A stretch of 46,755 bases of DNA from a virus (taxonomy: Duplodnaviria; Caudoviricetes), in IMG/VR virus record IMGVR_UViG_3300005573_000133, positions 1-46,755 of that record. One strand, given 5' to 3'. The number at the start of each line of letters is the position of its first letter. Within the stretch, counting starts at the first letter, position 1. A program made the translations under genes and the position numbers. Positions 1 through 46,755 of the stretch are shown here, piece by piece. The notes under the pieces are model-generated. The model was not told where the DNA came from and searched no databases. It saw only the letters and a list, made by a program, of their open reading frames with translations.

Positions 1-2
1 TA

Positions 3-1850
3 TATGCAATTAGGAAAGGTGGTGGTGGTTGGGGACGTGCTCTAGGATTTGGTGCTCTCGCAGGACTTGCTACTGCATCTACATCTGGTGTACCCTTCAA
101 TTATCTGGATATCTTTGCTAACCCACAACTGTCTACTCTGCTAGGTTTGGGTCTTGTATTGACAGCATCTAAGGTGCAAGCCCGCCTGGGTGATCTCTTC
201 GCAGAGAAGGTTGCGAAAGGACAACTTTTTGCTAGGGCCAAGAATTGGATTTCTAACCTGTTTGGTGTACGCACTGCAGCTAGTGCAGCTAGTGCAATAG
301 AACGAGCTGTTGCAGGTGCACCTCCACCTTCAGAAGTACCAGCAGAGGAAGTGACTGCGAATAAAGCTGCTAGTGTGGTAGCCGCAACAGCAGCGGTAAC
401 AGCAGCAGCAGCAGCAGCTCCAAAGACAGTAGCTTCAAAGTGGGGTGAGTTTATCCCTGGAACGGGTATGTTTTTCACTCCCACGACGCCAGCTGCGGCT
501 ACTGCTGCAGCTGCAGTATCAGCAGCAACGACAACACCAGCAGCGCCAACACCAGCAGTAGTACCAGTAGTACCAACAGCACCAGCAGCACCAGCAACAC
601 CACCAGCAGCAGCACCAGCACCAGCAGCACCAGTACCAGTAGCAGCACCAGCAGCAGTAGATTTCGTACAGTTCCTCCGTGAGAATCGTGCCCCTGGTCT
701 CTTTGGTACTCCTATTACAATCTTAACACTTGCTGGTCATTATATACAGGAGTCATTGGGGTGGGCTTCTAGGAAACTACATTTACCAGCACTAGGAGAA
801 AGATTCAAGAGAGTATTAGGAGCGGTAGGTGGGTACATCAGTAGGCATATAGGACCGCTTCCTGTTGGAATGATGGGTCTCGAAGCGCTGATGTACACGC
901 CTTTTGCGACTCAGTTCGTGAGTCAGTTCACAGGACAGCAGTTTACACCTGGAGCTATTGCTGCTGGGATGGGTGGTTATTTTGGATACAGAGTATTACA
1001 GAATCTTGGACTGCCTGGAGGCACTATCTCTGCGCTGGCCGCTGGCTACATGATGTCATCGTTGGTTGACATGATGGGCGGTGGTAAGTCGACCTGGCCA
1101 ACAGTAGCAGTACCTGCTTTTATCATGTCACTGCCTATACTGGGCAAGATAGCCCAGTTACCCAAGATAGCTCAGTGGTTTGGACAAGGTACATTCGGGA
1201 AGTTTACCATTGGTGCTGGAGCGGCATCAGCTTTTCTCGGAGCTCTGTATAGTCTTTTTGTAGATACCTTGCGTAATGAGCCTCTCCTTCCTTCTCTAGG
1301 TAGAGCAGGTGTAACAGGACTAGGTTCAGGGCTTGGTGGTTGGGGTGGTGCTGCACTTGGTGGTGCGCTTGGAGGTCCTGCTGGTGCTCTCATAGGATTG
1401 GCTATTGGTGCTGTAGGTGGTGGTCTCCTTGGTGATTGGCTTGGGAATTTGTTATTCCCAAGAAGAGGTTACACACCCCTAGCACAAACAATAGCAGAGG
1501 CGTTCAAGACACCTGATTCAACCAAGTTGCCTCAGAGTTTGAGACGCAGTTGGGTAGACATTGCGAGAGATTTGGGTGTACCAGTAGGAGAGGATGTACG
1601 AAAGGAGGAGATTTGGAGGCAGGGATATGATTTCATGAAGCAAACAGCAACACAGATAGCAGAAGCAGTAGAGGTTGCTCCAGTACTAGAAGAGGGAATT
1701 AAGGGTAGGGAGAGGAAGGAAGAGAGTGAGATAGTCCAGCGTGTTACTAGGTTGTGGAAGAAGACACATACACTCCTAAGGAGGAGACAGATTCTGAGTA
1801 TGCTTGATAGGTACCAACTTCAAAATCTTGAGGTTACTTACATGTGGTAG
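3..1850 (+). CDS. Tail tape measure-like protein, C-terminal part (5' truncated by window)
   Basis: Frame is open from position 3 to the stop at 1850. Many Gly/Ala-rich hydrophobic segments (GAALGGALGGPAGALIGLAIGAVGG) typical of tape measures, plus an Ala/Pro/Thr-rich linker. Precedes tail-tip genes, and tail-tube-like genes end the window. Confidence 0.7.
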   Translation, partial: YAIRKGGGGWGRALGFGALAGLATASTSGVPFNYLDIFANPQLSTLLGLGLVLTASKVQARLGDLFAEKVAKGQLFARAKNWISNLFGVRTAASAASAIERAVAGAPPPSEVPAEEVTANKAASVVAATAAVTAAAAAAPKTVASKWGEFIPGTGMFFTPTTPAAATAAAAVSAATTTPAAPTPAVVPVVPTAPAAPATPPAAAPAPAAPVPVAAPAAVDFVQFLRENRAPGLFGTPITILTLAGHYIQESLGWASRKLHLPALGERFKRVLGAVGGYISRHIGPLPVGMMGLEALMYTPFATQFVSQFTGQQFTPGAIAAGMGGYFGYRVLQNLGLPGGTISALAAGYMMSSLVDMMGGGKSTWPTVAVPAFIMSLPILGKIAQLPKIAQWFGQGTFGKFTIGAGAASAFLGALYSLFVDTLRNEPLLPSLGRAGVTGLGSGLGGWGGAALGGALGGPAGALIGLAIGAVGGGLLGDWLGNLLFPRRGYTPLAQTIAEAFKTPDSTKLPQSLRRSWVDIARDLGVPVGEDVRKEEIWRQGYDFMKQTATQIAEAVEVAPVLEEGIKGRERKEESEIVQRVTRLWKKTHTLLRRRQILSMLDRYQLQNLEVTYMW

Positions 1851-3490
1851 TGACTATGACTAACGCACCCAAGATAATATACAGATGTGGTAATATGGAC
1901 TGGATGACCATTAGTTACCCCATAGTGGCCATACAAGCAGTACCTCAGTATTTTGTGGGACAGCTTAACCCTTATCGTGTACAGTATACTTGTACAATCA
2001 GGGGTCTAATGAAGACATCTGAGGTTGAAGATTTGATGAGGCGAGGAGGTGTACCTACCTCGGGTACTATCTATCAGAAGACAAGCAATAAGGAGAGCAA
2101 ACTCCTCAGTGGAGAGGATACTGCGTGGGGTCCGAAGACACACGCATTTACAGTAGAAAGAAGGTATGGTACTGACCTATGTCAGGTACTGTGGCAGGTA
2201 GAGGTTGTACTTACTCATAGGGATTGTTATGGTGGAGCATTGATCTACTTTATATCCTATAGCATTGATCAGCACTTCTATGTAACCAGACAGGTGAGTG
2301 GTGTGTTTGTGAAAGGTTGGGATTGGAATAAGGCATCTACACCAGGACAGCGTCCTGGAGATGCTGATGTTTATCGTCATTACATAACTGATGAGATTTG
2401 TCCAGTACCTGCTGGTTGGCAGAGAATGTCCATCGAGGTGAGGGAACTTGAGGACAAGACAGGGTTCAACTTCACTGTTGTGGATGCGCAACGCTCCTTG
2501 ATTCTGCCAGAAGGTTGTACTGATGGCTCAGCAACTATGAATGTGAGGGCCAATTACACCGAGATGGGCGTACCACAACCTTGGTGGTTAACAGTAGAAG
2601 TACAAGCTACATTCGAAGCACCACCCACCAAACCAGCAGCACCTGTAAGTGCGTGTTATGATTTCATACAATCCTGCATAATGCTTGTAGGTGGTGTTGC
2701 TAGAGGACATACTGTTGTAAGGTTTTTGCAGATAGGTAGAGAATTCTACAGGAACAGAGCTAATATGCAGTTAGCTCTTGCATGTCTGCTCGAGGATAAG
2801 GATGATTTGGAGGACAGAGCAGGGAAACTCACCAGAGAGGCTATGGATGTGGCATGTGAGATGCTGAAGAGGGCATATGCTGACCTAGCATCTAAGCAGA
2901 AGGGGATTCAGTACTCCCTGATGGGTGCTTCCAGTGTAGCAGGTACGTGTGGATCTAACCCACAGCCTACCAAGGCGGGGATTCTCTCACCAGAAAACAC
3001 AACACTCGCGATTGTGAATACTTTGTCAGGGGGTAGGGGTGGTGCTGTCAGTGCACCATATACATGGTCTCAGAGCTTCTCTTACAAACTAGATTCTGGA
3101 AGACAGGTTTACTATGCCAATGGTACTCCTCATGTATTCAGAGTAAGAGAACCTCTCTGGTATATCACTGTGGAAGGCAGTTCCACTGCTGTGAAAGACA
3201 AAGGTTCTTGGCCCCATCCAAAGCCGCCCTTCCATGTAAATTCTGATTGGGCTGCTTTTGAACCTAGTTTGGGCAGAGCTTCATTCAATGAGATGCCTGC
3301 TGGAACATTACTAGATGCGGAGGTTACACCTTACATAAATGAGGATGGAACATATGGTATGACTTGGAGGTATCTGTATGCAGTTAAACCGACTCTATCT
3401 AGTGCTCAGATATCTATAGTTATGCCTCATCAGCTTGATGAGGAGGGTAAGCTCAAGAAGGATGCTAACCTCTGTACAGTGAAACTATGA
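1844..3490 (+). CDS. Putative tail tip/baseplate structural protein
   Basis: 548 aa ORF overlapping the tape-measure stop; beta-rich. Assigned from position only. Confidence 0.5.
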   Translation: MVVTMTNAPKIIYRCGNMDWMTISYPIVAIQAVPQYFVGQLNPYRVQYTCTIRGLMKTSEVEDLMRRGGVPTSGTIYQKTSNKESKLLSGEDTAWGPKTHAFTVERRYGTDLCQVLWQVEVVLTHRDCYGGALIYFISYSIDQHFYVTRQVSGVFVKGWDWNKASTPGQRPGDADVYRHYITDEICPVPAGWQRMSIEVRELEDKTGFNFTVVDAQRSLILPEGCTDGSATMNVRANYTEMGVPQPWWLTVEVQATFEAPPTKPAAPVSACYDFIQSCIMLVGGVARGHTVVRFLQIGREFYRNRANMQLALACLLEDKDDLEDRAGKLTREAMDVACEMLKRAYADLASKQKGIQYSLMGASSVAGTCGSNPQPTKAGILSPENTTLAIVNTLSGGRGGAVSAPYTWSQSFSYKLDSGRQVYYANGTPHVFRVREPLWYITVEGSSTAVKDKGSWPHPKPPFHVNSDWAAFEPSLGRASFNEMPAGTLLDAEVTPYINEDGTYGMTWRYLYAVKPTLSSAQISIVMPHQLDEEGKLKKDANLCTVKL

Positions 3491-5217
3491 TTACAGTAAG
3501 GAAATCTGGAGTACAAGGAAGCGTCGTAGCGGATCCTGGTTGTGTCCTCCGCTTGTGTCATGGTACACTCCCTACTTATAGTCATCTTCTTGTTGTTGTT
3601 TCAGCTGAGGGGAGTGAGAAGTTCGAGAAGGATGATATTGTAGAAGTGGTATTGGCAGATGATGGTGATGGTTCAACTAAGACATTATATGGATTCCGAG
3701 TAGTACAGTGCTCTGTAGTGGAACCACAAGAGAAACTATGTCATCTGGTACTAGCAGACTTCAGAGTAGTACTGGCTAATGTCTGTGCAGGGACGGACTA
3801 TAACATGTACTCACCACTCAGGGTACCTGGTGACTCTGTAGAACAGCCAGATTATTTACTAATTGGAGAGGAGAAAACATACCAGAACATAGCAGAGGAC
3901 ATAATTGACCTCACTGACTTTACTCTGTCAGGAGAGGACAACCTGAACGTGTCGTGGAATCCACGCCAATGGGCAGTGAAAAAGATGGCTGCTAGTGATG
4001 TACTTCAACTGATACTCAATGAAACTTTCTGTTTCATGACCATAGACGCTAGCTCAGAAACTGGTTCGATTGAGATTAGAAAGATAGGAGGTCCTAACAA
4101 ACTCGATCTAAGTAAACTGGGCTATATATTGGACCCTTATAGGAAGGGTGAAGTGGGCACGACTCATTTCAAAGGAGCAACTGGTGCGGTAGCGATAGGA
4201 AGCACTACAGATGACCCAGACGCGCCCCGCATAGAATACACCTATGATGGACCACTGTCTTGTACAACCATCACACGCTACGAGAAACTGCAATCGATGG
4301 GGATAACATGGAACAGAGACTGGCTTGATACACTGAAAGCGAATATCGAAGCTGCCCTAGAGTATTCGTGGTGGGATATAGATACCTATGAGTATACTAT
4401 TGCAGGGCATCATTACTTCTGGGGTTATGACAATGTACAAGAGATTACATGGACTTATGATGGCGAGGGGCTGCCCATAACCATACTGAAAGGCTATAGA
4501 CCAAAACCCAGAGAAGTGTACTATGAACCAGTTAGTACACTGCATTATTATGATGGTGTGGGAGAGAGATCCCCATTCCTAACTGGTACGATAACAAGCC
4601 TAGAACCACTAACAGCAGTACTCACTGGGGTTAGTGGTGCGACCTATCACTGGATCTTGGAAACACATCACTATGGAGGACATAAACTCAAGGTAGATGA
4701 TGTTGTTTACTTCCTACCTACTGGGTTTGAGATAGATGGAAATGTATGGAAAGGTTATGGGATTATATTTGACTATCCTTCTGTAGGTGACCTCATACTA
4801 GGTTATGTTGTGAAGGATGGGGGTAGTGAGGGGGGTTATGATAATAATGCTGGTTGGACTACTTGTTCCTTCACCTATAGCATTTATTTGCAGGAATCAG
4901 GAGGAGACCCAGTTGCGACAGGAGTGACCCCAGACACAGCCCGCATAGCAAACGTGGAATACACTACAATCACAGACAGACAGCCTGCACTTATTTATCA
5001 GGATGAAGAAAGTCATTGGCATATTTACCATGTTAGTGGTGAGGTTCCTGTTACTACTGTGAAGAAGATACCTATGTTAGGTGATAATGGAGTGCTTCGT
5101 CTGACACTGGTGAATAATAGTCCAGTACTCCAAGTGTACTTGGTTGAGGTACCTCTCTTCGAAACTGGTCCTGGTGAATGGACTACTTGGTATGATAGCT
5201 TCCTAACCTGTGAGTAA
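3487..5217 (+). CDS. Putative tail hub/baseplate protein
   Basis: 576 aa acidic ORF, ATGA-coupled to the previous gene, in the tail cluster. Confidence 0.5.
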   Translation: MITVRKSGVQGSVVADPGCVLRLCHGTLPTYSHLLVVVSAEGSEKFEKDDIVEVVLADDGDGSTKTLYGFRVVQCSVVEPQEKLCHLVLADFRVVLANVCAGTDYNMYSPLRVPGDSVEQPDYLLIGEEKTYQNIAEDIIDLTDFTLSGEDNLNVSWNPRQWAVKKMAASDVLQLILNETFCFMTIDASSETGSIEIRKIGGPNKLDLSKLGYILDPYRKGEVGTTHFKGATGAVAIGSTTDDPDAPRIEYTYDGPLSCTTITRYEKLQSMGITWNRDWLDTLKANIEAALEYSWWDIDTYEYTIAGHHYFWGYDNVQEITWTYDGEGLPITILKGYRPKPREVYYEPVSTLHYYDGVGERSPFLTGTITSLEPLTAVLTGVSGATYHWILETHHYGGHKLKVDDVVYFLPTGFEIDGNVWKGYGIIFDYPSVGDLILGYVVKDGGSEGGYDNNAGWTTCSFTYSIYLQESGGDPVATGVTPDTARIANVEYTTITDRQPALIYQDEESHWHIYHVSGEVPVTTVKKIPMLGDNGVLRLTLVNNSPVLQVYLVEVPLFETGPGEWTTWYDSFLTCE

Positions 5218-5220
5218 TAC

Positions 5221-5685
5221 ATGGGCGGCATAGCAATCCGAGATGGTAAGATAGTTTACTATCAGCCGGCAGGTCTGATAGCATATGGACTTTGCTGTGT
5301 TAGAGCGCCCTATCGATTGAGGTTAGTAGGAGATGAAGGTGTAACTCCATGCGAAGAGTGCGATGATTGGTCATATAATCCCTGGAATAATGAATTCACT
5401 CTGTACTATGACAGCCACCCCTGGTATGTGGAGTATGCTAATACAAATGCATCCTCTTACAAGGGCAAGGATATAGAGACTTGTTGGATGCATTTAGTAT
5501 ATACATGTAAGAGTAACACATGGACTCTAACACTGAAATGCATTAAACCTGAGCCGAGTCTTGAGTGTGTTAAAATCTGGGAGGGGACTAAGACAGGAGG
5601 TGATCCTGTTGGAACCTACACAAGAACAGATGGATGTGATGACACAGATACCCTCAGTATTGAGGAGGTTGAAGAAGGGTTGTAA
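5221..5685 (+). CDS. Cys-rich small putative tail-tip protein
   Basis: 154 aa, acidic, rich in Cys/Trp; end of the tail cluster. Confidence 0.45.
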   Translation: MGGIAIRDGKIVYYQPAGLIAYGLCCVRAPYRLRLVGDEGVTPCEECDDWSYNPWNNEFTLYYDSHPWYVEYANTNASSYKGKDIETCWMHLVYTCKSNTWTLTLKCIKPEPSLECVKIWEGTKTGGDPVGTYTRTDGCDDTDTLSIEEVEEGL

Positions 5686-5917
5686 GTGTGCTATGCGGGC
5701 GGGGCAGGCGTTCCTAGGCCTCGCTCGACCGCGGCCTGAGCTAATTAAGCAAAGAATCGAGGTATGTAGGGGATGTGAACATGCTACTAGGAATCCTGAC
5801 CCTAAGTACCTCGCGAATAAGGGGCTTACTACTAGGAGTGTTTGTACTAGGTGTGGTTGTCTCATAGTTCTTAAGACTCGTCACGAACAGGAGGTATGTC
5901 CAGATGGCAAATGGTGA
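5561..5917 (+). CDS. Small Cys-rich metal-binding protein (DUF6171-like); true start probably downstream
   Basis: Pattern R-x3-CxxC...CxxCGC-x4-K...CPxxKW at the C-terminus. Confidence 0.55.
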   Translation: MSVLKSGRGLRQEVILLEPTQEQMDVMTQIPSVLRRLKKGCKCAMRAGQAFLGLARPRPELIKQRIEVCRGCEHATRNPDPKYLANKGLTTRSVCTRCGCLIVLKTRHEQEVCPDGKW

Positions 5918-6104
5918 GATTAAGGAACAGGTGGCTGTTGTAGTTGATCAGGATGGCAGGGTCCAGGCGCAATTTAGGTCACCCTGGGCAGAAAATGAGG
6001 CTAAAGCATTCCTCAAATCCTGTGAAAAGGTGGATTATCTTAAAGGTGCCCAGGTTGTAACTGGGGACCGCGCTAAAAAAGCGCTGGAAAGTGGCAAGAT
6101 TTAA
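5904..6104 (+). CDS. Hypothetical protein
   Basis: 66 aa; AGGAGG upstream; last gene before the non-coding junction. Confidence 0.55.
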   Translation: MANGEIKEQVAVVVDQDGRVQAQFRSPWAENEAKAFLKSCEKVDYLKGAQVVTGDRAKKALESGKI

Positions 6105-6109
6105 CCCCC

Positions 6110-6424
6110 CTAGCCGACCCACCAAAATTATCTAGCCGACCCACCATCTTTTTTTGCATAAAATCGCAGGTTTTGGCCTGTTTTTGAAGCCTACCCCAGT
6201 AAATCTAGGGCCTACCCACCAGTATATCTAGCCGACCCACCAGTATATCTAGCCGACCCACCAAAATTATTTAGCCTTTTCACCAGCTTTTTTGCCAGAA
6301 AATTGCCAGAATTTTGCGCAAAAAGTGCAGATTGGCTGATTAGCTCACTTTTCAATAGGGGTTTCCCACCGAGTCTGGGGCAGTCTCTGAGAATACCCCC
6401 AGTAAACCTAGGGATTACCCACCA
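6110..6424. repeat. Iteron-like direct repeats CTAGCCGACCCACCA
   Basis: Exact copies at 6110, 6132, 6228 and 6249 (21-22 bp spacing within pairs), plus degenerate TACCC(A)CCAGTAAA(T/C)CTAGGG copies near 6191 and 6394. Confidence 0.85.
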
Positions 6425-6552
6425 AAGGCATCTCTAACTCAATGGCATGAGGAAGTTCATTTTGGTGGGAAACCCCTAGATTTTGCGCAAAATCTGCGCG
6501 GCCCCGCATAGATACGCACATAAAGATTAGAGGGACGATAAAAATCCTTCTC

Positions 6553-6603
6553 TATACGCGCGTGTATATCTCCCCACGCGTGTATATGTGTCTTAGGGAG
6601 ATA
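6553..6603 (+). promoter_or_regulatory. H-type pseudoknot element A
   Basis: Stem TATACGCGCGTG (6553-6564) / CACGCGTGTATA (6575-6586); loop TATCTCCC complementary to GGGAGATA (6596-6603). Confidence 0.6.
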
Positions 6604-6652
6604 GAAAGGAGACCGAACGGTCTCCAAGGATCAGGAGGTTCAGTGGTGGCTG

Positions 6653-6847
6653 ATGCCACTGGACCTCCTGAAGAGGGAGGTTCAAGTATTGTGGGAACTC
6701 CTCACCTTGGTGGAGGATGGTGAGGAGTTTCGAAACCTGTTCTTCGTTGCCTCGGACATCCTGAGGCAACGAGAACAATTGGAAAGGAGGTCACATTCTT
6801 CCTCCACAATGCGGCGAAGCACCTCACGCCGCAAGAAAAAGAAATGA
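6653..6847 (+). CDS. Small early hypothetical protein
   Basis: 64 aa ORF with upstream AGGAGG. Confidence 0.45.
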   Translation: MPLDLLKREVQVLWELLTLVEDGEEFRNLFFVASDILRQREQLERRSHSSSTMRRSTSRRKKKK

Positions 6848-6857
6848 TGAGGTGCAA

Positions 6858-6913
6858 ACGTTCATATGCGCGCATGCCTACCCGCGCGTGTGAATGTATG
6901 AACCTGGTAGGCA
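6858..6913 (+). promoter_or_regulatory. H-type pseudoknot element B
   Basis: Stem ACGTTCATATGCGCG (6858-6872) / CGCGCGTGTGAATGT (6883-6897) with 3 G-U pairs; loop TGCCTACC pairs with GGTAGGCA (6906-6913). Confidence 0.65.
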
Positions 6914-6928
6914 CAGCTGAGGTGTAGC

Positions 6929-7129
6929 ATGTTCACAGATGAAGATGGATGCGTGTTGGGGTGGAAGGCGGGGTTAGTCCTCATGAACCTTCTGAGGGAT
7001 CCGTTGAAGCTTGTAAGCCTCGTTAACGAGGCTTACAAAAACATCTCCCCAGAGGAGAAGAAGGCGGCGATGAAACTTCTCTCGAGGACCTTGAGGGTCC
7101 TCCGAAAGGAGGTGGAGAACCAGGCCTGA
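6929..7129 (+). CDS. Small early hypothetical protein
   Basis: 66 aa; GAGGTG SD before the ATG. Confidence 0.6.
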   Translation: MFTDEDGCVLGWKAGLVLMNLLRDPLKLVSLVNEAYKNISPEEKKAAMKLLSRTLRVLRKEVENQA

Positions 7130-7144
7130 TGGCCTGGCTTATGA

Positions 7145-7179
7145 CTTGGGGGGTGGTGAGCATCCCGCCACCCCCCAAG
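7145..7179 (+). terminator. GC-rich hairpin (terminator-like, no U-tract)
   Basis: CTTGGGGGGTGG...CCACCCCCCAAG 12 bp stem after the stop at 7129. Confidence 0.45.
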
Positions 7180-7196
7180 GTACTAAGGGGATGCAA

Positions 7197-7249
7197 ACAT
7201 CTGCGTGTGTGCGCCTACCCGCACACGCAGATGTATGTACTTGGTAGGC
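7197..7249 (+). promoter_or_regulatory. H-type pseudoknot element C
   Basis: Stem ACATCTGCGTGTGTG (7197-7211) / CGCACACGCAGATGT (7220-7234); loop GCCTACC pairs with GGTAGGC (7243-7249). Confidence 0.65.
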
Positions 7250-7265
7250 CTCGGCTCCAGCACAC

Positions 7266-7697
7266 GTGCTGGAGTCAACAGAGAGGTTAGTCATGAGACG
7301 TGCTGTTCGGACTTTCTTCAAGTTTGAAGAAAGCCAGAGTGTGTTTAGTGAGGAGTCAACTATGACACTAGAGGAGTTGGTTAGGGAGGTAGCAAGAGGT
7401 GTGGTAAATCCCAAGTGGATCATCCGTCACACCTCTTTCGATTGTGCTCCGGCCTTGGCCGAGCTGGCCAAGGCTGTTAGTGTTCTCAATGTGCTGACAA
7501 AGATAGTTAGTCATTTGACCAACTATCGTTGGCATGTGAATGAGCTCGTCAATTACATTGAAGAGCTCAGGGAGATGTGGCCAGAAGAGTTGGAGAGGGA
7601 GGTGGAGGGTGTGGGGGAGGGACCCCACACACTTATTAACATGTTGAAGGATGTGGGCGTCCTCTCTATCAGAAAGGAGGAGGAGGAGGTCGGCTGA
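7266..7697 (+). CDS. Early hypothetical protein, paralog of 10112..10447 (start uncertain)
   Basis: LVREVARGVVNPKWI...LAELAK...VLTKIVSHLTNYRW...ELVNYIEEL aligns with LVREIEQGKANPQWV...LAELAK...VLVKVVSYMTNYHW...ELINYIDEL. Confidence 0.7.
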   Translation: MLESTERLVMRRAVRTFFKFEESQSVFSEESTMTLEELVREVARGVVNPKWIIRHTSFDCAPALAELAKAVSVLNVLTKIVSHLTNYRWHVNELVNYIEELREMWPEELEREVEGVGEGPHTLINMLKDVGVLSIRKEEEEVG

Positions 7698-7754
7698 TCA
7701 TGAGTCATGAGTCATGAGTCAGAGTCACAAGTCCTTTAGGAAGGAGGTGTACCT

Positions 7755-7769
7755 ATGACATGGCCGTAG
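7755..7769 (+). other. Minigene MTWP-stop
   Basis: AAGGAGGTG at 7741, then ATG ACA TGG CCG TAG. Confidence 0.45.
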
Positions 7770-7817
7770 GTACTCCAACCAACAACTAAATACACAGCGC
7801 AGCGCCGTGGCCGCCTA

Positions 7818-7865
7818 AGTTGCAGCCCCTTGGAATTCACCAAGGGGCTGCAACTACTTTTTTTT
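7818..7865 (+). terminator. Rho-independent terminator
   Basis: 16 bp stem AGTTGCAGCCCCTTGG/CCAAGGGGCTGCAACT followed by T8. Confidence 0.85.
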
Positions 7866-7871
7866 GTTGAC

Positions 7872-7911
7872 ACGCCTAGTACGAGTGTACTAGGCGTTGA
7901 CTGCTTTTTTT
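7872..7911 (+). terminator. Second tandem terminator-like hairpin
   Basis: ACGCCTAGTAC-GAGT-GTACTAGGCGT followed by T7. Confidence 0.7.
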
Positions 7912-7916
7912 ATCGC

Positions 7917-7974
7917 TGCGTCTATGTGTATGCACCTACCCATATACACAGACGCATAGATGTACGTGGTAGGT
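7917..7974 (+). promoter_or_regulatory. H-type pseudoknot element D
   Basis: Stem TGCGTCTATGTGTATG (7917-7932) / CATATACACAGACGCA (7941-7956); loop ACCTACC pairs with GGTAGGT (7968-7974), immediately before the SD AAAGGAG of 7988. Confidence 0.65.
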
Positions 7975-7987
7975 AAAGGAGCGATTT

Positions 7988-8749
7988 ATGAATCGTGACG
8001 CTTGGATTATGGAAGTCGTGACTGATGGTACTGTGTCTTCAACATACTATGTATACGAGGTCTGTGACCTCGTGAAGGAGGTGACCTCTTACAGGGATCA
8101 CCTCAAGACTTTCGGGGAGGAGCTCCCTCTCCTGTGGAGGAGGATCATAGATCCCATCTGCAATGAGGTATTGCAGGTGGGATACCTCACACCTGTAAGG
8201 TGTGAGGAACTCAATCGCCGCCTCCGGGCGGCGGAGACCGCATTGTCTCAGAGGGACATCTGCGCACCCCCGATAAGGGTGCGTGTCAAGATGTCTCCAT
8301 CTGTAATTCAGTTGGAGATGGTGAAACTCCTTCAGGGAAGGGGCTTCGATGCGGGGTTCCTCGGAGAGGAACGTGAGTCTGTAGGGGAGCTCCGTGTGAA
8401 GATTGTCTCCCTTGCTTTTGAGCTGAGGGAGTTCAGACCAATACCCCCCATAGGAAAAGTGTCGAGGGAGTGGGAGAATAGACTTCTCACCCTCCCTCAC
8501 GCTCCTGAAGGGGAGGAAAAGACTGAGAGGGCTATGAAGATCGCACGACTCAATGTCAATATGACATTGAGTCTCTATGAGGCTCTCAGAGCTCCTTGGA
8601 TGGAGCGTCCTAAGGAGCTCCCGTCGGGAGCCTGGCTTGTTGAGTGCGATGGCATGAGGTTGTCTCATGCTGTCGAATTGTTGTTGAGTTCTCTCCTCTC
8701 TCGGGGAGAGGATGTTCTCCGCAAGTCCCCCACCTACGTTGTGGAGTGA
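7988..8749 (+). CDS. Early hypothetical protein
   Basis: 253 aa with AAAGGAG SD. Confidence 0.7.
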   Translation: MNRDAWIMEVVTDGTVSSTYYVYEVCDLVKEVTSYRDHLKTFGEELPLLWRRIIDPICNEVLQVGYLTPVRCEELNRRLRAAETALSQRDICAPPIRVRVKMSPSVIQLEMVKLLQGRGFDAGFLGEERESVGELRVKIVSLAFELREFRPIPPIGKVSREWENRLLTLPHAPEGEEKTERAMKIARLNVNMTLSLYEALRAPWMERPKELPSGAWLVECDGMRLSHAVELLLSSLLSRGEDVLRKSPTYVVE

Positions 8750-8760
8750 AGGAGCGTTCC

Positions 8761-8967
8761 ATGATTATCAGAAAATGGCACCTAATCGTCGTCCCCACGA
8801 AGTTGTGGGGACAGATTGTTCCCCACCGATACAATGTAATGGTGGGGAACAAGGTGGTATCCCAGGTATTGTACCACAAGGGTGTGGTACGATATCTGGA
8901 CAACGCCCTGACCACGACTCAGAGAGTCGTGATTACAAAGGTGTTGAGGTCTAACTTCTGTTCTTAA
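8761..8967 (+). CDS. Small hypothetical protein
   Basis: AAGGAG SD then ATG 8761 (MIIRKW...); followed by a terminator. Confidence 0.55.
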   Translation: MIIRKWHLIVVPTKLWGQIVPHRYNVMVGNKVVSQVLYHKGVVRYLDNALTTTQRVVITKVLRSNFCS

Positions 8968-8973
8968 CTCTTA

Positions 8974-9028
8974 TGTCATTGCCCCCTCGGTAGCATGTGC
9001 TACCGAGGGGGCGTGACAACTTTTTTTT
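8974..9028 (+). terminator. Rho-independent terminator
   Basis: GCCCCCTCGGTAGCA/TGCTACCGAGGGGGC stem followed by T8. Confidence 0.85.
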
Positions 9029-9058
9029 GTCGACCTGCTTTGCAGGTCAGGAGGTTCT

Positions 9059-9391
9059 ATGCTGTTCGTTGATGTCGTTGGTGGTAAGGTGGTTCCTGGC
9101 ACCTCGCGTCCCGCTGTAATAGCCACAAGACACAAAGGTGCTCTGGAGTGGTTACAAAAGCAAGGGTTTGATGTAAGTGATGCGAAAGCATCACTTACAT
9201 CGGAGGACATTACACCATCTACAGTTATCATAGGTAATGTCCCGATGTGGCTGGCTTGCCAGGCGTATGCAGTGGCAGCCATAGAGTTCACTGGCACGCC
9301 TCCGCGTGGTGCTGAGTACACGCTGAAAGATATGGAGGCTGCTGGTGCACGCCTCGTGACCTACATGGTCAGCAAACTCGACCTCGACTAG
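9059..9391 (+). CDS. Csx16 (VVA1548)-like protein, putative cyclic oligoadenylate ring nuclease
   Basis: Recognised motifs TRHxGAxEWL, VIIGNVPxxLA, RGxExTxxDMxxxGARL, matching my recollection of the Csx16 family; AGGAGG SD. Confidence 0.7.
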   Translation: MLFVDVVGGKVVPGTSRPAVIATRHKGALEWLQKQGFDVSDAKASLTSEDITPSTVIIGNVPMWLACQAYAVAAIEFTGTPPRGAEYTLKDMEAAGARLVTYMVSKLDLD

Positions 9392-9399
9392 GAGAAGAC

Positions 9400-10104
9400 A
9401 TGACACTCAAAGCAGATGCAATTGTTCTCGTGAGTGGTGGTCTTGATAGTGCGGTGGTGCTCGCTAGTGTACACCACCTCAAATCTATTGCGCTGTTCAT
9501 TCATTATGGACAGCGTCATAAGGCGGAGTTGGATTGTGCCATCGAACTGACTCGATGGTACAGAGTACCACTCCACCAGGTGGAGCTACCTATATCTGAG
9601 TTGAGCACTCCTACATTCCTCACTGATAGGAGTGTTCGAACTGTTGATAAGGTAACCAAGGAGGAAGACATTCCCAACACATGGGTACCTTTCAGGAATA
9701 TGATGTTCCTGACCACAGCTGCTATGATTGCACATCGCATGGGCGCTCGTGAGATATACACAGGCGTCAATGCAGTGGATTATAGCGGATATCCTGATTG
9801 CAGACCTGGGTTCATCAAAGCAATGCAGGAGGCATTGAATATGGCTCTGCCTAAGGAGATGAGAGGTCTGAAGATACAAACGCCTCTCATCAATATGTCT
9901 AAAGCAGACATTGTTAGGTGGGGTCATAGTCTCAAAGTGCCATTCGAGGTGACCAATTCATGCTATAACCCCATGTACACATATGAGGAAGGGGATGAGT
10001 TCCCTCGTCTCATGGCATGTGGTGAATGCCCTTCCTGTGAAATCAGGAAGAAAGCATTCAAGGAAGCTGGCATTAAGGATCCCATACTCTACAAGACAAA
10101 GTGA
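9400..10104 (+). CDS. queC: 7-cyano-7-deazaguanine synthase
   Basis: SGGLDS PP-loop, YGQRH, VPFRN, YPDCR, and SCY...CGECPSC Zn ligands. Confidence 0.95.
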   Translation: MTLKADAIVLVSGGLDSAVVLASVHHLKSIALFIHYGQRHKAELDCAIELTRWYRVPLHQVELPISELSTPTFLTDRSVRTVDKVTKEEDIPNTWVPFRNMMFLTTAAMIAHRMGAREIYTGVNAVDYSGYPDCRPGFIKAMQEALNMALPKEMRGLKIQTPLINMSKADIVRWGHSLKVPFEVTNSCYNPMYTYEEGDEFPRLMACGECPSCEIRKKAFKEAGIKDPILYKTK

Positions 10105-10111
10105 GGTACTC

Positions 10112-10447
10112 ATGGCTGAGACAGAGTATGAACGATTGGTGAATCTAGTTCGGGAAATAGAACAGGGAAAGGCGAACCCTCAGTGGGTTCGCAACACCAA
10201 CCTTGAATGCTCAACCAGCTTGGCTGAGTTGGCCAAGATAGTTGGTGTTGCAGATGTTTTGGTGAAGGTAGTCAGTTACATGACTAACTACCACTGGGGA
10301 AGGAGTGAGCTCATCAATTACATTGATGAGCTCGTTCGAATGTATCCTCCCGAACTCCGAAAGGAGCTCGAGGAATGTGACAAAGGAGATTTCTGTCACA
10401 AACTGATTACGCTTCTTCTAAAGGCGAGAGTTCTGAGTCTCAAGTAG
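10112..10447 (+). CDS. Early hypothetical protein, paralog of 7266..7697
   Basis: GAGGT SD with ATG at 10112 (MAETEYERL); clear similarity to the 7266 ORF. Confidence 0.7.
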   Translation: MAETEYERLVNLVREIEQGKANPQWVRNTNLECSTSLAELAKIVGVADVLVKVVSYMTNYHWGRSELINYIDELVRMYPPELRKELEECDKGDFCHKLITLLLKARVLSLK

Positions 10448-10464
10448 TGTGGAAAGGAGGTACA

Positions 10465-10479
10465 ATGCATTGGCCCTAG
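10465..10479 (+). other. Minigene MHWP-stop
   Basis: GAAAGGAGGT then ATG CAT TGG CCC TAG. Confidence 0.45.
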
Positions 10480-10547
10480 CTATGCGGTCCTGGTGTGTGT
10501 TGGTAGGCTAAGTTTTTTGTTTGTCCCTTTCTTTACAGGAGGTTATT

Positions 10548-10664
10548 ATGACGATGTTCTTGATTGAGTTGGTGGTGGTAGTGCTGTCGTTCCTGATCAG
10601 TTATCTCATTCATCGTTATGGAAAGGAGGCGTTCATTAGTCTGAAATCCTTGCCACAGCAGTAG
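10548..10664 (+). CDS. 38 aa single-TM peptide (below the ORF-track cutoff)
   Basis: AGGAGG SD; MTMFLIELVVVVLSFLISYLIHRYGKEAFISLKSLPQQ. Confidence 0.55.
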   Translation: MTMFLIELVVVVLSFLISYLIHRYGKEAFISLKSLPQQ

Positions 10665-10714
10665 TGTGTACGTGTGTGTGTGTTCGTGTGTTCTAACCTG
10701 TAGGAGGTACTACA

Positions 10715-11062
10715 ATGGCTGAGATTAAGGAAGTGAAGGAGAACGAGGCGAAAGAGCGCAGGATCCCTGAGGATCGTGTGTTCAACTGTGTGGCGCCAGA
10801 TGATGAGATTCGTCTGGCGACTGTGAAGCTTCGTATGAAAGAAGGGCTCTCACGTTATGGAGCCTATCTGAAGTACGAGCTTCCTGGTCTCGTGAAAGCC
10901 TGCCAGGCGGCGGGCTTCCTCAGGAAGGATTATGAACTTCCTGATCCTGCCACCCGCAAGGGTGGAAGAGTGTCCGAAGTCGAGAAAGAGAATGCTCGGC
11001 TCAAGGCACTCATCAAGGAGTACGAGGCCAAACTCGCACAGCTTGGTGCTGCCAAGAAGTAA
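10715..11062 (+). CDS. Hypothetical protein with C-terminal coiled coil
   Basis: AGGAGGT SD; followed by a terminator. Confidence 0.75.
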   Translation: MAEIKEVKENEAKERRIPEDRVFNCVAPDDEIRLATVKLRMKEGLSRYGAYLKYELPGLVKACQAAGFLRKDYELPDPATRKGGRVSEVEKENARLKALIKEYEAKLAQLGAAKK

Positions 11063-11072
11063 CCTCTTCTGA

Positions 11073-11121
11073 GGCACTGGAGTGGGTGAACAACCCACTC
11101 CAGTGCCCTCCTTTTTTTTTT
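11073..11121 (+). terminator. Rho-independent terminator
   Basis: GGCACTGGAGTGGGT/ACCCACTCCAGTGCC stem followed by T10. Confidence 0.85.
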
Positions 11122-11125
11122 AGCT

Positions 11126-11761
11126 ATGCTCATCAGTAACAAAGTGTTCACTGGTGGTAAGAACTGCCTCACACTGGAAGGTGAGGATGATGTAGTCATA
11201 CGTGACTGTGCTTTTACAGACCCAGAAGGACCTGCAGATCCATATGGACATTGTCTGCAGCTGATCAGTTGTAGGAGAGTGCACATCAGCAGATGCGTCT
11301 TCACCAAGGGTAAGAGGAGTGAAGATGCCATCAATATCTTCAAGTCTCAGGGTGTTACCATAGCAGATTGCAGAGTATTGGGTACTGGTGAGTCAGAGTC
11401 AGGTAATGGTATTACCATTGACTATGGCTCAAGTGGAGTAACAATCACAAGATGTAAGATAAACACAGGGAACAAGTGTGGTATTGTAGTTGCTTATGGT
11501 TCACAACACCTCATCGTTGGCAACGACATAGATGCCGCCTGGATGGACATACTCGTTAGAGGATTCTACACCAAGGTAGGTAAGCCTACAGAGAATCCTA
11601 AAGTAGTGTGTCCAGTCACAGATGTGGTCATACACCACAACCGCCACCGCATAGAAATCGCACCACCGCCTTTCACACAGAGAGTGGAGGTGTCATATGA
11701 AGAGTCAGCCTCTCTACCCATATCAGGAGAGAGTCAGAAACTTCCTAAGAGAAAGGGATAG
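11126..11761 (+). CDS. Right-handed parallel beta-helix protein
   Basis: Repeated VxIxxCx rungs (VVIRDC, VHISRC, VTIADC, VTITRC) and EDAINI. Confidence 0.7.
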   Translation: MLISNKVFTGGKNCLTLEGEDDVVIRDCAFTDPEGPADPYGHCLQLISCRRVHISRCVFTKGKRSEDAINIFKSQGVTIADCRVLGTGESESGNGITIDYGSSGVTITRCKINTGNKCGIVVAYGSQHLIVGNDIDAAWMDILVRGFYTKVGKPTENPKVVCPVTDVVIHHNRHRIEIAPPPFTQRVEVSYEESASLPISGESQKLPKRKG

Positions 11762-13055
11762 AGCTGGTTGCTTCGTCTTCTATGGCGGTGGCAAAACTTA
11801 CTTGGCACTTCAGTGGTTGGAAGACCATGGTCTTCCAGCACCAGTGCTCATCTTGTGCCCCAAGACACTCATTCGTCAGTGGGGTAATGAGATAGAGAAA
11901 CACACTGACTGGGATTATATCATCCTAGGAAGTGATCCCAAAGAAGTGCGTGGTAAGAAGAAACTCATCTTCGAGGGCAGAGCACCCATAGTAATCACAA
12001 ACTATGAAGCATTTATGGGTGCGCGTAGGGATGTGATTACTGGTACTGCTTGGGGTGCTCTCATCATTGATGAGAGCACTGCGTTCAAGAATCCACGCAC
12101 ACTCCGCTTTAAGCACTACAAGAAGCTGCTGGTGAGACCACAGCACAGACTTCTCCTCTCAGGTGCACCTATCCTTGAAGACCTCATGGACATCTGGTCA
12201 CAGATGTACATGATGGATCTTGGTAAGACATTCGGTGATAACTTCTGGAAGTTCAGGACTGAATATTTCAATCCTGGACCTCCTTGGAAGCCATTCGAAT
12301 GGGTACCAAAGAAGGATGCAGTTGAGCGGATCACAGAGAAACTCCGCAATTCTTGCATCCTCGTCAGTAAGGATGGAGTAGAGAATGAATTACCTGAGAA
12401 GAGGTACATCCGCGTAGAGCTGCCACTACCAATGCCCACCCGCATAGCATACGAGGAACTGCGAAAGCAGTTCCGACTAGAGCTTGATGGGCAGCTAGTG
12501 GTGGATACTATGTGGGCAGCTGTGCGTGCCAATAAGCTGCATCAGATGGCACAAGGTTTCTTGTATGGACAAGAAGGTGGTGAAGCTCTGTGGCTTCACA
12601 ACCAGAAAGGAGAATGGCTTGCAGAGAGTATTCGCATGATAGTCAGGACAGGACCTACAATAGTGTGGGTCCCATACAAAGCACAGTTGGAAAGATTACA
12701 CCAGGAACTGGAGGTGTCTCATGTAGTACTTCATGGAGACATGACACAGGAAGAGAGGAATGCATCTGTGGAATGTTTCAAGAAAGGAGGCGTCGATGTC
12801 ATAATCATGACTATCGCCGCTGGCTATGCGGGTCTCAATTTGCCAGAGGCGAGCAACGCAATCTTCCTAGGATGCGATTTCTCAGCATCTCATAGAATGA
12901 ATGCTGAGGACAGGTGTCATCGTGTGAGTAGTAAGCACAAGTGTGTGACCTACTATGATGTTGTGTGTGCACATACTATAGATGTGCACGTACTGGATGT
13001 GCTGTCTGGTAAAGCAGAGTTAGCTGACGAGGTGGTTAAACACCTCAAGGAGTAA
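11697..13055 (+). CDS. SNF2-family (SF2) helicase
   Basis: LYPYQ, GGGKT, ITNYE, IIDEST, LLLSGAP, GLNL, AEDRCHR. Confidence 0.9.
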   Translation: MKSQPLYPYQERVRNFLRERDRAGCFVFYGGGKTYLALQWLEDHGLPAPVLILCPKTLIRQWGNEIEKHTDWDYIILGSDPKEVRGKKKLIFEGRAPIVITNYEAFMGARRDVITGTAWGALIIDESTAFKNPRTLRFKHYKKLLVRPQHRLLLSGAPILEDLMDIWSQMYMMDLGKTFGDNFWKFRTEYFNPGPPWKPFEWVPKKDAVERITEKLRNSCILVSKDGVENELPEKRYIRVELPLPMPTRIAYEELRKQFRLELDGQLVVDTMWAAVRANKLHQMAQGFLYGQEGGEALWLHNQKGEWLAESIRMIVRTGPTIVWVPYKAQLERLHQELEVSHVVLHGDMTQEERNASVECFKKGGVDVIIMTIAAGYAGLNLPEASNAIFLGCDFSASHRMNAEDRCHRVSSKHKCVTYYDVVCAHTIDVHVLDVLSGKAELADEVVKHLKE

Positions 13056-13057
13056 TC

Positions 13058-13348
13058 ATGAAACTGAGTATCAACTACGTGTCTGGATTGGTGTACATGA
13101 CTTGCTCGTTCGAGCCTGGTGCGACTCCAGAACAGAATACGAATGAAGCCAAGAACGCACTCACTGCGATAGCAACTGTTCTGGACTCTCTGTGGCACAG
13201 TCTGAACAAGGAAAGGAAAGATATGGACAATGTACTGCAAGATGCAATTGAGGAACTGAGGAAGACAGGATGTCAAGCAGAAGGTTACTCACTGAAGCGA
13301 GAGGATGAGGAAGAGGAAGAAGGTGAGCGCTGGGATGGAATGTCCTGA
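13058..13348 (+). CDS. Hypothetical protein
   Basis: 96 aa; AAGGAG SD; acidic tail. Confidence 0.6.
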   Translation: MKLSINYVSGLVYMTCSFEPGATPEQNTNEAKNALTAIATVLDSLWHSLNKERKDMDNVLQDAIEELRKTGCQAEGYSLKREDEEEEEGERWDGMS

Positions 13349-13359
13349 AAATTAATTTC

Positions 13360-13389
13360 TTGCACCCCATGATGTTTGATGAATATAAT
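13360..13389 (+). promoter_or_regulatory. Sigma70-type promoter
   Basis: TTGCAC (13360) - N18 - TATAAT (13384), with an AT-rich UP-like tract upstream and a GGAGG SD downstream. Confidence 0.65.
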
Positions 13390-13404
13390 ATTTATGGAGG
13401 TGTG

Positions 13405-14283
13405 ATGGATGAGGAGCATCTTTCCATATCATGTAGTAGCGCAGGGTGTTTCCTTACATGTCCAAGGAGGTACTTCTACGAGTATGTAATGAGACTCTCC
13501 CCGAGGGAGGAGTATCACTACTTCCTCTGGGGTAAGCTAGTGCACGCCTATGCCAACTATGTTGACATGGGTGTGACAGAGCATGAAGATATAATGAAGG
13601 AGCTCGAGCAGGGTGAGTGTGCTGAACTTGCTAAGATATGCAGTTCATCTCTCAAAGCATTGTTCTTAGCACACCGCTTCAAGTACAGAGAAGAGGATAA
13701 GCACTACATAACCCTGGCGAGTGAAGTGAAGTTCAAGTATGACCTAACCTATGACACTAGCTTCGTAGGTCGGGTTGATAGGATAGTAGAAGACAAGAGG
13801 ACAGGTAAGAGGTATGTCTGGGAGCGCAAGACAGCTTCCCAGACGAGTACAACCTTCTGGAAGTACATCGAGATGAATCCGCAGACGCGAGGTTATCCAT
13901 TTGCAGTAGAAAGGACACTAGGACTGCAAGTGGATGGAATCATCTATGATGTACTCAAGAAGCCAGCACTGCATAAGAATGCACTGGAGACAGAAGAAGC
14001 ACTCCAGGAGAGAGTTGCTTATGCATACCTGGCTCGTCCAGAGGAGTACCTCATAAGGAAGGTGTTTCCACTGACACAGGAGCAGATTGATTCGTTTGAG
14101 TGGTGGCTCATGGGTGTCAGATCAAGTCTCAAGGAGGCTATGCGGTCTGGGTGGTGGGTGCCTCACCATCCGCCTATCTGGTATCCATGTCCATTCGAGC
14201 GTATCTGTCCAGACAATGATGCGTGTATATCGAATAGTTTCGTGTCTCGTCCCAGAGAGGAATTTCACAAGGAGCTTGTATGA
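13405..14283 (+). CDS. PD-(D/E)XK exonuclease (RecB/Cas4-like)
   Basis: CPRRYFYEY, GKLVH, E...GRVDRI...WERKT, QxxxY, C-terminal CPFERIC. Confidence 0.8.
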   Translation: MDEEHLSISCSSAGCFLTCPRRYFYEYVMRLSPREEYHYFLWGKLVHAYANYVDMGVTEHEDIMKELEQGECAELAKICSSSLKALFLAHRFKYREEDKHYITLASEVKFKYDLTYDTSFVGRVDRIVEDKRTGKRYVWERKTASQTSTTFWKYIEMNPQTRGYPFAVERTLGLQVDGIIYDVLKKPALHKNALETEEALQERVAYAYLARPEEYLIRKVFPLTQEQIDSFEWWLMGVRSSLKEAMRSGWWVPHHPPIWYPCPFERICPDNDACISNSFVSRPREEFHKELV

Positions 14284-14633
14284 AGGTCGAAGTGATTATC
14301 AGTGATGATGGTAGGAATCGTGCTGAGGCTTACATAAGAATCCTCAACAAGGAAGGTAAGCTCAGTACAGAGGACTTCATCAAAGCACTCAGTGCTGTCA
14401 TGAAGGTGGCAGAGAGGTGTGTAGAGAGACTTGCACGCCTCGTAGAGAGAAGTAAGGAACCTGAGTCCATGGAGAGGTATGTCTCCGATGTGTACGAACA
14501 AGTCACTGCTAGGATTATGAAGATCATAACCCAGCAAGCACAAACACAACCAGCACCAGCACAACCAACGCCAACACCACCTGAACTGAAGCCTGAGGAC
14601 TTCCAGGGAGATGATGATGCTAGTAAGCAGTAA
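14280..14633 (+). CDS. Hypothetical protein
   Basis: ATGA-coupled, 117 aa. Confidence 0.6.
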   Translation: MKVEVIISDDGRNRAEAYIRILNKEGKLSTEDFIKALSAVMKVAERCVERLARLVERSKEPESMERYVSDVYEQVTARIMKIITQQAQTQPAPAQPTPTPPELKPEDFQGDDDASKQ

Positions 14634-15420
14634 GTCAGTACCAGAATCTGATCCTAGGAAGTACCTCACCACAGTGATAGGTGATGCTGGTGTAGGTAAG
14701 ACTACATGGGCATCGCACATAGAAGGTGCGTACTTCCTAATGACAGAGATGGGAACACAAGGTGTCTCTGTCAGAGGTGAACCAATTCTTAGCTGGCCTG
14801 CATTCAAAGAGAAGTTGAATGAGATATGGCAGGCTAGAAAGGATGGCTGGAAAGATGTGGAACCTATAACGAGCATCGTTGTAGACACCTATGATGTACT
14901 ATTCGACATGGTAGGTCAGTGGGTGTGCGAGAACGAACAGTTCGTTATAGAGGGACGCCCTACAAGGTACACCAAGATAGATGATGTACCTTTTGGCAAA
15001 GGATACGCTCGTGTGAGCCAACTGCTACTAGGCGTAATCACACGATTCCACCTAGCTGGATTCGGTGTGTTCCTCCTGTGTCACTCTAAGGAACGCGTAG
15101 TGCGGTGGAAGGGACAAGCAGTCATGATGTATGGACCGCGATTGAGTCCCTCCGCTTCAGAGGCACTGATCAATGCCTCAGGTGCTGTAGGTTACTTCAG
15201 AGTGGAGCAGGAGGTAAGAAAGGAAGGTGACGAGATCGTCATCGCAAATGAGAGACGCGTACAGCAATGGCAACCTACGTTTCAAGTGGCAGCTAAACAT
15301 AGATTGCCAGGGTTTCCAGCGGAGCTGCCATTAACAAGACTTGAAGGTTGGCAGACATACTGTCAAGCGTTCAAGGAGGCGTACGAGAAGGAGGTTCAAA
15401 GCATTGGCACTAGAAGCTAA
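14611..15420 (+). CDS. AAA_24/Sak4-like ATPase (recombination)
   Basis: GDAGVGKTT, IVVDT, FGKGY, LLCH, AKHR; lies between nuclease and SSB. Confidence 0.8.
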   Translation: MMMLVSSKSVPESDPRKYLTTVIGDAGVGKTTWASHIEGAYFLMTEMGTQGVSVRGEPILSWPAFKEKLNEIWQARKDGWKDVEPITSIVVDTYDVLFDMVGQWVCENEQFVIEGRPTRYTKIDDVPFGKGYARVSQLLLGVITRFHLAGFGVFLLCHSKERVVRWKGQAVMMYGPRLSPSASEALINASGAVGYFRVEQEVRKEGDEIVIANERRVQQWQPTFQVAAKHRLPGFPAELPLTRLEGWQTYCQAFKEAYEKEVQSIGTRS

Positions 15421-15551
15421 GATAACTCTCAAGGTTGTACTAACAGGTGGTTACATTGTGTGCGTGGATGGTGATGAGCCATACACGTACGCACGTGACA
15501 GAGCAGAACTGAAGCAAAAGGTTATTGACATCATTGAAGCTTTAACAGTTA

Positions 15552-16088
15552 ATGAGGAGCAACAACATGACAACAAACAGCAACAGCAACAGCGGTGAGT
15601 TCACTCTGGATGATGCGGTATCGCATCTGAAGAACATGTTCGGTGATGACCTGTCTAATGTTGAAGCAAGGACAGGTCCTAAGAAACTTCCTCCTGGACA
15701 GGTAGTCATGAGGATTGAGAACGTGTTCACCAACACGTCCTCACGTCTTGGCCGAAAGCAACTGAACATTCAGTGTTCAGTTCTTTGGCATGAGCATGGT
15801 GAAGGATATGTTGGATATACATATGTGCGTTCTTGGGGACTCGAAGACAAAGAATCTTTTGAGTACCTCAAGGGCGCTCTTGTAAATCTTGGTCTGGGTG
15901 AGCTGAAGACTCCCCAAGACCTGAAACGCATAGCCAAGGACGCCATTGGCATAGTGTTCAAGGGCGTCCTCCTGGAGAGTAGGAATCCTTCCTATCCTCC
16001 CACGTTGTTCATCCCCGAGGATAGCAGAAATGTCCCTCCTGCCTTGGGAGCAACTCCCAAGAAGGAAGGTGACGATGTAGCATTCTGA
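15552..16088 (+). CDS. Putative single-stranded DNA-binding protein (DUF669-like)
   Basis: LPPG motif, acidic-aromatic C-terminus DDVAF, downstream of the Sak4-like ATPase. Confidence 0.6.
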   Translation: MRSNNMTTNSNSNSGEFTLDDAVSHLKNMFGDDLSNVEARTGPKKLPPGQVVMRIENVFTNTSSRLGRKQLNIQCSVLWHEHGEGYVGYTYVRSWGLEDKESFEYLKGALVNLGLGELKTPQDLKRIAKDAIGIVFKGVLLESRNPSYPPTLFIPEDSRNVPPALGATPKKEGDDVAF

Positions 16089-16111
16089 CTCCTCCTCTCC
16101 ACCTCCCTGGG

Positions 16112-16177
16112 GTTGGGGTGGTGTGGCAACACACCACCCCAACTACTATTTTGTTATTTGTTATTTGTTATTTGTTA
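16112..16177 (+). terminator. Hairpin terminator followed by TTATTTG tandem repeats
   Basis: GTTGGGGTGGTGTG/CACACCACCCCAAC stem, then about four 7-bp T-rich repeats before queD. Confidence 0.65.
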
Positions 16178-16192
16178 ACCGAGAGGTGAATC

Positions 16193-16606
16193 ATGTACGA
16201 ACTCAAAGTACAAGACCACTTTGACGCAGCTCATAGACTGCTCAAGTATGCGGGTAAGTGTTCACGCCTACATGGACATACTTGGACAGTAATTGCATGC
16301 GTCAAGGTAGGTAAGAAAGGAGCTCTGGGTATTTCCTTGGACTTCTCCTTGCTGAAGGAGGAGCTGAAGAAGGTGGTGGATGAGTTCGATCACAAGGTGC
16401 TTCTGAGTGAAGAAGATCCCTTGTTGTATCATCTCAACCTCCAGGATGTGGTGTTGATGAAACCCAATCCTACGGCGGAGGTGATAGCTGAGAGCATACA
16501 TGAATCATTACTCCGCGCATTGCATGAATTGGACATAGAGGAGCTCACTGTAACAGTGAGAGAAGGGGTCAACAATGAGTGCACCTATAATCCCCAACGG
16601 TGTTAG
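16193..16606 (+). CDS. queD: 6-carboxytetrahydropterin synthase
   Basis: FDAAH, CxxLHGH, DF, FDH, NPTAE. Confidence 0.93.
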   Translation: MYELKVQDHFDAAHRLLKYAGKCSRLHGHTWTVIACVKVGKKGALGISLDFSLLKEELKKVVDEFDHKVLLSEEDPLLYHLNLQDVVLMKPNPTAEVIAESIHESLLRALHELDIEELTVTVREGVNNECTYNPQRC

Positions 16607-17216
16607 CGTAGGAGAACTGCGTGTATGTGAGATGTTCAGAAGCATACACGGAGAGGGTAAGTACGCAGGTACACCCATGGCATTCATAAGATTGGCTGGG
16701 TGTAATGTTGCGTGCACGAAGAACACACAAGGTTTCGATTGCGATACTAACTGGAGATCCTTCGTGAAGATGGATGTAGATGCCATCTTGAAGGAACTTC
16801 CACCAAGCAATCGAGTGTGCATTACAGGAGGTGAACCATTCTTACAAGACCTGACTAGGTTAGTGCATTTCCTCAGGAGAAGTGGTAAGCTGGTACATGT
16901 GGAGACGAATGGTACAGTGGATGTACCATACTCACTGCTGAGCGAGTTTACCCACATCACAGTATCACCTAAGAGGGATACTGAGTTGAGGATAGGATTT
17001 GCTCACGAAGTGAGAGTGGTTCTGGTTAAGGGACAGAAACCAGACCCTCATCTCCTGAAGAGGTTCGAAGGTGCAGTGTTCTATGTATCTCCTGCATGGG
17101 ATGGATTGAAGCCTGTGCAAGAGAACATAAAGTGGTGTGTGGATTTCGTGTCTCAACCCGAGAATGAACCCTGGAGGTTGAGCACACAACTTCATAAGTG
17201 GATAGGAGTAAGATAA
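16575..17216 (+). CDS. queE: 7-carboxy-7-deazaguanine synthase (radical SAM)
   Basis: FxSIxGEG, FIRLAGCNVAC...CDT, ITGGEP, VETNG, VSPK, QLHK. Confidence 0.93.
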   Translation: MSAPIIPNGVSVGELRVCEMFRSIHGEGKYAGTPMAFIRLAGCNVACTKNTQGFDCDTNWRSFVKMDVDAILKELPPSNRVCITGGEPFLQDLTRLVHFLRRSGKLVHVETNGTVDVPYSLLSEFTHITVSPKRDTELRIGFAHEVRVVLVKGQKPDPHLLKRFEGAVFYVSPAWDGLKPVQENIKWCVDFVSQPENEPWRLSTQLHKWIGVR

Positions 17217-17800
17217 TGACAGAAGAAGAAATCTATGAAATGTGGGATCAGTATGCGGACCTTCCGAAAATACTCATGGATGCTGGCGAGGACTTGGAGA
17301 GACCAGGTCTCATCGACACTCCAGAGAGATTCGGGAGGATGATGAGGAATGAGCTGCTTGTTGGTTATAGTATCCTTCCAGAGGAGGTTCTTTCTGCTAG
17401 TTGGGAAGATGAAGGTGGTGGTGTCAACGTATGTAGGAACATCACATTCACTTCACTGTGTGAACATCACTTGATGCCATTCTTTGGTACTGTTAGCCTG
17501 GGCTATGCGCCTGGGGGTTGGGTGTGCGGGTTGAGCAAACTCGCTCGACTTGTGGATTGCTTTGCAAGGCGTTTGCAGATTCAGGAGAGAATGACCAACC
17601 AGATAGCAGATGCTATAGCAGAGCATATCCATGACCCAGCTGATGCGAATGAAGGAAAACCAAAAGGAGTAGCTGTTATTGTAAAAGCAACACATCTGTG
17701 TTGCAAGGGTAGAGGAGTCAAGCAGCAGTGGATGGAATACGAGACCATCGCACTGCGTGGTGATGAAGCTAATCGTGTATTGAGGACACTCCAATGCTAA
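17198..17800 (+). CDS. folE: GTP cyclohydrolase I
   Basis: GLxDTPxR, SLCEHHLMPF, GLSKLAR, RLQIQER, HLC..RG. Confidence 0.95.
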   Translation: MDRSKIMTEEEIYEMWDQYADLPKILMDAGEDLERPGLIDTPERFGRMMRNELLVGYSILPEEVLSASWEDEGGGVNVCRNITFTSLCEHHLMPFFGTVSLGYAPGGWVCGLSKLARLVDCFARRLQIQERMTNQIADAIAEHIHDPADANEGKPKGVAVIVKATHLCCKGRGVKQQWMEYETIALRGDEANRVLRTLQC

Positions 17801-18645
17801 AGATATGCATGATCACACCGCCAGCTGACGTAGGACTCACATCTCTATTTCCTGGGAGGTTCTGCTTGGCACAGGTTGCCAAGGAACACAAGGAGTATGC
17901 AGATTACTTCAAAGGATGCAAAGATGTAATAATGGACAATGGCATGTATGAGGGGAAGCCATTGGAATGGTATGAGTACTCCGAGGTCATCTATCAAGTG
18001 CGTCCCTCGATAGTCATCGCACCAGATGACTTCCAGGATACATTTGAAGCGAGTTATGACAAAGCAATACAGTTCAGAGACTACATGCTAAGAACAGCAA
18101 CACTAGTGCCAAACAGTTACATGCCTGACATTATGTGGGTACCACAGGTAGGTAGATACAATGATGTATCCTTCGTTGACTTCATTGACTTTGTCAATGG
18201 TCAGAAGGATTTCGCCTCCATAGGTATCAACAAGCTGGTAGCACCAGCTCTGTTTGGTACTCCATGGGTGGGTGATTCCATGAGGGAGGTACTCAGGATA
18301 GCATTGGTGTCCAAGCTGGATACTAATCGCAAGTACATACACTGCTTGGGTATCACAGATACTCTGGGAGCACTGCGCGTTTATAACCAGCTTGGCGTAG
18401 AGTCTCTGGACAGTGCATCCTTCTACTGGCTTCCTTTCAAGGGGAAGCACATACAGAGGGATCTGGATTGGCGCATGATAGACTCAGAAGGTCGACCTCA
18501 AAACTTCTTCGAGTTAGAAGCGACCTCGGAGCAAGAACATGACATCGTTGAGTTCGCACAAAGAGTACAAAGCTTTCTTGACGGGAAGCACTCATTGGAC
18601 GGACCTGGACACCTACCCTATAGAATGCGTAGGAAACTCCAATAA
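17794..18645 (+). CDS. TGT-fold protein, putative DpdA-like deazaguanine DNA transglycosylase
   Basis: IMDNG, APD, VPQ, IHCLG, SLDSAS motifs typical of TGT-like TIM barrels; located between folE and the polymerase. Confidence 0.6.
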   Translation: MLKICMITPPADVGLTSLFPGRFCLAQVAKEHKEYADYFKGCKDVIMDNGMYEGKPLEWYEYSEVIYQVRPSIVIAPDDFQDTFEASYDKAIQFRDYMLRTATLVPNSYMPDIMWVPQVGRYNDVSFVDFIDFVNGQKDFASIGINKLVAPALFGTPWVGDSMREVLRIALVSKLDTNRKYIHCLGITDTLGALRVYNQLGVESLDSASFYWLPFKGKHIQRDLDWRMIDSEGRPQNFFELEATSEQEHDIVEFAQRVQSFLDGKHSLDGPGHLPYRMRRKLQ

Positions 18646-20407
18646 TCCAGTAGCGATAGACACTGAGACTATTGGTTCCACAGACGAGAGCAACCTTCCA
18701 ATCTACTTCTCATGGTCTGCAGATGACCTTGGTTCTGGTGCTGGTCCTCTACTGACAGAGAAGGGCTATGCGTTTCTGGTGGCGTTGATTAGGTGTGACA
18801 GACCTAAGATATTCCACAACATGAAAGCAGACATAACCTTCTTGCTCAGAGCGGGACTGCATGTCAAAGGTCCATTCGAAGATACGAGTATCATGCACGC
18901 GATACTCGATCCCGATGACATCAACAGACATGCACTCAAACCTACATCGAGGCGTCTGCTGGGAAAGGATAGAGTCGATGAAATCAGACTCGAGCAAGAG
19001 CAGAAGAAGTATCCCCGTGATTTGTGCAACTTGTGCGTACCGCAAGAGTTGCTTCACCATTACGCACGGGAAGATGCTGTTGACACTCTGTTGCTGTATA
19101 AGGTTCTCTCCAGAGAACTTGAACAGAGAGGTCAATGGGACCTTTACCGTGCATGTCTCCAAGCGGAGGAAGCGTACTGGAAAGTCTCGGAGAGGGGTTT
19201 CCTCATCGACCTCAAGACGCTCGAAGAAACCCTTCGAGGAACCGCTCCAGTACTCCATCAACTCGAAGAGAGAATGTTTGCTGCATTCGGGGCAAGGTTC
19301 AATCCTAGTTCGCCCAAGCAGCTGAGTGAGGTACTAGGACCTAAACTAGGCTTGGTGGAGAAGACTCCTTCGGGGGTCTTCTCCACTGACCTAGAAGTAC
19401 TATCGCATTATAAGGAGCATCCAGGAGTACAAGCACTCCTGGCATGGAAGTTCCTTATTAAAGCGTGTAGGATGCTAGAGAGTTATAAGAAGGAGGTAGA
19501 TAATCAGGGACGCGTACATCCCAGATACTTCCAACTAACGAAGACAGGACGCTCGCAGTGCACTGTAGTGAACCTACAGAACATACCTAAAGCGCGTACA
19601 TATCCCTTCGAGCTGGAGCTGATGTGTGGCTCTAAGGAGATAGCAGAGGTATGTGCGGATGTGTTCGCTAAGGTGCGTGCAGTGTTCATTGCTGCACCTG
19701 GTGCTTGGCTAGTAAGCCAAGATTACTCACAGATTGAGTACAGGATGGCAGCACACTTCATGGGTAACCAGCAGATCATCGACAGCTTGCGTGCTGGCGA
19801 AGACTTCCACAAGGTTATCTGTGAGATGGTGTTTGGTGAGTACAGGAAGGAACTGAGAGTACCAATCAAGAAACTAAACTATGGAAGATTGTATGGCATG
19901 GGTAACTCACTGATGGCAGAACTCCTCAGTGCGTTTGATCCTAAGCCATGGAACATCATCAAACAGTATGACGCTAAGTGTCCTTGGATGATGCAGTTCC
20001 GCCATAAGGCGGAGCAGATAGCTGCAACGAGAGGTTATGTCAAGGACATGTTTGGAAGGAGGTACTTCTATGACAAACAAGCTCCTTACAAGATAGTGGC
20101 ATATCTGTGCCAGGGAGCTGCAGCCAATGTGAAAAAGATTGCACTAGGTAGGATTCACAAGTTGCTAATGGGTATCCAAGAGGAACTGACAATGCCACCT
20201 CAGTACAGGACTGGGATTGTGGCAGACATACACGATGACATCGTGTTAGAGTACTATCCAGAGGATAGACATCTCATACCAGAGATTCACAGAATAATGA
20301 AAGACTTCCCTCAAGTGAAGGTACCCCTTGAGGTTGACATATCTGTGGGTAAGAGTCTGTATGGGATGAAGGAGGTATCCCTGGAAGATGTAATGAAGTT
20401 GGAGTAG
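18539..20407 (+). CDS. polA: DNA polymerase family A with 3'-5' exonuclease
   Basis: Exo motifs DTET, FHNxKAD, YAREDA; TKTGR, NLQNIP; motif A DYSQIEYR; motif B RxxxKKLNYGRLYG; motif C IHDD. Confidence 0.93.
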   Translation: MTSLSSHKEYKAFLTGSTHWTDLDTYPIECVGNSNNPVAIDTETIGSTDESNLPIYFSWSADDLGSGAGPLLTEKGYAFLVALIRCDRPKIFHNMKADITFLLRAGLHVKGPFEDTSIMHAILDPDDINRHALKPTSRRLLGKDRVDEIRLEQEQKKYPRDLCNLCVPQELLHHYAREDAVDTLLLYKVLSRELEQRGQWDLYRACLQAEEAYWKVSERGFLIDLKTLEETLRGTAPVLHQLEERMFAAFGARFNPSSPKQLSEVLGPKLGLVEKTPSGVFSTDLEVLSHYKEHPGVQALLAWKFLIKACRMLESYKKEVDNQGRVHPRYFQLTKTGRSQCTVVNLQNIPKARTYPFELELMCGSKEIAEVCADVFAKVRAVFIAAPGAWLVSQDYSQIEYRMAAHFMGNQQIIDSLRAGEDFHKVICEMVFGEYRKELRVPIKKLNYGRLYGMGNSLMAELLSAFDPKPWNIIKQYDAKCPWMMQFRHKAEQIAATRGYVKDMFGRRYFYDKQAPYKIVAYLCQGAAANVKKIALGRIHKLLMGIQEELTMPPQYRTGIVADIHDDIVLEYYPEDRHLIPEIHRIMKDFPQVKVPLEVDISVGKSLYGMKEVSLEDVMKLE

Positions 20408-20409
20408 CC

Positions 20410-21003
20410 ATGGCATCGTTAGTACTATGCAGTGGCGGTGTAAAGTCTGCTCTGTTGGTTTGCTTGGCTCGGAGAGAAGAGGAAGTCCTCGACAACCTAC
20501 ATGTACTGTTCGTCGACCATGGACAAGCGTGCGTGGAAGGTGAACGCCAAAGTGCACACCGCATAGCAGACTACTACCACGGAAGGTATCACGAGTTAGC
20601 AATTCTTCAGCGTACGAAAGGTGAATGGAAACCTTTCGTCCTCTCAACCATTCTGATGCATGCTCTTATCTATGCGAAGGAGCATGGTATCAGATACACT
20701 TACTATGGAGCATGTAAGAGTCATGAGGGTAGGGAGTGGCAACTCCCTGCTCTCAAGAGAATACAGAACCTAGCTGACTTTGTACAACAAGAATGGGACC
20801 CATCTCTGAGAGCAGACTTCATTCAGGTAGGAGCACCTCTGATAGCCCTTACCAGAAAGAAGATATATCTGTACGCTAAGAAGATGGGTGTACCCTTGGA
20901 CCTAACATGGTCTTGTGAAGTGAGTAACACACTAACACAGTGTGGACACTGTCCATCCTGTGAGTTCAGAAAAGAAATGAGGTACTATGATATTGTCCAT
21001 TGA
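20410..21003 (+). CDS. Divergent second QueC-like PP-loop protein
   Basis: SGGVKS, DHGQ, APL, TWSC...CGHCPSC; lacks the VPxRN and YPDC motifs. Confidence 0.75.
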   Translation: MASLVLCSGGVKSALLVCLARREEEVLDNLHVLFVDHGQACVEGERQSAHRIADYYHGRYHELAILQRTKGEWKPFVLSTILMHALIYAKEHGIRYTYYGACKSHEGREWQLPALKRIQNLADFVQQEWDPSLRADFIQVGAPLIALTRKKIYLYAKKMGVPLDLTWSCEVSNTLTQCGHCPSCEFRKEMRYYDIVH

Positions 21004-21475
21004 CCCAAGTATCCTTTCTATGGGGTGGTGTGTGTTTGATACCAAACCCATAGCATGGGGTACAATCAAGAGTGAACCCAGAGAGGAAGTATTACCTCTC
21101 GCAATGAGGATACACAAACAAGTGAGGCGTCTGAGAGAAGCACTTCATAATGCACTCTCCCAAGATGTCTTCAATAGTCCAGTTCAGGAAGTAGTCATAG
21201 AGCGTCCGCAGCAATGGGGTGCTTATCAGAGTATGGCTTCTGTACACTCTGATTCACTTCCTATGCTGTACATGCTGGTTGGCGCTCTGATTGAGTTCTT
21301 TAGAGGGATACCTGTCGACCTTGTGACACCAGCACAGCACAAGGGACAGCTCCCAAAGGAGGTCACCACTAAGAGGATGCAGGAAAAGTACAGTATCAAG
21401 TTCGAGACGAGTGATGAAGCAGATGCAGTATGGATTGCTGATTGGTTCTATCAGCAGAAACAGAAAGGAGTATGA
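20987..21475 (+). CDS. RuvC-like Holliday junction resolvase
   Basis: ILSIDP, VVIE, K, DEADA acidic catalytic pattern. Confidence 0.75.
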   Translation: MILSIDPSILSMGWCVFDTKPIAWGTIKSEPREEVLPLAMRIHKQVRRLREALHNALSQDVFNSPVQEVVIERPQQWGAYQSMASVHSDSLPMLYMLVGALIEFFRGIPVDLVTPAQHKGQLPKEVTTKRMQEKYSIKFETSDEADAVWIADWFYQQKQKGV

Positions 21476-21685
21476 ATGACACACCTACTGTTTGAACATA
21501 GGAAGGATGGCGAGGACGACCTGATAGTGTTGAGAGGTGTATTCGATATGGAGGTACCTCAGCATCTCTTAGATAAGTGTAACACACCTTGGCAGTTGCT
21601 CATCAAAGATGAGAAGAGGAATCAGTTACTGAAAGATGGTATCGTGGTATGTAGGTTCCATGTACGTGCATACGCAAAGGAGTAG
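21476..21685 (+). CDS. Hypothetical protein
   Basis: 69 aa; AAAGGAG SD. Confidence 0.55.
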   Translation: MTHLLFEHRKDGEDDLIVLRGVFDMEVPQHLLDKCNTPWQLLIKDEKRNQLLKDGIVVCRFHVRAYAKE

Positions 21686-21687
21686 TC

Positions 21688-22041
21688 GTGGTAGACAACA
21701 GTCACTATGCAGTGTTACCCATACAACCCATCTTTGTGGTGGAGTTGTTGGGAATGAAGCATCACATTGCTTCAGCATTCCAGTACATCTTGAGACATCA
21801 GAGGAAAGGAGGTCTTGAAGACCTTGAGAAAGCACTCTGGTACCTGGAGAGGTTCCAAGGACTAGAAGGTTGTAGTGCAGTATACAACTTTGAGTACACT
21901 AGAAGATTCCTGCGAGAGTATGCTAGAGCGTGTGGATTGCCATCTGAGTTGCAAGAGGTAGTTGGATGCTTTGTCAATGAGATTTCACGTGCACAGATGA
22001 TGCTCAAGAATTATCTCGTGAAAGAAGGAGCATGGAAATGA
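21688..22041 (+). CDS. DUF3310 / T7 gp1.7-like nucleotide kinase family protein
   Basis: HY...IQPI...YILR...KGGLEDLEKALWYL. Confidence 0.75.
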   Translation: MVDNSHYAVLPIQPIFVVELLGMKHHIASAFQYILRHQRKGGLEDLEKALWYLERFQGLEGCSAVYNFEYTRRFLREYARACGLPSELQEVVGCFVNEISRAQMMLKNYLVKEGAWK

Positions 22042-22970
22042 TAGCAGCACAGCCAATGTTGTTCCCTCATCAGTATCCTGATCCAGAAGAGGAAGTACCC
22101 TATCCCATCCTCGTTCAAGAGAAGCTGAATGGTGTGAGAATGCTCATCACACCTGAAGGTGTACTCACGAGGAACTTCAAACCTTTTAGGAATAAACAGA
22201 TAGAGATATCACTCAAGAAGTATGTACAGAAGGTGAGGACGCTGGGACTCATACTCGACTGTGAGTTCCTCTCACAGATACATCCTTGGGAGGAGCATGT
22301 TCGCATCATCAATGAGAAAGATGCTGAGGTGCCTCCTGAGTTCTCACCTCATGCATTTGATGCTCTCACTCTGGAGGAGTGGGATAGTGTTGACCAGGGA
22401 TGGTGCAAGTGTCCTCCCTACGAAGAGAGACACAAACGCATAAAGGAGCACTTCCCAGAAATCACTCTGCCATATAGCGAGTGCTGGGAGGTAGAGTCTC
22501 TCGATGATGTGTACGAGGAGGTGCTATGCGGTCCTGGTGTGGGTGGCGTAGGTAGTGGTGAAGGTCTCATCCTGCGAATACCTGGATGTGGGTATAAGCA
22601 TGGAAGAGTGACCTTCAATGAATGCAGTGCATGGAAGCTGAAGCCAATCTTCACCATGGATGGCGTAGTCATCGACTACAAACCAATGAAGAGGTCAATA
22701 GCTGCTCCAGAGGTGGACGCCTTTGGCCACACGCATAGACCTAAGCATGTAGATTCTACTGTGGAAGTAGACATGCTAGGAGCCATACGAGTAGAAACTG
22801 CGTATGGTAAGTTCTGGTGTGGTACTGGATTCACTCATGAGCAGCGTATTGAGCTGTGGAATGATGCTGAGGAAGGTAAGTTGATAGGTAGGCATGCTGA
22901 GATAGCGTGCATTGACAAAGGTGGTCTCTTTCCAAGATTTGTGAGGTGGCGCAATGACAAAGCTGAGTGA
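22032..22970 (+). CDS. ATP-dependent DNA ligase
   Basis: EKLNGVR adenylation motif, LDCE, FD, EGLILR, KLKP, GTGF, FPRF. Confidence 0.9.
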   Translation: MEMIAAQPMLFPHQYPDPEEEVPYPILVQEKLNGVRMLITPEGVLTRNFKPFRNKQIEISLKKYVQKVRTLGLILDCEFLSQIHPWEEHVRIINEKDAEVPPEFSPHAFDALTLEEWDSVDQGWCKCPPYEERHKRIKEHFPEITLPYSECWEVESLDDVYEEVLCGPGVGGVGSGEGLILRIPGCGYKHGRVTFNECSAWKLKPIFTMDGVVIDYKPMKRSIAAPEVDAFGHTHRPKHVDSTVEVDMLGAIRVETAYGKFWCGTGFTHEQRIELWNDAEEGKLIGRHAEIACIDKGGLFPRFVRWRNDKAE

Positions 22971-23568
22971 TTGTCATCTATGTAAGGAACGTGCTATACT
23001 GGGTCCTGTGGCAGGGTGCGGTGACCTAAATTCCCGCATCCTGCTACTGGGACGCAATCCTGGAGTACAAGAAGTAGAGAAAGGAATGCCATTCGTAGGT
23101 CCAGCTGGACAGAAGCTGGATGAGGTGCTAGACAAGGCTGGCATCAGGAGAGAGAAGTGCTATGTCACCAATCTGGTGAAGTGTGGTACTATCAATCCTG
23201 ATCCACCTAGTAAAGCATGCTTCGGATTGTGTCCTAAGACTTGGCTCGTGCATGAGCTGAAGGAGATGATGGAGAAGAACCTCCGCTTGATCATTTCCTT
23301 TGGCAATGAAGCACTAGAGTATCTAGAACCTGGTGCTACAGTTGGCAGAATGGCTGGTACGCACTGGACTGTACATCTACGACAAGGACAAGAGGGGGTG
23401 GAGAAGGATGTAGAAGTCTTCGCGATGTACCATCCTGCTGCTGCACTGCATAGCCAGGTGTTCGACAGGAGGTTGAAGGAAGACACACTGCGTCTTCGTA
23501 GGTACCTAGATGACTTCAGAGATGAATGGGAGGAGCTAATGAAATGGCCACAACACACAAAGAAATAA
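22954..23568 (+). CDS. Uracil-DNA glycosylase, family 4-like (Fe-S)
   Basis: CxxC, GRNPGxxE, PFVGPAG, TNLVKC, YHPAA. Confidence 0.88.
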   Translation: MTKLSDCHLCKERAILGPVAGCGDLNSRILLLGRNPGVQEVEKGMPFVGPAGQKLDEVLDKAGIRREKCYVTNLVKCGTINPDPPSKACFGLCPKTWLVHELKEMMEKNLRLIISFGNEALEYLEPGATVGRMAGTHWTVHLRQGQEGVEKDVEVFAMYHPAAALHSQVFDRRLKEDTLRLRRYLDDFRDEWEELMKWPQHTKK

Positions 23569-24023
23569 AGCAACTGAAGGAGAGACTCAAGGCGCTCAAG
23601 GAACGCCTTGAGATTGCTAAGAACTTGCCAGAAGACTTTAGAAAGTTGTACTATGGCTCCGCTGCATGGGAGATTTATTATGAACTACACCCTGAGAAGA
23701 GAGCGGAGATGGACGCATGGGTCAAGGGACCCGTGCTAGTAGCTGGTAAGTTGTGCCATAGAGAGAGTTGGCTCCTAGGGAGACCAACAGTGATGTATCC
23801 CAAGATGTTCTCTGCTTCAGATCACACTTGGGATGACATATGGCAGTTAGTGTGCTATGCGCTGGCCTCTGGGTACACTCTCATTTATGTGAGAGATATT
23901 CCAGAAGAGGTAGCGAGAGCATGGAACACACTGCTAACGCGATATGGTATGAACACAAGGATACAAGTACCATTCAAAGACTCTAAAGGTGTTCCCATCA
24001 AGTGGAGAGATGATGAGGAATGA
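23544..24023 (+). CDS. Hypothetical protein
   Basis: GGAGGAG SD upstream; about 159 aa. Confidence 0.6.
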   Translation: MATTHKEIKQLKERLKALKERLEIAKNLPEDFRKLYYGSAAWEIYYELHPEKRAEMDAWVKGPVLVAGKLCHRESWLLGRPTVMYPKMFSASDHTWDDIWQLVCYALASGYTLIYVRDIPEEVARAWNTLLTRYGMNTRIQVPFKDSKGVPIKWRDDEE

Positions 24024-26181
24024 GACACTAGAAATGGCTCTCTCCTATGCGCGTAGAGGGTGGAGAGTATTCCCTCTCCACCCTCTCACGCCAGAGCTAG
24101 AATGCTCTTGCAGAAGGAGAGAGTGCAAAGGTAAGCATCCTCTGATAAAGGAATGGCCTCGCCTCGCCACTACGGACGAGAGCGTGATTCGTGCGTGGTG
24201 GACGCATTACCCAGAGAGAGGTATTGGGTTGCTATGCGGGGTCTGTTCAGGTGTCGCGGTGGTCGACGTGGACCCTCGCAATGGAGGCAAGTTAGATGTA
24301 CTACCTAACACTTACACTGTAGAGACAGGCGGTGGTGGTTATCATTACTACTTCAAGATTGATCGTCCAGTATTGTCTGGACGCTTAGGGAAAGGAATTG
24401 ACTTCAAAGCAGACTCTCGGGTTAGGGAAGGAGGGCACTTCGTAGTGTGCCCTCCAACCCTACATCCATCTGGACAGAGATACAGAGTAGTGGCTGATAG
24501 AGAACTCTTGCCACTCCCAGAGTGGGTCCTCACTGCTCTGAAGAGGTCAGCTTCGGATGCATCGGGGGCGGGAGAAGGAGAAATCATACCTATTGGTGAG
24601 ACGCACAATACTCTCAAGCGTCTCATTGGTAGGATGAGACAAGCTGGTCTCCTGAAGGAGGAAGCTCTGGAGAAAGCAAGGGAGATTAACCGCACGAGGT
24701 GTGAGCGGGAACTCCCTGAGCACGAGTTGATAGACCTCGTGAATGCTATCTATAGCTATCCCAGAACAGTATACACCTGTGATGATCTAGGTAACCTGAA
24801 CAGGTTCATCAATGATCATGGACAGTATCTGAGATATTGTCCAGCTGAGGGTGTGTGGTATCGCTGGGATGGCATTAGGTGGGAGGACATAGGTGAGGAT
24901 TCTCTGATACACTACTGTATCCAGACAATTGAGAACATAAAGGAGGATATCTTGTACGCTGAGGAAGAAGTAAGACCTGCACTCGAGAAGTGGAGCAAGG
25001 TGTGCAGGAATGCGTCTAGAGTGTCCAGTCTTTTGAGGCTATGCGGGTCCGCACCACAGCTGTGGGTCCGCATAGAAGAGATGAACAAGGATCCACATCT
25101 CTTGTGCTGTACGAATGGTGTAGTAGACTTGAGAACAGGAGAACTGCGTGAGTGTGACAAGAGCTTGTACATTACGAAGTGCACTGGAGTGTACTACGAG
25201 AGGGGAGGGAGAGAGGGAGGGAGAGAGGGAGGACTGTGGAGACGCTTCCTTCGAGATGTGTGTGGCGATGATAAGGAATTGGAGAGGTTCCTACAGCTGG
25301 CAGTGGGATATACACTGACAGGTCTCACTGATGAGGAAGTGATATTCTTCATCTATGGTCCAGGTGGGAGTGGTAAAACCACCTTCGTAGAGACTGTGAG
25401 AGGTATAATGGGAGATTATGCCTCTGTGGTGAGACCACAAGTGTTCCTGGCTGTAGGTGGAGAGAGTGCGAATATGGCATCACCAGCTATAGCGAAGTTG
25501 CTAGGCAAGCGACTGGTGATATCTTCTGAGCTAGGAGGAGGAGGCGGAGGTGGAGGTGGCGGTGGAGGTGGTGGGAGACTAAATGCGTACATGACGAAGG
25601 TGCTGAGTGGTGGTGATACAGTGACTGCTAGGCACCTGTACAAGGGTGAGTTCGACTTCAGACTAGAAGCGAAGTTCTGGCTGACGATGAATGAGCTTCC
25701 AGACTTCAACTGGAATGACACTGGTCTCAAGAGGAGGATATTGCCAATACCTTTCCTGAGAGTGCCAGAGAAGCCAGATCCAGAACTGAAGCGAAAGCTG
25801 AGGTTAGGTGAGGAGGAGCGGAGGGAGGTTCTGAGGTGGGCGGTTGAGGGTGCTATGCGGTGGCTGTCAGGGGAGAAGCTGCAGGCACCACCGAGGGTAC
25901 GCGAAGCTAGGGAAGAGTACTTCCAGAGTGTAGATGTGCTAGGCGACTGGCTCTCTACACACTGGGAACCAGTGGTGGGTGGAGAGAGATTGAAGGGTCA
26001 GTCTCCACTGGTGTCTACTGCGGCTCTCCTCCAAAGCTTCGAGGCTTACTGCGCTAAGCGTAAGCTAGATGCCCGTTCCTTCGTTCGTTCTGTGCGTCAC
26101 TTCACACAGTTGTTGCGAGAGCATGGTGTTCAACGCAATGAACACCTCGGTCGTTGGTACCTCGCACCAGTTAATCTCTGA
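24010..26181 (+). CDS. Bifunctional primase-polymerase fused to a D5/P4-type SF3 helicase
   Basis: N-terminal GWRVFPL, GKHP, VDVD, TGGGGYHYYF, VVCPPTLH (prim-pol); NGVVDLRTG (D5_N); GPGGSGKTT Walker A; GGD..ARHLY, NELP, RR. Confidence 0.9.
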   Translation: MMRNETLEMALSYARRGWRVFPLHPLTPELECSCRRRECKGKHPLIKEWPRLATTDESVIRAWWTHYPERGIGLLCGVCSGVAVVDVDPRNGGKLDVLPNTYTVETGGGGYHYYFKIDRPVLSGRLGKGIDFKADSRVREGGHFVVCPPTLHPSGQRYRVVADRELLPLPEWVLTALKRSASDASGAGEGEIIPIGETHNTLKRLIGRMRQAGLLKEEALEKAREINRTRCERELPEHELIDLVNAIYSYPRTVYTCDDLGNLNRFINDHGQYLRYCPAEGVWYRWDGIRWEDIGEDSLIHYCIQTIENIKEDILYAEEEVRPALEKWSKVCRNASRVSSLLRLCGSAPQLWVRIEEMNKDPHLLCCTNGVVDLRTGELRECDKSLYITKCTGVYYERGGREGGREGGLWRRFLRDVCGDDKELERFLQLAVGYTLTGLTDEEVIFFIYGPGGSGKTTFVETVRGIMGDYASVVRPQVFLAVGGESANMASPAIAKLLGKRLVISSELGGGGGGGGGGGGGGRLNAYMTKVLSGGDTVTARHLYKGEFDFRLEAKFWLTMNELPDFNWNDTGLKRRILPIPFLRVPEKPDPELKRKLRLGEEERREVLRWAVEGAMRWLSGEKLQAPPRVREAREEYFQSVDVLGDWLSTHWEPVVGGERLKGQSPLVSTAALLQSFEAYCAKRKLDARSFVRSVRHFTQLLREHGVQRNEHLGRWYLAPVNL

Positions 26182-26182
26182 C

Positions 26183-26221
26183 TGGTGCGGGGTACCAACC
26201 CCACCTCACACCTTTTTTTTT
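26183..26221 (+). terminator. Probable terminator after the primase gene
   Basis: Imperfect GGTG..GGGGT/ACCCC..CACC hairpin followed by T9. Confidence 0.5.
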
Positions 26222-26245
26222 GCTCAAAATTCCTTGGAAAACTGC

Positions 26246-26351
26246 GTGGGACTTCTTCATTGGACATGCTGGTTTCAAAAAAAGTTTATAAAGTAACAAG
26301 AGATTTTAAAAACTTTTTTTAAAAACAGCATGTCCAACGAAGAAGTCCCAC
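26246..26351. repeat. Long AT-cored inverted repeat, candidate replication origin
   Basis: 49 bp arms (26246-26294 and 26303-26351), 5 mismatches, 8 nt spacer; intergenic directly after the primase-helicase. Confidence 0.8.
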
Positions 26352-26402
26352 ACAAAAGTTCAAGCAAAGCACACCGCACCCGCATAGCCAAAAAGAATTT
26401 TG

Positions 26403-26431
26403 TTGCGTCCCAGAGCATTGTATGTTAAACT
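26403..26431 (+). promoter_or_regulatory. Sigma70-type promoter (extended -10)
   Basis: TTGCGT (26403) - N17 - TAAACT (26426), TG at 26423, A/T tract upstream; ATG 26441 follows almost leaderless. Confidence 0.55.
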
Positions 26432-26440
26432 GGATGTAGG

Positions 26441-26920
26441 ATGAATGCTGATTTCCTCACTAGCACGAGTGGGAACTTCTTCTTCCAGCTCTCGTGCTGG
26501 GTGGTGAACTTAGTTCCAGAGAAGTGGAGGGACCTAGAGCGGATTGATCTCCTGAGAGCTGCAATGGTAGTTGGTGCAGCAGAGCGGAACGTGAAGTGGG
26601 GACAAGTGGAGGTTCAATCGCCGTGGAGGTCCTTCCACATTAAGCTCTCGCCGAGAGAGCGCCTCTTGATGCATGAGTTCGGGAGGTACATGTGCATGTC
26701 GAACACTAATGGCATCATAAGAACTGCGGTGATGGTAGGCTTGGACCTCACTGGTGCGAGGGATGGGCAGTACACGCAGCCACCCCTCCCAACCAGCCAC
26801 CGCATAGCCAACCTAGACTGGAAGGATCTCATTAGGAGGGCTGCGTCAGTGTTGAATGCTACACCTGTAGAGGTGACTTATGCGGGTTTCGGGCAGGAAA
26901 CTAGCTATACAAGCACTTGA
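26441..26920 (+). CDS. Hypothetical protein
   Basis: 159 aa ORF, first gene of the late block. Confidence 0.55.
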   Translation: MNADFLTSTSGNFFFQLSCWVVNLVPEKWRDLERIDLLRAAMVVGAAERNVKWGQVEVQSPWRSFHIKLSPRERLLMHEFGRYMCMSNTNGIIRTAVMVGLDLTGARDGQYTQPPLPTSHRIANLDWKDLIRRAASVLNATPVEVTYAGFGQETSYTST

Positions 26921-27140
26921 TGCTCTCTTGGAGAAGTCAGAGAACATCCAGATACTGTCTGATGGACTGGAGAATGCTCTCCGCACTAACCCAGTTGGCT
27001 TCTTCAAAGCGATCATTCTCCCTACACTCCCCAAGGAGACACTCATCTCAGTAGACCAACAGTCTGATAGCCCCATCCGCATAGAACTGGTTCCCAAGGT
27101 CATCAGCAGCAGCTGCAGCAGCGAGGAGCAACAGAAATGA
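26880..27140 (+). CDS. Hypothetical protein (possibly terminase small subunit-like)
   Basis: GAGGTG SD; NPVGFFKAIILPTLPKE resembles segments seen in small packaging proteins. Weak functional call. Confidence 0.4.
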   Translation: MRVSGRKLAIQALDALLEKSENIQILSDGLENALRTNPVGFFKAIILPTLPKETLISVDQQSDSPIRIELVPKVISSSCSSEEQQK

Positions 27141-27721
27141 AGCGTATATATGGACCTGTGCAGACTACTAGTGATGAACCAGTACTCGCTGGTACCTTCT
27201 CTGGAGGAACAGCGAACATAATCCGCATCTACAATGGAGGTGAAGCACCGCTCTACTTCTCTCTGAATGACTGTAAGAGTTGGTACTTCATGGCGGGTCG
27301 TGCTATCTATCAACTGCACGGCGTTAATCACAAGGATGCTAGTGTCTACATCCGCAGAGAGGGTGGAGGTGTCAATGTAACGAATTGCTACGTTGAGATT
27401 TCAGACGGACCAATCCGCTCTCCGCAGGAGTGGATTGCTCTCGGATGCTATCGTCAGCACAGCGATGATGTACTCACTGCTACGGGGACCACTGTGTACA
27501 CATACCAAGCCCCGCATAGCGGCGTCAAAGCTGTGAAGATACAGATTGTGAGCGGGAATGGTCTCCTCGTTCGACATGACATTGGAGAAGGAGACCCTAA
27601 TGCTGGTTCTCTGCGCGTGACTCAGAGCGAGTGGCTCCTCTTCGATGAGATGAAGCCAGTCATCAAAGTCAAGAGCGTAGATGGAACCACCACGACTTTT
27701 GTACTCATATGGGCGAGTTAG
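27137..27721 (+). CDS. Putative virion structural protein
   Basis: 194 aa, beta-rich, coupled within the late operon. Confidence 0.5.
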   Translation: MKRIYGPVQTTSDEPVLAGTFSGGTANIIRIYNGGEAPLYFSLNDCKSWYFMAGRAIYQLHGVNHKDASVYIRREGGGVNVTNCYVEISDGPIRSPQEWIALGCYRQHSDDVLTATGTTVYTYQAPHSGVKAVKIQIVSGNGLLVRHDIGEGDPNAGSLRVTQSEWLLFDEMKPVIKVKSVDGTTTTFVLIWAS

Positions 27722-28383
27722 TACAACATCCCGTCCCCGTCCATACTAGCAATGATGGTGGCAGTGTGAAGTGCTGGAGCACCGCTGTCACCATCCTGAT
27801 AATGTGGCTGCTGTTCCTCTCCACTGGATGCACTCACACCCTGCCCTCACATGCAGATATGCAGCAGCCACAGAGAGAAGCAACATCTGTCAAAACATAT
27901 CTGGATGCTGTGGAGACAGATGCTAAGAACCTCCAGCCACACGTTATGCAGAGCGGTGTTGCTCTGTACAAGTCTATGCTGGAAGGGATAGAGAAGCTTA
28001 AGGCCACAGTAGAGCGGCTCATCGTTGGGATTGACACCCAGACCCGCATAGCACAAGAGCAGGAGCGTCAGCTCCAGAGACTCCAGGATTTGTCACGCAC
28101 GCTCCACCGAGCTCTCTTCTTGGGTCTGGTAGTGTTAGCTGCTGGTGCTGTGGTTCTCTTAGTTCTCAAGTTGACTACTCTCGGTTTAGCCATGGTGGTG
28201 TTCGGAGGAGTGCTTGCCATCGGTGCAGTTGTTCTCGTACGCGTGTACGAGGTGCCCTGGTGGTTGTGGGCCTGCGCTATTGTGTTGTTGGTAGTGGGTG
28301 TAGTTCAGGTCATCGTCGATGCCGTCCGCCGCGGGTCTCTCAAAGAAGCACTCCTCACACCGCCATGGGAGGATTGGAAGTGA
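27709..28383 (+). CDS. Lipoprotein-signal, coiled-coil, multi-TM membrane protein (spanin/holin-like)
   Basis: Hydrophobic stretch ending LSTGC (lipobox-like), heptad region, then 3 hydrophobic helices. Confidence 0.55.
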   Translation: MGELVQHPVPVHTSNDGGSVKCWSTAVTILIMWLLFLSTGCTHTLPSHADMQQPQREATSVKTYLDAVETDAKNLQPHVMQSGVALYKSMLEGIEKLKATVERLIVGIDTQTRIAQEQERQLQRLQDLSRTLHRALFLGLVVLAAGAVVLLVLKLTTLGLAMVVFGGVLAIGAVVLVRVYEVPWWLWACAIVLLVVGVVQVIVDAVRRGSLKEALLTPPWEDWK

Positions 28384-28384
28384 G

Positions 28385-28678
28385 ATGAGCAATATCGATG
28401 AATTGCATGCTAAGGTAGATGCTATTGCTTCGGATGTTCACCGCATAAGTACTATCCTTATAGGGAATGGACATCCTCAGAATGGTATGGTTGTGCGCCT
28501 AGACAGAGTAGAGCGGAGGATGGATACTCTGCAGTGCGCCTCACACGACGAGAGGATGACCCGCATAGAGAAGTCCATCAATAAGGCACTTCTCATTTAT
28601 GGTGGTATTGCTGTGGGTCTTGGTTTGCTGGCTAACATCCAGCAAGTACTTGCATTTGTGAGGAAGGTGATACAATGA
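28385..28678 (+). CDS. Coiled-coil protein with C-terminal TM (holin/XhlA-like)
   Basis: GNG...GMVVRLDRVE; C-terminal ALLIYGGIAVGLGLLA. Confidence 0.5.
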   Translation: MSNIDELHAKVDAIASDVHRISTILIGNGHPQNGMVVRLDRVERRMDTLQCASHDERMTRIEKSINKALLIYGGIAVGLGLLANIQQVLAFVRKVIQ

Positions 28679-28860
28679 CAGAGACAGAAATCAGAAGGAT
28701 CATAGTTGAGCCCGTTACTAAGAAGGTACTTGTCCAGATGGTGGACAAGAAAGAGATTGAGGGACGCACATACATAAGCCCCCGCATAGCAACCCTTGAC
28801 CTGGACAAGGATGATGATGCGAAGGCTTTCCTCAGTGCAATACAGGCTAAGGTAGAGTAG
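28675..28860 (+). CDS. Hypothetical protein
   Basis: 61 aa, ATGA-coupled. Confidence 0.55.
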   Translation: MTETEIRRIIVEPVTKKVLVQMVDKKEIEGRTYISPRIATLDLDKDDDAKAFLSAIQAKVE

Positions 28861-28864
28861 AGTA

Positions 28865-30022
28865 ATGGCTACTTGTACAAGAACAGACAGGGGTGCTTGG
28901 GAAGATGAGTATTGGGATCCCTCTCCTCCTGGAGAGTATGATACTGCGGATCTCAATGGCTACTATGTTACTCTCAACTCGTATGTGACAGTAGCTAGTG
29001 TTACTTCTAGTGCGGGTGGGGGTTATGTGACTATAGGAAGTGGTGGTTCCCTCACCACCTCCACAGTAGTGGGAAGTCAAGACAATCTCATTGAAGTGAA
29101 CGGTGGCTCTCTGTATGTGACTTCGTCTGCTACACAGAATAGTACGAGTTACACGGACTTCCTAATTCATGTTGTTAGTGGTTATTGTGATGTAAAGGAT
29201 CCCTCAGGAAAAGTATTGTACATAACTGAGAGTGGTAATGGCAGTGCTACTGTAAGAGGTACCATCTATCAGGGGACTGCTTCCAACTATGTAATCTGGG
29301 CGCGCGGTACTGGTACCATAAGTTTCGATGTAACCTCAATATGGGGAGACCTTGGATGGACTCCTATTTGGATAGATGGTGCCACAGCAGTGGGGTCTAT
29401 TGTAGGAGGTGACCGTGCAATCCTCTATATGTCAGCTGGTCGACTGGGTGAAAGTTCAAGTAATCCCCTCCTAGTGTATGCGAGTGCAGAGAGTTCACAA
29501 GGTAGTATACCTATTGTAGTCAGTGATGGTATAGTCGAAGCACTACGCATAATAGGTGAGATAGGTGACTATGTAAATAGGTCCCTTCTTGAGATAAGTG
29601 CAACTGGTTCTCATCATGTGGAACTCACTGTCACCTCTGGGGACCTTAACTATACAGGGATAATAGCGCTGTGGGCTGGTTCTTTGGAGGTTACAGGTGA
29701 TGTGACTATAGGTAATACGAGTAGTATTGTGTACATGGGTCCTGGTGCCTCATCAGTCACCCTCAAGTGCAAGATTACGATGGATATCTGTGCATTGCCT
29801 ATCTATGATGAGAGTACAGCTGGTACGCTGTACTATGTAGCGCCTAACATGATTGAAGCGATGACTATTAAGAGTGATGGTAGTGACCAGAAACTGGAGT
29901 TGCCAGACTATCCCTCAGCGGATTCAATCAAGAAAGGTGTCACAGCTAGGTTCTCTACTATAACAGGTACGTACCAGGGTGGAGGTGGTGGAGGTGGTCA
30001 CATGAGTCATTTGTATGGGTGA
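28865..30022 (+). CDS. Beta-rich Ser/Thr/Gly virion protein (fibre/spike-like)
   Basis: 385 aa with beta-solenoid-like composition; C-terminal YPSADSIKKGV...ITGT. Confidence 0.5.
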   Translation: MATCTRTDRGAWEDEYWDPSPPGEYDTADLNGYYVTLNSYVTVASVTSSAGGGYVTIGSGGSLTTSTVVGSQDNLIEVNGGSLYVTSSATQNSTSYTDFLIHVVSGYCDVKDPSGKVLYITESGNGSATVRGTIYQGTASNYVIWARGTGTISFDVTSIWGDLGWTPIWIDGATAVGSIVGGDRAILYMSAGRLGESSSNPLLVYASAESSQGSIPIVVSDGIVEALRIIGEIGDYVNRSLLEISATGSHHVELTVTSGDLNYTGIIALWAGSLEVTGDVTIGNTSSIVYMGPGASSVTLKCKITMDICALPIYDESTAGTLYYVAPNMIEAMTIKSDGSDQKLELPDYPSADSIKKGVTARFSTITGTYQGGGGGGGHMSHLYG

Positions 30023-31454
30023 GAATGTACTCAGGTTTGAGTATCTTCCTAAGCAGGGTCAGTTCTTCGAGAACTGTGACCGAGTCGTACACTCTGCATA
30101 TATAGGTGGCTTTGGTAGTGGTAAGACCTATGCGTTGTGCATACAAGCATTGCGTGCAGCAGCGCACTACGGTGCTGGTTCTCTAGGCTTAATTGGTGCA
30201 CCTACCTATAAGATGCTCTCTGATGTAACGCAGAGAACCTTTCTCAGGCTCTGTCCTCCTCAGTGGATTAAGGTCTATCACAAGAGTAGTAACAAGATCA
30301 TTCTCAAGAATGGTGCTGAAATCCTCTTTCGTTCACTGGAGAACGAAGAGAGATTGGCAGGTCTCACACTAGATTGGTGGGGTCTGGATGAGGTTGGCTC
30401 TGTAAAACTCGATACTTTCAGGATGTTGCAGGGAAGGATGCGTGGGAACCAGCGTTGTATTGGGTTCTGTGTAGGGAACCCCGCTGGTCCCACGCACTGG
30501 ACTTATGATTATTTTGTTGTAGAAGCACAGAAGAGACCTGAGAGTTATGCGCTGGTACAAGCACCTACACTGGAGAATGTCTTCCTCCCGAAGCAGTACA
30601 CAGAGGAAATGAAGGGTTCTTTCAAGGAAGGAACACCTTACTATCGCAGATATGTACTGGGAGAGTTCGTTGCATTTGAGGGTGCATACTGGGGTGACTT
30701 CGATTTGCGTCCCTATCCTGATGGATTGGTGTGTACAATCGATGATATTTGGAACAGTTCCATCCTCGATAAGAGCAGTAAATGGACATGGGGACGCGTG
30801 ATTGACTTCGGATTTGAGCATCCCTTCGTGTGTCTCTGGTATGTGTGTGATGGTCGAAAGATTATTTTCTTTGATGAGTACTATCAACGCCATCGTACAA
30901 TGAGAGAACATGGAGCAGCTATTCGTGCAAAGGATGTAGAACACTGGGAGAAGTATGCGTTCCCAATACCTCAGCATGCATACACAGACCATGATGCTCA
31001 GGCCAGGGCAGAGCTGGAGCATCTGGAACTTCCAGGAGTTGGCAGAGCGGGTATCTTTTGTGTGCCCGCAGAGAAGGAAGTGATGGATGGAATCCTCCTA
31101 GTACAGACATTGATACTAACTAGGAGGATCTTCGTTACGAAGAATTGTACACAAACCTTGAGGGAGATTCCTTCCTATCGTGCAAAGCCAATAGAGAAGT
31201 GTAAGGATGAGAAGCCCCTCAAGGAGAATGATGACTGTTGTGACTGCGTAAGAATGGCTTGTTCATGTGAGTTGGAGCATGTCGCACCCTGGAGGAGAGC
31301 TGAAGGTGCGCGAAGGATTCTGGGTGATCCTGAAGACATAAAGATCGAGGAGCTCCCCAGACCACCTGACCCCAACCGCATAGCAAACCCTGACATGCCC
31401 TACGTGAGGATCCAACATGGCATTGGAGCCTTTGACAAGACCCCGACCATCTGA
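30015..31454 (+). CDS. terL: Terminase large subunit
   Basis: GGFGSGKT Walker A, APTYKML, GLDE Walker B, GNP, DFGFEHP, DDCCD nuclease acids; directly upstream of the portal. Confidence 0.92.
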   Translation: MGENVLRFEYLPKQGQFFENCDRVVHSAYIGGFGSGKTYALCIQALRAAAHYGAGSLGLIGAPTYKMLSDVTQRTFLRLCPPQWIKVYHKSSNKIILKNGAEILFRSLENEERLAGLTLDWWGLDEVGSVKLDTFRMLQGRMRGNQRCIGFCVGNPAGPTHWTYDYFVVEAQKRPESYALVQAPTLENVFLPKQYTEEMKGSFKEGTPYYRRYVLGEFVAFEGAYWGDFDLRPYPDGLVCTIDDIWNSSILDKSSKWTWGRVIDFGFEHPFVCLWYVCDGRKIIFFDEYYQRHRTMREHGAAIRAKDVEHWEKYAFPIPQHAYTDHDAQARAELEHLELPGVGRAGIFCVPAEKEVMDGILLVQTLILTRRIFVTKNCTQTLREIPSYRAKPIEKCKDEKPLKENDDCCDCVRMACSCELEHVAPWRRAEGARRILGDPEDIKIEELPRPPDPNRIANPDMPYVRIQHGIGAFDKTPTI

Positions 31455-32898
31455 TAATGGGGATCAGCAAGCGCTACTGAAGGAGTATCAGCGCATTCGT
31501 GCGGATTATCTAGCACGAATGCAGACTAATACTGTAGCACCACCTATAACAGATGCTCATGGGTTTACCTGGAAGCAAGGGATTCCCCTCACTGAGCGGT
31601 GGGCTGGGTTTGATAAGGTATTCTGGACACTGATTGCGGGTGTAGTTACTGACCCTGACTACGCCCTCCGCAAGGATCCCAAGGTATACATGAGGATGCT
31701 GAGGGATCCTCAGATATATTACTGTTTGGAGGTTAGAAAGGCTGCTACTACTGGCCTCCCGTGGGTGGTGAGACCTCCAGATGATTTCATGAATGATCCT
31801 CAAGCATTGGAGTTTGCCAATGCAGCAGAGCGGAGGTTGAAGAAGATTAGCAACATCTCTGAGATGTTCTCTAATCTGATGGACGCTCTTTTGCCAGGTA
31901 TGGCGGTAGTTGAACTGGTTTGGGGACTGGATCCTGACTCAGGGGAGTATGTTGTGAAGGAACACTTCCCTGTGTGGAAGGACAGGTTTGTGTTCGATAA
32001 GGATGGGAATCTCCGCCTCAAGACTAGGAACTCACCTGTAACTGGTGAACCTGTACCGTCCTATAAGTTCATTCATCACATATTCAATGTAAGTGATGGT
32101 AGTTGGCTGCGTCCAGAGGAGATGGGATACTGCTACTTCGGTAAAGGTCTCGCAGATACACCTCTCTATCACTACTTCTACTTCAAAGTAGTGACGCTCA
32201 GATACCTACTCAAAGCGTTGGAGCAGTATGGTCTGCCCTTCAAGCTGTTGTATACTGGACCTCAGAATGCACTCCTCGCACAGAGGATGGCAGATATCAT
32301 GGCTGCACTGCAGAATGACAGTGTGGTGCAGGTACCTGGTAAGAAGGGAGAGGTGAATGTTGATGTAGTGAAGAGCACAGGTAGTGTTGATTTCTTCATT
32401 TCCTTCATTGAATACATAGACAGACTCATTACAAGAGCAATACTCGGTCAGGAGTTGATGACCGAGATGCCAGATGTAGGTAGCTATGCGGCTGCCAGGG
32501 TGCATCGTAGTGTCTTCATGCAGATTGTTGAGAGTGATAAGAATCAGTTGGAGGACACGATCAACAAGACACTGATGAAGTATGATGCAGCCCTCAATAC
32601 ACCGCAGCTCCCAGAAAAGGTACGACCCAGGTTTCTGTTCAAGAGTGCACCATCTACAGATGCTGCTGCCTTCCTGCAGGTGGTCAATGCTGCTATCAAT
32701 CTGGGTCTAGAAGTGTCTGAGGCTCAGATAAGAGAGGCTACAGGATTGAGAGAACCCTTCCCTGGTGAGGCAACTGTCTCTCAGCAGAAGATACAAATGA
32801 TGCAGATGATGATGGCTGGTGGAGGTCAGCCTAACAATGCCAGTACCGAACAGGAAGGAACAGCACAATCCAAAGTACATAAGAACGCTCGAAGGTGA
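31417..32898 (+). CDS. Portal protein, Mu gp29/DUF935-like
   Basis: DA...G.AVVELVW, GxGL, EQYGLP, ITRAILGQELMTE..GSYAAARVH. Confidence 0.88.
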   Translation: MALEPLTRPRPSDNGDQQALLKEYQRIRADYLARMQTNTVAPPITDAHGFTWKQGIPLTERWAGFDKVFWTLIAGVVTDPDYALRKDPKVYMRMLRDPQIYYCLEVRKAATTGLPWVVRPPDDFMNDPQALEFANAAERRLKKISNISEMFSNLMDALLPGMAVVELVWGLDPDSGEYVVKEHFPVWKDRFVFDKDGNLRLKTRNSPVTGEPVPSYKFIHHIFNVSDGSWLRPEEMGYCYFGKGLADTPLYHYFYFKVVTLRYLLKALEQYGLPFKLLYTGPQNALLAQRMADIMAALQNDSVVQVPGKKGEVNVDVVKSTGSVDFFISFIEYIDRLITRAILGQELMTEMPDVGSYAAARVHRSVFMQIVESDKNQLEDTINKTLMKYDAALNTPQLPEKVRPRFLFKSAPSTDAAAFLQVVNAAINLGLEVSEAQIREATGLREPFPGEATVSQQKIQMMQMMMAGGGQPNNASTEQEGTAQSKVHKNARR

Positions 32899-35800
32899 GC
32901 TCCGCCAGCATAAAGTACCTCTCAGGACGAGGTTGCAGTGGCTGAGCCGCGTGTTCGGTGGGCGTGGAGGATTGAAGTCTGAAGATTTGTATAGGATTTC
33001 TCAGAAAAGAAAACCTGCTGGACCAGTTTACATATATCCCTATGTGAAGAATGCACCACCTGAGGTGAACAGAATCTTGGAGGAGACATATAGAAGACAC
33101 AGGGAGGAGACGAGACCTCTCGTGGAGGCGGGAAAGTTGGACGAGAGGAAGGCAAAGACCATGGCAGCCATTGCAGCCTGGACAAATGTTAGGAAGGCAG
33201 GCTACAGAAAGGTGCATAAGATGCAACCCACCTGGGAGAAATATGCATATGGGATTCCACGACCTGGTAGTATGTCCGCCCCCTATACAAAGGTGTGGAA
33301 GAGCATGCTAAAGCATGTAAGTGAGAATCCAGCAGTATTCGGCCCTGAACGAGCGAGGGAATTGATAGTCAAGGCTCATAACGCATCAGCAAGAGCGAAG
33401 TTTGAGGTTCTGAAGGATGTAGCTGAGTTTCTACAAAAGAAGGGAGTGGATCTAGGGTCTCTTGGTGTACCCAGTCACATCATACAGGAGGTTGGAAAGA
33501 GAAGTGTCTCACAAAGTTGGAAGGTTCCAGCTGCTTTAGGTACTATGGGTGTCATTGGTGCGGTGGGTTTGGGTGCTTATGTTGGTTCAAAACTTCTGAA
33601 GAAGAGGGAGAATCCTCGTGTGTTGGATTATAGGCGGAGTTCTGGTAACTCTGCTAGATTAAAGGACACGAGGAATGTGGGGGAGTTTTTTATTCAACCT
33701 AGGGACCCCGAGCGTGTTAGGAAAATGTATATCAAGATAATGCAGCACTTGAGGAATTCAGGTGTGGCTATCCCAGGAGAGGAACAACAACAATATGCCG
33801 ACCCACTCAGTATTGCTCAAGGTTTAGTTCAAGCAGGTCTAGGTGGTACATCGTTTGGTGGTTCGATACCTAGTATTAGTAGTAGCAGTAGTAGTCGTAT
33901 TGCTCCAGAGGGTAAGCTAGCGAGTCTGGGTAAGGCGGTGCTTGGTATTGGTCTTGCTGGTGCGTTGCCTATAGCAGGTATCGCAACAGCACGTTTCTTG
34001 TCGCGTCTTTCGAAGGTTCACCCAGACCTTCCTGAGATAGAGATTGAAGATGAGAGACCAGACTATGCTTCATTGGAGGATGCTGTGACATATGCATTGA
34101 GTCCCTCCTCACCTTCATATTTCAGGAAAAAGTTGTACAAGGTCTTAACGCGTGCATTGAAGTATGCGGAGGGGTTTGGTGCAACTAGCATTGCGAAGCA
34201 GTTGGGTAGGATGGAAGGTGCTGCACTGGCTCATTCTCCCGCTAGTACAGCAATGAAGACGCGTTTCATTGGTAGGCTTGGATGGGCTGTCTCAGTTGCA
34301 CAGCCTCAGTTACTGAAGCTCATGCCTAAGGATGTTCCCGAGTCTCCAATATTGAACTATGCAGTACCAAGACTAAGAACATTGAGCTACCTTTCACAAG
34401 AGAAGAGGATGGCAGCTGCCAATGAGCTAAGTAAGCGCGTTCGCAAGGCGATATTGCTCGGGACTTGGCAGCCTCCAGACCCAGAAAGGGGAGTAAAGGA
34501 ACCAGAGACACTTAGGGATTTCCAAGAAATAGCCAGGAGCCTCAAGAAAGGAGATGTCTCCAAAAGAGTTCCTCTATATGGTGCATGGAAGATAGCAGAC
34601 TACAGCCAAAATTCCTTAGGAAAAAGTTTCTGGGATAGTCTGGAAAAACTTCCACAGGATACATTTGATCATATTCAAATTCATCTGAATGGGGGGCTTC
34701 CATCCACACTCTTGACACCAGATGAATATCTAACATTGCATAAGATATGGCACCAAACGGTGGAAAGTCATCATAAGAAGTATCATGACATGATCATGAA
34801 ATTGCATCAGCAGGGAGCAAAGTATGGGCTAACTGGCCCCATATTGGTCTATGGGGCACGATCACCAGAACTAATAGCTAAGAGGTTGATAAATAGAGCT
34901 ATTAGGGGAGTCTTTAGGCCTCCTCCACCCACACCTCCTCCTGAGATGTCTATTAGCAGAAGAATGCTTACTAGACTACCACCACCACCACCTGCTAAAC
35001 TTCGGTCACTTCTACCTATAGCAGGTGTCGGTGCAGCTGCTACGGGTTTAGGTGCTCTTATGGGTTGGAGGCTAGGACGCCGAAGAGACTACTCGCTGAA
35101 GTCTCCAGTGTTGCGTTATATGTCGCCAGAGAAGAGAAGAGCTGCTATTGATACGCTGCATAAGCGCATTATAAGGTCAATGACAGTCGGACACTGGCTG
35201 CCTAACGAGGGAGTAAAGAGACCAGAGACACTCCCCGACTATCTAAAAATAGTAAGACAATCTAGGGTATGGAAGAAGCATGGACTCCCTACCACAGAAG
35301 AGGACTTAATTAGAACTGTCATACCTACTGTTCTGCAAGATCCAAGACACCCCATAAATGAGCATCTTGTCCATAATCTGAAGCGTCTCCCAGGAGGCAT
35401 GCTGAAACGCGTTCGAGCACACGTAAGAGGTGAGGGTCCACTAGGACGAAGGTTTAGGAGGATGTTGACAGGGGCGTGGGCTCAGAGTGTGAAAGACTTT
35501 CATAGAGAGAGTCTTAAGAGTAGTATTGAGAGATTGCATGACCCAGCCTTAAGAAGATTGCAGAAGGTAACAAGAACAGTAGAGGTGCCTAAGATAGTCA
35601 AGGTAACTAAGCCAGTATCTGCGCTGCCTCTGCTGGGGCTTGGTGCGGCTCTTGCGGGTGCTGGTGGTTTGGGGTCTTACTTTGTAGGTAGAATGATTGA
35701 GAAGGAGCGACAGAGAAGAGCGCTCAAGACTATGTTCGCGTTGGATACTCCTCCTACTAAGTATGATGTGTCTGTTCCTGTTATACTTACCGCCAGCCCT

Positions 35801-36118
35801 GCTGCAATAGGTCTCGGTGGCTTACTAGGTGGATTGTACGCTAAACACAGAGCGAGGGTACGCCTTCTAGATAAGATGATAAATGAACGCAGACCTTCTT
35901 GGAGGCAGAACTACTCATTTGCAGGTGTGGGTATGGGTGGATTTTCATTTGAAGATCTCTTAGGGGACGTATATAAGATTGCCAGGAATAAAGCTTTGAA
36001 GGATATAGGTCTCCATGCAGGGATACCTGCAGGTCTTGGTGCGGGGAGTTTTCTGACTTTCTTTCTCGCTAAGAGACATGCGCTGAAGAAGAGACTTCAG
36101 GCGGGTAAATCATTATAA
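32837..36118 (+). CDS. Large basic mosaic head-region protein (ChaB-like N-terminal domain, 6 Gly-rich TM modules, internal duplication)
   Basis: About 1093 aa between portal and protease. AAWTNVRKAGYRK..W resembles ChaB; repeated GxxxG hydrophobic stretches followed by basic tails. Confidence 0.7.
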   Translation: MPVPNRKEQHNPKYIRTLEGELRQHKVPLRTRLQWLSRVFGGRGGLKSEDLYRISQKRKPAGPVYIYPYVKNAPPEVNRILEETYRRHREETRPLVEAGKLDERKAKTMAAIAAWTNVRKAGYRKVHKMQPTWEKYAYGIPRPGSMSAPYTKVWKSMLKHVSENPAVFGPERARELIVKAHNASARAKFEVLKDVAEFLQKKGVDLGSLGVPSHIIQEVGKRSVSQSWKVPAALGTMGVIGAVGLGAYVGSKLLKKRENPRVLDYRRSSGNSARLKDTRNVGEFFIQPRDPERVRKMYIKIMQHLRNSGVAIPGEEQQQYADPLSIAQGLVQAGLGGTSFGGSIPSISSSSSSRIAPEGKLASLGKAVLGIGLAGALPIAGIATARFLSRLSKVHPDLPEIEIEDERPDYASLEDAVTYALSPSSPSYFRKKLYKVLTRALKYAEGFGATSIAKQLGRMEGAALAHSPASTAMKTRFIGRLGWAVSVAQPQLLKLMPKDVPESPILNYAVPRLRTLSYLSQEKRMAAANELSKRVRKAILLGTWQPPDPERGVKEPETLRDFQEIARSLKKGDVSKRVPLYGAWKIADYSQNSLGKSFWDSLEKLPQDTFDHIQIHLNGGLPSTLLTPDEYLTLHKIWHQTVESHHKKYHDMIMKLHQQGAKYGLTGPILVYGARSPELIAKRLINRAIRGVFRPPPPTPPPEMSISRRMLTRLPPPPPAKLRSLLPIAGVGAAATGLGALMGWRLGRRRDYSLKSPVLRYMSPEKRRAAIDTLHKRIIRSMTVGHWLPNEGVKRPETLPDYLKIVRQSRVWKKHGLPTTEEDLIRTVIPTVLQDPRHPINEHLVHNLKRLPGGMLKRVRAHVRGEGPLGRRFRRMLTGAWAQSVKDFHRESLKSSIERLHDPALRRLQKVTRTVEVPKIVKVTKPVSALPLLGLGAALAGAGGLGSYFVGRMIEKERQRRALKTMFALDTPPTKYDVSVPVILTASPAAIGLGGLLGGLYAKHRARVRLLDKMINERRPSWRQNYSFAGVGMGGFSFEDLLGDVYKIARNKALKDIGLHAGIPAGLGAGSFLTFFLAKRHALKKRLQAGKSL

Positions 36119-36122
36119 TGAG

Positions 36123-36626
36123 GTGATTATTATGAAGTGGCCACCACCGGAGTTAGGGTTTGATCCTGCGTACATTCTTTATCCTGGTATGCTAGGTGCT
36201 GGTGTCCTAGCTGGTTTTCTGCATGGTAGGCGTAGGTTAAGGGATGAGCTTGTAGATAGGATGATAAGAGAGCGACCTCTTCAGTGGAGGCGGAAGTACT
36301 CACTTTCTTATGCGCATACGACTCCTTCGGATTTGACAGGGGAGGAGCTTTCTAGGAAGCTGGCTATCCGAGGGGGAGTAGGTTTAGGTCTTTTTGCTGG
36401 AGGTCTCTTGGGTGCTTACCTCCTTAGAAAACGCTACTTGGAGAAGAAACTCAGGGAAGGTAGGTACAGTTTGAGAGGTAGGAGGAGGTGGATGTACTCG
36501 AATGGCGTAGCAAAGTATGTGGTTCCCTGGTCTCTATTGAGTGGTTTGGCAGGTGGAGGTCTGGGTTTTGTAGGTGGTAGTCTGTTTCAGCGTGAGAGAC
36601 AGGCTAAAGTAGTGAGGACATGGTAA
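36123..36626 (+). CDS. Three-module Gly-rich TM plus polybasic protein
   Basis: The first two modules align with the last two modules of the 32837 ORF. Confidence 0.65.
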   Translation: MIIMKWPPPELGFDPAYILYPGMLGAGVLAGFLHGRRRLRDELVDRMIRERPLQWRRKYSLSYAHTTPSDLTGEELSRKLAIRGGVGLGLFAGGLLGAYLLRKRYLEKKLREGRYSLRGRRRWMYSNGVAKYVVPWSLLSGLAGGGLGFVGGSLFQRERQAKVVRTW

Positions 36627-36627
36627 T

Positions 36628-37029
36628 ATGCCTTTCAAGAGTGAAGCACAACGTCGTTGGATGTGGCTTAACCATCCTGAGATGGCAGCTCGGTGGGAAG
36701 CACACACACCGAAGGGAAAGAAACTTCCTAAGTATGTTAGGAAGTACAAGAGACGCTATGACTTTGATGATGAAGGATGGAGGACAGGTATTGAGATAGG
36801 CAAGCAAGAGAGTATGTTGGGGACGAAGGTCGAACCTCTACGTGAGTCCTTGCTAAGGTCACAGTATGGACCTAGTTTTGACCTTGGTAGGAGATGGGGT
36901 AGGAGGCACAAGTTCACTAGTCCTAACAACATCATTGCCAAGGCTGCAGGTATGTGGAATGCAGCTAAGATGAGAGTGCTTCCGAACCTGACACCTCTCT
37001 CTGCTATTGATGATTATGAGGTATTCTAA
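36628..37029 (+). CDS. Basic phage protein with MPFKSxAQRR N-terminus
   Basis: MPFKSEAQRRWMWLNHPEMAARWEAHTPKGKKLP, a short motif I recognise from other phage head regions. Confidence 0.65.
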   Translation: MPFKSEAQRRWMWLNHPEMAARWEAHTPKGKKLPKYVRKYKRRYDFDDEGWRTGIEIGKQESMLGTKVEPLRESLLRSQYGPSFDLGRRWGRRHKFTSPNNIIAKAAGMWNAAKMRVLPNLTPLSAIDDYEVF

Positions 37030-39413
37030 TGAATCCTCTGGAAGTGCAATTGTTGATGCAGTTTCCTTTCCTGCAAAGTATGCCAGAGCAGTTGAGGAGT
37101 CTCTGGATTAGTTCCCTGCTCAGTTCTCAGCAGGAACCTGTTAAGTATTGGAGAGGCCTAGAACATGGAACAGATGCCTACATCCGCCTTGTGTCACAAC
37201 TGTCGAATCTTCCAGAGGGAGACCCAAAGGCATTACAGACAATCGAAGCTATCAAGGGATTGGACTCTAGTCTGAGGAAGGGTACTTGGTCTGTTAAGGA
37301 GGGGAGACAGAGATCACTTTGGATACCATCACCTGAGGGAGGTAAGTTCAGAGATTTCTCGAAGTGGACCGAGGACCCTGTGCTCAGGAAACTGGTGAAG
37401 AAAGCAGTGCATACTAGGACTAAGGAACCAGAAAGGATTTGGGAGAGGATTAGGACATATGGAGATATAGCATACCATCCTCGTCGCAAGAATCCCTTTC
37501 CGCGGGAGTACATCAATGCACTAGCAATGATTGCTGGTCGTTCTGCGAAGGATCCATATGCGAAGGAGGGCTTGGAAAGACTGCAGAAGATAAAGGAAGT
37601 GTATCCTGAGATACCAATACCAATGCCATGGAAGGAAGGGAAGACTTTCAGTGGTATGGAAGACCTCTTCAGGGTAGGTTCTGGAGCTCAGTGGAAGGTT
37701 CGGCGAGCTTTCCACCCCTTGCTAAATTCTCGCAGGAGACAGAAGCTATTGGAACATGTTTCCAAGGTTGGTGAGTTCGTTGGTCTTCCAGAGAAAGGAA
37801 AGAGTTATGCAGCACCACTTCCGAAGGAGAAGTGGAAGCTTCCTCCCACAGGATGGCAGGCTAAGGGTCATGCATATGCAGACTTAATAAAGATATTGTC
37901 TGGAAGGAAGACGAGGGATCCTATCGCAGCGATGGCAATATCTAATATTCATACGATGGGATTCCCTGATGCTGTGATAAAGGAAGTTAAGGGTGGTAGG
38001 TATGCAAACATAAAGTTCAAGAAGCCAGATGTTGAGAAGGATCTTGCCAAAGTATTGAGAGTGCATAGTAGGGACCCTCTAGCGGCGTTGGGACATCTGA
38101 AAGAACTTGTTGATATAGAGGAGGGGACGAATGAGGAGTACAGTCTGAGAGAACCAAAGGCTACTTGGTATCTCAAGAATCTGATAGCACTCTCTCAGAG
38201 GGGTTGGTCTCAGAGTAAAGAGGACAAGATGAGGTGGAGGCTTCCTCACGCGTGGATACCAGAGAGGAATGCGAGAGGTGAGTATCCTAAGTTCCGAGAA
38301 GTAGTGCCAGCAGAAGCGTTCCGCCAAGCACAGATACTACTGAGGAAGAATACCTCAGAAGAGAGGAGAGAGCAAGCGGTCCAGAAACTGAAAGAGCTAC
38401 TGCTGCCCTCCCCAGACCAGGACCGCATAGCACCAGAGACCTATGGTTACAGACCAAAATGGCATGAGTATCATAGGATGGTATCCTTCCTACAGGGGAT
38501 GTCACATGATGACCCCAAAGCAATTGAGATGTGTAGGAAGATTGAGGAGATGTTTGGTACTGAGGCTGTACCTCTCCCAGATGATAGGACGAAGAAGTTC
38601 CCTGAAGTAGATACTAGCAGAGTGACTAAAGCACTAGCACATGCAATTCGTAGTCGTGCTCCTGCTGAGAAGAAGAAGGGGGTATGGGCAAGGATAAAAC
38701 AGAAGATGATCAAGACTATTGGTTATGAACCTATGGGTTCTATTGTTAGAGGTGGTCCTCCTCCTTCGGCAGACCCATACAAGAAAGGGTTTGAAAGTCT
38801 GCTAGAGAGTATGGAAGTTGCTCTTCCTCATGCACCAGGACAAGTACCAAGGAAGTTAGGAAAGATAGTACCTGGTTGGGGTGGTAGTTGGGGTTCGTCT
38901 GTCATAGGTCCTGGTCAATACCATCCAGAAGATGTGAAGATAGGTGAGGGCTTCCATATAGCCAAGTTCAAGTCTAGGGAGGCTATGTTGGCTTATGCAG
39001 ATGGAGTGGCTGAGGGAATGACAAACCCGAATCCTCCCCCACCGCAGCAGCAACAGCAGCCATTCTGGAGGAAGAAAAAGAAGTGGGATTTGGGTAGGAT
39101 ACTCAGATTGGAACCTGTAGCAACTGCTCTGAGGGGTATGACTAGGGAAGCTCTGAGCAGGTTGAATACCTATGTTCCTCTTCCTAAGGTGACTGTGGAT
39201 AAGACTCCTGTGAATCCTAGGGGTTACTTCAAAGGATTCTCGGGTAGGTCGAATCTTGAACTACAGCTCATGAAGAATAGGTTGGAACACATGGCAGCGA
39301 GAGAAGGTATGGACACAGCACGTCGGGAAGAGCTTAGGAAGCATATAAGTAGGTTGGATATTGAGTTGAATGCGCGTAAGAATGCTGCGCCCTCATATGG
39401 GCCTTACTTCTAA
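37029..39413 (+). CDS. Large basic protein with degenerate ~100 aa repeats (putative internal virion protein)
   Basis: 794 aa, K/R-rich; recurring Y-x2-hh-x2-h-x-(G)-x4-DPxA pattern. Confidence 0.7.
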   Translation: MNPLEVQLLMQFPFLQSMPEQLRSLWISSLLSSQQEPVKYWRGLEHGTDAYIRLVSQLSNLPEGDPKALQTIEAIKGLDSSLRKGTWSVKEGRQRSLWIPSPEGGKFRDFSKWTEDPVLRKLVKKAVHTRTKEPERIWERIRTYGDIAYHPRRKNPFPREYINALAMIAGRSAKDPYAKEGLERLQKIKEVYPEIPIPMPWKEGKTFSGMEDLFRVGSGAQWKVRRAFHPLLNSRRRQKLLEHVSKVGEFVGLPEKGKSYAAPLPKEKWKLPPTGWQAKGHAYADLIKILSGRKTRDPIAAMAISNIHTMGFPDAVIKEVKGGRYANIKFKKPDVEKDLAKVLRVHSRDPLAALGHLKELVDIEEGTNEEYSLREPKATWYLKNLIALSQRGWSQSKEDKMRWRLPHAWIPERNARGEYPKFREVVPAEAFRQAQILLRKNTSEERREQAVQKLKELLLPSPDQDRIAPETYGYRPKWHEYHRMVSFLQGMSHDDPKAIEMCRKIEEMFGTEAVPLPDDRTKKFPEVDTSRVTKALAHAIRSRAPAEKKKGVWARIKQKMIKTIGYEPMGSIVRGGPPPSADPYKKGFESLLESMEVALPHAPGQVPRKLGKIVPGWGGSWGSSVIGPGQYHPEDVKIGEGFHIAKFKSREAMLAYADGVAEGMTNPNPPPPQQQQQPFWRKKKKWDLGRILRLEPVATALRGMTREALSRLNTYVPLPKVTVDKTPVNPRGYFKGFSGRSNLELQLMKNRLEHMAAREGMDTARREELRKHISRLDIELNARKNAAPSYGPYF

Positions 39414-39468
39414 GGTTAAAAAGAGTTTTTAGTTGCTCCCTAGAAAGAAACCTTTTTCATATAGAATT

Positions 39469-40038
39469 ATGAGTTTCGAGATAAAGAGAGAGAAGGATGG
39501 GTCCTATACTATAAGGGATGTACCCATCTTCAAAACTCACAGTGATAGGGGCTTTGAGTGTAATGAAGAGTGGATGCGAGATGCAATTCGCAACCACCAG
39601 AAATTCAAGGAAATGGGTTATCGTCCAATGATAATCATTGGGCATAATCAGAAGGGGACAGAGAAGAAAGCAGTTGGGTTCCTAGACAACCTCAGGTTTG
39701 ATCCTCAGTCGGGTATTTTGCATGCTGACTTGGTGAAATTACCTGAGGCGTTGGTGAATGAAATAAAACAGAACGCATGGCCGAACAGGTCAGTAGAAAT
39801 ACTACCTAAGTCTCGTAGGATATTGGCATTGGCTCTTCTGGGTGGTACAACATCACACTTTGCTCTTCCTCAGATGGTTTATGAGAGAGGTGGTGAGCAA
39901 AGTAGATGGCGTTCATCACCTCGTCTGATAGAAGAGGAAGAGCTGGTTTGCTATGGCGGGCCCCCCTCACCACCTACACTGCGAGACTTTCTGTTTGTAC
40001 AGACAACTGCAGCTTGTAGGGGTCTGATAAGGAAGTAG
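39469..40038 (+). CDS. Mu-like prohead (capsid maturation) protease
   Basis: PMIIIGH, AVG, ADL, RSVEI, LALALLG pattern (His/Ser protease); lies between portal and scaffold/MCP. Confidence 0.75.
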   Translation: MSFEIKREKDGSYTIRDVPIFKTHSDRGFECNEEWMRDAIRNHQKFKEMGYRPMIIIGHNQKGTEKKAVGFLDNLRFDPQSGILHADLVKLPEALVNEIKQNAWPNRSVEILPKSRRILALALLGGTTSHFALPQMVYERGGEQSRWRSSPRLIEEEELVCYGGPPSPPTLRDFLFVQTTAACRGLIRK

Positions 40039-40039
40039 T

Positions 40040-40318
40040 ATGTACACAGATGAGGAGAAGATTGAGATATACAGTACCATTCGTGCAGTGCTAGAATCTC
40101 TGAAGAGGTTCAAGCCTACGACGGTACAGAAGGCGGTTGTGGAGACCTTTCTCCCAACTGCTCTGGATAAGGTGAGGGAAGCACATAAGAAAGAGTTGTA
40201 CGAGTTGGTAGAAGCAGCTATCAAGGATGGTCTGGATGTGGATTCAGACATAAGAATCCTTGAGTATGATCTGCCCTTGGCTAGAGATGGAGATGGTACT
40301 GTCTGTCTTCATCCATGA
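40040..40318 (+). CDS. Hypothetical protein
   Basis: 92 aa, adjacent to the protease. Confidence 0.55.
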   Translation: MYTDEEKIEIYSTIRAVLESLKRFKPTTVQKAVVETFLPTALDKVREAHKKELYELVEAAIKDGLDVDSDIRILEYDLPLARDGDGTVCLHP

Positions 40319-40329
40319 CTGGAGGTAAT

Positions 40330-42381
40330 ATGTCCAATCCCAATTGGTTCTTGCGAATGGCTGGTGGACTGGAAAAGTTCATTGGCAGACATCCAAGGCT
40401 GCAGTCGATGCAGAATTGGATGTCAGCTCATCCAAAATCCACCCTTGGCATTGGTTTGGGTGTACCCCTTGGTGCGTTGGGTCTGAAACGCTTTCTGTGG
40501 GGACCGCGTGAAGGGTATGCTTTGGATCCCGATGATATTGAGTCTTACGGTGGGATGTGGGAGCAACTGAAAGGACTTGCCAAAGCGCATCCTTGGAAGA
40601 CTACTGGGGCATCCCTTGGTCTGGCTGGTATTCCTCTGGGTTTGTGGGGACTCCGTCAGTACATAAGGAAGCGGAGGGGTTATGCCCTTGATCCCTACGA
40701 AGAAGCTCTCCTGAGTTATGGTGAGCCTGAGGATGATGATGATGACGATGATGGTGATGATGGAGAGGATGCATACGCTCTGGATGATATTCCTGAGATG
40801 TATGCTGAGGCTCCAGCCGCAGCCGCAGCTGCCGCTCCAGGGTATTGGCAGCAGTTGAAACAGATGTTTAAGACACGCCCTTGGAAGGCTAGTGCGACTG
40901 CATTGGGAATAGCTGGAGTCCCAGTAGGAACTGCATTCCTCATTGATTATTTGAGGCGTCGTCGTCGTGGCTATGCCTTGGATGATCTCCCTGAGATGTA
41001 TGCTGAAGAGGCTGCTGCAGCCGCAGCGCCAGGGTATTGGCAGCAGTTGAAGCAGTTGTTTAAGACTCGTCCCTGGAAGGCCAGCGCCCTCGGACTTGGG
41101 ATGGCTGGAGTCCCAGTAGGAACTGCGCTTCTTATTGATTATCTGAGAAGGCGTCGTCGTGGCTATGCGTTGGATGATATTCCTGAAATGTATGCTGAAG
41201 ATGTTCCAGGAATGTGGCAACAGCTGAAGGCTATGGCCAAAGCGCATCCTTGGAAGGCAGGAGCGACTAGTCTTGGTTTGATGGGCCTTCCTCTGGGAAC
41301 TGCTCTTCTTATTAACTACCTGAGACGCCGTCGCAAGTATGCTCTGGACGACCTCCCCGAGTTGTACGCAGAAGAGGCTGCTGCCGCGGCTGCTTCTCCT
41401 GGGATGTGGCAACGACTGAAGACCATGCTTAGGGAGCATCCTTGGAAGACTGGTGGTATTGGGCTTGGTTTGGCTGGAATCCCAGTAGGAACTGCAGCTA
41501 CCATTGCGGCGATAAGGAGACATAGGAAGAAGAAGGGATATGCTCTGGATGACCTTCCCGAATTGTACGCTGAAGCTGCGGCTGCACCTGGGATGTGGCA
41601 GCAGTTGAAAGCTATGGCCAAAGCACATCCCTGGAAGACTGGTATTTCTGGACTTGGCCTGGCAGGACTTCCTCTGGGAACTGCTCTTCTCATTAACTAT
41701 CTGAGGCGTCGTCGTCGCGGTTATGCATTGGATGATATTCCTGAGATGTATGCTGAAGAGGTCCTGAGACAGGCAGGAATGCAGAATCCTACAGCTCAGT
41801 TTGATCCTGCGGGACTGCCTACAGGACAGGAAGGCATGAGTCAGGTTGTCTCTCAGATTGATCCCTCACTCATGGGTGCTGACTACGATGAAGAGACAGG
41901 ACTCGAGAGTGATCCTGGAGATCCTGATAATGAATTCATCGAGCCTGTAGATAGGGAAGCTAGTGACCAGTTCGCTTATGCGGGTGAGGATCCTGTCCTC
42001 TATGACCTGCAGCGTGAGGTTGGTCAGTTGAAGGCTGCGAATGCACTTCTGCAGGCCTCACGTCAGTATGAGGAACTGAAGAACTATCTCCTCGAGCAGA
42101 AGAGAGGTGGTGCTCCTGTAGGTGACATAGAGCAGACAGTGGAGTATCTGATGAGTCAGACACCTGACCAGGTTGAGCAGTTCAAGGAAATGCTTGAGTC
42201 TGCTCCGAAGGTACTGACTACGAGAATGACCTATGATACTCCTATAAATGATAACACAGTGTCGTTTGATCTGCAGGATTATGAAACGAACAGGGAGATT
42301 TACTCGCGGCTGGGCGTCCGACCTGAGGACCTTCAGTTCGCGAGGTTTCTTCGTTCGAATCAGAGTCCGAATGAGCAGTAA
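40330..42381 (+). CDS. Scaffold-like protein with an N-terminal tandem array of membrane-peptide repeats
   Basis: GGAGG SD; 7 repeat units, then an acidic region and coiled coil (LQREVGQLKAANALL); directly upstream of the decoration and MCP genes. Confidence 0.75.
   Translation: MSNPNWFLRMAGGLEKFIGRHPRLQSMQNWMSAHPKSTLGIGLGVPLGALGLKRFLWGPREGYALDPDDIESYGGMWEQLKGLAKAHPWKTTGASLGLAGIPLGLWGLRQYIRKRRGYALDPYEEALLSYGEPEDDDDDDDGDDGEDAYALDDIPEMYAEAPAAAAAAAPGYWQQLKQMFKTRPWKASATALGIAGVPVGTAFLIDYLRRRRRGYALDDLPEMYAEEAAAAAAPGYWQQLKQLFKTRPWKASALGLGMAGVPVGTALLIDYLRRRRRGYALDDIPEMYAEDVPGMWQQLKAMAKAHPWKAGATSLGLMGLPLGTALLINYLRRRRKYALDDLPELYAEEAAAAAASPGMWQRLKTMLREHPWKTGGIGLGLAGIPVGTAATIAAIRRHRKKKGYALDDLPELYAEAAAAPGMWQQLKAMAKAHPWKTGISGLGLAGLPLGTALLINYLRRRRRGYALDDIPEMYAEEVLRQAGMQNPTAQFDPAGLPTGQEGMSQVVSQIDPSLMGADYDEETGLESDPGDPDNEFIEPVDREASDQFAYAGEDPVLYDLQREVGQLKAANALLQASRQYEELKNYLLEQKRGGAPVGDIEQTVEYLMSQTPDQVEQFKEMLESAPKVLTTRMTYDTPINDNTVSFDLQDYETNREIYSRLGVRPEDLQFARFLRSNQSPNEQ
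40516..41757 (+). repeat. In-frame tandem coding repeats, about 160-200 bp units
   Basis: Unit YALDD(I/L)PE(M/L)YAE-An-PG(Y/M)WQQLK..(H/R)PWK..GLxGxPxGTA..YLRRRRRG; variation is largely synonymous or conservative. Confidence 0.92.
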
Positions 42382-42410
42382 TAACAATGGTAAGACGGTA
42401 AGGAGGATAT

Positions 42411-42848
42411 ATGGCTCTGACAGCGAATGTAGGTTCTAACCTACAAGCCAAGATGGGCGACATCCAGGCGTACACTGTAGGTACAGGTGCTAACATCTAC
42501 AGAGGTGCGCTGGTAGCGATTCGCTTGACTGATGGTTGTGCATACCAAGCAGTCAACGATGTCAATGACGAGTATAAGCAGCTCATTGTTGGCTATGCGT
42601 TGGAGGCAAAAACATCGGGAGAGGTACGCGTGCGTCGTGATGTGAAGTTGCGGCTGAACTTCAATGGCGTGATTTCACCCACTGTAGTAGGTCGGTTGGC
42701 GTGCCTCTACGATGATGAGACAGTTCAGTTGTATGACCCTACTAAATGTAGAGTAGTGGTGGGGCGAATCTCAGAGATTACAGGAAATCAGGTCTATGTG
42801 GACCTGAGAGAACGCCCCAACCGCATAGCAACGGGACTTTATGACTGA
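42411..42848 (+). CDS. Capsid decoration/cement protein (DUF2190-like), copy 1
   Basis: IYRGALV, GYA, DDETV, VVVGRI, VYVD; upstream of MCP. Confidence 0.7.
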   Translation: MALTANVGSNLQAKMGDIQAYTVGTGANIYRGALVAIRLTDGCAYQAVNDVNDEYKQLIVGYALEAKTSGEVRVRRDVKLRLNFNGVISPTVVGRLACLYDDETVQLYDPTKCRVVVGRISEITGNQVYVDLRERPNRIATGLYD

Positions 42849-42858
42849 GGAGTAAACT

Positions 42859-43854
42859 ATGGCTGGTGGCAATCTTGGTAGTTTTGTAAATGCGAAGCTG
42901 AAGGGCGATGTCCTCAGCTTCCCAGTGAAAGCGAATACTACCATCTACAGAGGTGCTCCTGTCGCTCTGGACAGTACGGGCTACCTTGTGATGGCTAGTG
43001 ATACCAGTGGTCTCTATTTCCAGGGGATTGCTGAGGAAGGCGTTGCAGCTGCTGATGTAGTGGCTGGTACCACCAGAGTGAGGGTACGACGCCATGGCAT
43101 CTTCAAGATGAAGTTGGCGAATACTGCTGCAATACCTACTGTGACTGGTGCACGCATCTTCATGCACACAGCACAGGGTAGCAGTACCGACTATTTGGTG
43201 GATACCGTAAGTAATGTATCCAATGGCATCTTCGTTGGTACCTGCGTGAAGCATGGTGCTGATTCGGAGTCAGCTGGAAGCAATTCTACTGAGGTGTGGG
43301 TGGATATAACACCTTCGACCTATCCTGGACAGCTTTCTACAACTGCTCCTTATCAGTTGCCTCTCTCAGAGTTCAGGAAGCCAGATGCCATTAAGGATGT
43401 TCTGGGTGATACTGGTACTGGTAATTATCTGGGTCTGGCTGATGACCCTGCGGGGTATGCTCTCACCACGAGTGCTGTTTCTGGTGGGACTGCAACACGC
43501 AGTGCGTCGTTCGTGTACACAGTACCGAGCGATTACAAGGCTGGTACTAATATAACAGTCAGGATACGCGCAAAGGTGAGTGCTACACCAGGAACCAGCG
43601 CGACCATAGATGCTGCATTCAAAGCCATCTCTGATGGTGCTCTGGGTAGTGATTTGGTTGCGACGAATGCACAGAACCTCACCACTGATTATGCTAACTA
43701 TGATTTTACCATAACTGGTACCTCACTGACGCCTGGTGCGTTGTGTATCCTGACTGTGACAATTGCAATTACTACAACCGATGCAGTTACTGGTACGATT
43801 GCAAAAGTTGAAATGCGGCCGACCTGCTGGGTGCAGGGCGGTGTTACTGGTTGA
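42859..43854 (+). CDS. Capsid decoration protein copy 2 with an additional C-terminal domain
   Basis: N-terminal PVKANTTIYRGAPV, FQGIAEE, VRVRRHG, VWVDI, paralogous to 42411; Thr/Ala-rich beta C-domain. Confidence 0.7.
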   Translation: MAGGNLGSFVNAKLKGDVLSFPVKANTTIYRGAPVALDSTGYLVMASDTSGLYFQGIAEEGVAAADVVAGTTRVRVRRHGIFKMKLANTAAIPTVTGARIFMHTAQGSSTDYLVDTVSNVSNGIFVGTCVKHGADSESAGSNSTEVWVDITPSTYPGQLSTTAPYQLPLSEFRKPDAIKDVLGDTGTGNYLGLADDPAGYALTTSAVSGGTATRSASFVYTVPSDYKAGTNITVRIRAKVSATPGTSATIDAAFKAISDGALGSDLVATNAQNLTTDYANYDFTITGTSLTPGALCILTVTIAITTTDAVTGTIAKVEMRPTCWVQGGVTG

Positions 43855-43926
43855 TTGATTAGCCTCGGAAGCCTAGTTCGGCAGTAAAGGTGGCTAAGCC
43901 ACCGAACGAGGTAGAAAGGATGTGCT

Positions 43927-44982
43927 ATGCTTCCATTCGATCTTGGTATTGTTGAGCGTGGTGTCCGAGGTATCTTTGCCCGCGAATTCCTTACGCGGCA
44001 AAGAGTAGCAAAGTACACTAAGTTGTGTACTGTTGTTGACTCGGACAAGGAAGAAGAGAAATACGCGATGATCTCCACTCTGCCTAATCTGGCAGAGATG
44101 AAGGATGAGCGTGTTCTCTCTGGATTCAGTGAATACAGCTACACGATCAAGAACAAGGTCTATGCGACTGGTATCAAGGTGCCGCGTAGATTGTTCGAGT
44201 ATGATCAGACTGGACAGCTGAGGACTCTCATACAGAGTCTTGCTTCTCGTGTCGCTAACTTCCCTGATCAGCTTGTGTGGCAGCTGATTAAGACTAATGG
44301 GACTTGTTACGACAAGAAGAACTTCTTTGGTACTGACCATGACCTGGGTGATGGTACTAGCCAGATCAACACAATGGATGGTCATCAGACCAATACACTC
44401 ATTCAGGGCAGTACGAAGAACAACAGAGATGACTGCATAGCAGCCTTCCAGCTTGACTTGGTCAATGCCAAGGCTGCACTGCTCGCTCTGAAGGATGACA
44501 GAGGACTGCCCTGGCATGATGATGCTGCTCCTGAGGGATTGGCAATTCTTTGTCATCCCAGGAATGAGTTCTTCGTCAGGACTGCCATCGAAGCCACAAT
44601 GATCAGTGATACTGGTAATCTAACGATGAAGACAGTTGGTCAGGTCATCACCACTAACTACGATGAACCTTTCAAAGATGATAGTGGTGTGGTGAGGTAT
44701 GGTACTTGGTATCTGTTCAAGCTTGATACACCCATTCAGCCCTTCATCTTCCAGAGGTTTGGTCCTAAGGTGCAGTTCCCTGATCCCATTCCTGAAGCAG
44801 ACCAGAGTGCTCTGCAGGCCCTCTCAAGTGTTGAGATTCAGAGTGTGATGCGTACTGGGCAAAACATCTCTGAATGGACCTTCTTCAATGATGAGTTCCT
44901 GTTTGGTGCGAGGGTGCACTACTCAGCTGGTTATGGTATGTGGCAGAATGCCATCAAGGTGAAAGCTAGTGACTACACTTGA
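43927..44982 (+). CDS. Major capsid protein, Mu gpT-like
   Basis: S.KEEEKY, YTIKNKVY..GIKVPR, DQLVWQL..GTCYDKKNFFGTDH, WYL, PFIFQ, FLFG.R...GYGMWQ. Confidence 0.9.
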   Translation: MLPFDLGIVERGVRGIFAREFLTRQRVAKYTKLCTVVDSDKEEEKYAMISTLPNLAEMKDERVLSGFSEYSYTIKNKVYATGIKVPRRLFEYDQTGQLRTLIQSLASRVANFPDQLVWQLIKTNGTCYDKKNFFGTDHDLGDGTSQINTMDGHQTNTLIQGSTKNNRDDCIAAFQLDLVNAKAALLALKDDRGLPWHDDAAPEGLAILCHPRNEFFVRTAIEATMISDTGNLTMKTVGQVITTNYDEPFKDDSGVVRYGTWYLFKLDTPIQPFIFQRFGPKVQFPDPIPEADQSALQALSSVEIQSVMRTGQNISEWTFFNDEFLFGARVHYSAGYGMWQNAIKVKASDYT

Positions 44983-44995
44983 TAGGTGTGTTCTC

Positions 44996-45035
44996 CTGGT
45001 GGGTGGGTAGTTGCCTCCTTCTGCCCACCCACTGG
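44996..45035 (+). terminator. Hairpin after the MCP gene
   Basis: GTGGGTGGGTAG/CTGCCCACCCAC stem; no U-tract; abuts the next SD. Confidence 0.45.
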
Positions 45036-45044
45036 AGGATTGCT

Positions 45045-45485
45045 ATGATTATCGATGCTACATATCTCAACAAGATGTACGATTCGGAGCAGGTCCTGCG
45101 TCTCGCCACAGACCCAGGTAGTGGTGCTCCTAATCCTGAAGATGTCATAGCAGCACACATTGAAGCTGCAGAGGCGAACATAGTATCGCGTCTCCAGAGG
45201 AAGTACTCAACAGAGGAGATACAAAACTCTGCACTAGTGAAGTGGCTAATCGCAGTGATGGCTGTTTACACCTTAGCTGGAAGGAGGATGGGTACCCCTT
45301 CGCAGGAGATACTATCGCAGTATCAGAATGCGATAGCAATCCTGAATGAATTAGAGGAAGGCTCAAGAGTGTTGGAGAGTACGACACAGTATTTGCCTCC
45401 TAAGCCTGATGAACTGAGGAAGATCTATACTGAGTCTGGTCTCTTCGATGGTCTTGAGATAGTACCAGAAGACGAGGTGCTATAA
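45045..45485 (+). CDS. Head-tail connector, Mu gp36/DUF1320-like
   Basis: IEAAEANIVSRLQRKY, AVYTLAGRR, YQNAIAIL..L..G; GGAGG SD; follows MCP. Confidence 0.75.
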   Translation: MIIDATYLNKMYDSEQVLRLATDPGSGAPNPEDVIAAHIEAAEANIVSRLQRKYSTEEIQNSALVKWLIAVMAVYTLAGRRMGTPSQEILSQYQNAIAILNELEEGSRVLESTTQYLPPKPDELRKIYTESGLFDGLEIVPEDEVL

Positions 45486-45958
45486 TGGGAAGCTATTATG
45501 TAGGTGGTCCTTGTAAGATTAGTATAGGTGGTGGAGATGACATTACCACAAAAGCAGGTGTCATCATCAGAACGAATACACAGTGGGCACCTGTAACTGA
45601 TGATGCTCATGGTGAGCATCCTGCTGATTATATACTAGTAGGGAAGTCTGTCGTTGTAGAAGCAGCTACAAACGATGTAGCAAACCTTCGTGAATCTGGA
45701 ACTTCCATTGGCATTGCTAGTTGGGGTAGTATCTGTGATGAGGCAGGTAACGCTATTGGTGCAATAGTTGGGACTAGTGGTAATGGAGTGAGCGTAACGA
45801 TTAAGAGTGGAAAGCTCACTTGGAATCTGCCTAACTGTGTCATCATGGATCCAGCACCTATAGTTATTGCAAGTACTCAGGAAGTGATTTATCCACTCGT
45901 CATACAGGGCTACCCCGACGTGGATGGCAAACTAATCACGTTTACAATAAGCCAGTGA
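45485..45958 (+). CDS. Putative tail tube-like protein, copy 1
   Basis: YYVGGPCKISIG...GVII...PVTDDxxGxxP; paralog of the next gene. Confidence 0.55.
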   Translation: MGSYYVGGPCKISIGGGDDITTKAGVIIRTNTQWAPVTDDAHGEHPADYILVGKSVVVEAATNDVANLRESGTSIGIASWGSICDEAGNAIGAIVGTSGNGVSVTIKSGKLTWNLPNCVIMDPAPIVIASTQEVIYPLVIQGYPDVDGKLITFTISQ

Positions 45959-45965
45959 GGTACAT

Positions 45966-46499
45966 ATGGCTTCTACATATATAGTGAATGGACCTTGTAA
46001 GATATACTATGGTAGTGGTGATGGAATCCTTCTGGGATCTTATCAGAGGGGTGTGACCATTAGTGTGAATACGGGAGTCAATCCCATAACATCTGATGTT
46101 GGAGGTACTACACCTCTGGCTGGTATATTCGTTGGTAAGACTGGTGTAGTAGAGATCCCATTGCAGTTCATAGATGATGTGACTGGTGCGGGTATGCAAA
46201 CAGAAATATGGAATGCAATAGGGAAGTTCCTCAACATCTGTTTTGATGGCACGAGGAATCCCATTGGCACGCTCGCTATGGATTATGCGAAGAAATTGAA
46301 GATAGTAGAGCGTGTGGGAACTGATATTTGGGAGGCTCCATACGCAATACCAGTCGAACCCGCAGAAATTCAGTTGGATAGTACGAAGGAGGTAGTGTTT
46401 CCTATGAGGTTCCTCCTATTGCCAGTACCACTGACAGATGGAACGAACCCAGGTAAACTGTTTACGACGCTTCCTTCTTATATGTCAGAACTTATCTAA
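45966..46499 (+). CDS. Putative tail tube-like protein, copy 2
   Basis: YIVNGPCKIYYG...GVTI...PITSDxxGxxP...STKEVVFP. Confidence 0.55.
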   Translation: MASTYIVNGPCKIYYGSGDGILLGSYQRGVTISVNTGVNPITSDVGGTTPLAGIFVGKTGVVEIPLQFIDDVTGAGMQTEIWNAIGKFLNICFDGTRNPIGTLAMDYAKKLKIVERVGTDIWEAPYAIPVEPAEIQLDSTKEVVFPMRFLLLPVPLTDGTNPGKLFTTLPSYMSELI

Positions 46500-46520
46500 T
46501 AAGAGTAAGGAGGTACACAC

Positions 46521-46755
46521 ATGTTGAACTTGGATGAGGAAAAGTTGGCATATGAGTTCGTACTAGGAGGCAAGACTTACTCTGTAGATGCTGTGGACAT
46601 GCTTGAGAAGATGAGAGACTTGACTACAGTTACATCTATGGAGGAGACTGCATCCAAACTCAATCAGCTGTTGAAGCTGGAAACACCTCTCTCTTCTTAT
46701 CAGTGTCTGAGACTTCTTGAGGACTTCAAGAAGTTCATCGATGAGAAGGGGGTGG
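46521..46755 (+). CDS. Partial ORF, possible tail assembly chaperone
   Basis: AAGGAGGT SD; MLNLDEEKLAYEF... runs off the window end; follows the tail-tube-like genes. Confidence 0.5.
   Translation, partial: MLNLDEEKLAYEFVLGGKTYSVDAVDMLEKMRDLTTVTSMEETASKLNQLLKLETPLSSYQCLRLLEDFKKFIDEKGV

Follow-up and report, generated by a model that had tools for sequence, protein, structure and literature searches.

The phage genome analyzed here, a stretch of 46,755 nucleotides referred to in full as the window, carries 26 copies of the octamer CCGCATAG. They follow a C/A-rich 5' flank and crowd around an AT-rich palindrome. On balance, we favor reading the word and its flank, from sequence and from comparison with relatives, as the probable priming site of the phage's own primase-polymerase (prim-pol)/SF3 helicase.

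Results

An octamer is enriched at the DNA level

The octamer occurs 17 times on the plus strand and nine times on the minus strand, and every coordinate given in a preliminary description of this DNA proved exact on recount.

Copies of CCGCATAG (coordinates, strand, description)
4227..4234, +, dispersed
4941..4948, +, dispersed
5691..5698, -, nearest left of the second locus
6504..6511, +, intergenic, 21 nt right of the second-locus inverted repeat
10480..10487, -, dispersed, intergenic
11647..11654, +, dispersed
12440..12447, +, dispersed
12824..12831, -, dispersed
14138..14145, -, dispersed
20559..20566, +, dispersed
22524..22531, -, dispersed
24232..24239, -, origin-proximal cluster
25039..25046, -, origin-proximal cluster
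25068..25075, +, CCGCATAG(A), sole discordant member of the cluster
25853..25860, -, in the helicase gene (codons G-A-M-R-W); the orthologous codons of relative G002 carry that phage's own variant
26380..26387, +, intergenic, 13 nt right of the palindrome
26800..26807, +, origin-proximal cluster
27077..27084, +, origin-proximal cluster
27512..27519, +, origin-proximal cluster
28044..28051, +, origin-proximal cluster
28561..28568, +, origin-proximal cluster
28782..28789, +, origin-proximal cluster
31376..31383, +, dispersed
32484..32491, -, dispersed
38423..38430, +, dispersed
42821..42828, +, dispersed

Between 0.65 (order-2 Markov) and 2.8 (order-4) copies are expected. Among the 8-mers of the genome, CCGCATAG tops the list at order 2; at orders 3 and 4 only the overlapping CGCATAGC ranks above it. 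In 1000 synonymous shuffles the 23 in-gene copies compare with a mean of 0.82 and a maximum of 4. The enrichment thus holds under both the Markov and the codon-aware null, as the preliminary description had asked to see, and a protein-driven origin is ruled out: selection acts on DNA, not protein. That description had also placed the word in several reading frames. Its dismissal of a protein motif stands, but frame independence was overstated because 14 of the 15 coding plus copies share one frame, x-R-I-A/E. Among R-I-[ADEGV] tripeptides, CGC ATA is used in 15 of 24, with CGC making up 118 of 949 Arg codons overall.

The signal exceeds eight letters. The next base is only C or A (20 and 6 copies), as first described, and the C/A-rich 5' flank also holds: over 15 nt it is 72% C/A and 9% T, whereas positions matched for strand and frame give 51% and 25%, with the observed composition reached in 0 of 5000. 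The full signal is 15 C/A-rich bases followed by CCGCATAGC. Its strand is less folded than background (p=0.014), which we count for priming, and Rfam gave no match. A loose end in folE bearing the word, from three runs, was set aside, as it fits conserved P-R-I-V codons of another organism.

Copies mirror an AT-rich palindrome behind the prim-pol gene

26230..26367, no strand, AT-rich inverted repeat with 63-nt arms (83% complementary), candidate replication origin
6110..6483, no strand, second repeat-rich intergenic locus, possible second origin, with direct repeats CTAGCCGACCCACCA and an inverted repeat at 6404-6483

The first inverted repeat (fold z=-7.75) holds the lowest-GC 100-nt window of the genome. 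Lying directly behind the prim-pol gene, it is likely the replication origin, judging by its sequence and position; an AT-rich core downstream of a primase-helicase gene is the arrangement of SaPI/P4-type origins. GC skew is positive along the whole genome and uninformative on the origin because all genes lie on one strand. In three runs the depth of contigs rises near 26-28 kb; this was left unused, since the summed values do not distinguish an origin from a packaging start or from overlapping strains. The second locus, where CCCACC occurs seven times at 6.1-6.4 kb, is possibly another origin; the homologous locus of G002 carries two further copies of the origin-like palindrome.

Of the 26 copies, 11 lie no more than 2.5 kb from the palindrome, against 2.8 expected (scan statistic with a 5-kb window, p=0.002). 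Ten of these 11 follow a concordant mirror polarity (p=0.006), as do 8 of 15 beyond. The counts first reported were right: 24.2-28.8 kb holds 11 copies, plus copies make up 10 of the 11 to the right, and minus copies 8 of the 13 to the left. The strand switch drawn from them holds locally but not genome-wide. A split fixed at the palindrome gives Fisher p=0.024, and a free two-changepoint permutation p=0.25. Genome-wide replichore polarity from a single origin is unsupported past about 2.5-5 kb, and a two-origin split counted by hand accounts for 17 of 26 octamers, no gain over 18 of 26. The dispersed copies use both strands, with median gaps of 1.3-2.3 kb. Density and mirror polarity center on a feature defined independently of the word. 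At five of six palindromic loci in four phages (mean word spacing 1.8-7.2 kb), the first right-hand copy is plus, 13-51 nt off, and the nearest left copy is minus.

The prim-pol/helicase is the candidate reader

24010..26181, +, primase-polymerase/SF3 helicase gene, candidate word reader (Pfam, alignment, model and fold matches)
18539..20407, +, family A DNA polymerase with 3'-5' exonuclease domain
13360..15420, +, PD-(D/E)XK exonuclease and Sak4-like annealing protein, the phage's own recombination module
30015..31454, +, terminase large subunit, closing the origin-to-terminase interval with 7 plus copies

Pfam places AEP Prim-Pol (E=2.5e-35), PriCT-1 helix bundle, D5_N and P-loop helicase domains in the candidate reader; PriCT_1, at E=3e-4, is just under the cut-off (E=2.6e-9 in the G002 orthologue). 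The acidic catalytic residues D83, D85 and D128 and H109 are invariant in the alignment. The phage thus encodes a cognate AEP with a helix-bundle (PriCT) domain and intact catalytic residues. The N-terminal domain had no PDB sequence match at E<=1, and fold matches of the predicted model include the SaPI5 primase-helicase (7ola). The C-terminal domain, for which the model predicts a winged-helix pattern, is the most diverged part (21-22% identity). The recombination module bears on the Chi-like alternative discussed below.

Relatives carry words of their own

The family has five members in IMG/VR, too few for a phylogenetic test of the word; alignment scans gave four syntenic relatives only. 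Single-protein IMG/VR scans with the prim-pol and PolA of the window found nothing, and no relative was found among named phages (best matches below 35%).

G002, syntenic and with an orthologous primase-helicase, carries CCTCAAAGC, identical to the window word at 7 of 9 positions, in nine copies against 0.65 expected; seven lie in genes (null mean 0.8, maximum 4, 300 shuffles). The flank is C/A-rich as in the window phage, and the layout is the same: a palindrome directly behind the prim-pol gene with a plus copy 16 nt on (13 nt in the window), and a minus copy at the orthologous helicase codons. By exonuclease, Sak4, SNF2, PolA and TerL identity G002 is no closer than G003 or G004, yet its word is the most similar.

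The primase of G004 is not orthologous (AEP-TOTE, RepB' C-terminal helix, AAA), and its word differs too: CCCCCTGTGCTT, in eight copies against 0.006 expected for the 10-mer. This word contains GTG, a known AEP site, after a C run. It is not anchored at the AT-rich palindrome (copies 3.8 and 1.7 kb away, the left one discordant), which counts against priming; as half its copies also lie outside called genes, it may be a regulatory site. The primase of G001 is the most similar of all (helix bundle 71% identical, AEP domain 55%). G001 nevertheless has only one exact copy of the word across 17.3 kb, against eight in the syntenic 12.5 kb of the window, again counted against priming. Its best candidate, CCGCAGA (eight copies, 1.35 expected), is weak and without C/A flank or polarity, and its prim-pol gene is followed by no palindrome in the 320 available bases. 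In G003, whose contig lacks the primase, CGCTAACT is marginal with six copies, and CCTTAC repeats are present. On whether the word changes with the primase, the relatives are divided: the G002 orthologue comes with a 7/9 variant, G004 pairs another primase with another word, and in G001 the closest primase comes with only a weak variant. The family words, including that of G004, end G-x-G-G on the G-rich strand, a Chi-like feature that also counts against priming.

Among the loci listed from sets of 79, 154 and 80 (27 short loci of the last were counted only), only the window's own record is enriched for CCGCATAG. Two unrelated prim-pol records, G005 and G006, have strong words of their own. 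In another P4-type primase group, TGTGGAT is 2.7-6.4-fold above expectation on both strands in 10 of 15 loci, which were picked from a larger set and include several close kin.

Known primase systems offer partial precedents

Phage NrS-1 had been cited as precedent for an enriched 8-nt site. Its prim-pol does use the template sites TTTGGTTA and GTGG/GTGA, with priming at the base that lies 5' to the site (PMC8718748), but TTTGGTTA is not enriched, occurring once against 2.0 expected. The tested site lies ~150 nt behind the primase gene, in a 310-bp cluster of 11 GTTACACT repeats close behind that gene. The window phage resembles NrS-1 in joining AEP, helix bundle and D5-type helicase in one 720-aa chain and in having a site directly behind that gene, in an AT-rich, repeat-rich locus; its minus strand at 26380 reads TTTGGCTA, 7/8 identical to the NrS-1 site, which may be chance. 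It differs in having 26 copies instead of one, a 15-nt flank, a kilobase-scale spread and its own PolA.

SaPI origins surround an AT-rich core and are found downstream of pri-rep genes, with sites in opposite orientation on the two sides of the core, as here (bioRxiv 10.64898/2026.10.17.759575). Their iterons are 5-7 nt long and confined to about 300 bp, whereas copies of the window word are scattered across 5 kb and along the whole genome, most of them within genes. RSF1010 RepB' shows sequence-specific AEP priming at dedicated sites, ssiA and ssiB (PMC4538821), two in number versus 26 here; the window's word is without a surrounding hairpin. G004 has a RepB' C-terminal match that is weak and below the cut-off (E=0.001). 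GP55 of phage 1706 starts with GTP in CCAAC (PMC12205980).

Discussion

How the word could act in priming

If the word is a priming site, the helicase would open the palindrome, and the right-hand plus copy 13 nt off and the left minus copies would be the first to become single-stranded. The primase would bind CCGCATAGC and use the C/A-rich bases on its 5' side as template for a G/T-rich primer that starts with G. This primer would run back over the origin and, extended by the family A polymerase, turn into the leading strand at the opposite fork. Redundant early starts would come from the cluster within 2.5 kb, and the dispersed copies on both strands may serve as Okazaki or restart sites. 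We provisionally favor the C-rich strand as template.

Known AEP sites measure 3-8 nt. The 9-nt core and 15-nt flank are longer, which weighs against priming. The relatives lend support to two parts of the earlier reading, an origin at 26.3 kb and a reader that is one of the phage's replication enzymes. Lagging-strand polarity across the genome is not seen beyond about 2.5-5 kb, the NrS-1 enrichment was wrong, and G001, its single copy aside, is without the exact word.

Alternative readings

The main rival, unnamed in the preliminary description and in our view unlikely, is a host Chi-like site. The G-rich strand, GCTATGCGG with a G/T-rich 3' flank, would be read by a host enzyme of AddAB/RecBCD type; this would protect phage DNA at its ends or at breaks near 26.3 kb and would feed recombination, and each relative would carry its host's Chi. 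The G-x-G-G ending recalls AGCGG of B. subtilis and GCTGGTGG of E. coli (PMC4614115), the G-rich words point at the palindrome from both sides, and the weak signal of G001 despite its similar primase fits a host-set word. Lambdoid Chi sites concentrate between origin and packaging site, and Chi is still over-represented in phages that have a recombinase and lack an inhibitor (PMC3784561); the window has seven plus copies between palindrome and terL. It shares with Chi-rich phages (PMC3784561, PMC12315714) an asymmetric in-gene octamer crowded between origin and terminase, with a G-rich strand ending GCGG.

The orientation in that interval is reversed, however. In Chi-rich lambdoid phages the top strand upstream of the packaging site bears the G-rich word, with almost no copies on the other strand (20 vs 3, 32 vs 0; PMC12315714), whereas all seven copies here show the C-rich word on top, and genome-wide the word occurs on both strands (17 vs 9). 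A copy 13-51 nt from an AT-rich palindrome would also have no reason under Chi. We searched 32 genomes with the phage-targeting CRISPR repeat, 401 from the class to which G021 belongs and 251 from the phylum of G014, with Chloroflexota represented only through the 32. The 9-mer is 1.4-2.9-fold above a rough Markov estimate in three Armatimonadota genomes. No genome searched shows enrichment like the phage's 428 copies per Mb, the highest reaching at most about 20, although the host itself may lie outside the sample; with the same proviso, none has the hundreds of copies per Mb of a DNA-uptake-type word. In the three genomes with the highest ratio to control, flanks are neither C/A-rich nor T-poor (30 sites). 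None of the 43 stretches of the 32 genomes with the CRISPR repeat has a spacer matching the window; run X3 has spacers at 13.7 and 26.4 kb.

Quite improbably, the word could instead be a double-strand iteron, bound as in SaPI/P4 by the C-terminal winged-helix domain of the same primase-helicase for helicase loading rather than priming. Opposite orientation around an AT-rich core behind the pri-rep gene is the SaPI layout in the preprint cited above, the predicted winged helix would be the reader, the enriched octamer of NrS-1 forms such a cluster, and divergence of this domain would explain G001. Iterons, though, lie within about 300 bp; here one copy does so, the next are at 377 and 433 bp, and the rest are kilobases away and in genes. 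The separate short repeats, CCCACC at 6.1-6.4 kb and CCTTAC in G003, suit iterons better. In G002 the domain is 21% identical yet the word matches at 7/9, and the low-information 15-nt C/A-rich flank suits single-stranded use.

A site for another phage protein, small terminase (packaging) or transcription regulator, is very improbable: the densest run does lie upstream of terL, a region from which many phages begin packaging, each of two intergenic plus copies is followed by a block of genes and half of G004's copies fall outside called genes, but 23 of 26 copies are in genes, nine run against the sole transcription direction, the helicase gene itself contains mirror copies, similarity of the words does not follow terminase identity, and 26.0-27.0 kb has no sigma-70-like promoter.

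Implications

In the literature searched, mostly open-access, we found no paper on a genome-wide primase word in phages. Beyond the priming site itself lies a broader picture that we consider possible but doubtful, a two-origin, word-coded replicon. Each lineage would pair its primase-helicase with a private 9-letter priming word and C-rich primer template, set beside AT-rich palindromes about half a genome apart and written into genes at amino-acid cost. Specificity would then be readable from genomes and swappable, and the hot-spring member would have strengthened its word for G-rich, heat-stable primers.

If the word is instead a host Chi, it would give the Chi sequence of an uncultured lineage. 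Primase sites are usually found by laborious template screens, and for NrS-1 the tested versus in vivo site is still debated. For the thermophilic prim-pol described here, both a site and an origin are predicted, and CCGCATAGC and CCTCAAAGC form a natural pair of variants, which makes helix-bundle specificity directly testable.

The word and its flank

The 26 copies of the eight-letter word CGCATAGC listed in the preliminary description were all found in place, against 0.65 expected under an order-2 Markov model and 2.8 under order-4. We further ran a codon-aware null: in 1000 synonymous shuffles of the 55 called genes the count averaged 0.82 and peaked at four, compared with 23 observed in genes. 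One reading frame holds 14 of the 15 coding plus-strand copies, because one other frame would give a stop. The R-I-A tripeptide occurs 13 times (3.8 expected) and uses the codons CGC ATA in 10 of the 13; the word therefore shapes the proteins, and not vice versa. The signal extends beyond the octamer, with 38 copies of CGCATAG, 26 of CGCATAGC and 20 of the 9-mer CCGCATAGC. In the 15 bases 5' of the word C/A makes up 72% and T 9%, a bias that none of 5000 resamplings matched for strand and frame attained. Folding is below background for the motif strand (p = 0.014) but not the opposite strand (p = 0.37). The word is a real feature of this genome; its reader is inferred.

Polarity around the palindrome

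24010-26181, plus strand: Prim-Pol/PriCT-1/D5-type helicase (prim-pol), 720 aa, by gene and domain annotation
26230-26367: inverted repeat with 63-nt arms, starting 49 bases behind the prim-pol gene and including the genome's lowest-GC 100-nt window

Eleven of the 26 copies lie within 2.5 kb of this palindrome (2.8 expected), and 10 of these 11 are plus on its right or minus on its left. The strand switch proposed at 26.3 kb holds within this cluster but not beyond it, where 8 of 15 copies fit, as by chance. With the palindrome imposed as the dividing point, Fisher's test gives p = 0.024; when two changepoints may fall anywhere, p rises to 0.25. We therefore regard the polarity as local.

Words of the syntenic phages

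Four syntenic phages were found (G001-G004). The G002 prim-pol is ~40% identical to that of the window, and G002 carries nine copies of CCTCAAAGC (0.65 expected), a word identical to the window's at 7 of 9 places. Seven are in genes (codon-null mean 0.8, maximum 4 in 300), the flank is 75% C/A, and CCTCAAAGC is the top G002 8-mer under a joint enrichment and flank score. The layout also recurs: an AT-rich palindrome comes after the prim-pol gene, with a plus copy 16 bases further on, and a minus copy sits at helicase codons orthologous to window 25853 (G-A-M-R-W in the window, G-A-L-R-W in G002). Three metagenome contigs closely similar to G002, and not independent, share this layout.

At the locus homologous to window 6.1-6.5 kb, G002 has two further palindrome copies followed by a plus copy; these inverted copies (L237:6321-6574) lie ~26 kb from the first palindrome. 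The window's own second locus, repeat-rich and between tail and early genes (6110-6483), is flanked by a minus copy at 5691 and a plus copy at 6504. In G003 a large palindrome accompanied by CCTTAC repeats precedes a candidate word, CGCTAACT (six copies, marginal). Five of six palindromic loci have a plus copy 13-51 bases to the right and a minus copy as left neighbour, a descriptive figure, as locus limits were set after the words were seen; the sixth, in G004, does not fit.

On whether the word changes with the primase, the relatives point both ways: in G004 a non-orthologous primase accompanies a different word, CCCCCTGTGCTT (eight copies), but G001, whose primase is closest to the window's (helix bundle 71% identical), has the exact word once in 17.3 kb. 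Among the 256 words fitting CC.C..., CCGCAGA scores best in G001, with eight copies where 1.35 are expected; it has neither flank bias nor polarity and may be a weak variant. The G004 primase, at the same gene position (L243:686-2875), comprises AEP-TOTE, a RepB' C-terminal helix and AAA, and an opposed pair of CCCCCTGTGCTT lies at L242:18382-18419.

A candidate priming site

We consider it somewhat more probable than not that the word is a priming site, recognised in its single-stranded form. The predicted prim-pol structure (pLDDT 74.5, pTM 0.44, alignment of six sequences) comprises AEP, helix bundle, D5_N, SF3 helicase and, at the C terminus, a winged-helix pattern; by fold it matches viral prim-pol/D5 helicases and the SaPI5 primase-helicase.

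The precedent invoked was phage NrS-1. Its specific primase site, TTTGGTTA, is confirmed in PMC8718748, which reports GTGG as stronger, but the supposed genome enrichment is not seen, with one copy in the record and 2.0 expected.

NrS-1 TTTGGTTA: ~150 bases behind the primase gene, inside a cluster of 310 bp that comprises 11 GTTACACT repeats, some on each strand

NrS-1 therefore supports an origin behind the gene, not genome-wide enrichment. The cluster (L454:17062-17370) overlaps the published priming site; NrS-1 also has TTGTCTAT dispersed in 15 copies (2 expected).

As template we favour the C-rich strand, because AEP primers begin at the site or 5' of it (in NrS-1, at the base 5' of it; PMC8718748), because phage 1706 GP55 is reported to begin with GTP in CCAAC (PMC12205980), and because in CCCCCTGTGCTT a run of C precedes GTG on its 5' side. 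The G-rich strand may instead serve: there the copy at 26380 reads TTTGGCTA, one base off the NrS-1 site, and G/T-rich flanks are reported to raise T7 primase binding (PMC12839067).

Host search and other readings of the word

Two contigs of metagenome run X3 link phage sequence (window 13676 and 26425) to one identical CRISPR repeat, which we take to be type I-E; two spacers with this repeat target the phage. The repeat is present in 32 genomes, by their titles mostly Planctomycetota, Chloroflexota and Armatimonadota. None of the 32 has a spacer matching the window; two, both Planctomycetota, have capsid homologues. In none of these 32 genomes does CCGCATAGC exceed ~20 per Mb (read by eye from tables), and the same ceiling holds for 401 genomes from the G021 class (one unpublished; the result is the same without it) and for 251 from the G014 phylum, against 428 per Mb in the phage. 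The three genomes in which it stands highest relative to control show it 1.4-2.9-fold over an estimate based on 30 kb per genome and lack the flank.

A host Chi-like site survives these low counts because Chi enrichment in E. coli is reported as only ~2.3-fold (PMC3784561). In its favour, the G-rich strands of the words end G-x-G-G (compare the Chi sites AGCGG and GCTGGTGG, PMC4614115) and copies crowd between the proposed origin and terminase, but there their orientation is opposite to the reported lambdoid pattern (PMC12315714), and we regard this explanation as unlikely. Iterons of a primase-helicase origin, as described in bioRxiv 10.64898/2026.10.17.759575, would fit the symmetry of the copies but not their kilobase spread, and are more doubtful still. 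An uptake-type word in the searched genomes is ruled out by the same densities.

Genome setting

The window is a whole virus record of 46,755 bases without terminal repeats, with every gene on the plus strand. It encodes a Mu-like portal and capsid, terminase, PolA, ligase, SNF2 helicase, PD-(D/E)XK exonuclease and Sak4, and a 7-deazaguanine pathway (FolE, QueD, QueE, two QueC paralogues; 9400-10104, 16193-18645 and 20410-21003) common to all four relatives. A 283-aa gene at 17794, without match in Pfam or PHROGs, stands at the position expected for a base-exchange enzyme. A small early-region gene (9059-9391) matches Pfam Cas_VVA1548, a putative CRISPR-associated protein (E = 1e-11), and a 688-aa head-module protein (40315-42381) has about six internal repeats of 60-65 aa.

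The part of the window from 22 to 30 kb is present in three runs, two from hot springs and one from sediment. Strain contigs skip variable regions at 322-965, 1010-1728, 7264-7741 and 10095-10442, which include a duplicated gene pair (7266-7697 and 10112-10447). A G-rich tract at 25528-25579 encodes a helicase poly-glycine run whose length differs among strains and which the relatives lack; the complementary strand resembles the word's flank in being C/A-rich, and selection may act on it at the DNA level.

Words in other primase-bearing phages

TGTGGAT is 2.7-6.4-fold enriched, on both strands, in 10 of 15 picked P4-type primase loci.

P4-type primase loci sharing TGTGGAT: L012, L016, L017, L019, L020, L066, L068, L075, L076, L080

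Two unrelated prim-pol virus records have strong words of their own: GACAAGTC occurs 26 times over 32 kb in G005 (L244-L245) and shows no polarity, and CCCTGGCC occurs 44 times over 58 kb in G006 (L246-L248), where one strand has 17 of the final 18. Other primase-bearing phages thus also keep words on both strands. Our literature search, thin on subscription journals, found no paper on a primase word spread across a phage genome; AEP priming at specific sequences, and origins at palindromes behind pri-rep genes, are already described (PMC4538821 and PMC5862659). What sets the window's word apart is that it is anchored at the palindrome and forms a variant pair with that of G002.

Follow-up and report, generated by a model that had tools for sequence, protein, structure and literature searches.

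Candidate excisable cationic peptides arrayed in the scaffold gene of a Mu-like phage

Why a phage scaffold gene should carry seven tandem copies of a cationic, Gly-rich peptide unit is the question raised by the DNA considered here, a stretch of 46,755 nucleotides (the window) that constitutes a virus record (Caudoviricetes; IMGVR_UViG_3300005573_000133) and contains a Mu-like head module. An earlier sequence-only reading had interpreted the gene as a prepro-peptide polyprotein, from which a neighbouring prohead protease would release membrane-active peptides by cutting after Tyr.

Head module and seven-unit array

The head module is ordered as terminase, portal protein (PF06074), four basic genes without a curated family, head protease, a 92-aa ORF, the array-scaffold gene, two cement-like genes and the Mu gpT capsid protein. 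Its features outside the array are as follows.

31417..32898, + strand: portal protein, Mu type (PF06074, E 4.5e-65)
32819..36118, + strand: 1099-aa basic polyprotein in the MuF position (net +91; 0 Pfam and 0 PHROG matches)
near 33530, 33935, 35009, 35630, 35780 and 36005, + strand: units in the 1099-aa protein, each a Gly-rich hydrophobic stretch with a basic tail, between globular modules common to relatives
36123..36626, + strand: 167-aa gene with three such Gly-rich hydrophobic and basic-tail units, paralogous to the end of the 1099-aa protein (E 1e-12)
36628..37029, + strand: gene of a free-standing Met-Pro-Phe-Lys-Ser module, preceded by Tyr in 4/4 relatives that have it embedded (phrog_1375, E 0.0025)
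37029..39413, + strand: 794-aa basic protein of repeated modules common to relatives (net +46; without a hydrophobic unit)
39469..40038, + strand: prohead protease, predicted gp21/assemblin fold (phrog_3894, E 1.5e-6; fold model)
40040..40318, + strand: 92-aa acidic ORF with weak likeness to the N-terminal scaffold helix of relatives (profile E 7.5e-4)
40321..40326, + strand: Shine-Dalgarno sequence GGAGGT ahead of the scaffold gene; no other in-frame start site is as strong
41752..42381, + strand: acidic linker and scaffold core (net -25; long helix from a conserved Tyr near 42001)
42411..43854, + strand: two cement/decoration-like genes (phrog_1731, PF09956)
43927..44982, + strand: major capsid protein, Mu gpT family (PF10124, E 1.2e-36)

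The array ORF was called at 40315-42381 (688 aa), and its start is, judging from the sequence, most plausibly the Met at 40330 behind GGAGGT, which gives a protein of 683 aa. When the chain is split after every Tyr preceding Ala, Ser or Gly, it yields seven cationic pieces alternating with acidic pieces of 9-19 aa, followed by a 209-aa acidic C-terminal part. The array lies where the sequence-only reading had placed it and comprises, as stated there, six full units and a degenerate one. The degenerate unit is N-terminal, and all seven have 45-63 aa and net +6/+7. Hydropathy values are the best 19-residue Kyte-Doolittle means.

40330..40518, + strand: unit 0 (degenerate), 63 aa, net +6
40549..40683, + strand: unit 1, 45 aa, net +7, hydropathy 0.92
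40684..40803, + strand: long acidic spacer with an Asp run and three further Tyr sites
40804..40974, + strand: unit 2, 57 aa, net +7, hydropathy 1.67
41002..41166, + strand: unit 3, 55 aa, net +6, hydropathy 1.71
41194..41340, + strand: unit 4, 49 aa, net +6, hydropathy 1.54
41368..41541, + strand: unit 5, 58 aa, net +7, hydropathy 1.80
41569..41724, + strand: unit 6, 52 aa, net +7, hydropathy 1.56
40975-41001, 41167-41193, 41341-41367, 41542-41568 and 41725-41751, + strand: five 9-aa acidic spacers with Tyr on both sides, net -3 each

Each full unit consists of an amphipathic N-terminal helix, a (H/R)PWK hinge (all six within 40552-41712), an uncharged Gly-rich run of 18-22 aa and a basic tail; the R/K tail that had been ascribed to every unit is present in the six full units, whereas the degenerate one has no Arg tail. 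The proposed spacer consensus ALDD(I/L)PE(M/L)Y occurs exactly six times, the first two spacers being variants of it, one of them followed by a 19-aa Asp run. Pairwise identity among the six full units is 45-87%, and a profile of the seven units recovers its own members at E 4e-23 to 9e-33, as it must by construction, with no control protein scoring better than E 7.5. All units share one orientation, and basic residues flank the hydrophobic stretch on both sides. Further Tyr residues are found just before the Arg tail in five of the six full units and at the start of the amphipathic helix in two, and cuts at these positions would generate different products. Multi-copy antimicrobial peptide precursors are built from cationic peptides that alternate with acidic spacers. 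The same layout is found here, since spacers with net charges of -3 to -13 separate the +6/+7 units at predicted protease sites, leaving the whole array at net +8 over 474 aa.

The region spanning 39300-42600 is covered gap-free by contigs of two sequencing runs (X1 and X2, either of which may be the source of this DNA), and a divergent strain (X3) retains the split into protease, 92-aa ORF and scaffold; assembly frameshifts behind the three-way gene split are therefore rejected. A protein 94% identical to that of the window (P0001) has the same seven units and keeps all 24 array Tyr across 40 differing columns. Differences from a second strain were scored at 32 of the 40 positions listed (four lay beside an alignment gap and four came from X1/X2; 61 others fall outside these 40), and 28 were silent and four replacing in the array frame. 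With pN/pS at 0.15-0.67 in all 15 pairs of full units, the array is translated and under purifying selection, so the earlier concern that the repeats might be untranslated is dispelled. A 401-aa ORF on the opposite strand was rejected as a shadow, the silent-change pattern being reversed in its frame, where 28 of the 32 scored differences would alter the protein. A strong scaffold start downstream of the repeats was likewise rejected, only four-base sites being present, at 41836 and 42151, where weak initiation may occur. Matches on the scaffold to Pfam DUF6338 and PSRP-3 and to NCBIfam RseA, sigma and CD1375 entries were discarded as repeat-summed noise, no single stretch passing. The seven-fold array was seen only in the window and in P0001, and an ESM Atlas search with two units gave no usable match; in the nucleotide alignment of the units, no stretch was sufficiently conserved to serve in a DNA scan.

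Scaffold, protease and Tyr at module edges

Relatives were collected through the capsid protein, which gave 67 matches at E<=1e-40, and 54 metagenome loci were taken, one being the window's own record. From the best 7,999 candidates, a non-exhaustive set of 47 related protease-scaffolds of 274-874 aa was assembled. The C-terminal part of the 683-aa protein matches the profile of these 47 at E 4e-63, which identifies the array gene as a scaffold on sequence grounds, as had been proposed. Protease and scaffold form one ORF in most relatives and are divided over three ORFs in the window. Phage Mu, whose protease and scaffold are named gpI and gpZ, shares its types of portal and capsid protein with the window and differs in that the window has a cationic cassette in the scaffold and a gene split in three. 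According to the portion of the literature considered, protease and scaffold are fused in Mu-like phages and an in-frame start lies inside the fused gene (PMC4378225), as in the window's relatives; the start within the protease gene is absent from the window, in keeping with its three ORFs. In 12 of 14 related loci this start is a Met preceded by AGGAG and lies upstream of the cassette, so the cassette belongs to the scaffold. A tblastn search with the scaffold against 50,697 phage records returned no match and hence no cultured phage, and no capsid relatives were found in GTDB contigs.

The neighbouring gene had been called a prohead protease from its letters, an identification that the predicted fold supports. 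A model built from 14 aligned proteases (mean pLDDT 87) resembles T4 gp21 (5jbl; VIA Z 8.8, rmsd 3.4, 120 aligned) and the VZV protease (1vzv; VIA Z 8.7), the next unrelated entry scoring 4.8, and matches 42 BFVD entries at E<=0.001, many of which are named phage maturation proteases; Foldseek on PDB reached only E 0.02. On the strength of this model, the gene is taken to encode a prohead protease of the T4 gp21/assemblin fold. Two His (39538 and 39643) and one Ser (39790) are invariant in 14/14 proteases and are assigned as catalytic by analogy. No Pfam Mu-like protease match was obtained for the protease-scaffold region of the window, and among phage records the protease reaches only Corynebacterium phage proteases (E 3e-4). 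One distant protease (36%) lies in a contig labelled Geobacter, with no cassette there.

The window protease domain ends at a Tyr (39880-39882), and in the 39 of 47 relatives in which this end could be parsed it is always aromatic (Tyr in 29, Phe in 10), the next residue being variable. A charge scan blind to Tyr located one cationic Gly/Ala cassette in 42 of the 47 related scaffolds, with Tyr at its N edge in 35/42 and at its C edge in 38/42 against backgrounds of 0.20 and 0.23, p-values for which overstate the contrast, as the scaffolds fall into 15-30 identity clusters and are not independent. Measured over 38 cassettes (41 of the 47 entries being parsed), the cassettes have a median length of 75 aa, a median charge of +13 and about 45% Gly+Ala; an uncharged Gly/Ala run (median 17 aa) precedes the basic tail in nearly all, and Trp is rare. 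The five scaffolds without a cassette indicate that it is not essential at that position. On reading, none was seen in the distant relatives L004, L059 and L062, and in locus L008 the scaffold is followed by a stand-alone gene of such units.

Similar units recur upstream. In the window and nine further loci, the genes that separate portal from protease consist of such units in series, with 55 units in 33 proteins (3.5 per 1000 aa) against two in 26 control proteins (0.2 per 1000 aa). The window has about nine such upstream units, which with the scaffold's seven makes about 16 encoded units. The system had been discussed for the scaffold gene alone, and confinement to that gene is not supported: the array of the window is a local seven-fold expansion, most relatives having one scaffold cassette and the upstream head genes many units. 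Upstream units end at a stop codon in 8/55 cases and at Tyr-Ala/Ser in 17/55 (7.5 expected), and Tyr is followed by Ala or Ser in 104/441 instances in the upstream proteins (72 expected) and in 54/381 in controls (48 expected). Module boundaries point the same way: a 40-aa module starts with Met-Pro when it is a free gene (2/2; window and L034) and with Tyr-Pro when embedded (4/4; L001, L003, L010 and L027), and two further modules have Tyr just upstream in 4/5 and 5/6 cases. No link was found between upstream units and a downstream Tyr within 12 residues (12/45, p 0.83); at 18 residues Tyr is enriched (p 0.007), as are Gln, Phe and Met (p 0.01-0.05), so that the association of upstream units with Tyr is modest and shared by other residues. 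Joints between contigs within the upstream polyprotein showed no clear coincidence with Tyr sites, no Pfam domain exceeded its cut-off in these head-region proteins of the window and its close relatives, and HEXXH motifs occur in four related loci.

Across the clade, sequence comparison identifies Tyr as the mark of cassette and module edges, and cutting after Tyr in the prohead by the neighbouring protease is probable. An improbable alternative is that nothing is cut, Tyr being structural or capsid-binding and the array acting as an intact domain. In the model of a related scaffold (P0079), the C-terminal part forms a long helix and short helices (an Atlas lead of 0.86 for this scaffold part being the sole pointer to Mu-like_Pro), the cassette is mostly disordered (residues 226-257 at pLDDT <50), and both edge Tyr lie in short beta-strands, so part of the Tyr conservation may be structural; moreover, a serine protease would not usually be expected to cut a Tyr-Pro bond. 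Several features argue against an uncut array: the window retains Tyr at both ends of flanks that have shrunk to 9-aa spacers, without the segments that form strands in P0079; Tyr is found as well at the end of the protease domain and ahead of unrelated modules; and the free form of the 40-aa module begins exactly where its embedded form has Tyr. Because of the scaffold identity, the protease fold, the translation of the repeats and the clade-wide Tyr edges, a prepro-peptide polyprotein cut after Tyr, as first suggested, is likely.

Fate of the predicted peptides

The mechanism that we propose begins with the C-terminal scaffold core, which would bring the array into the prohead in as many copies as the scaffold itself; the acidic spacers would neutralise the peptides and keep the chain soluble. 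Inside the prohead, the protease would cut after spacer Tyr, whereupon small acidic pieces would leave and the +6/+7 peptides would stay on the packaged DNA. Once ejected, the peptides would partition into the cytoplasmic membrane through their amphipathic helix, Pro hinge, marginally hydrophobic helix and basic tail, and would there help DNA entry. In this phage the dose would have been raised by copying one unit seven times, with one scaffold cassette and many diverse upstream units serving the same end in relatives. We assign a probability of about 0.4 to the joint reading of peptide excision in the prohead, retention on the DNA and delivery to the host membrane.

Retention of the peptides in the head is moderately supported: positive charge on DNA is expected to hold +6/+7 peptides better than acidic ones, and T4 keeps 115/576 copies of gp22 and 139/341 copies of gp67 as small fragments, according to the part of the source considered (PMC9026906). 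In SPN3US, most propeptides were undetected in mature heads in the part of the account considered (PMC10052503), which counts against retention of excised peptides. The cut products might instead remain in the head solely as DNA counter-ions or fillers, in the manner of protamines and with no membrane role. Net positive charge (over the 75-aa cassettes) and Gly+Ala content, and not hydrophobicity, are the properties best conserved in the clade, and the upstream proteins are very basic (K+R 19%), both of which fit such a role; the uncharged Gly/Ala run that is kept in nearly all cassettes, and is Leu/Ile-rich and under purifying selection in the window, would be superfluous in a counter-ion, and we regard this explanation as distinctly unlikely.

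Membrane action at entry is weakly to moderately supported. By a common rule of thumb, a transmembrane segment has a 19-residue mean hydropathy of at least 1.6. The hydrophobic helix of about 20 aa that had been ascribed to each unit corresponds to the uncharged run of 16-22 aa, and only three of the seven units (range 0.92-1.80) reach this value, as do 11/45 upstream units and 2/38 of the relatives' cassettes (median 1.10); most of the relatives' cassettes are too weakly hydrophobic for the conserved transmembrane helices once envisaged. For comparison, the peaks are 2.7-3.0 in a true membrane protein of the window, 1.2-1.6 in the tape measure protein and 1.55 in the soluble capsid protein. 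The membrane claim is weakened by this marginal hydropathy in units and most cassettes, which would nevertheless suit a segment kept soluble until deployed. A four-copy complex prediction of unit 6 (score 0.02, mark 0.42) weighs neither way.

Another possibility is that the units act in assembly only, tethering the prohead core to the cytoplasmic membrane or binding the core together by hydrophobic and charge contacts, with Tyr cuts freeing the prohead and the peptides then discarded. The parts of two sources considered describe T4 and SPN3US proheads as built on the inner membrane and remaining there without proteolysis (PMC9026906, PMC10052503), and propeptides as generally exiting the head (PMC10052503); in addition, units are present in the scaffold and in all head-region genes. 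Set against this are the uniform orientation of the units and the basic residues on both sides, which would fit a multi-spanning anchor poorly, the single copy that a tether needs compared with seven plus about nine upstream, and the 5/47 scaffolds that have no cassette; a review also states, in the portion considered, that membrane association has been shown for no phage but T4 (PMC3185693). We consider a role restricted to assembly unlikely.

A resemblance to the ElaB/YqjD tail anchor had also been noted, from which one may imagine that released peptides become membrane-anchored dimers and shut down host ribosomes. Six of the seven units combine Pro-Trp with a Gly-rich helix and a basic tail, and the available part of a preprint describes Pro-Trp, a Gly-rich helix and an Arg tail as the features conserved at the C-terminal end of DUF883 proteins (10.1101/2024.08.16.608256). 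Against PF19029, two units reach 15.9 and 15.1 bits, under the family cut-off of 27, and the same loose search also matches in 12 of 14 control genomes. The N-terminal DUF883 domain (PF05957), which according to the same part of that preprint is required for ribosome inactivation, gave no match in the window record at E<=1, and none of 45 related head-region proteins matched the family at E 0.05. The array is accordingly rejected as an ElaB/DUF883 member, and mimicry of these anchors is highly improbable; the latter are also C-terminal, whereas the units of the window are internal and repeated.

Relation to known systems and biological meaning

T4 gp21, whose fold the window protease is predicted to share, cuts after Glu. 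The part of the literature considered describes, for T4 and SPN3US, scaffold and internal proteins that are cleaved many times at a single short motif and, for T4, retention of some scaffold fragments in the head (PMC9026906, PMC10052503); the motif of SPN3US gp245 is likewise cut after Glu (PMC10052503). These phages mostly remove N-terminal propeptides, whereas the window has a predicted Tyr site and internal, cationic, amphipathic tandem peptides under selection. A second parallel is the polyvalent, MuF-position cargo of Iyer et al. 2017, described in the part considered as modular shuffled proteins beside portal and head genes that are thought to be packaged and processed (PMC5512222), as would be the case here, although the payload of the window consists mainly of short cationic Gly/Ala peptides and not of enzyme domains. 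The word 'transmembrane' is absent from the main text of PMC5512222, and no MuF domain was matched in the close clade. By analogy, the locus would work like T4- or SPN3US-type proteolytic maturation joined to MuF-position cargo.

Eukaryotic systems offer analogies of layout, with no homology claimed, in adenovirus core proteins VII/X and antimicrobial peptide precursors. In adenovirus protein VI, as described in the part of the source considered, an amphipathic peptide that disrupts membranes is inactive within the particle and is primed by a maturation protease (10.1101/857581), again a likeness in layout only. A literature search of mostly openly available main texts found no description of a scaffold carrying excisable cationic peptides, and the portions considered of a phi24B preprint (10.64898/2026.04.10.717836) and of a review (PMC3185693) contain nothing alike.

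The locus touches on two open questions, namely how the DNA of long-tailed phages crosses the cytoplasmic membrane and what role scaffold fragments have after maturation. Scaffolds are usually treated as disposable, and this one appears to serve in addition as a high-copy vehicle for short peptides under selection. With products of 45-63 aa within reach of synthesis and a protease domain of 190 aa, both key steps are testable without culturing the phage. A Tyr-specific prohead protease, if true, would provide a rule by which head polyproteins without annotation could be parsed in a widespread clade of uncultured phages. A more tentative and, in our view, doubtful proposal is that a clade of tailed phages fills its heads with a mixture of protease-released cationic peptides, seven of the window's units travelling on the high-copy scaffold. 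These peptides would insert into membranes and be expelled so as to open or remodel that of the host for DNA entry, or would line a lipid-containing core in an HK97-fold capsid; if true, such a mixture would correspond in phages to adenovirus protein VI and have the architecture of an antimicrobial peptide precursor.

Scaffold array and capsid protein N-terminus

The scaffold gene carries seven tandem cationic, Gly-rich peptide units bounded by Tyr, and within unit 6 three close bases (41695-41701) differ in X1 and X2, two sequencing runs with contigs matching the window, where they read as the sequence of units 2/3; gene conversion inside the array may account for such a pattern. Units of the scaffold type also make up a separate gene 3′ of the scaffold in one related metagenome locus (L008, 584-1033), and another locus (L034, 7209-8897) provides a second genome in which protease and scaffold are split, with several cationic segments located on the scaffold. 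Separately, the ending of the scaffold units recurs in the tape measure protein (window 3-1850), where Arg-Arg-Gly-Tyr comes after a hydrophobic, Gly-rich stretch.

Near residue 4 of the capsid protein, Tyr (39) or Phe (11) precedes Asp in 50 of the 64 relatives compared, and this position is a possible trimming site:
43927-43945, capsid protein N-terminal Tyr/Phe-Asp site, from comparison with relatives P0003-P0066

Modules of the head-region polyproteins

HEXXH zincin-like motifs occur within head-region polyproteins of four related loci, at residues 144 (L001), 277 (L019), 385 (L022), and 130 (L036). They are likewise present in polyvalent proteins, the modular multi-domain phage proteins encoded beside portal/head genes (Iyer et al. 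2017, PMC5512222). In the window, the 1099-aa basic polyprotein (32819-36118, + strand) spans contig joints between strains at 33793-35570; in X3, a run with a divergent strain, 34366-34919 appears to be shorter by 163 codons net, with the reading frame kept. These differences suggest gain, loss, or replacement of modules among strains, albeit with uncertainty because the strain alignment is at 85% likeness.

Completeness of the record and lysis genes

The first base of the window already lies within the tape measure gene, and the last within a likely tail chaperone gene. When the window ends are compared with L001 (12605-16227), the gene order of that locus indicates that only a few kb seem to be absent from the record, in conflict with its 38% completeness estimate. 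Contigs of several relatives measure 61-64 kb. A Pfam scan covering 52 ORFs of the window gave no match to an endolysin or cell-wall hydrolase family, which could point to a host poor in peptidoglycan or to the part of the record that is missing. Among the late genes, the membrane proteins encoded at 27709 and 28319 have the appearance of lysis proteins.

Candidate DNA modification and anti-CRISPR genes

Family matches revealed a 7-deazaguanine set comprising two QueC genes, PTPS/QueD, a radical SAM QueE-like gene, and GTP cyclohydrolase I:
9400-10104, 7-deazaguanine pathway
16193-18645, 7-deazaguanine pathway
20410-21003, 7-deazaguanine pathway

The 283-aa gene at 17794, which matched no family, may, as a guess, encode the DNA-inserting enzyme. 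A Pfam match to Cas_VVA1548 (PF09652; E 1.3e-11, above the family cut-off) lies at 9059-9391. Since we take this family to be Csx16, a proposed ring nuclease, its product could act against type III CRISPR.
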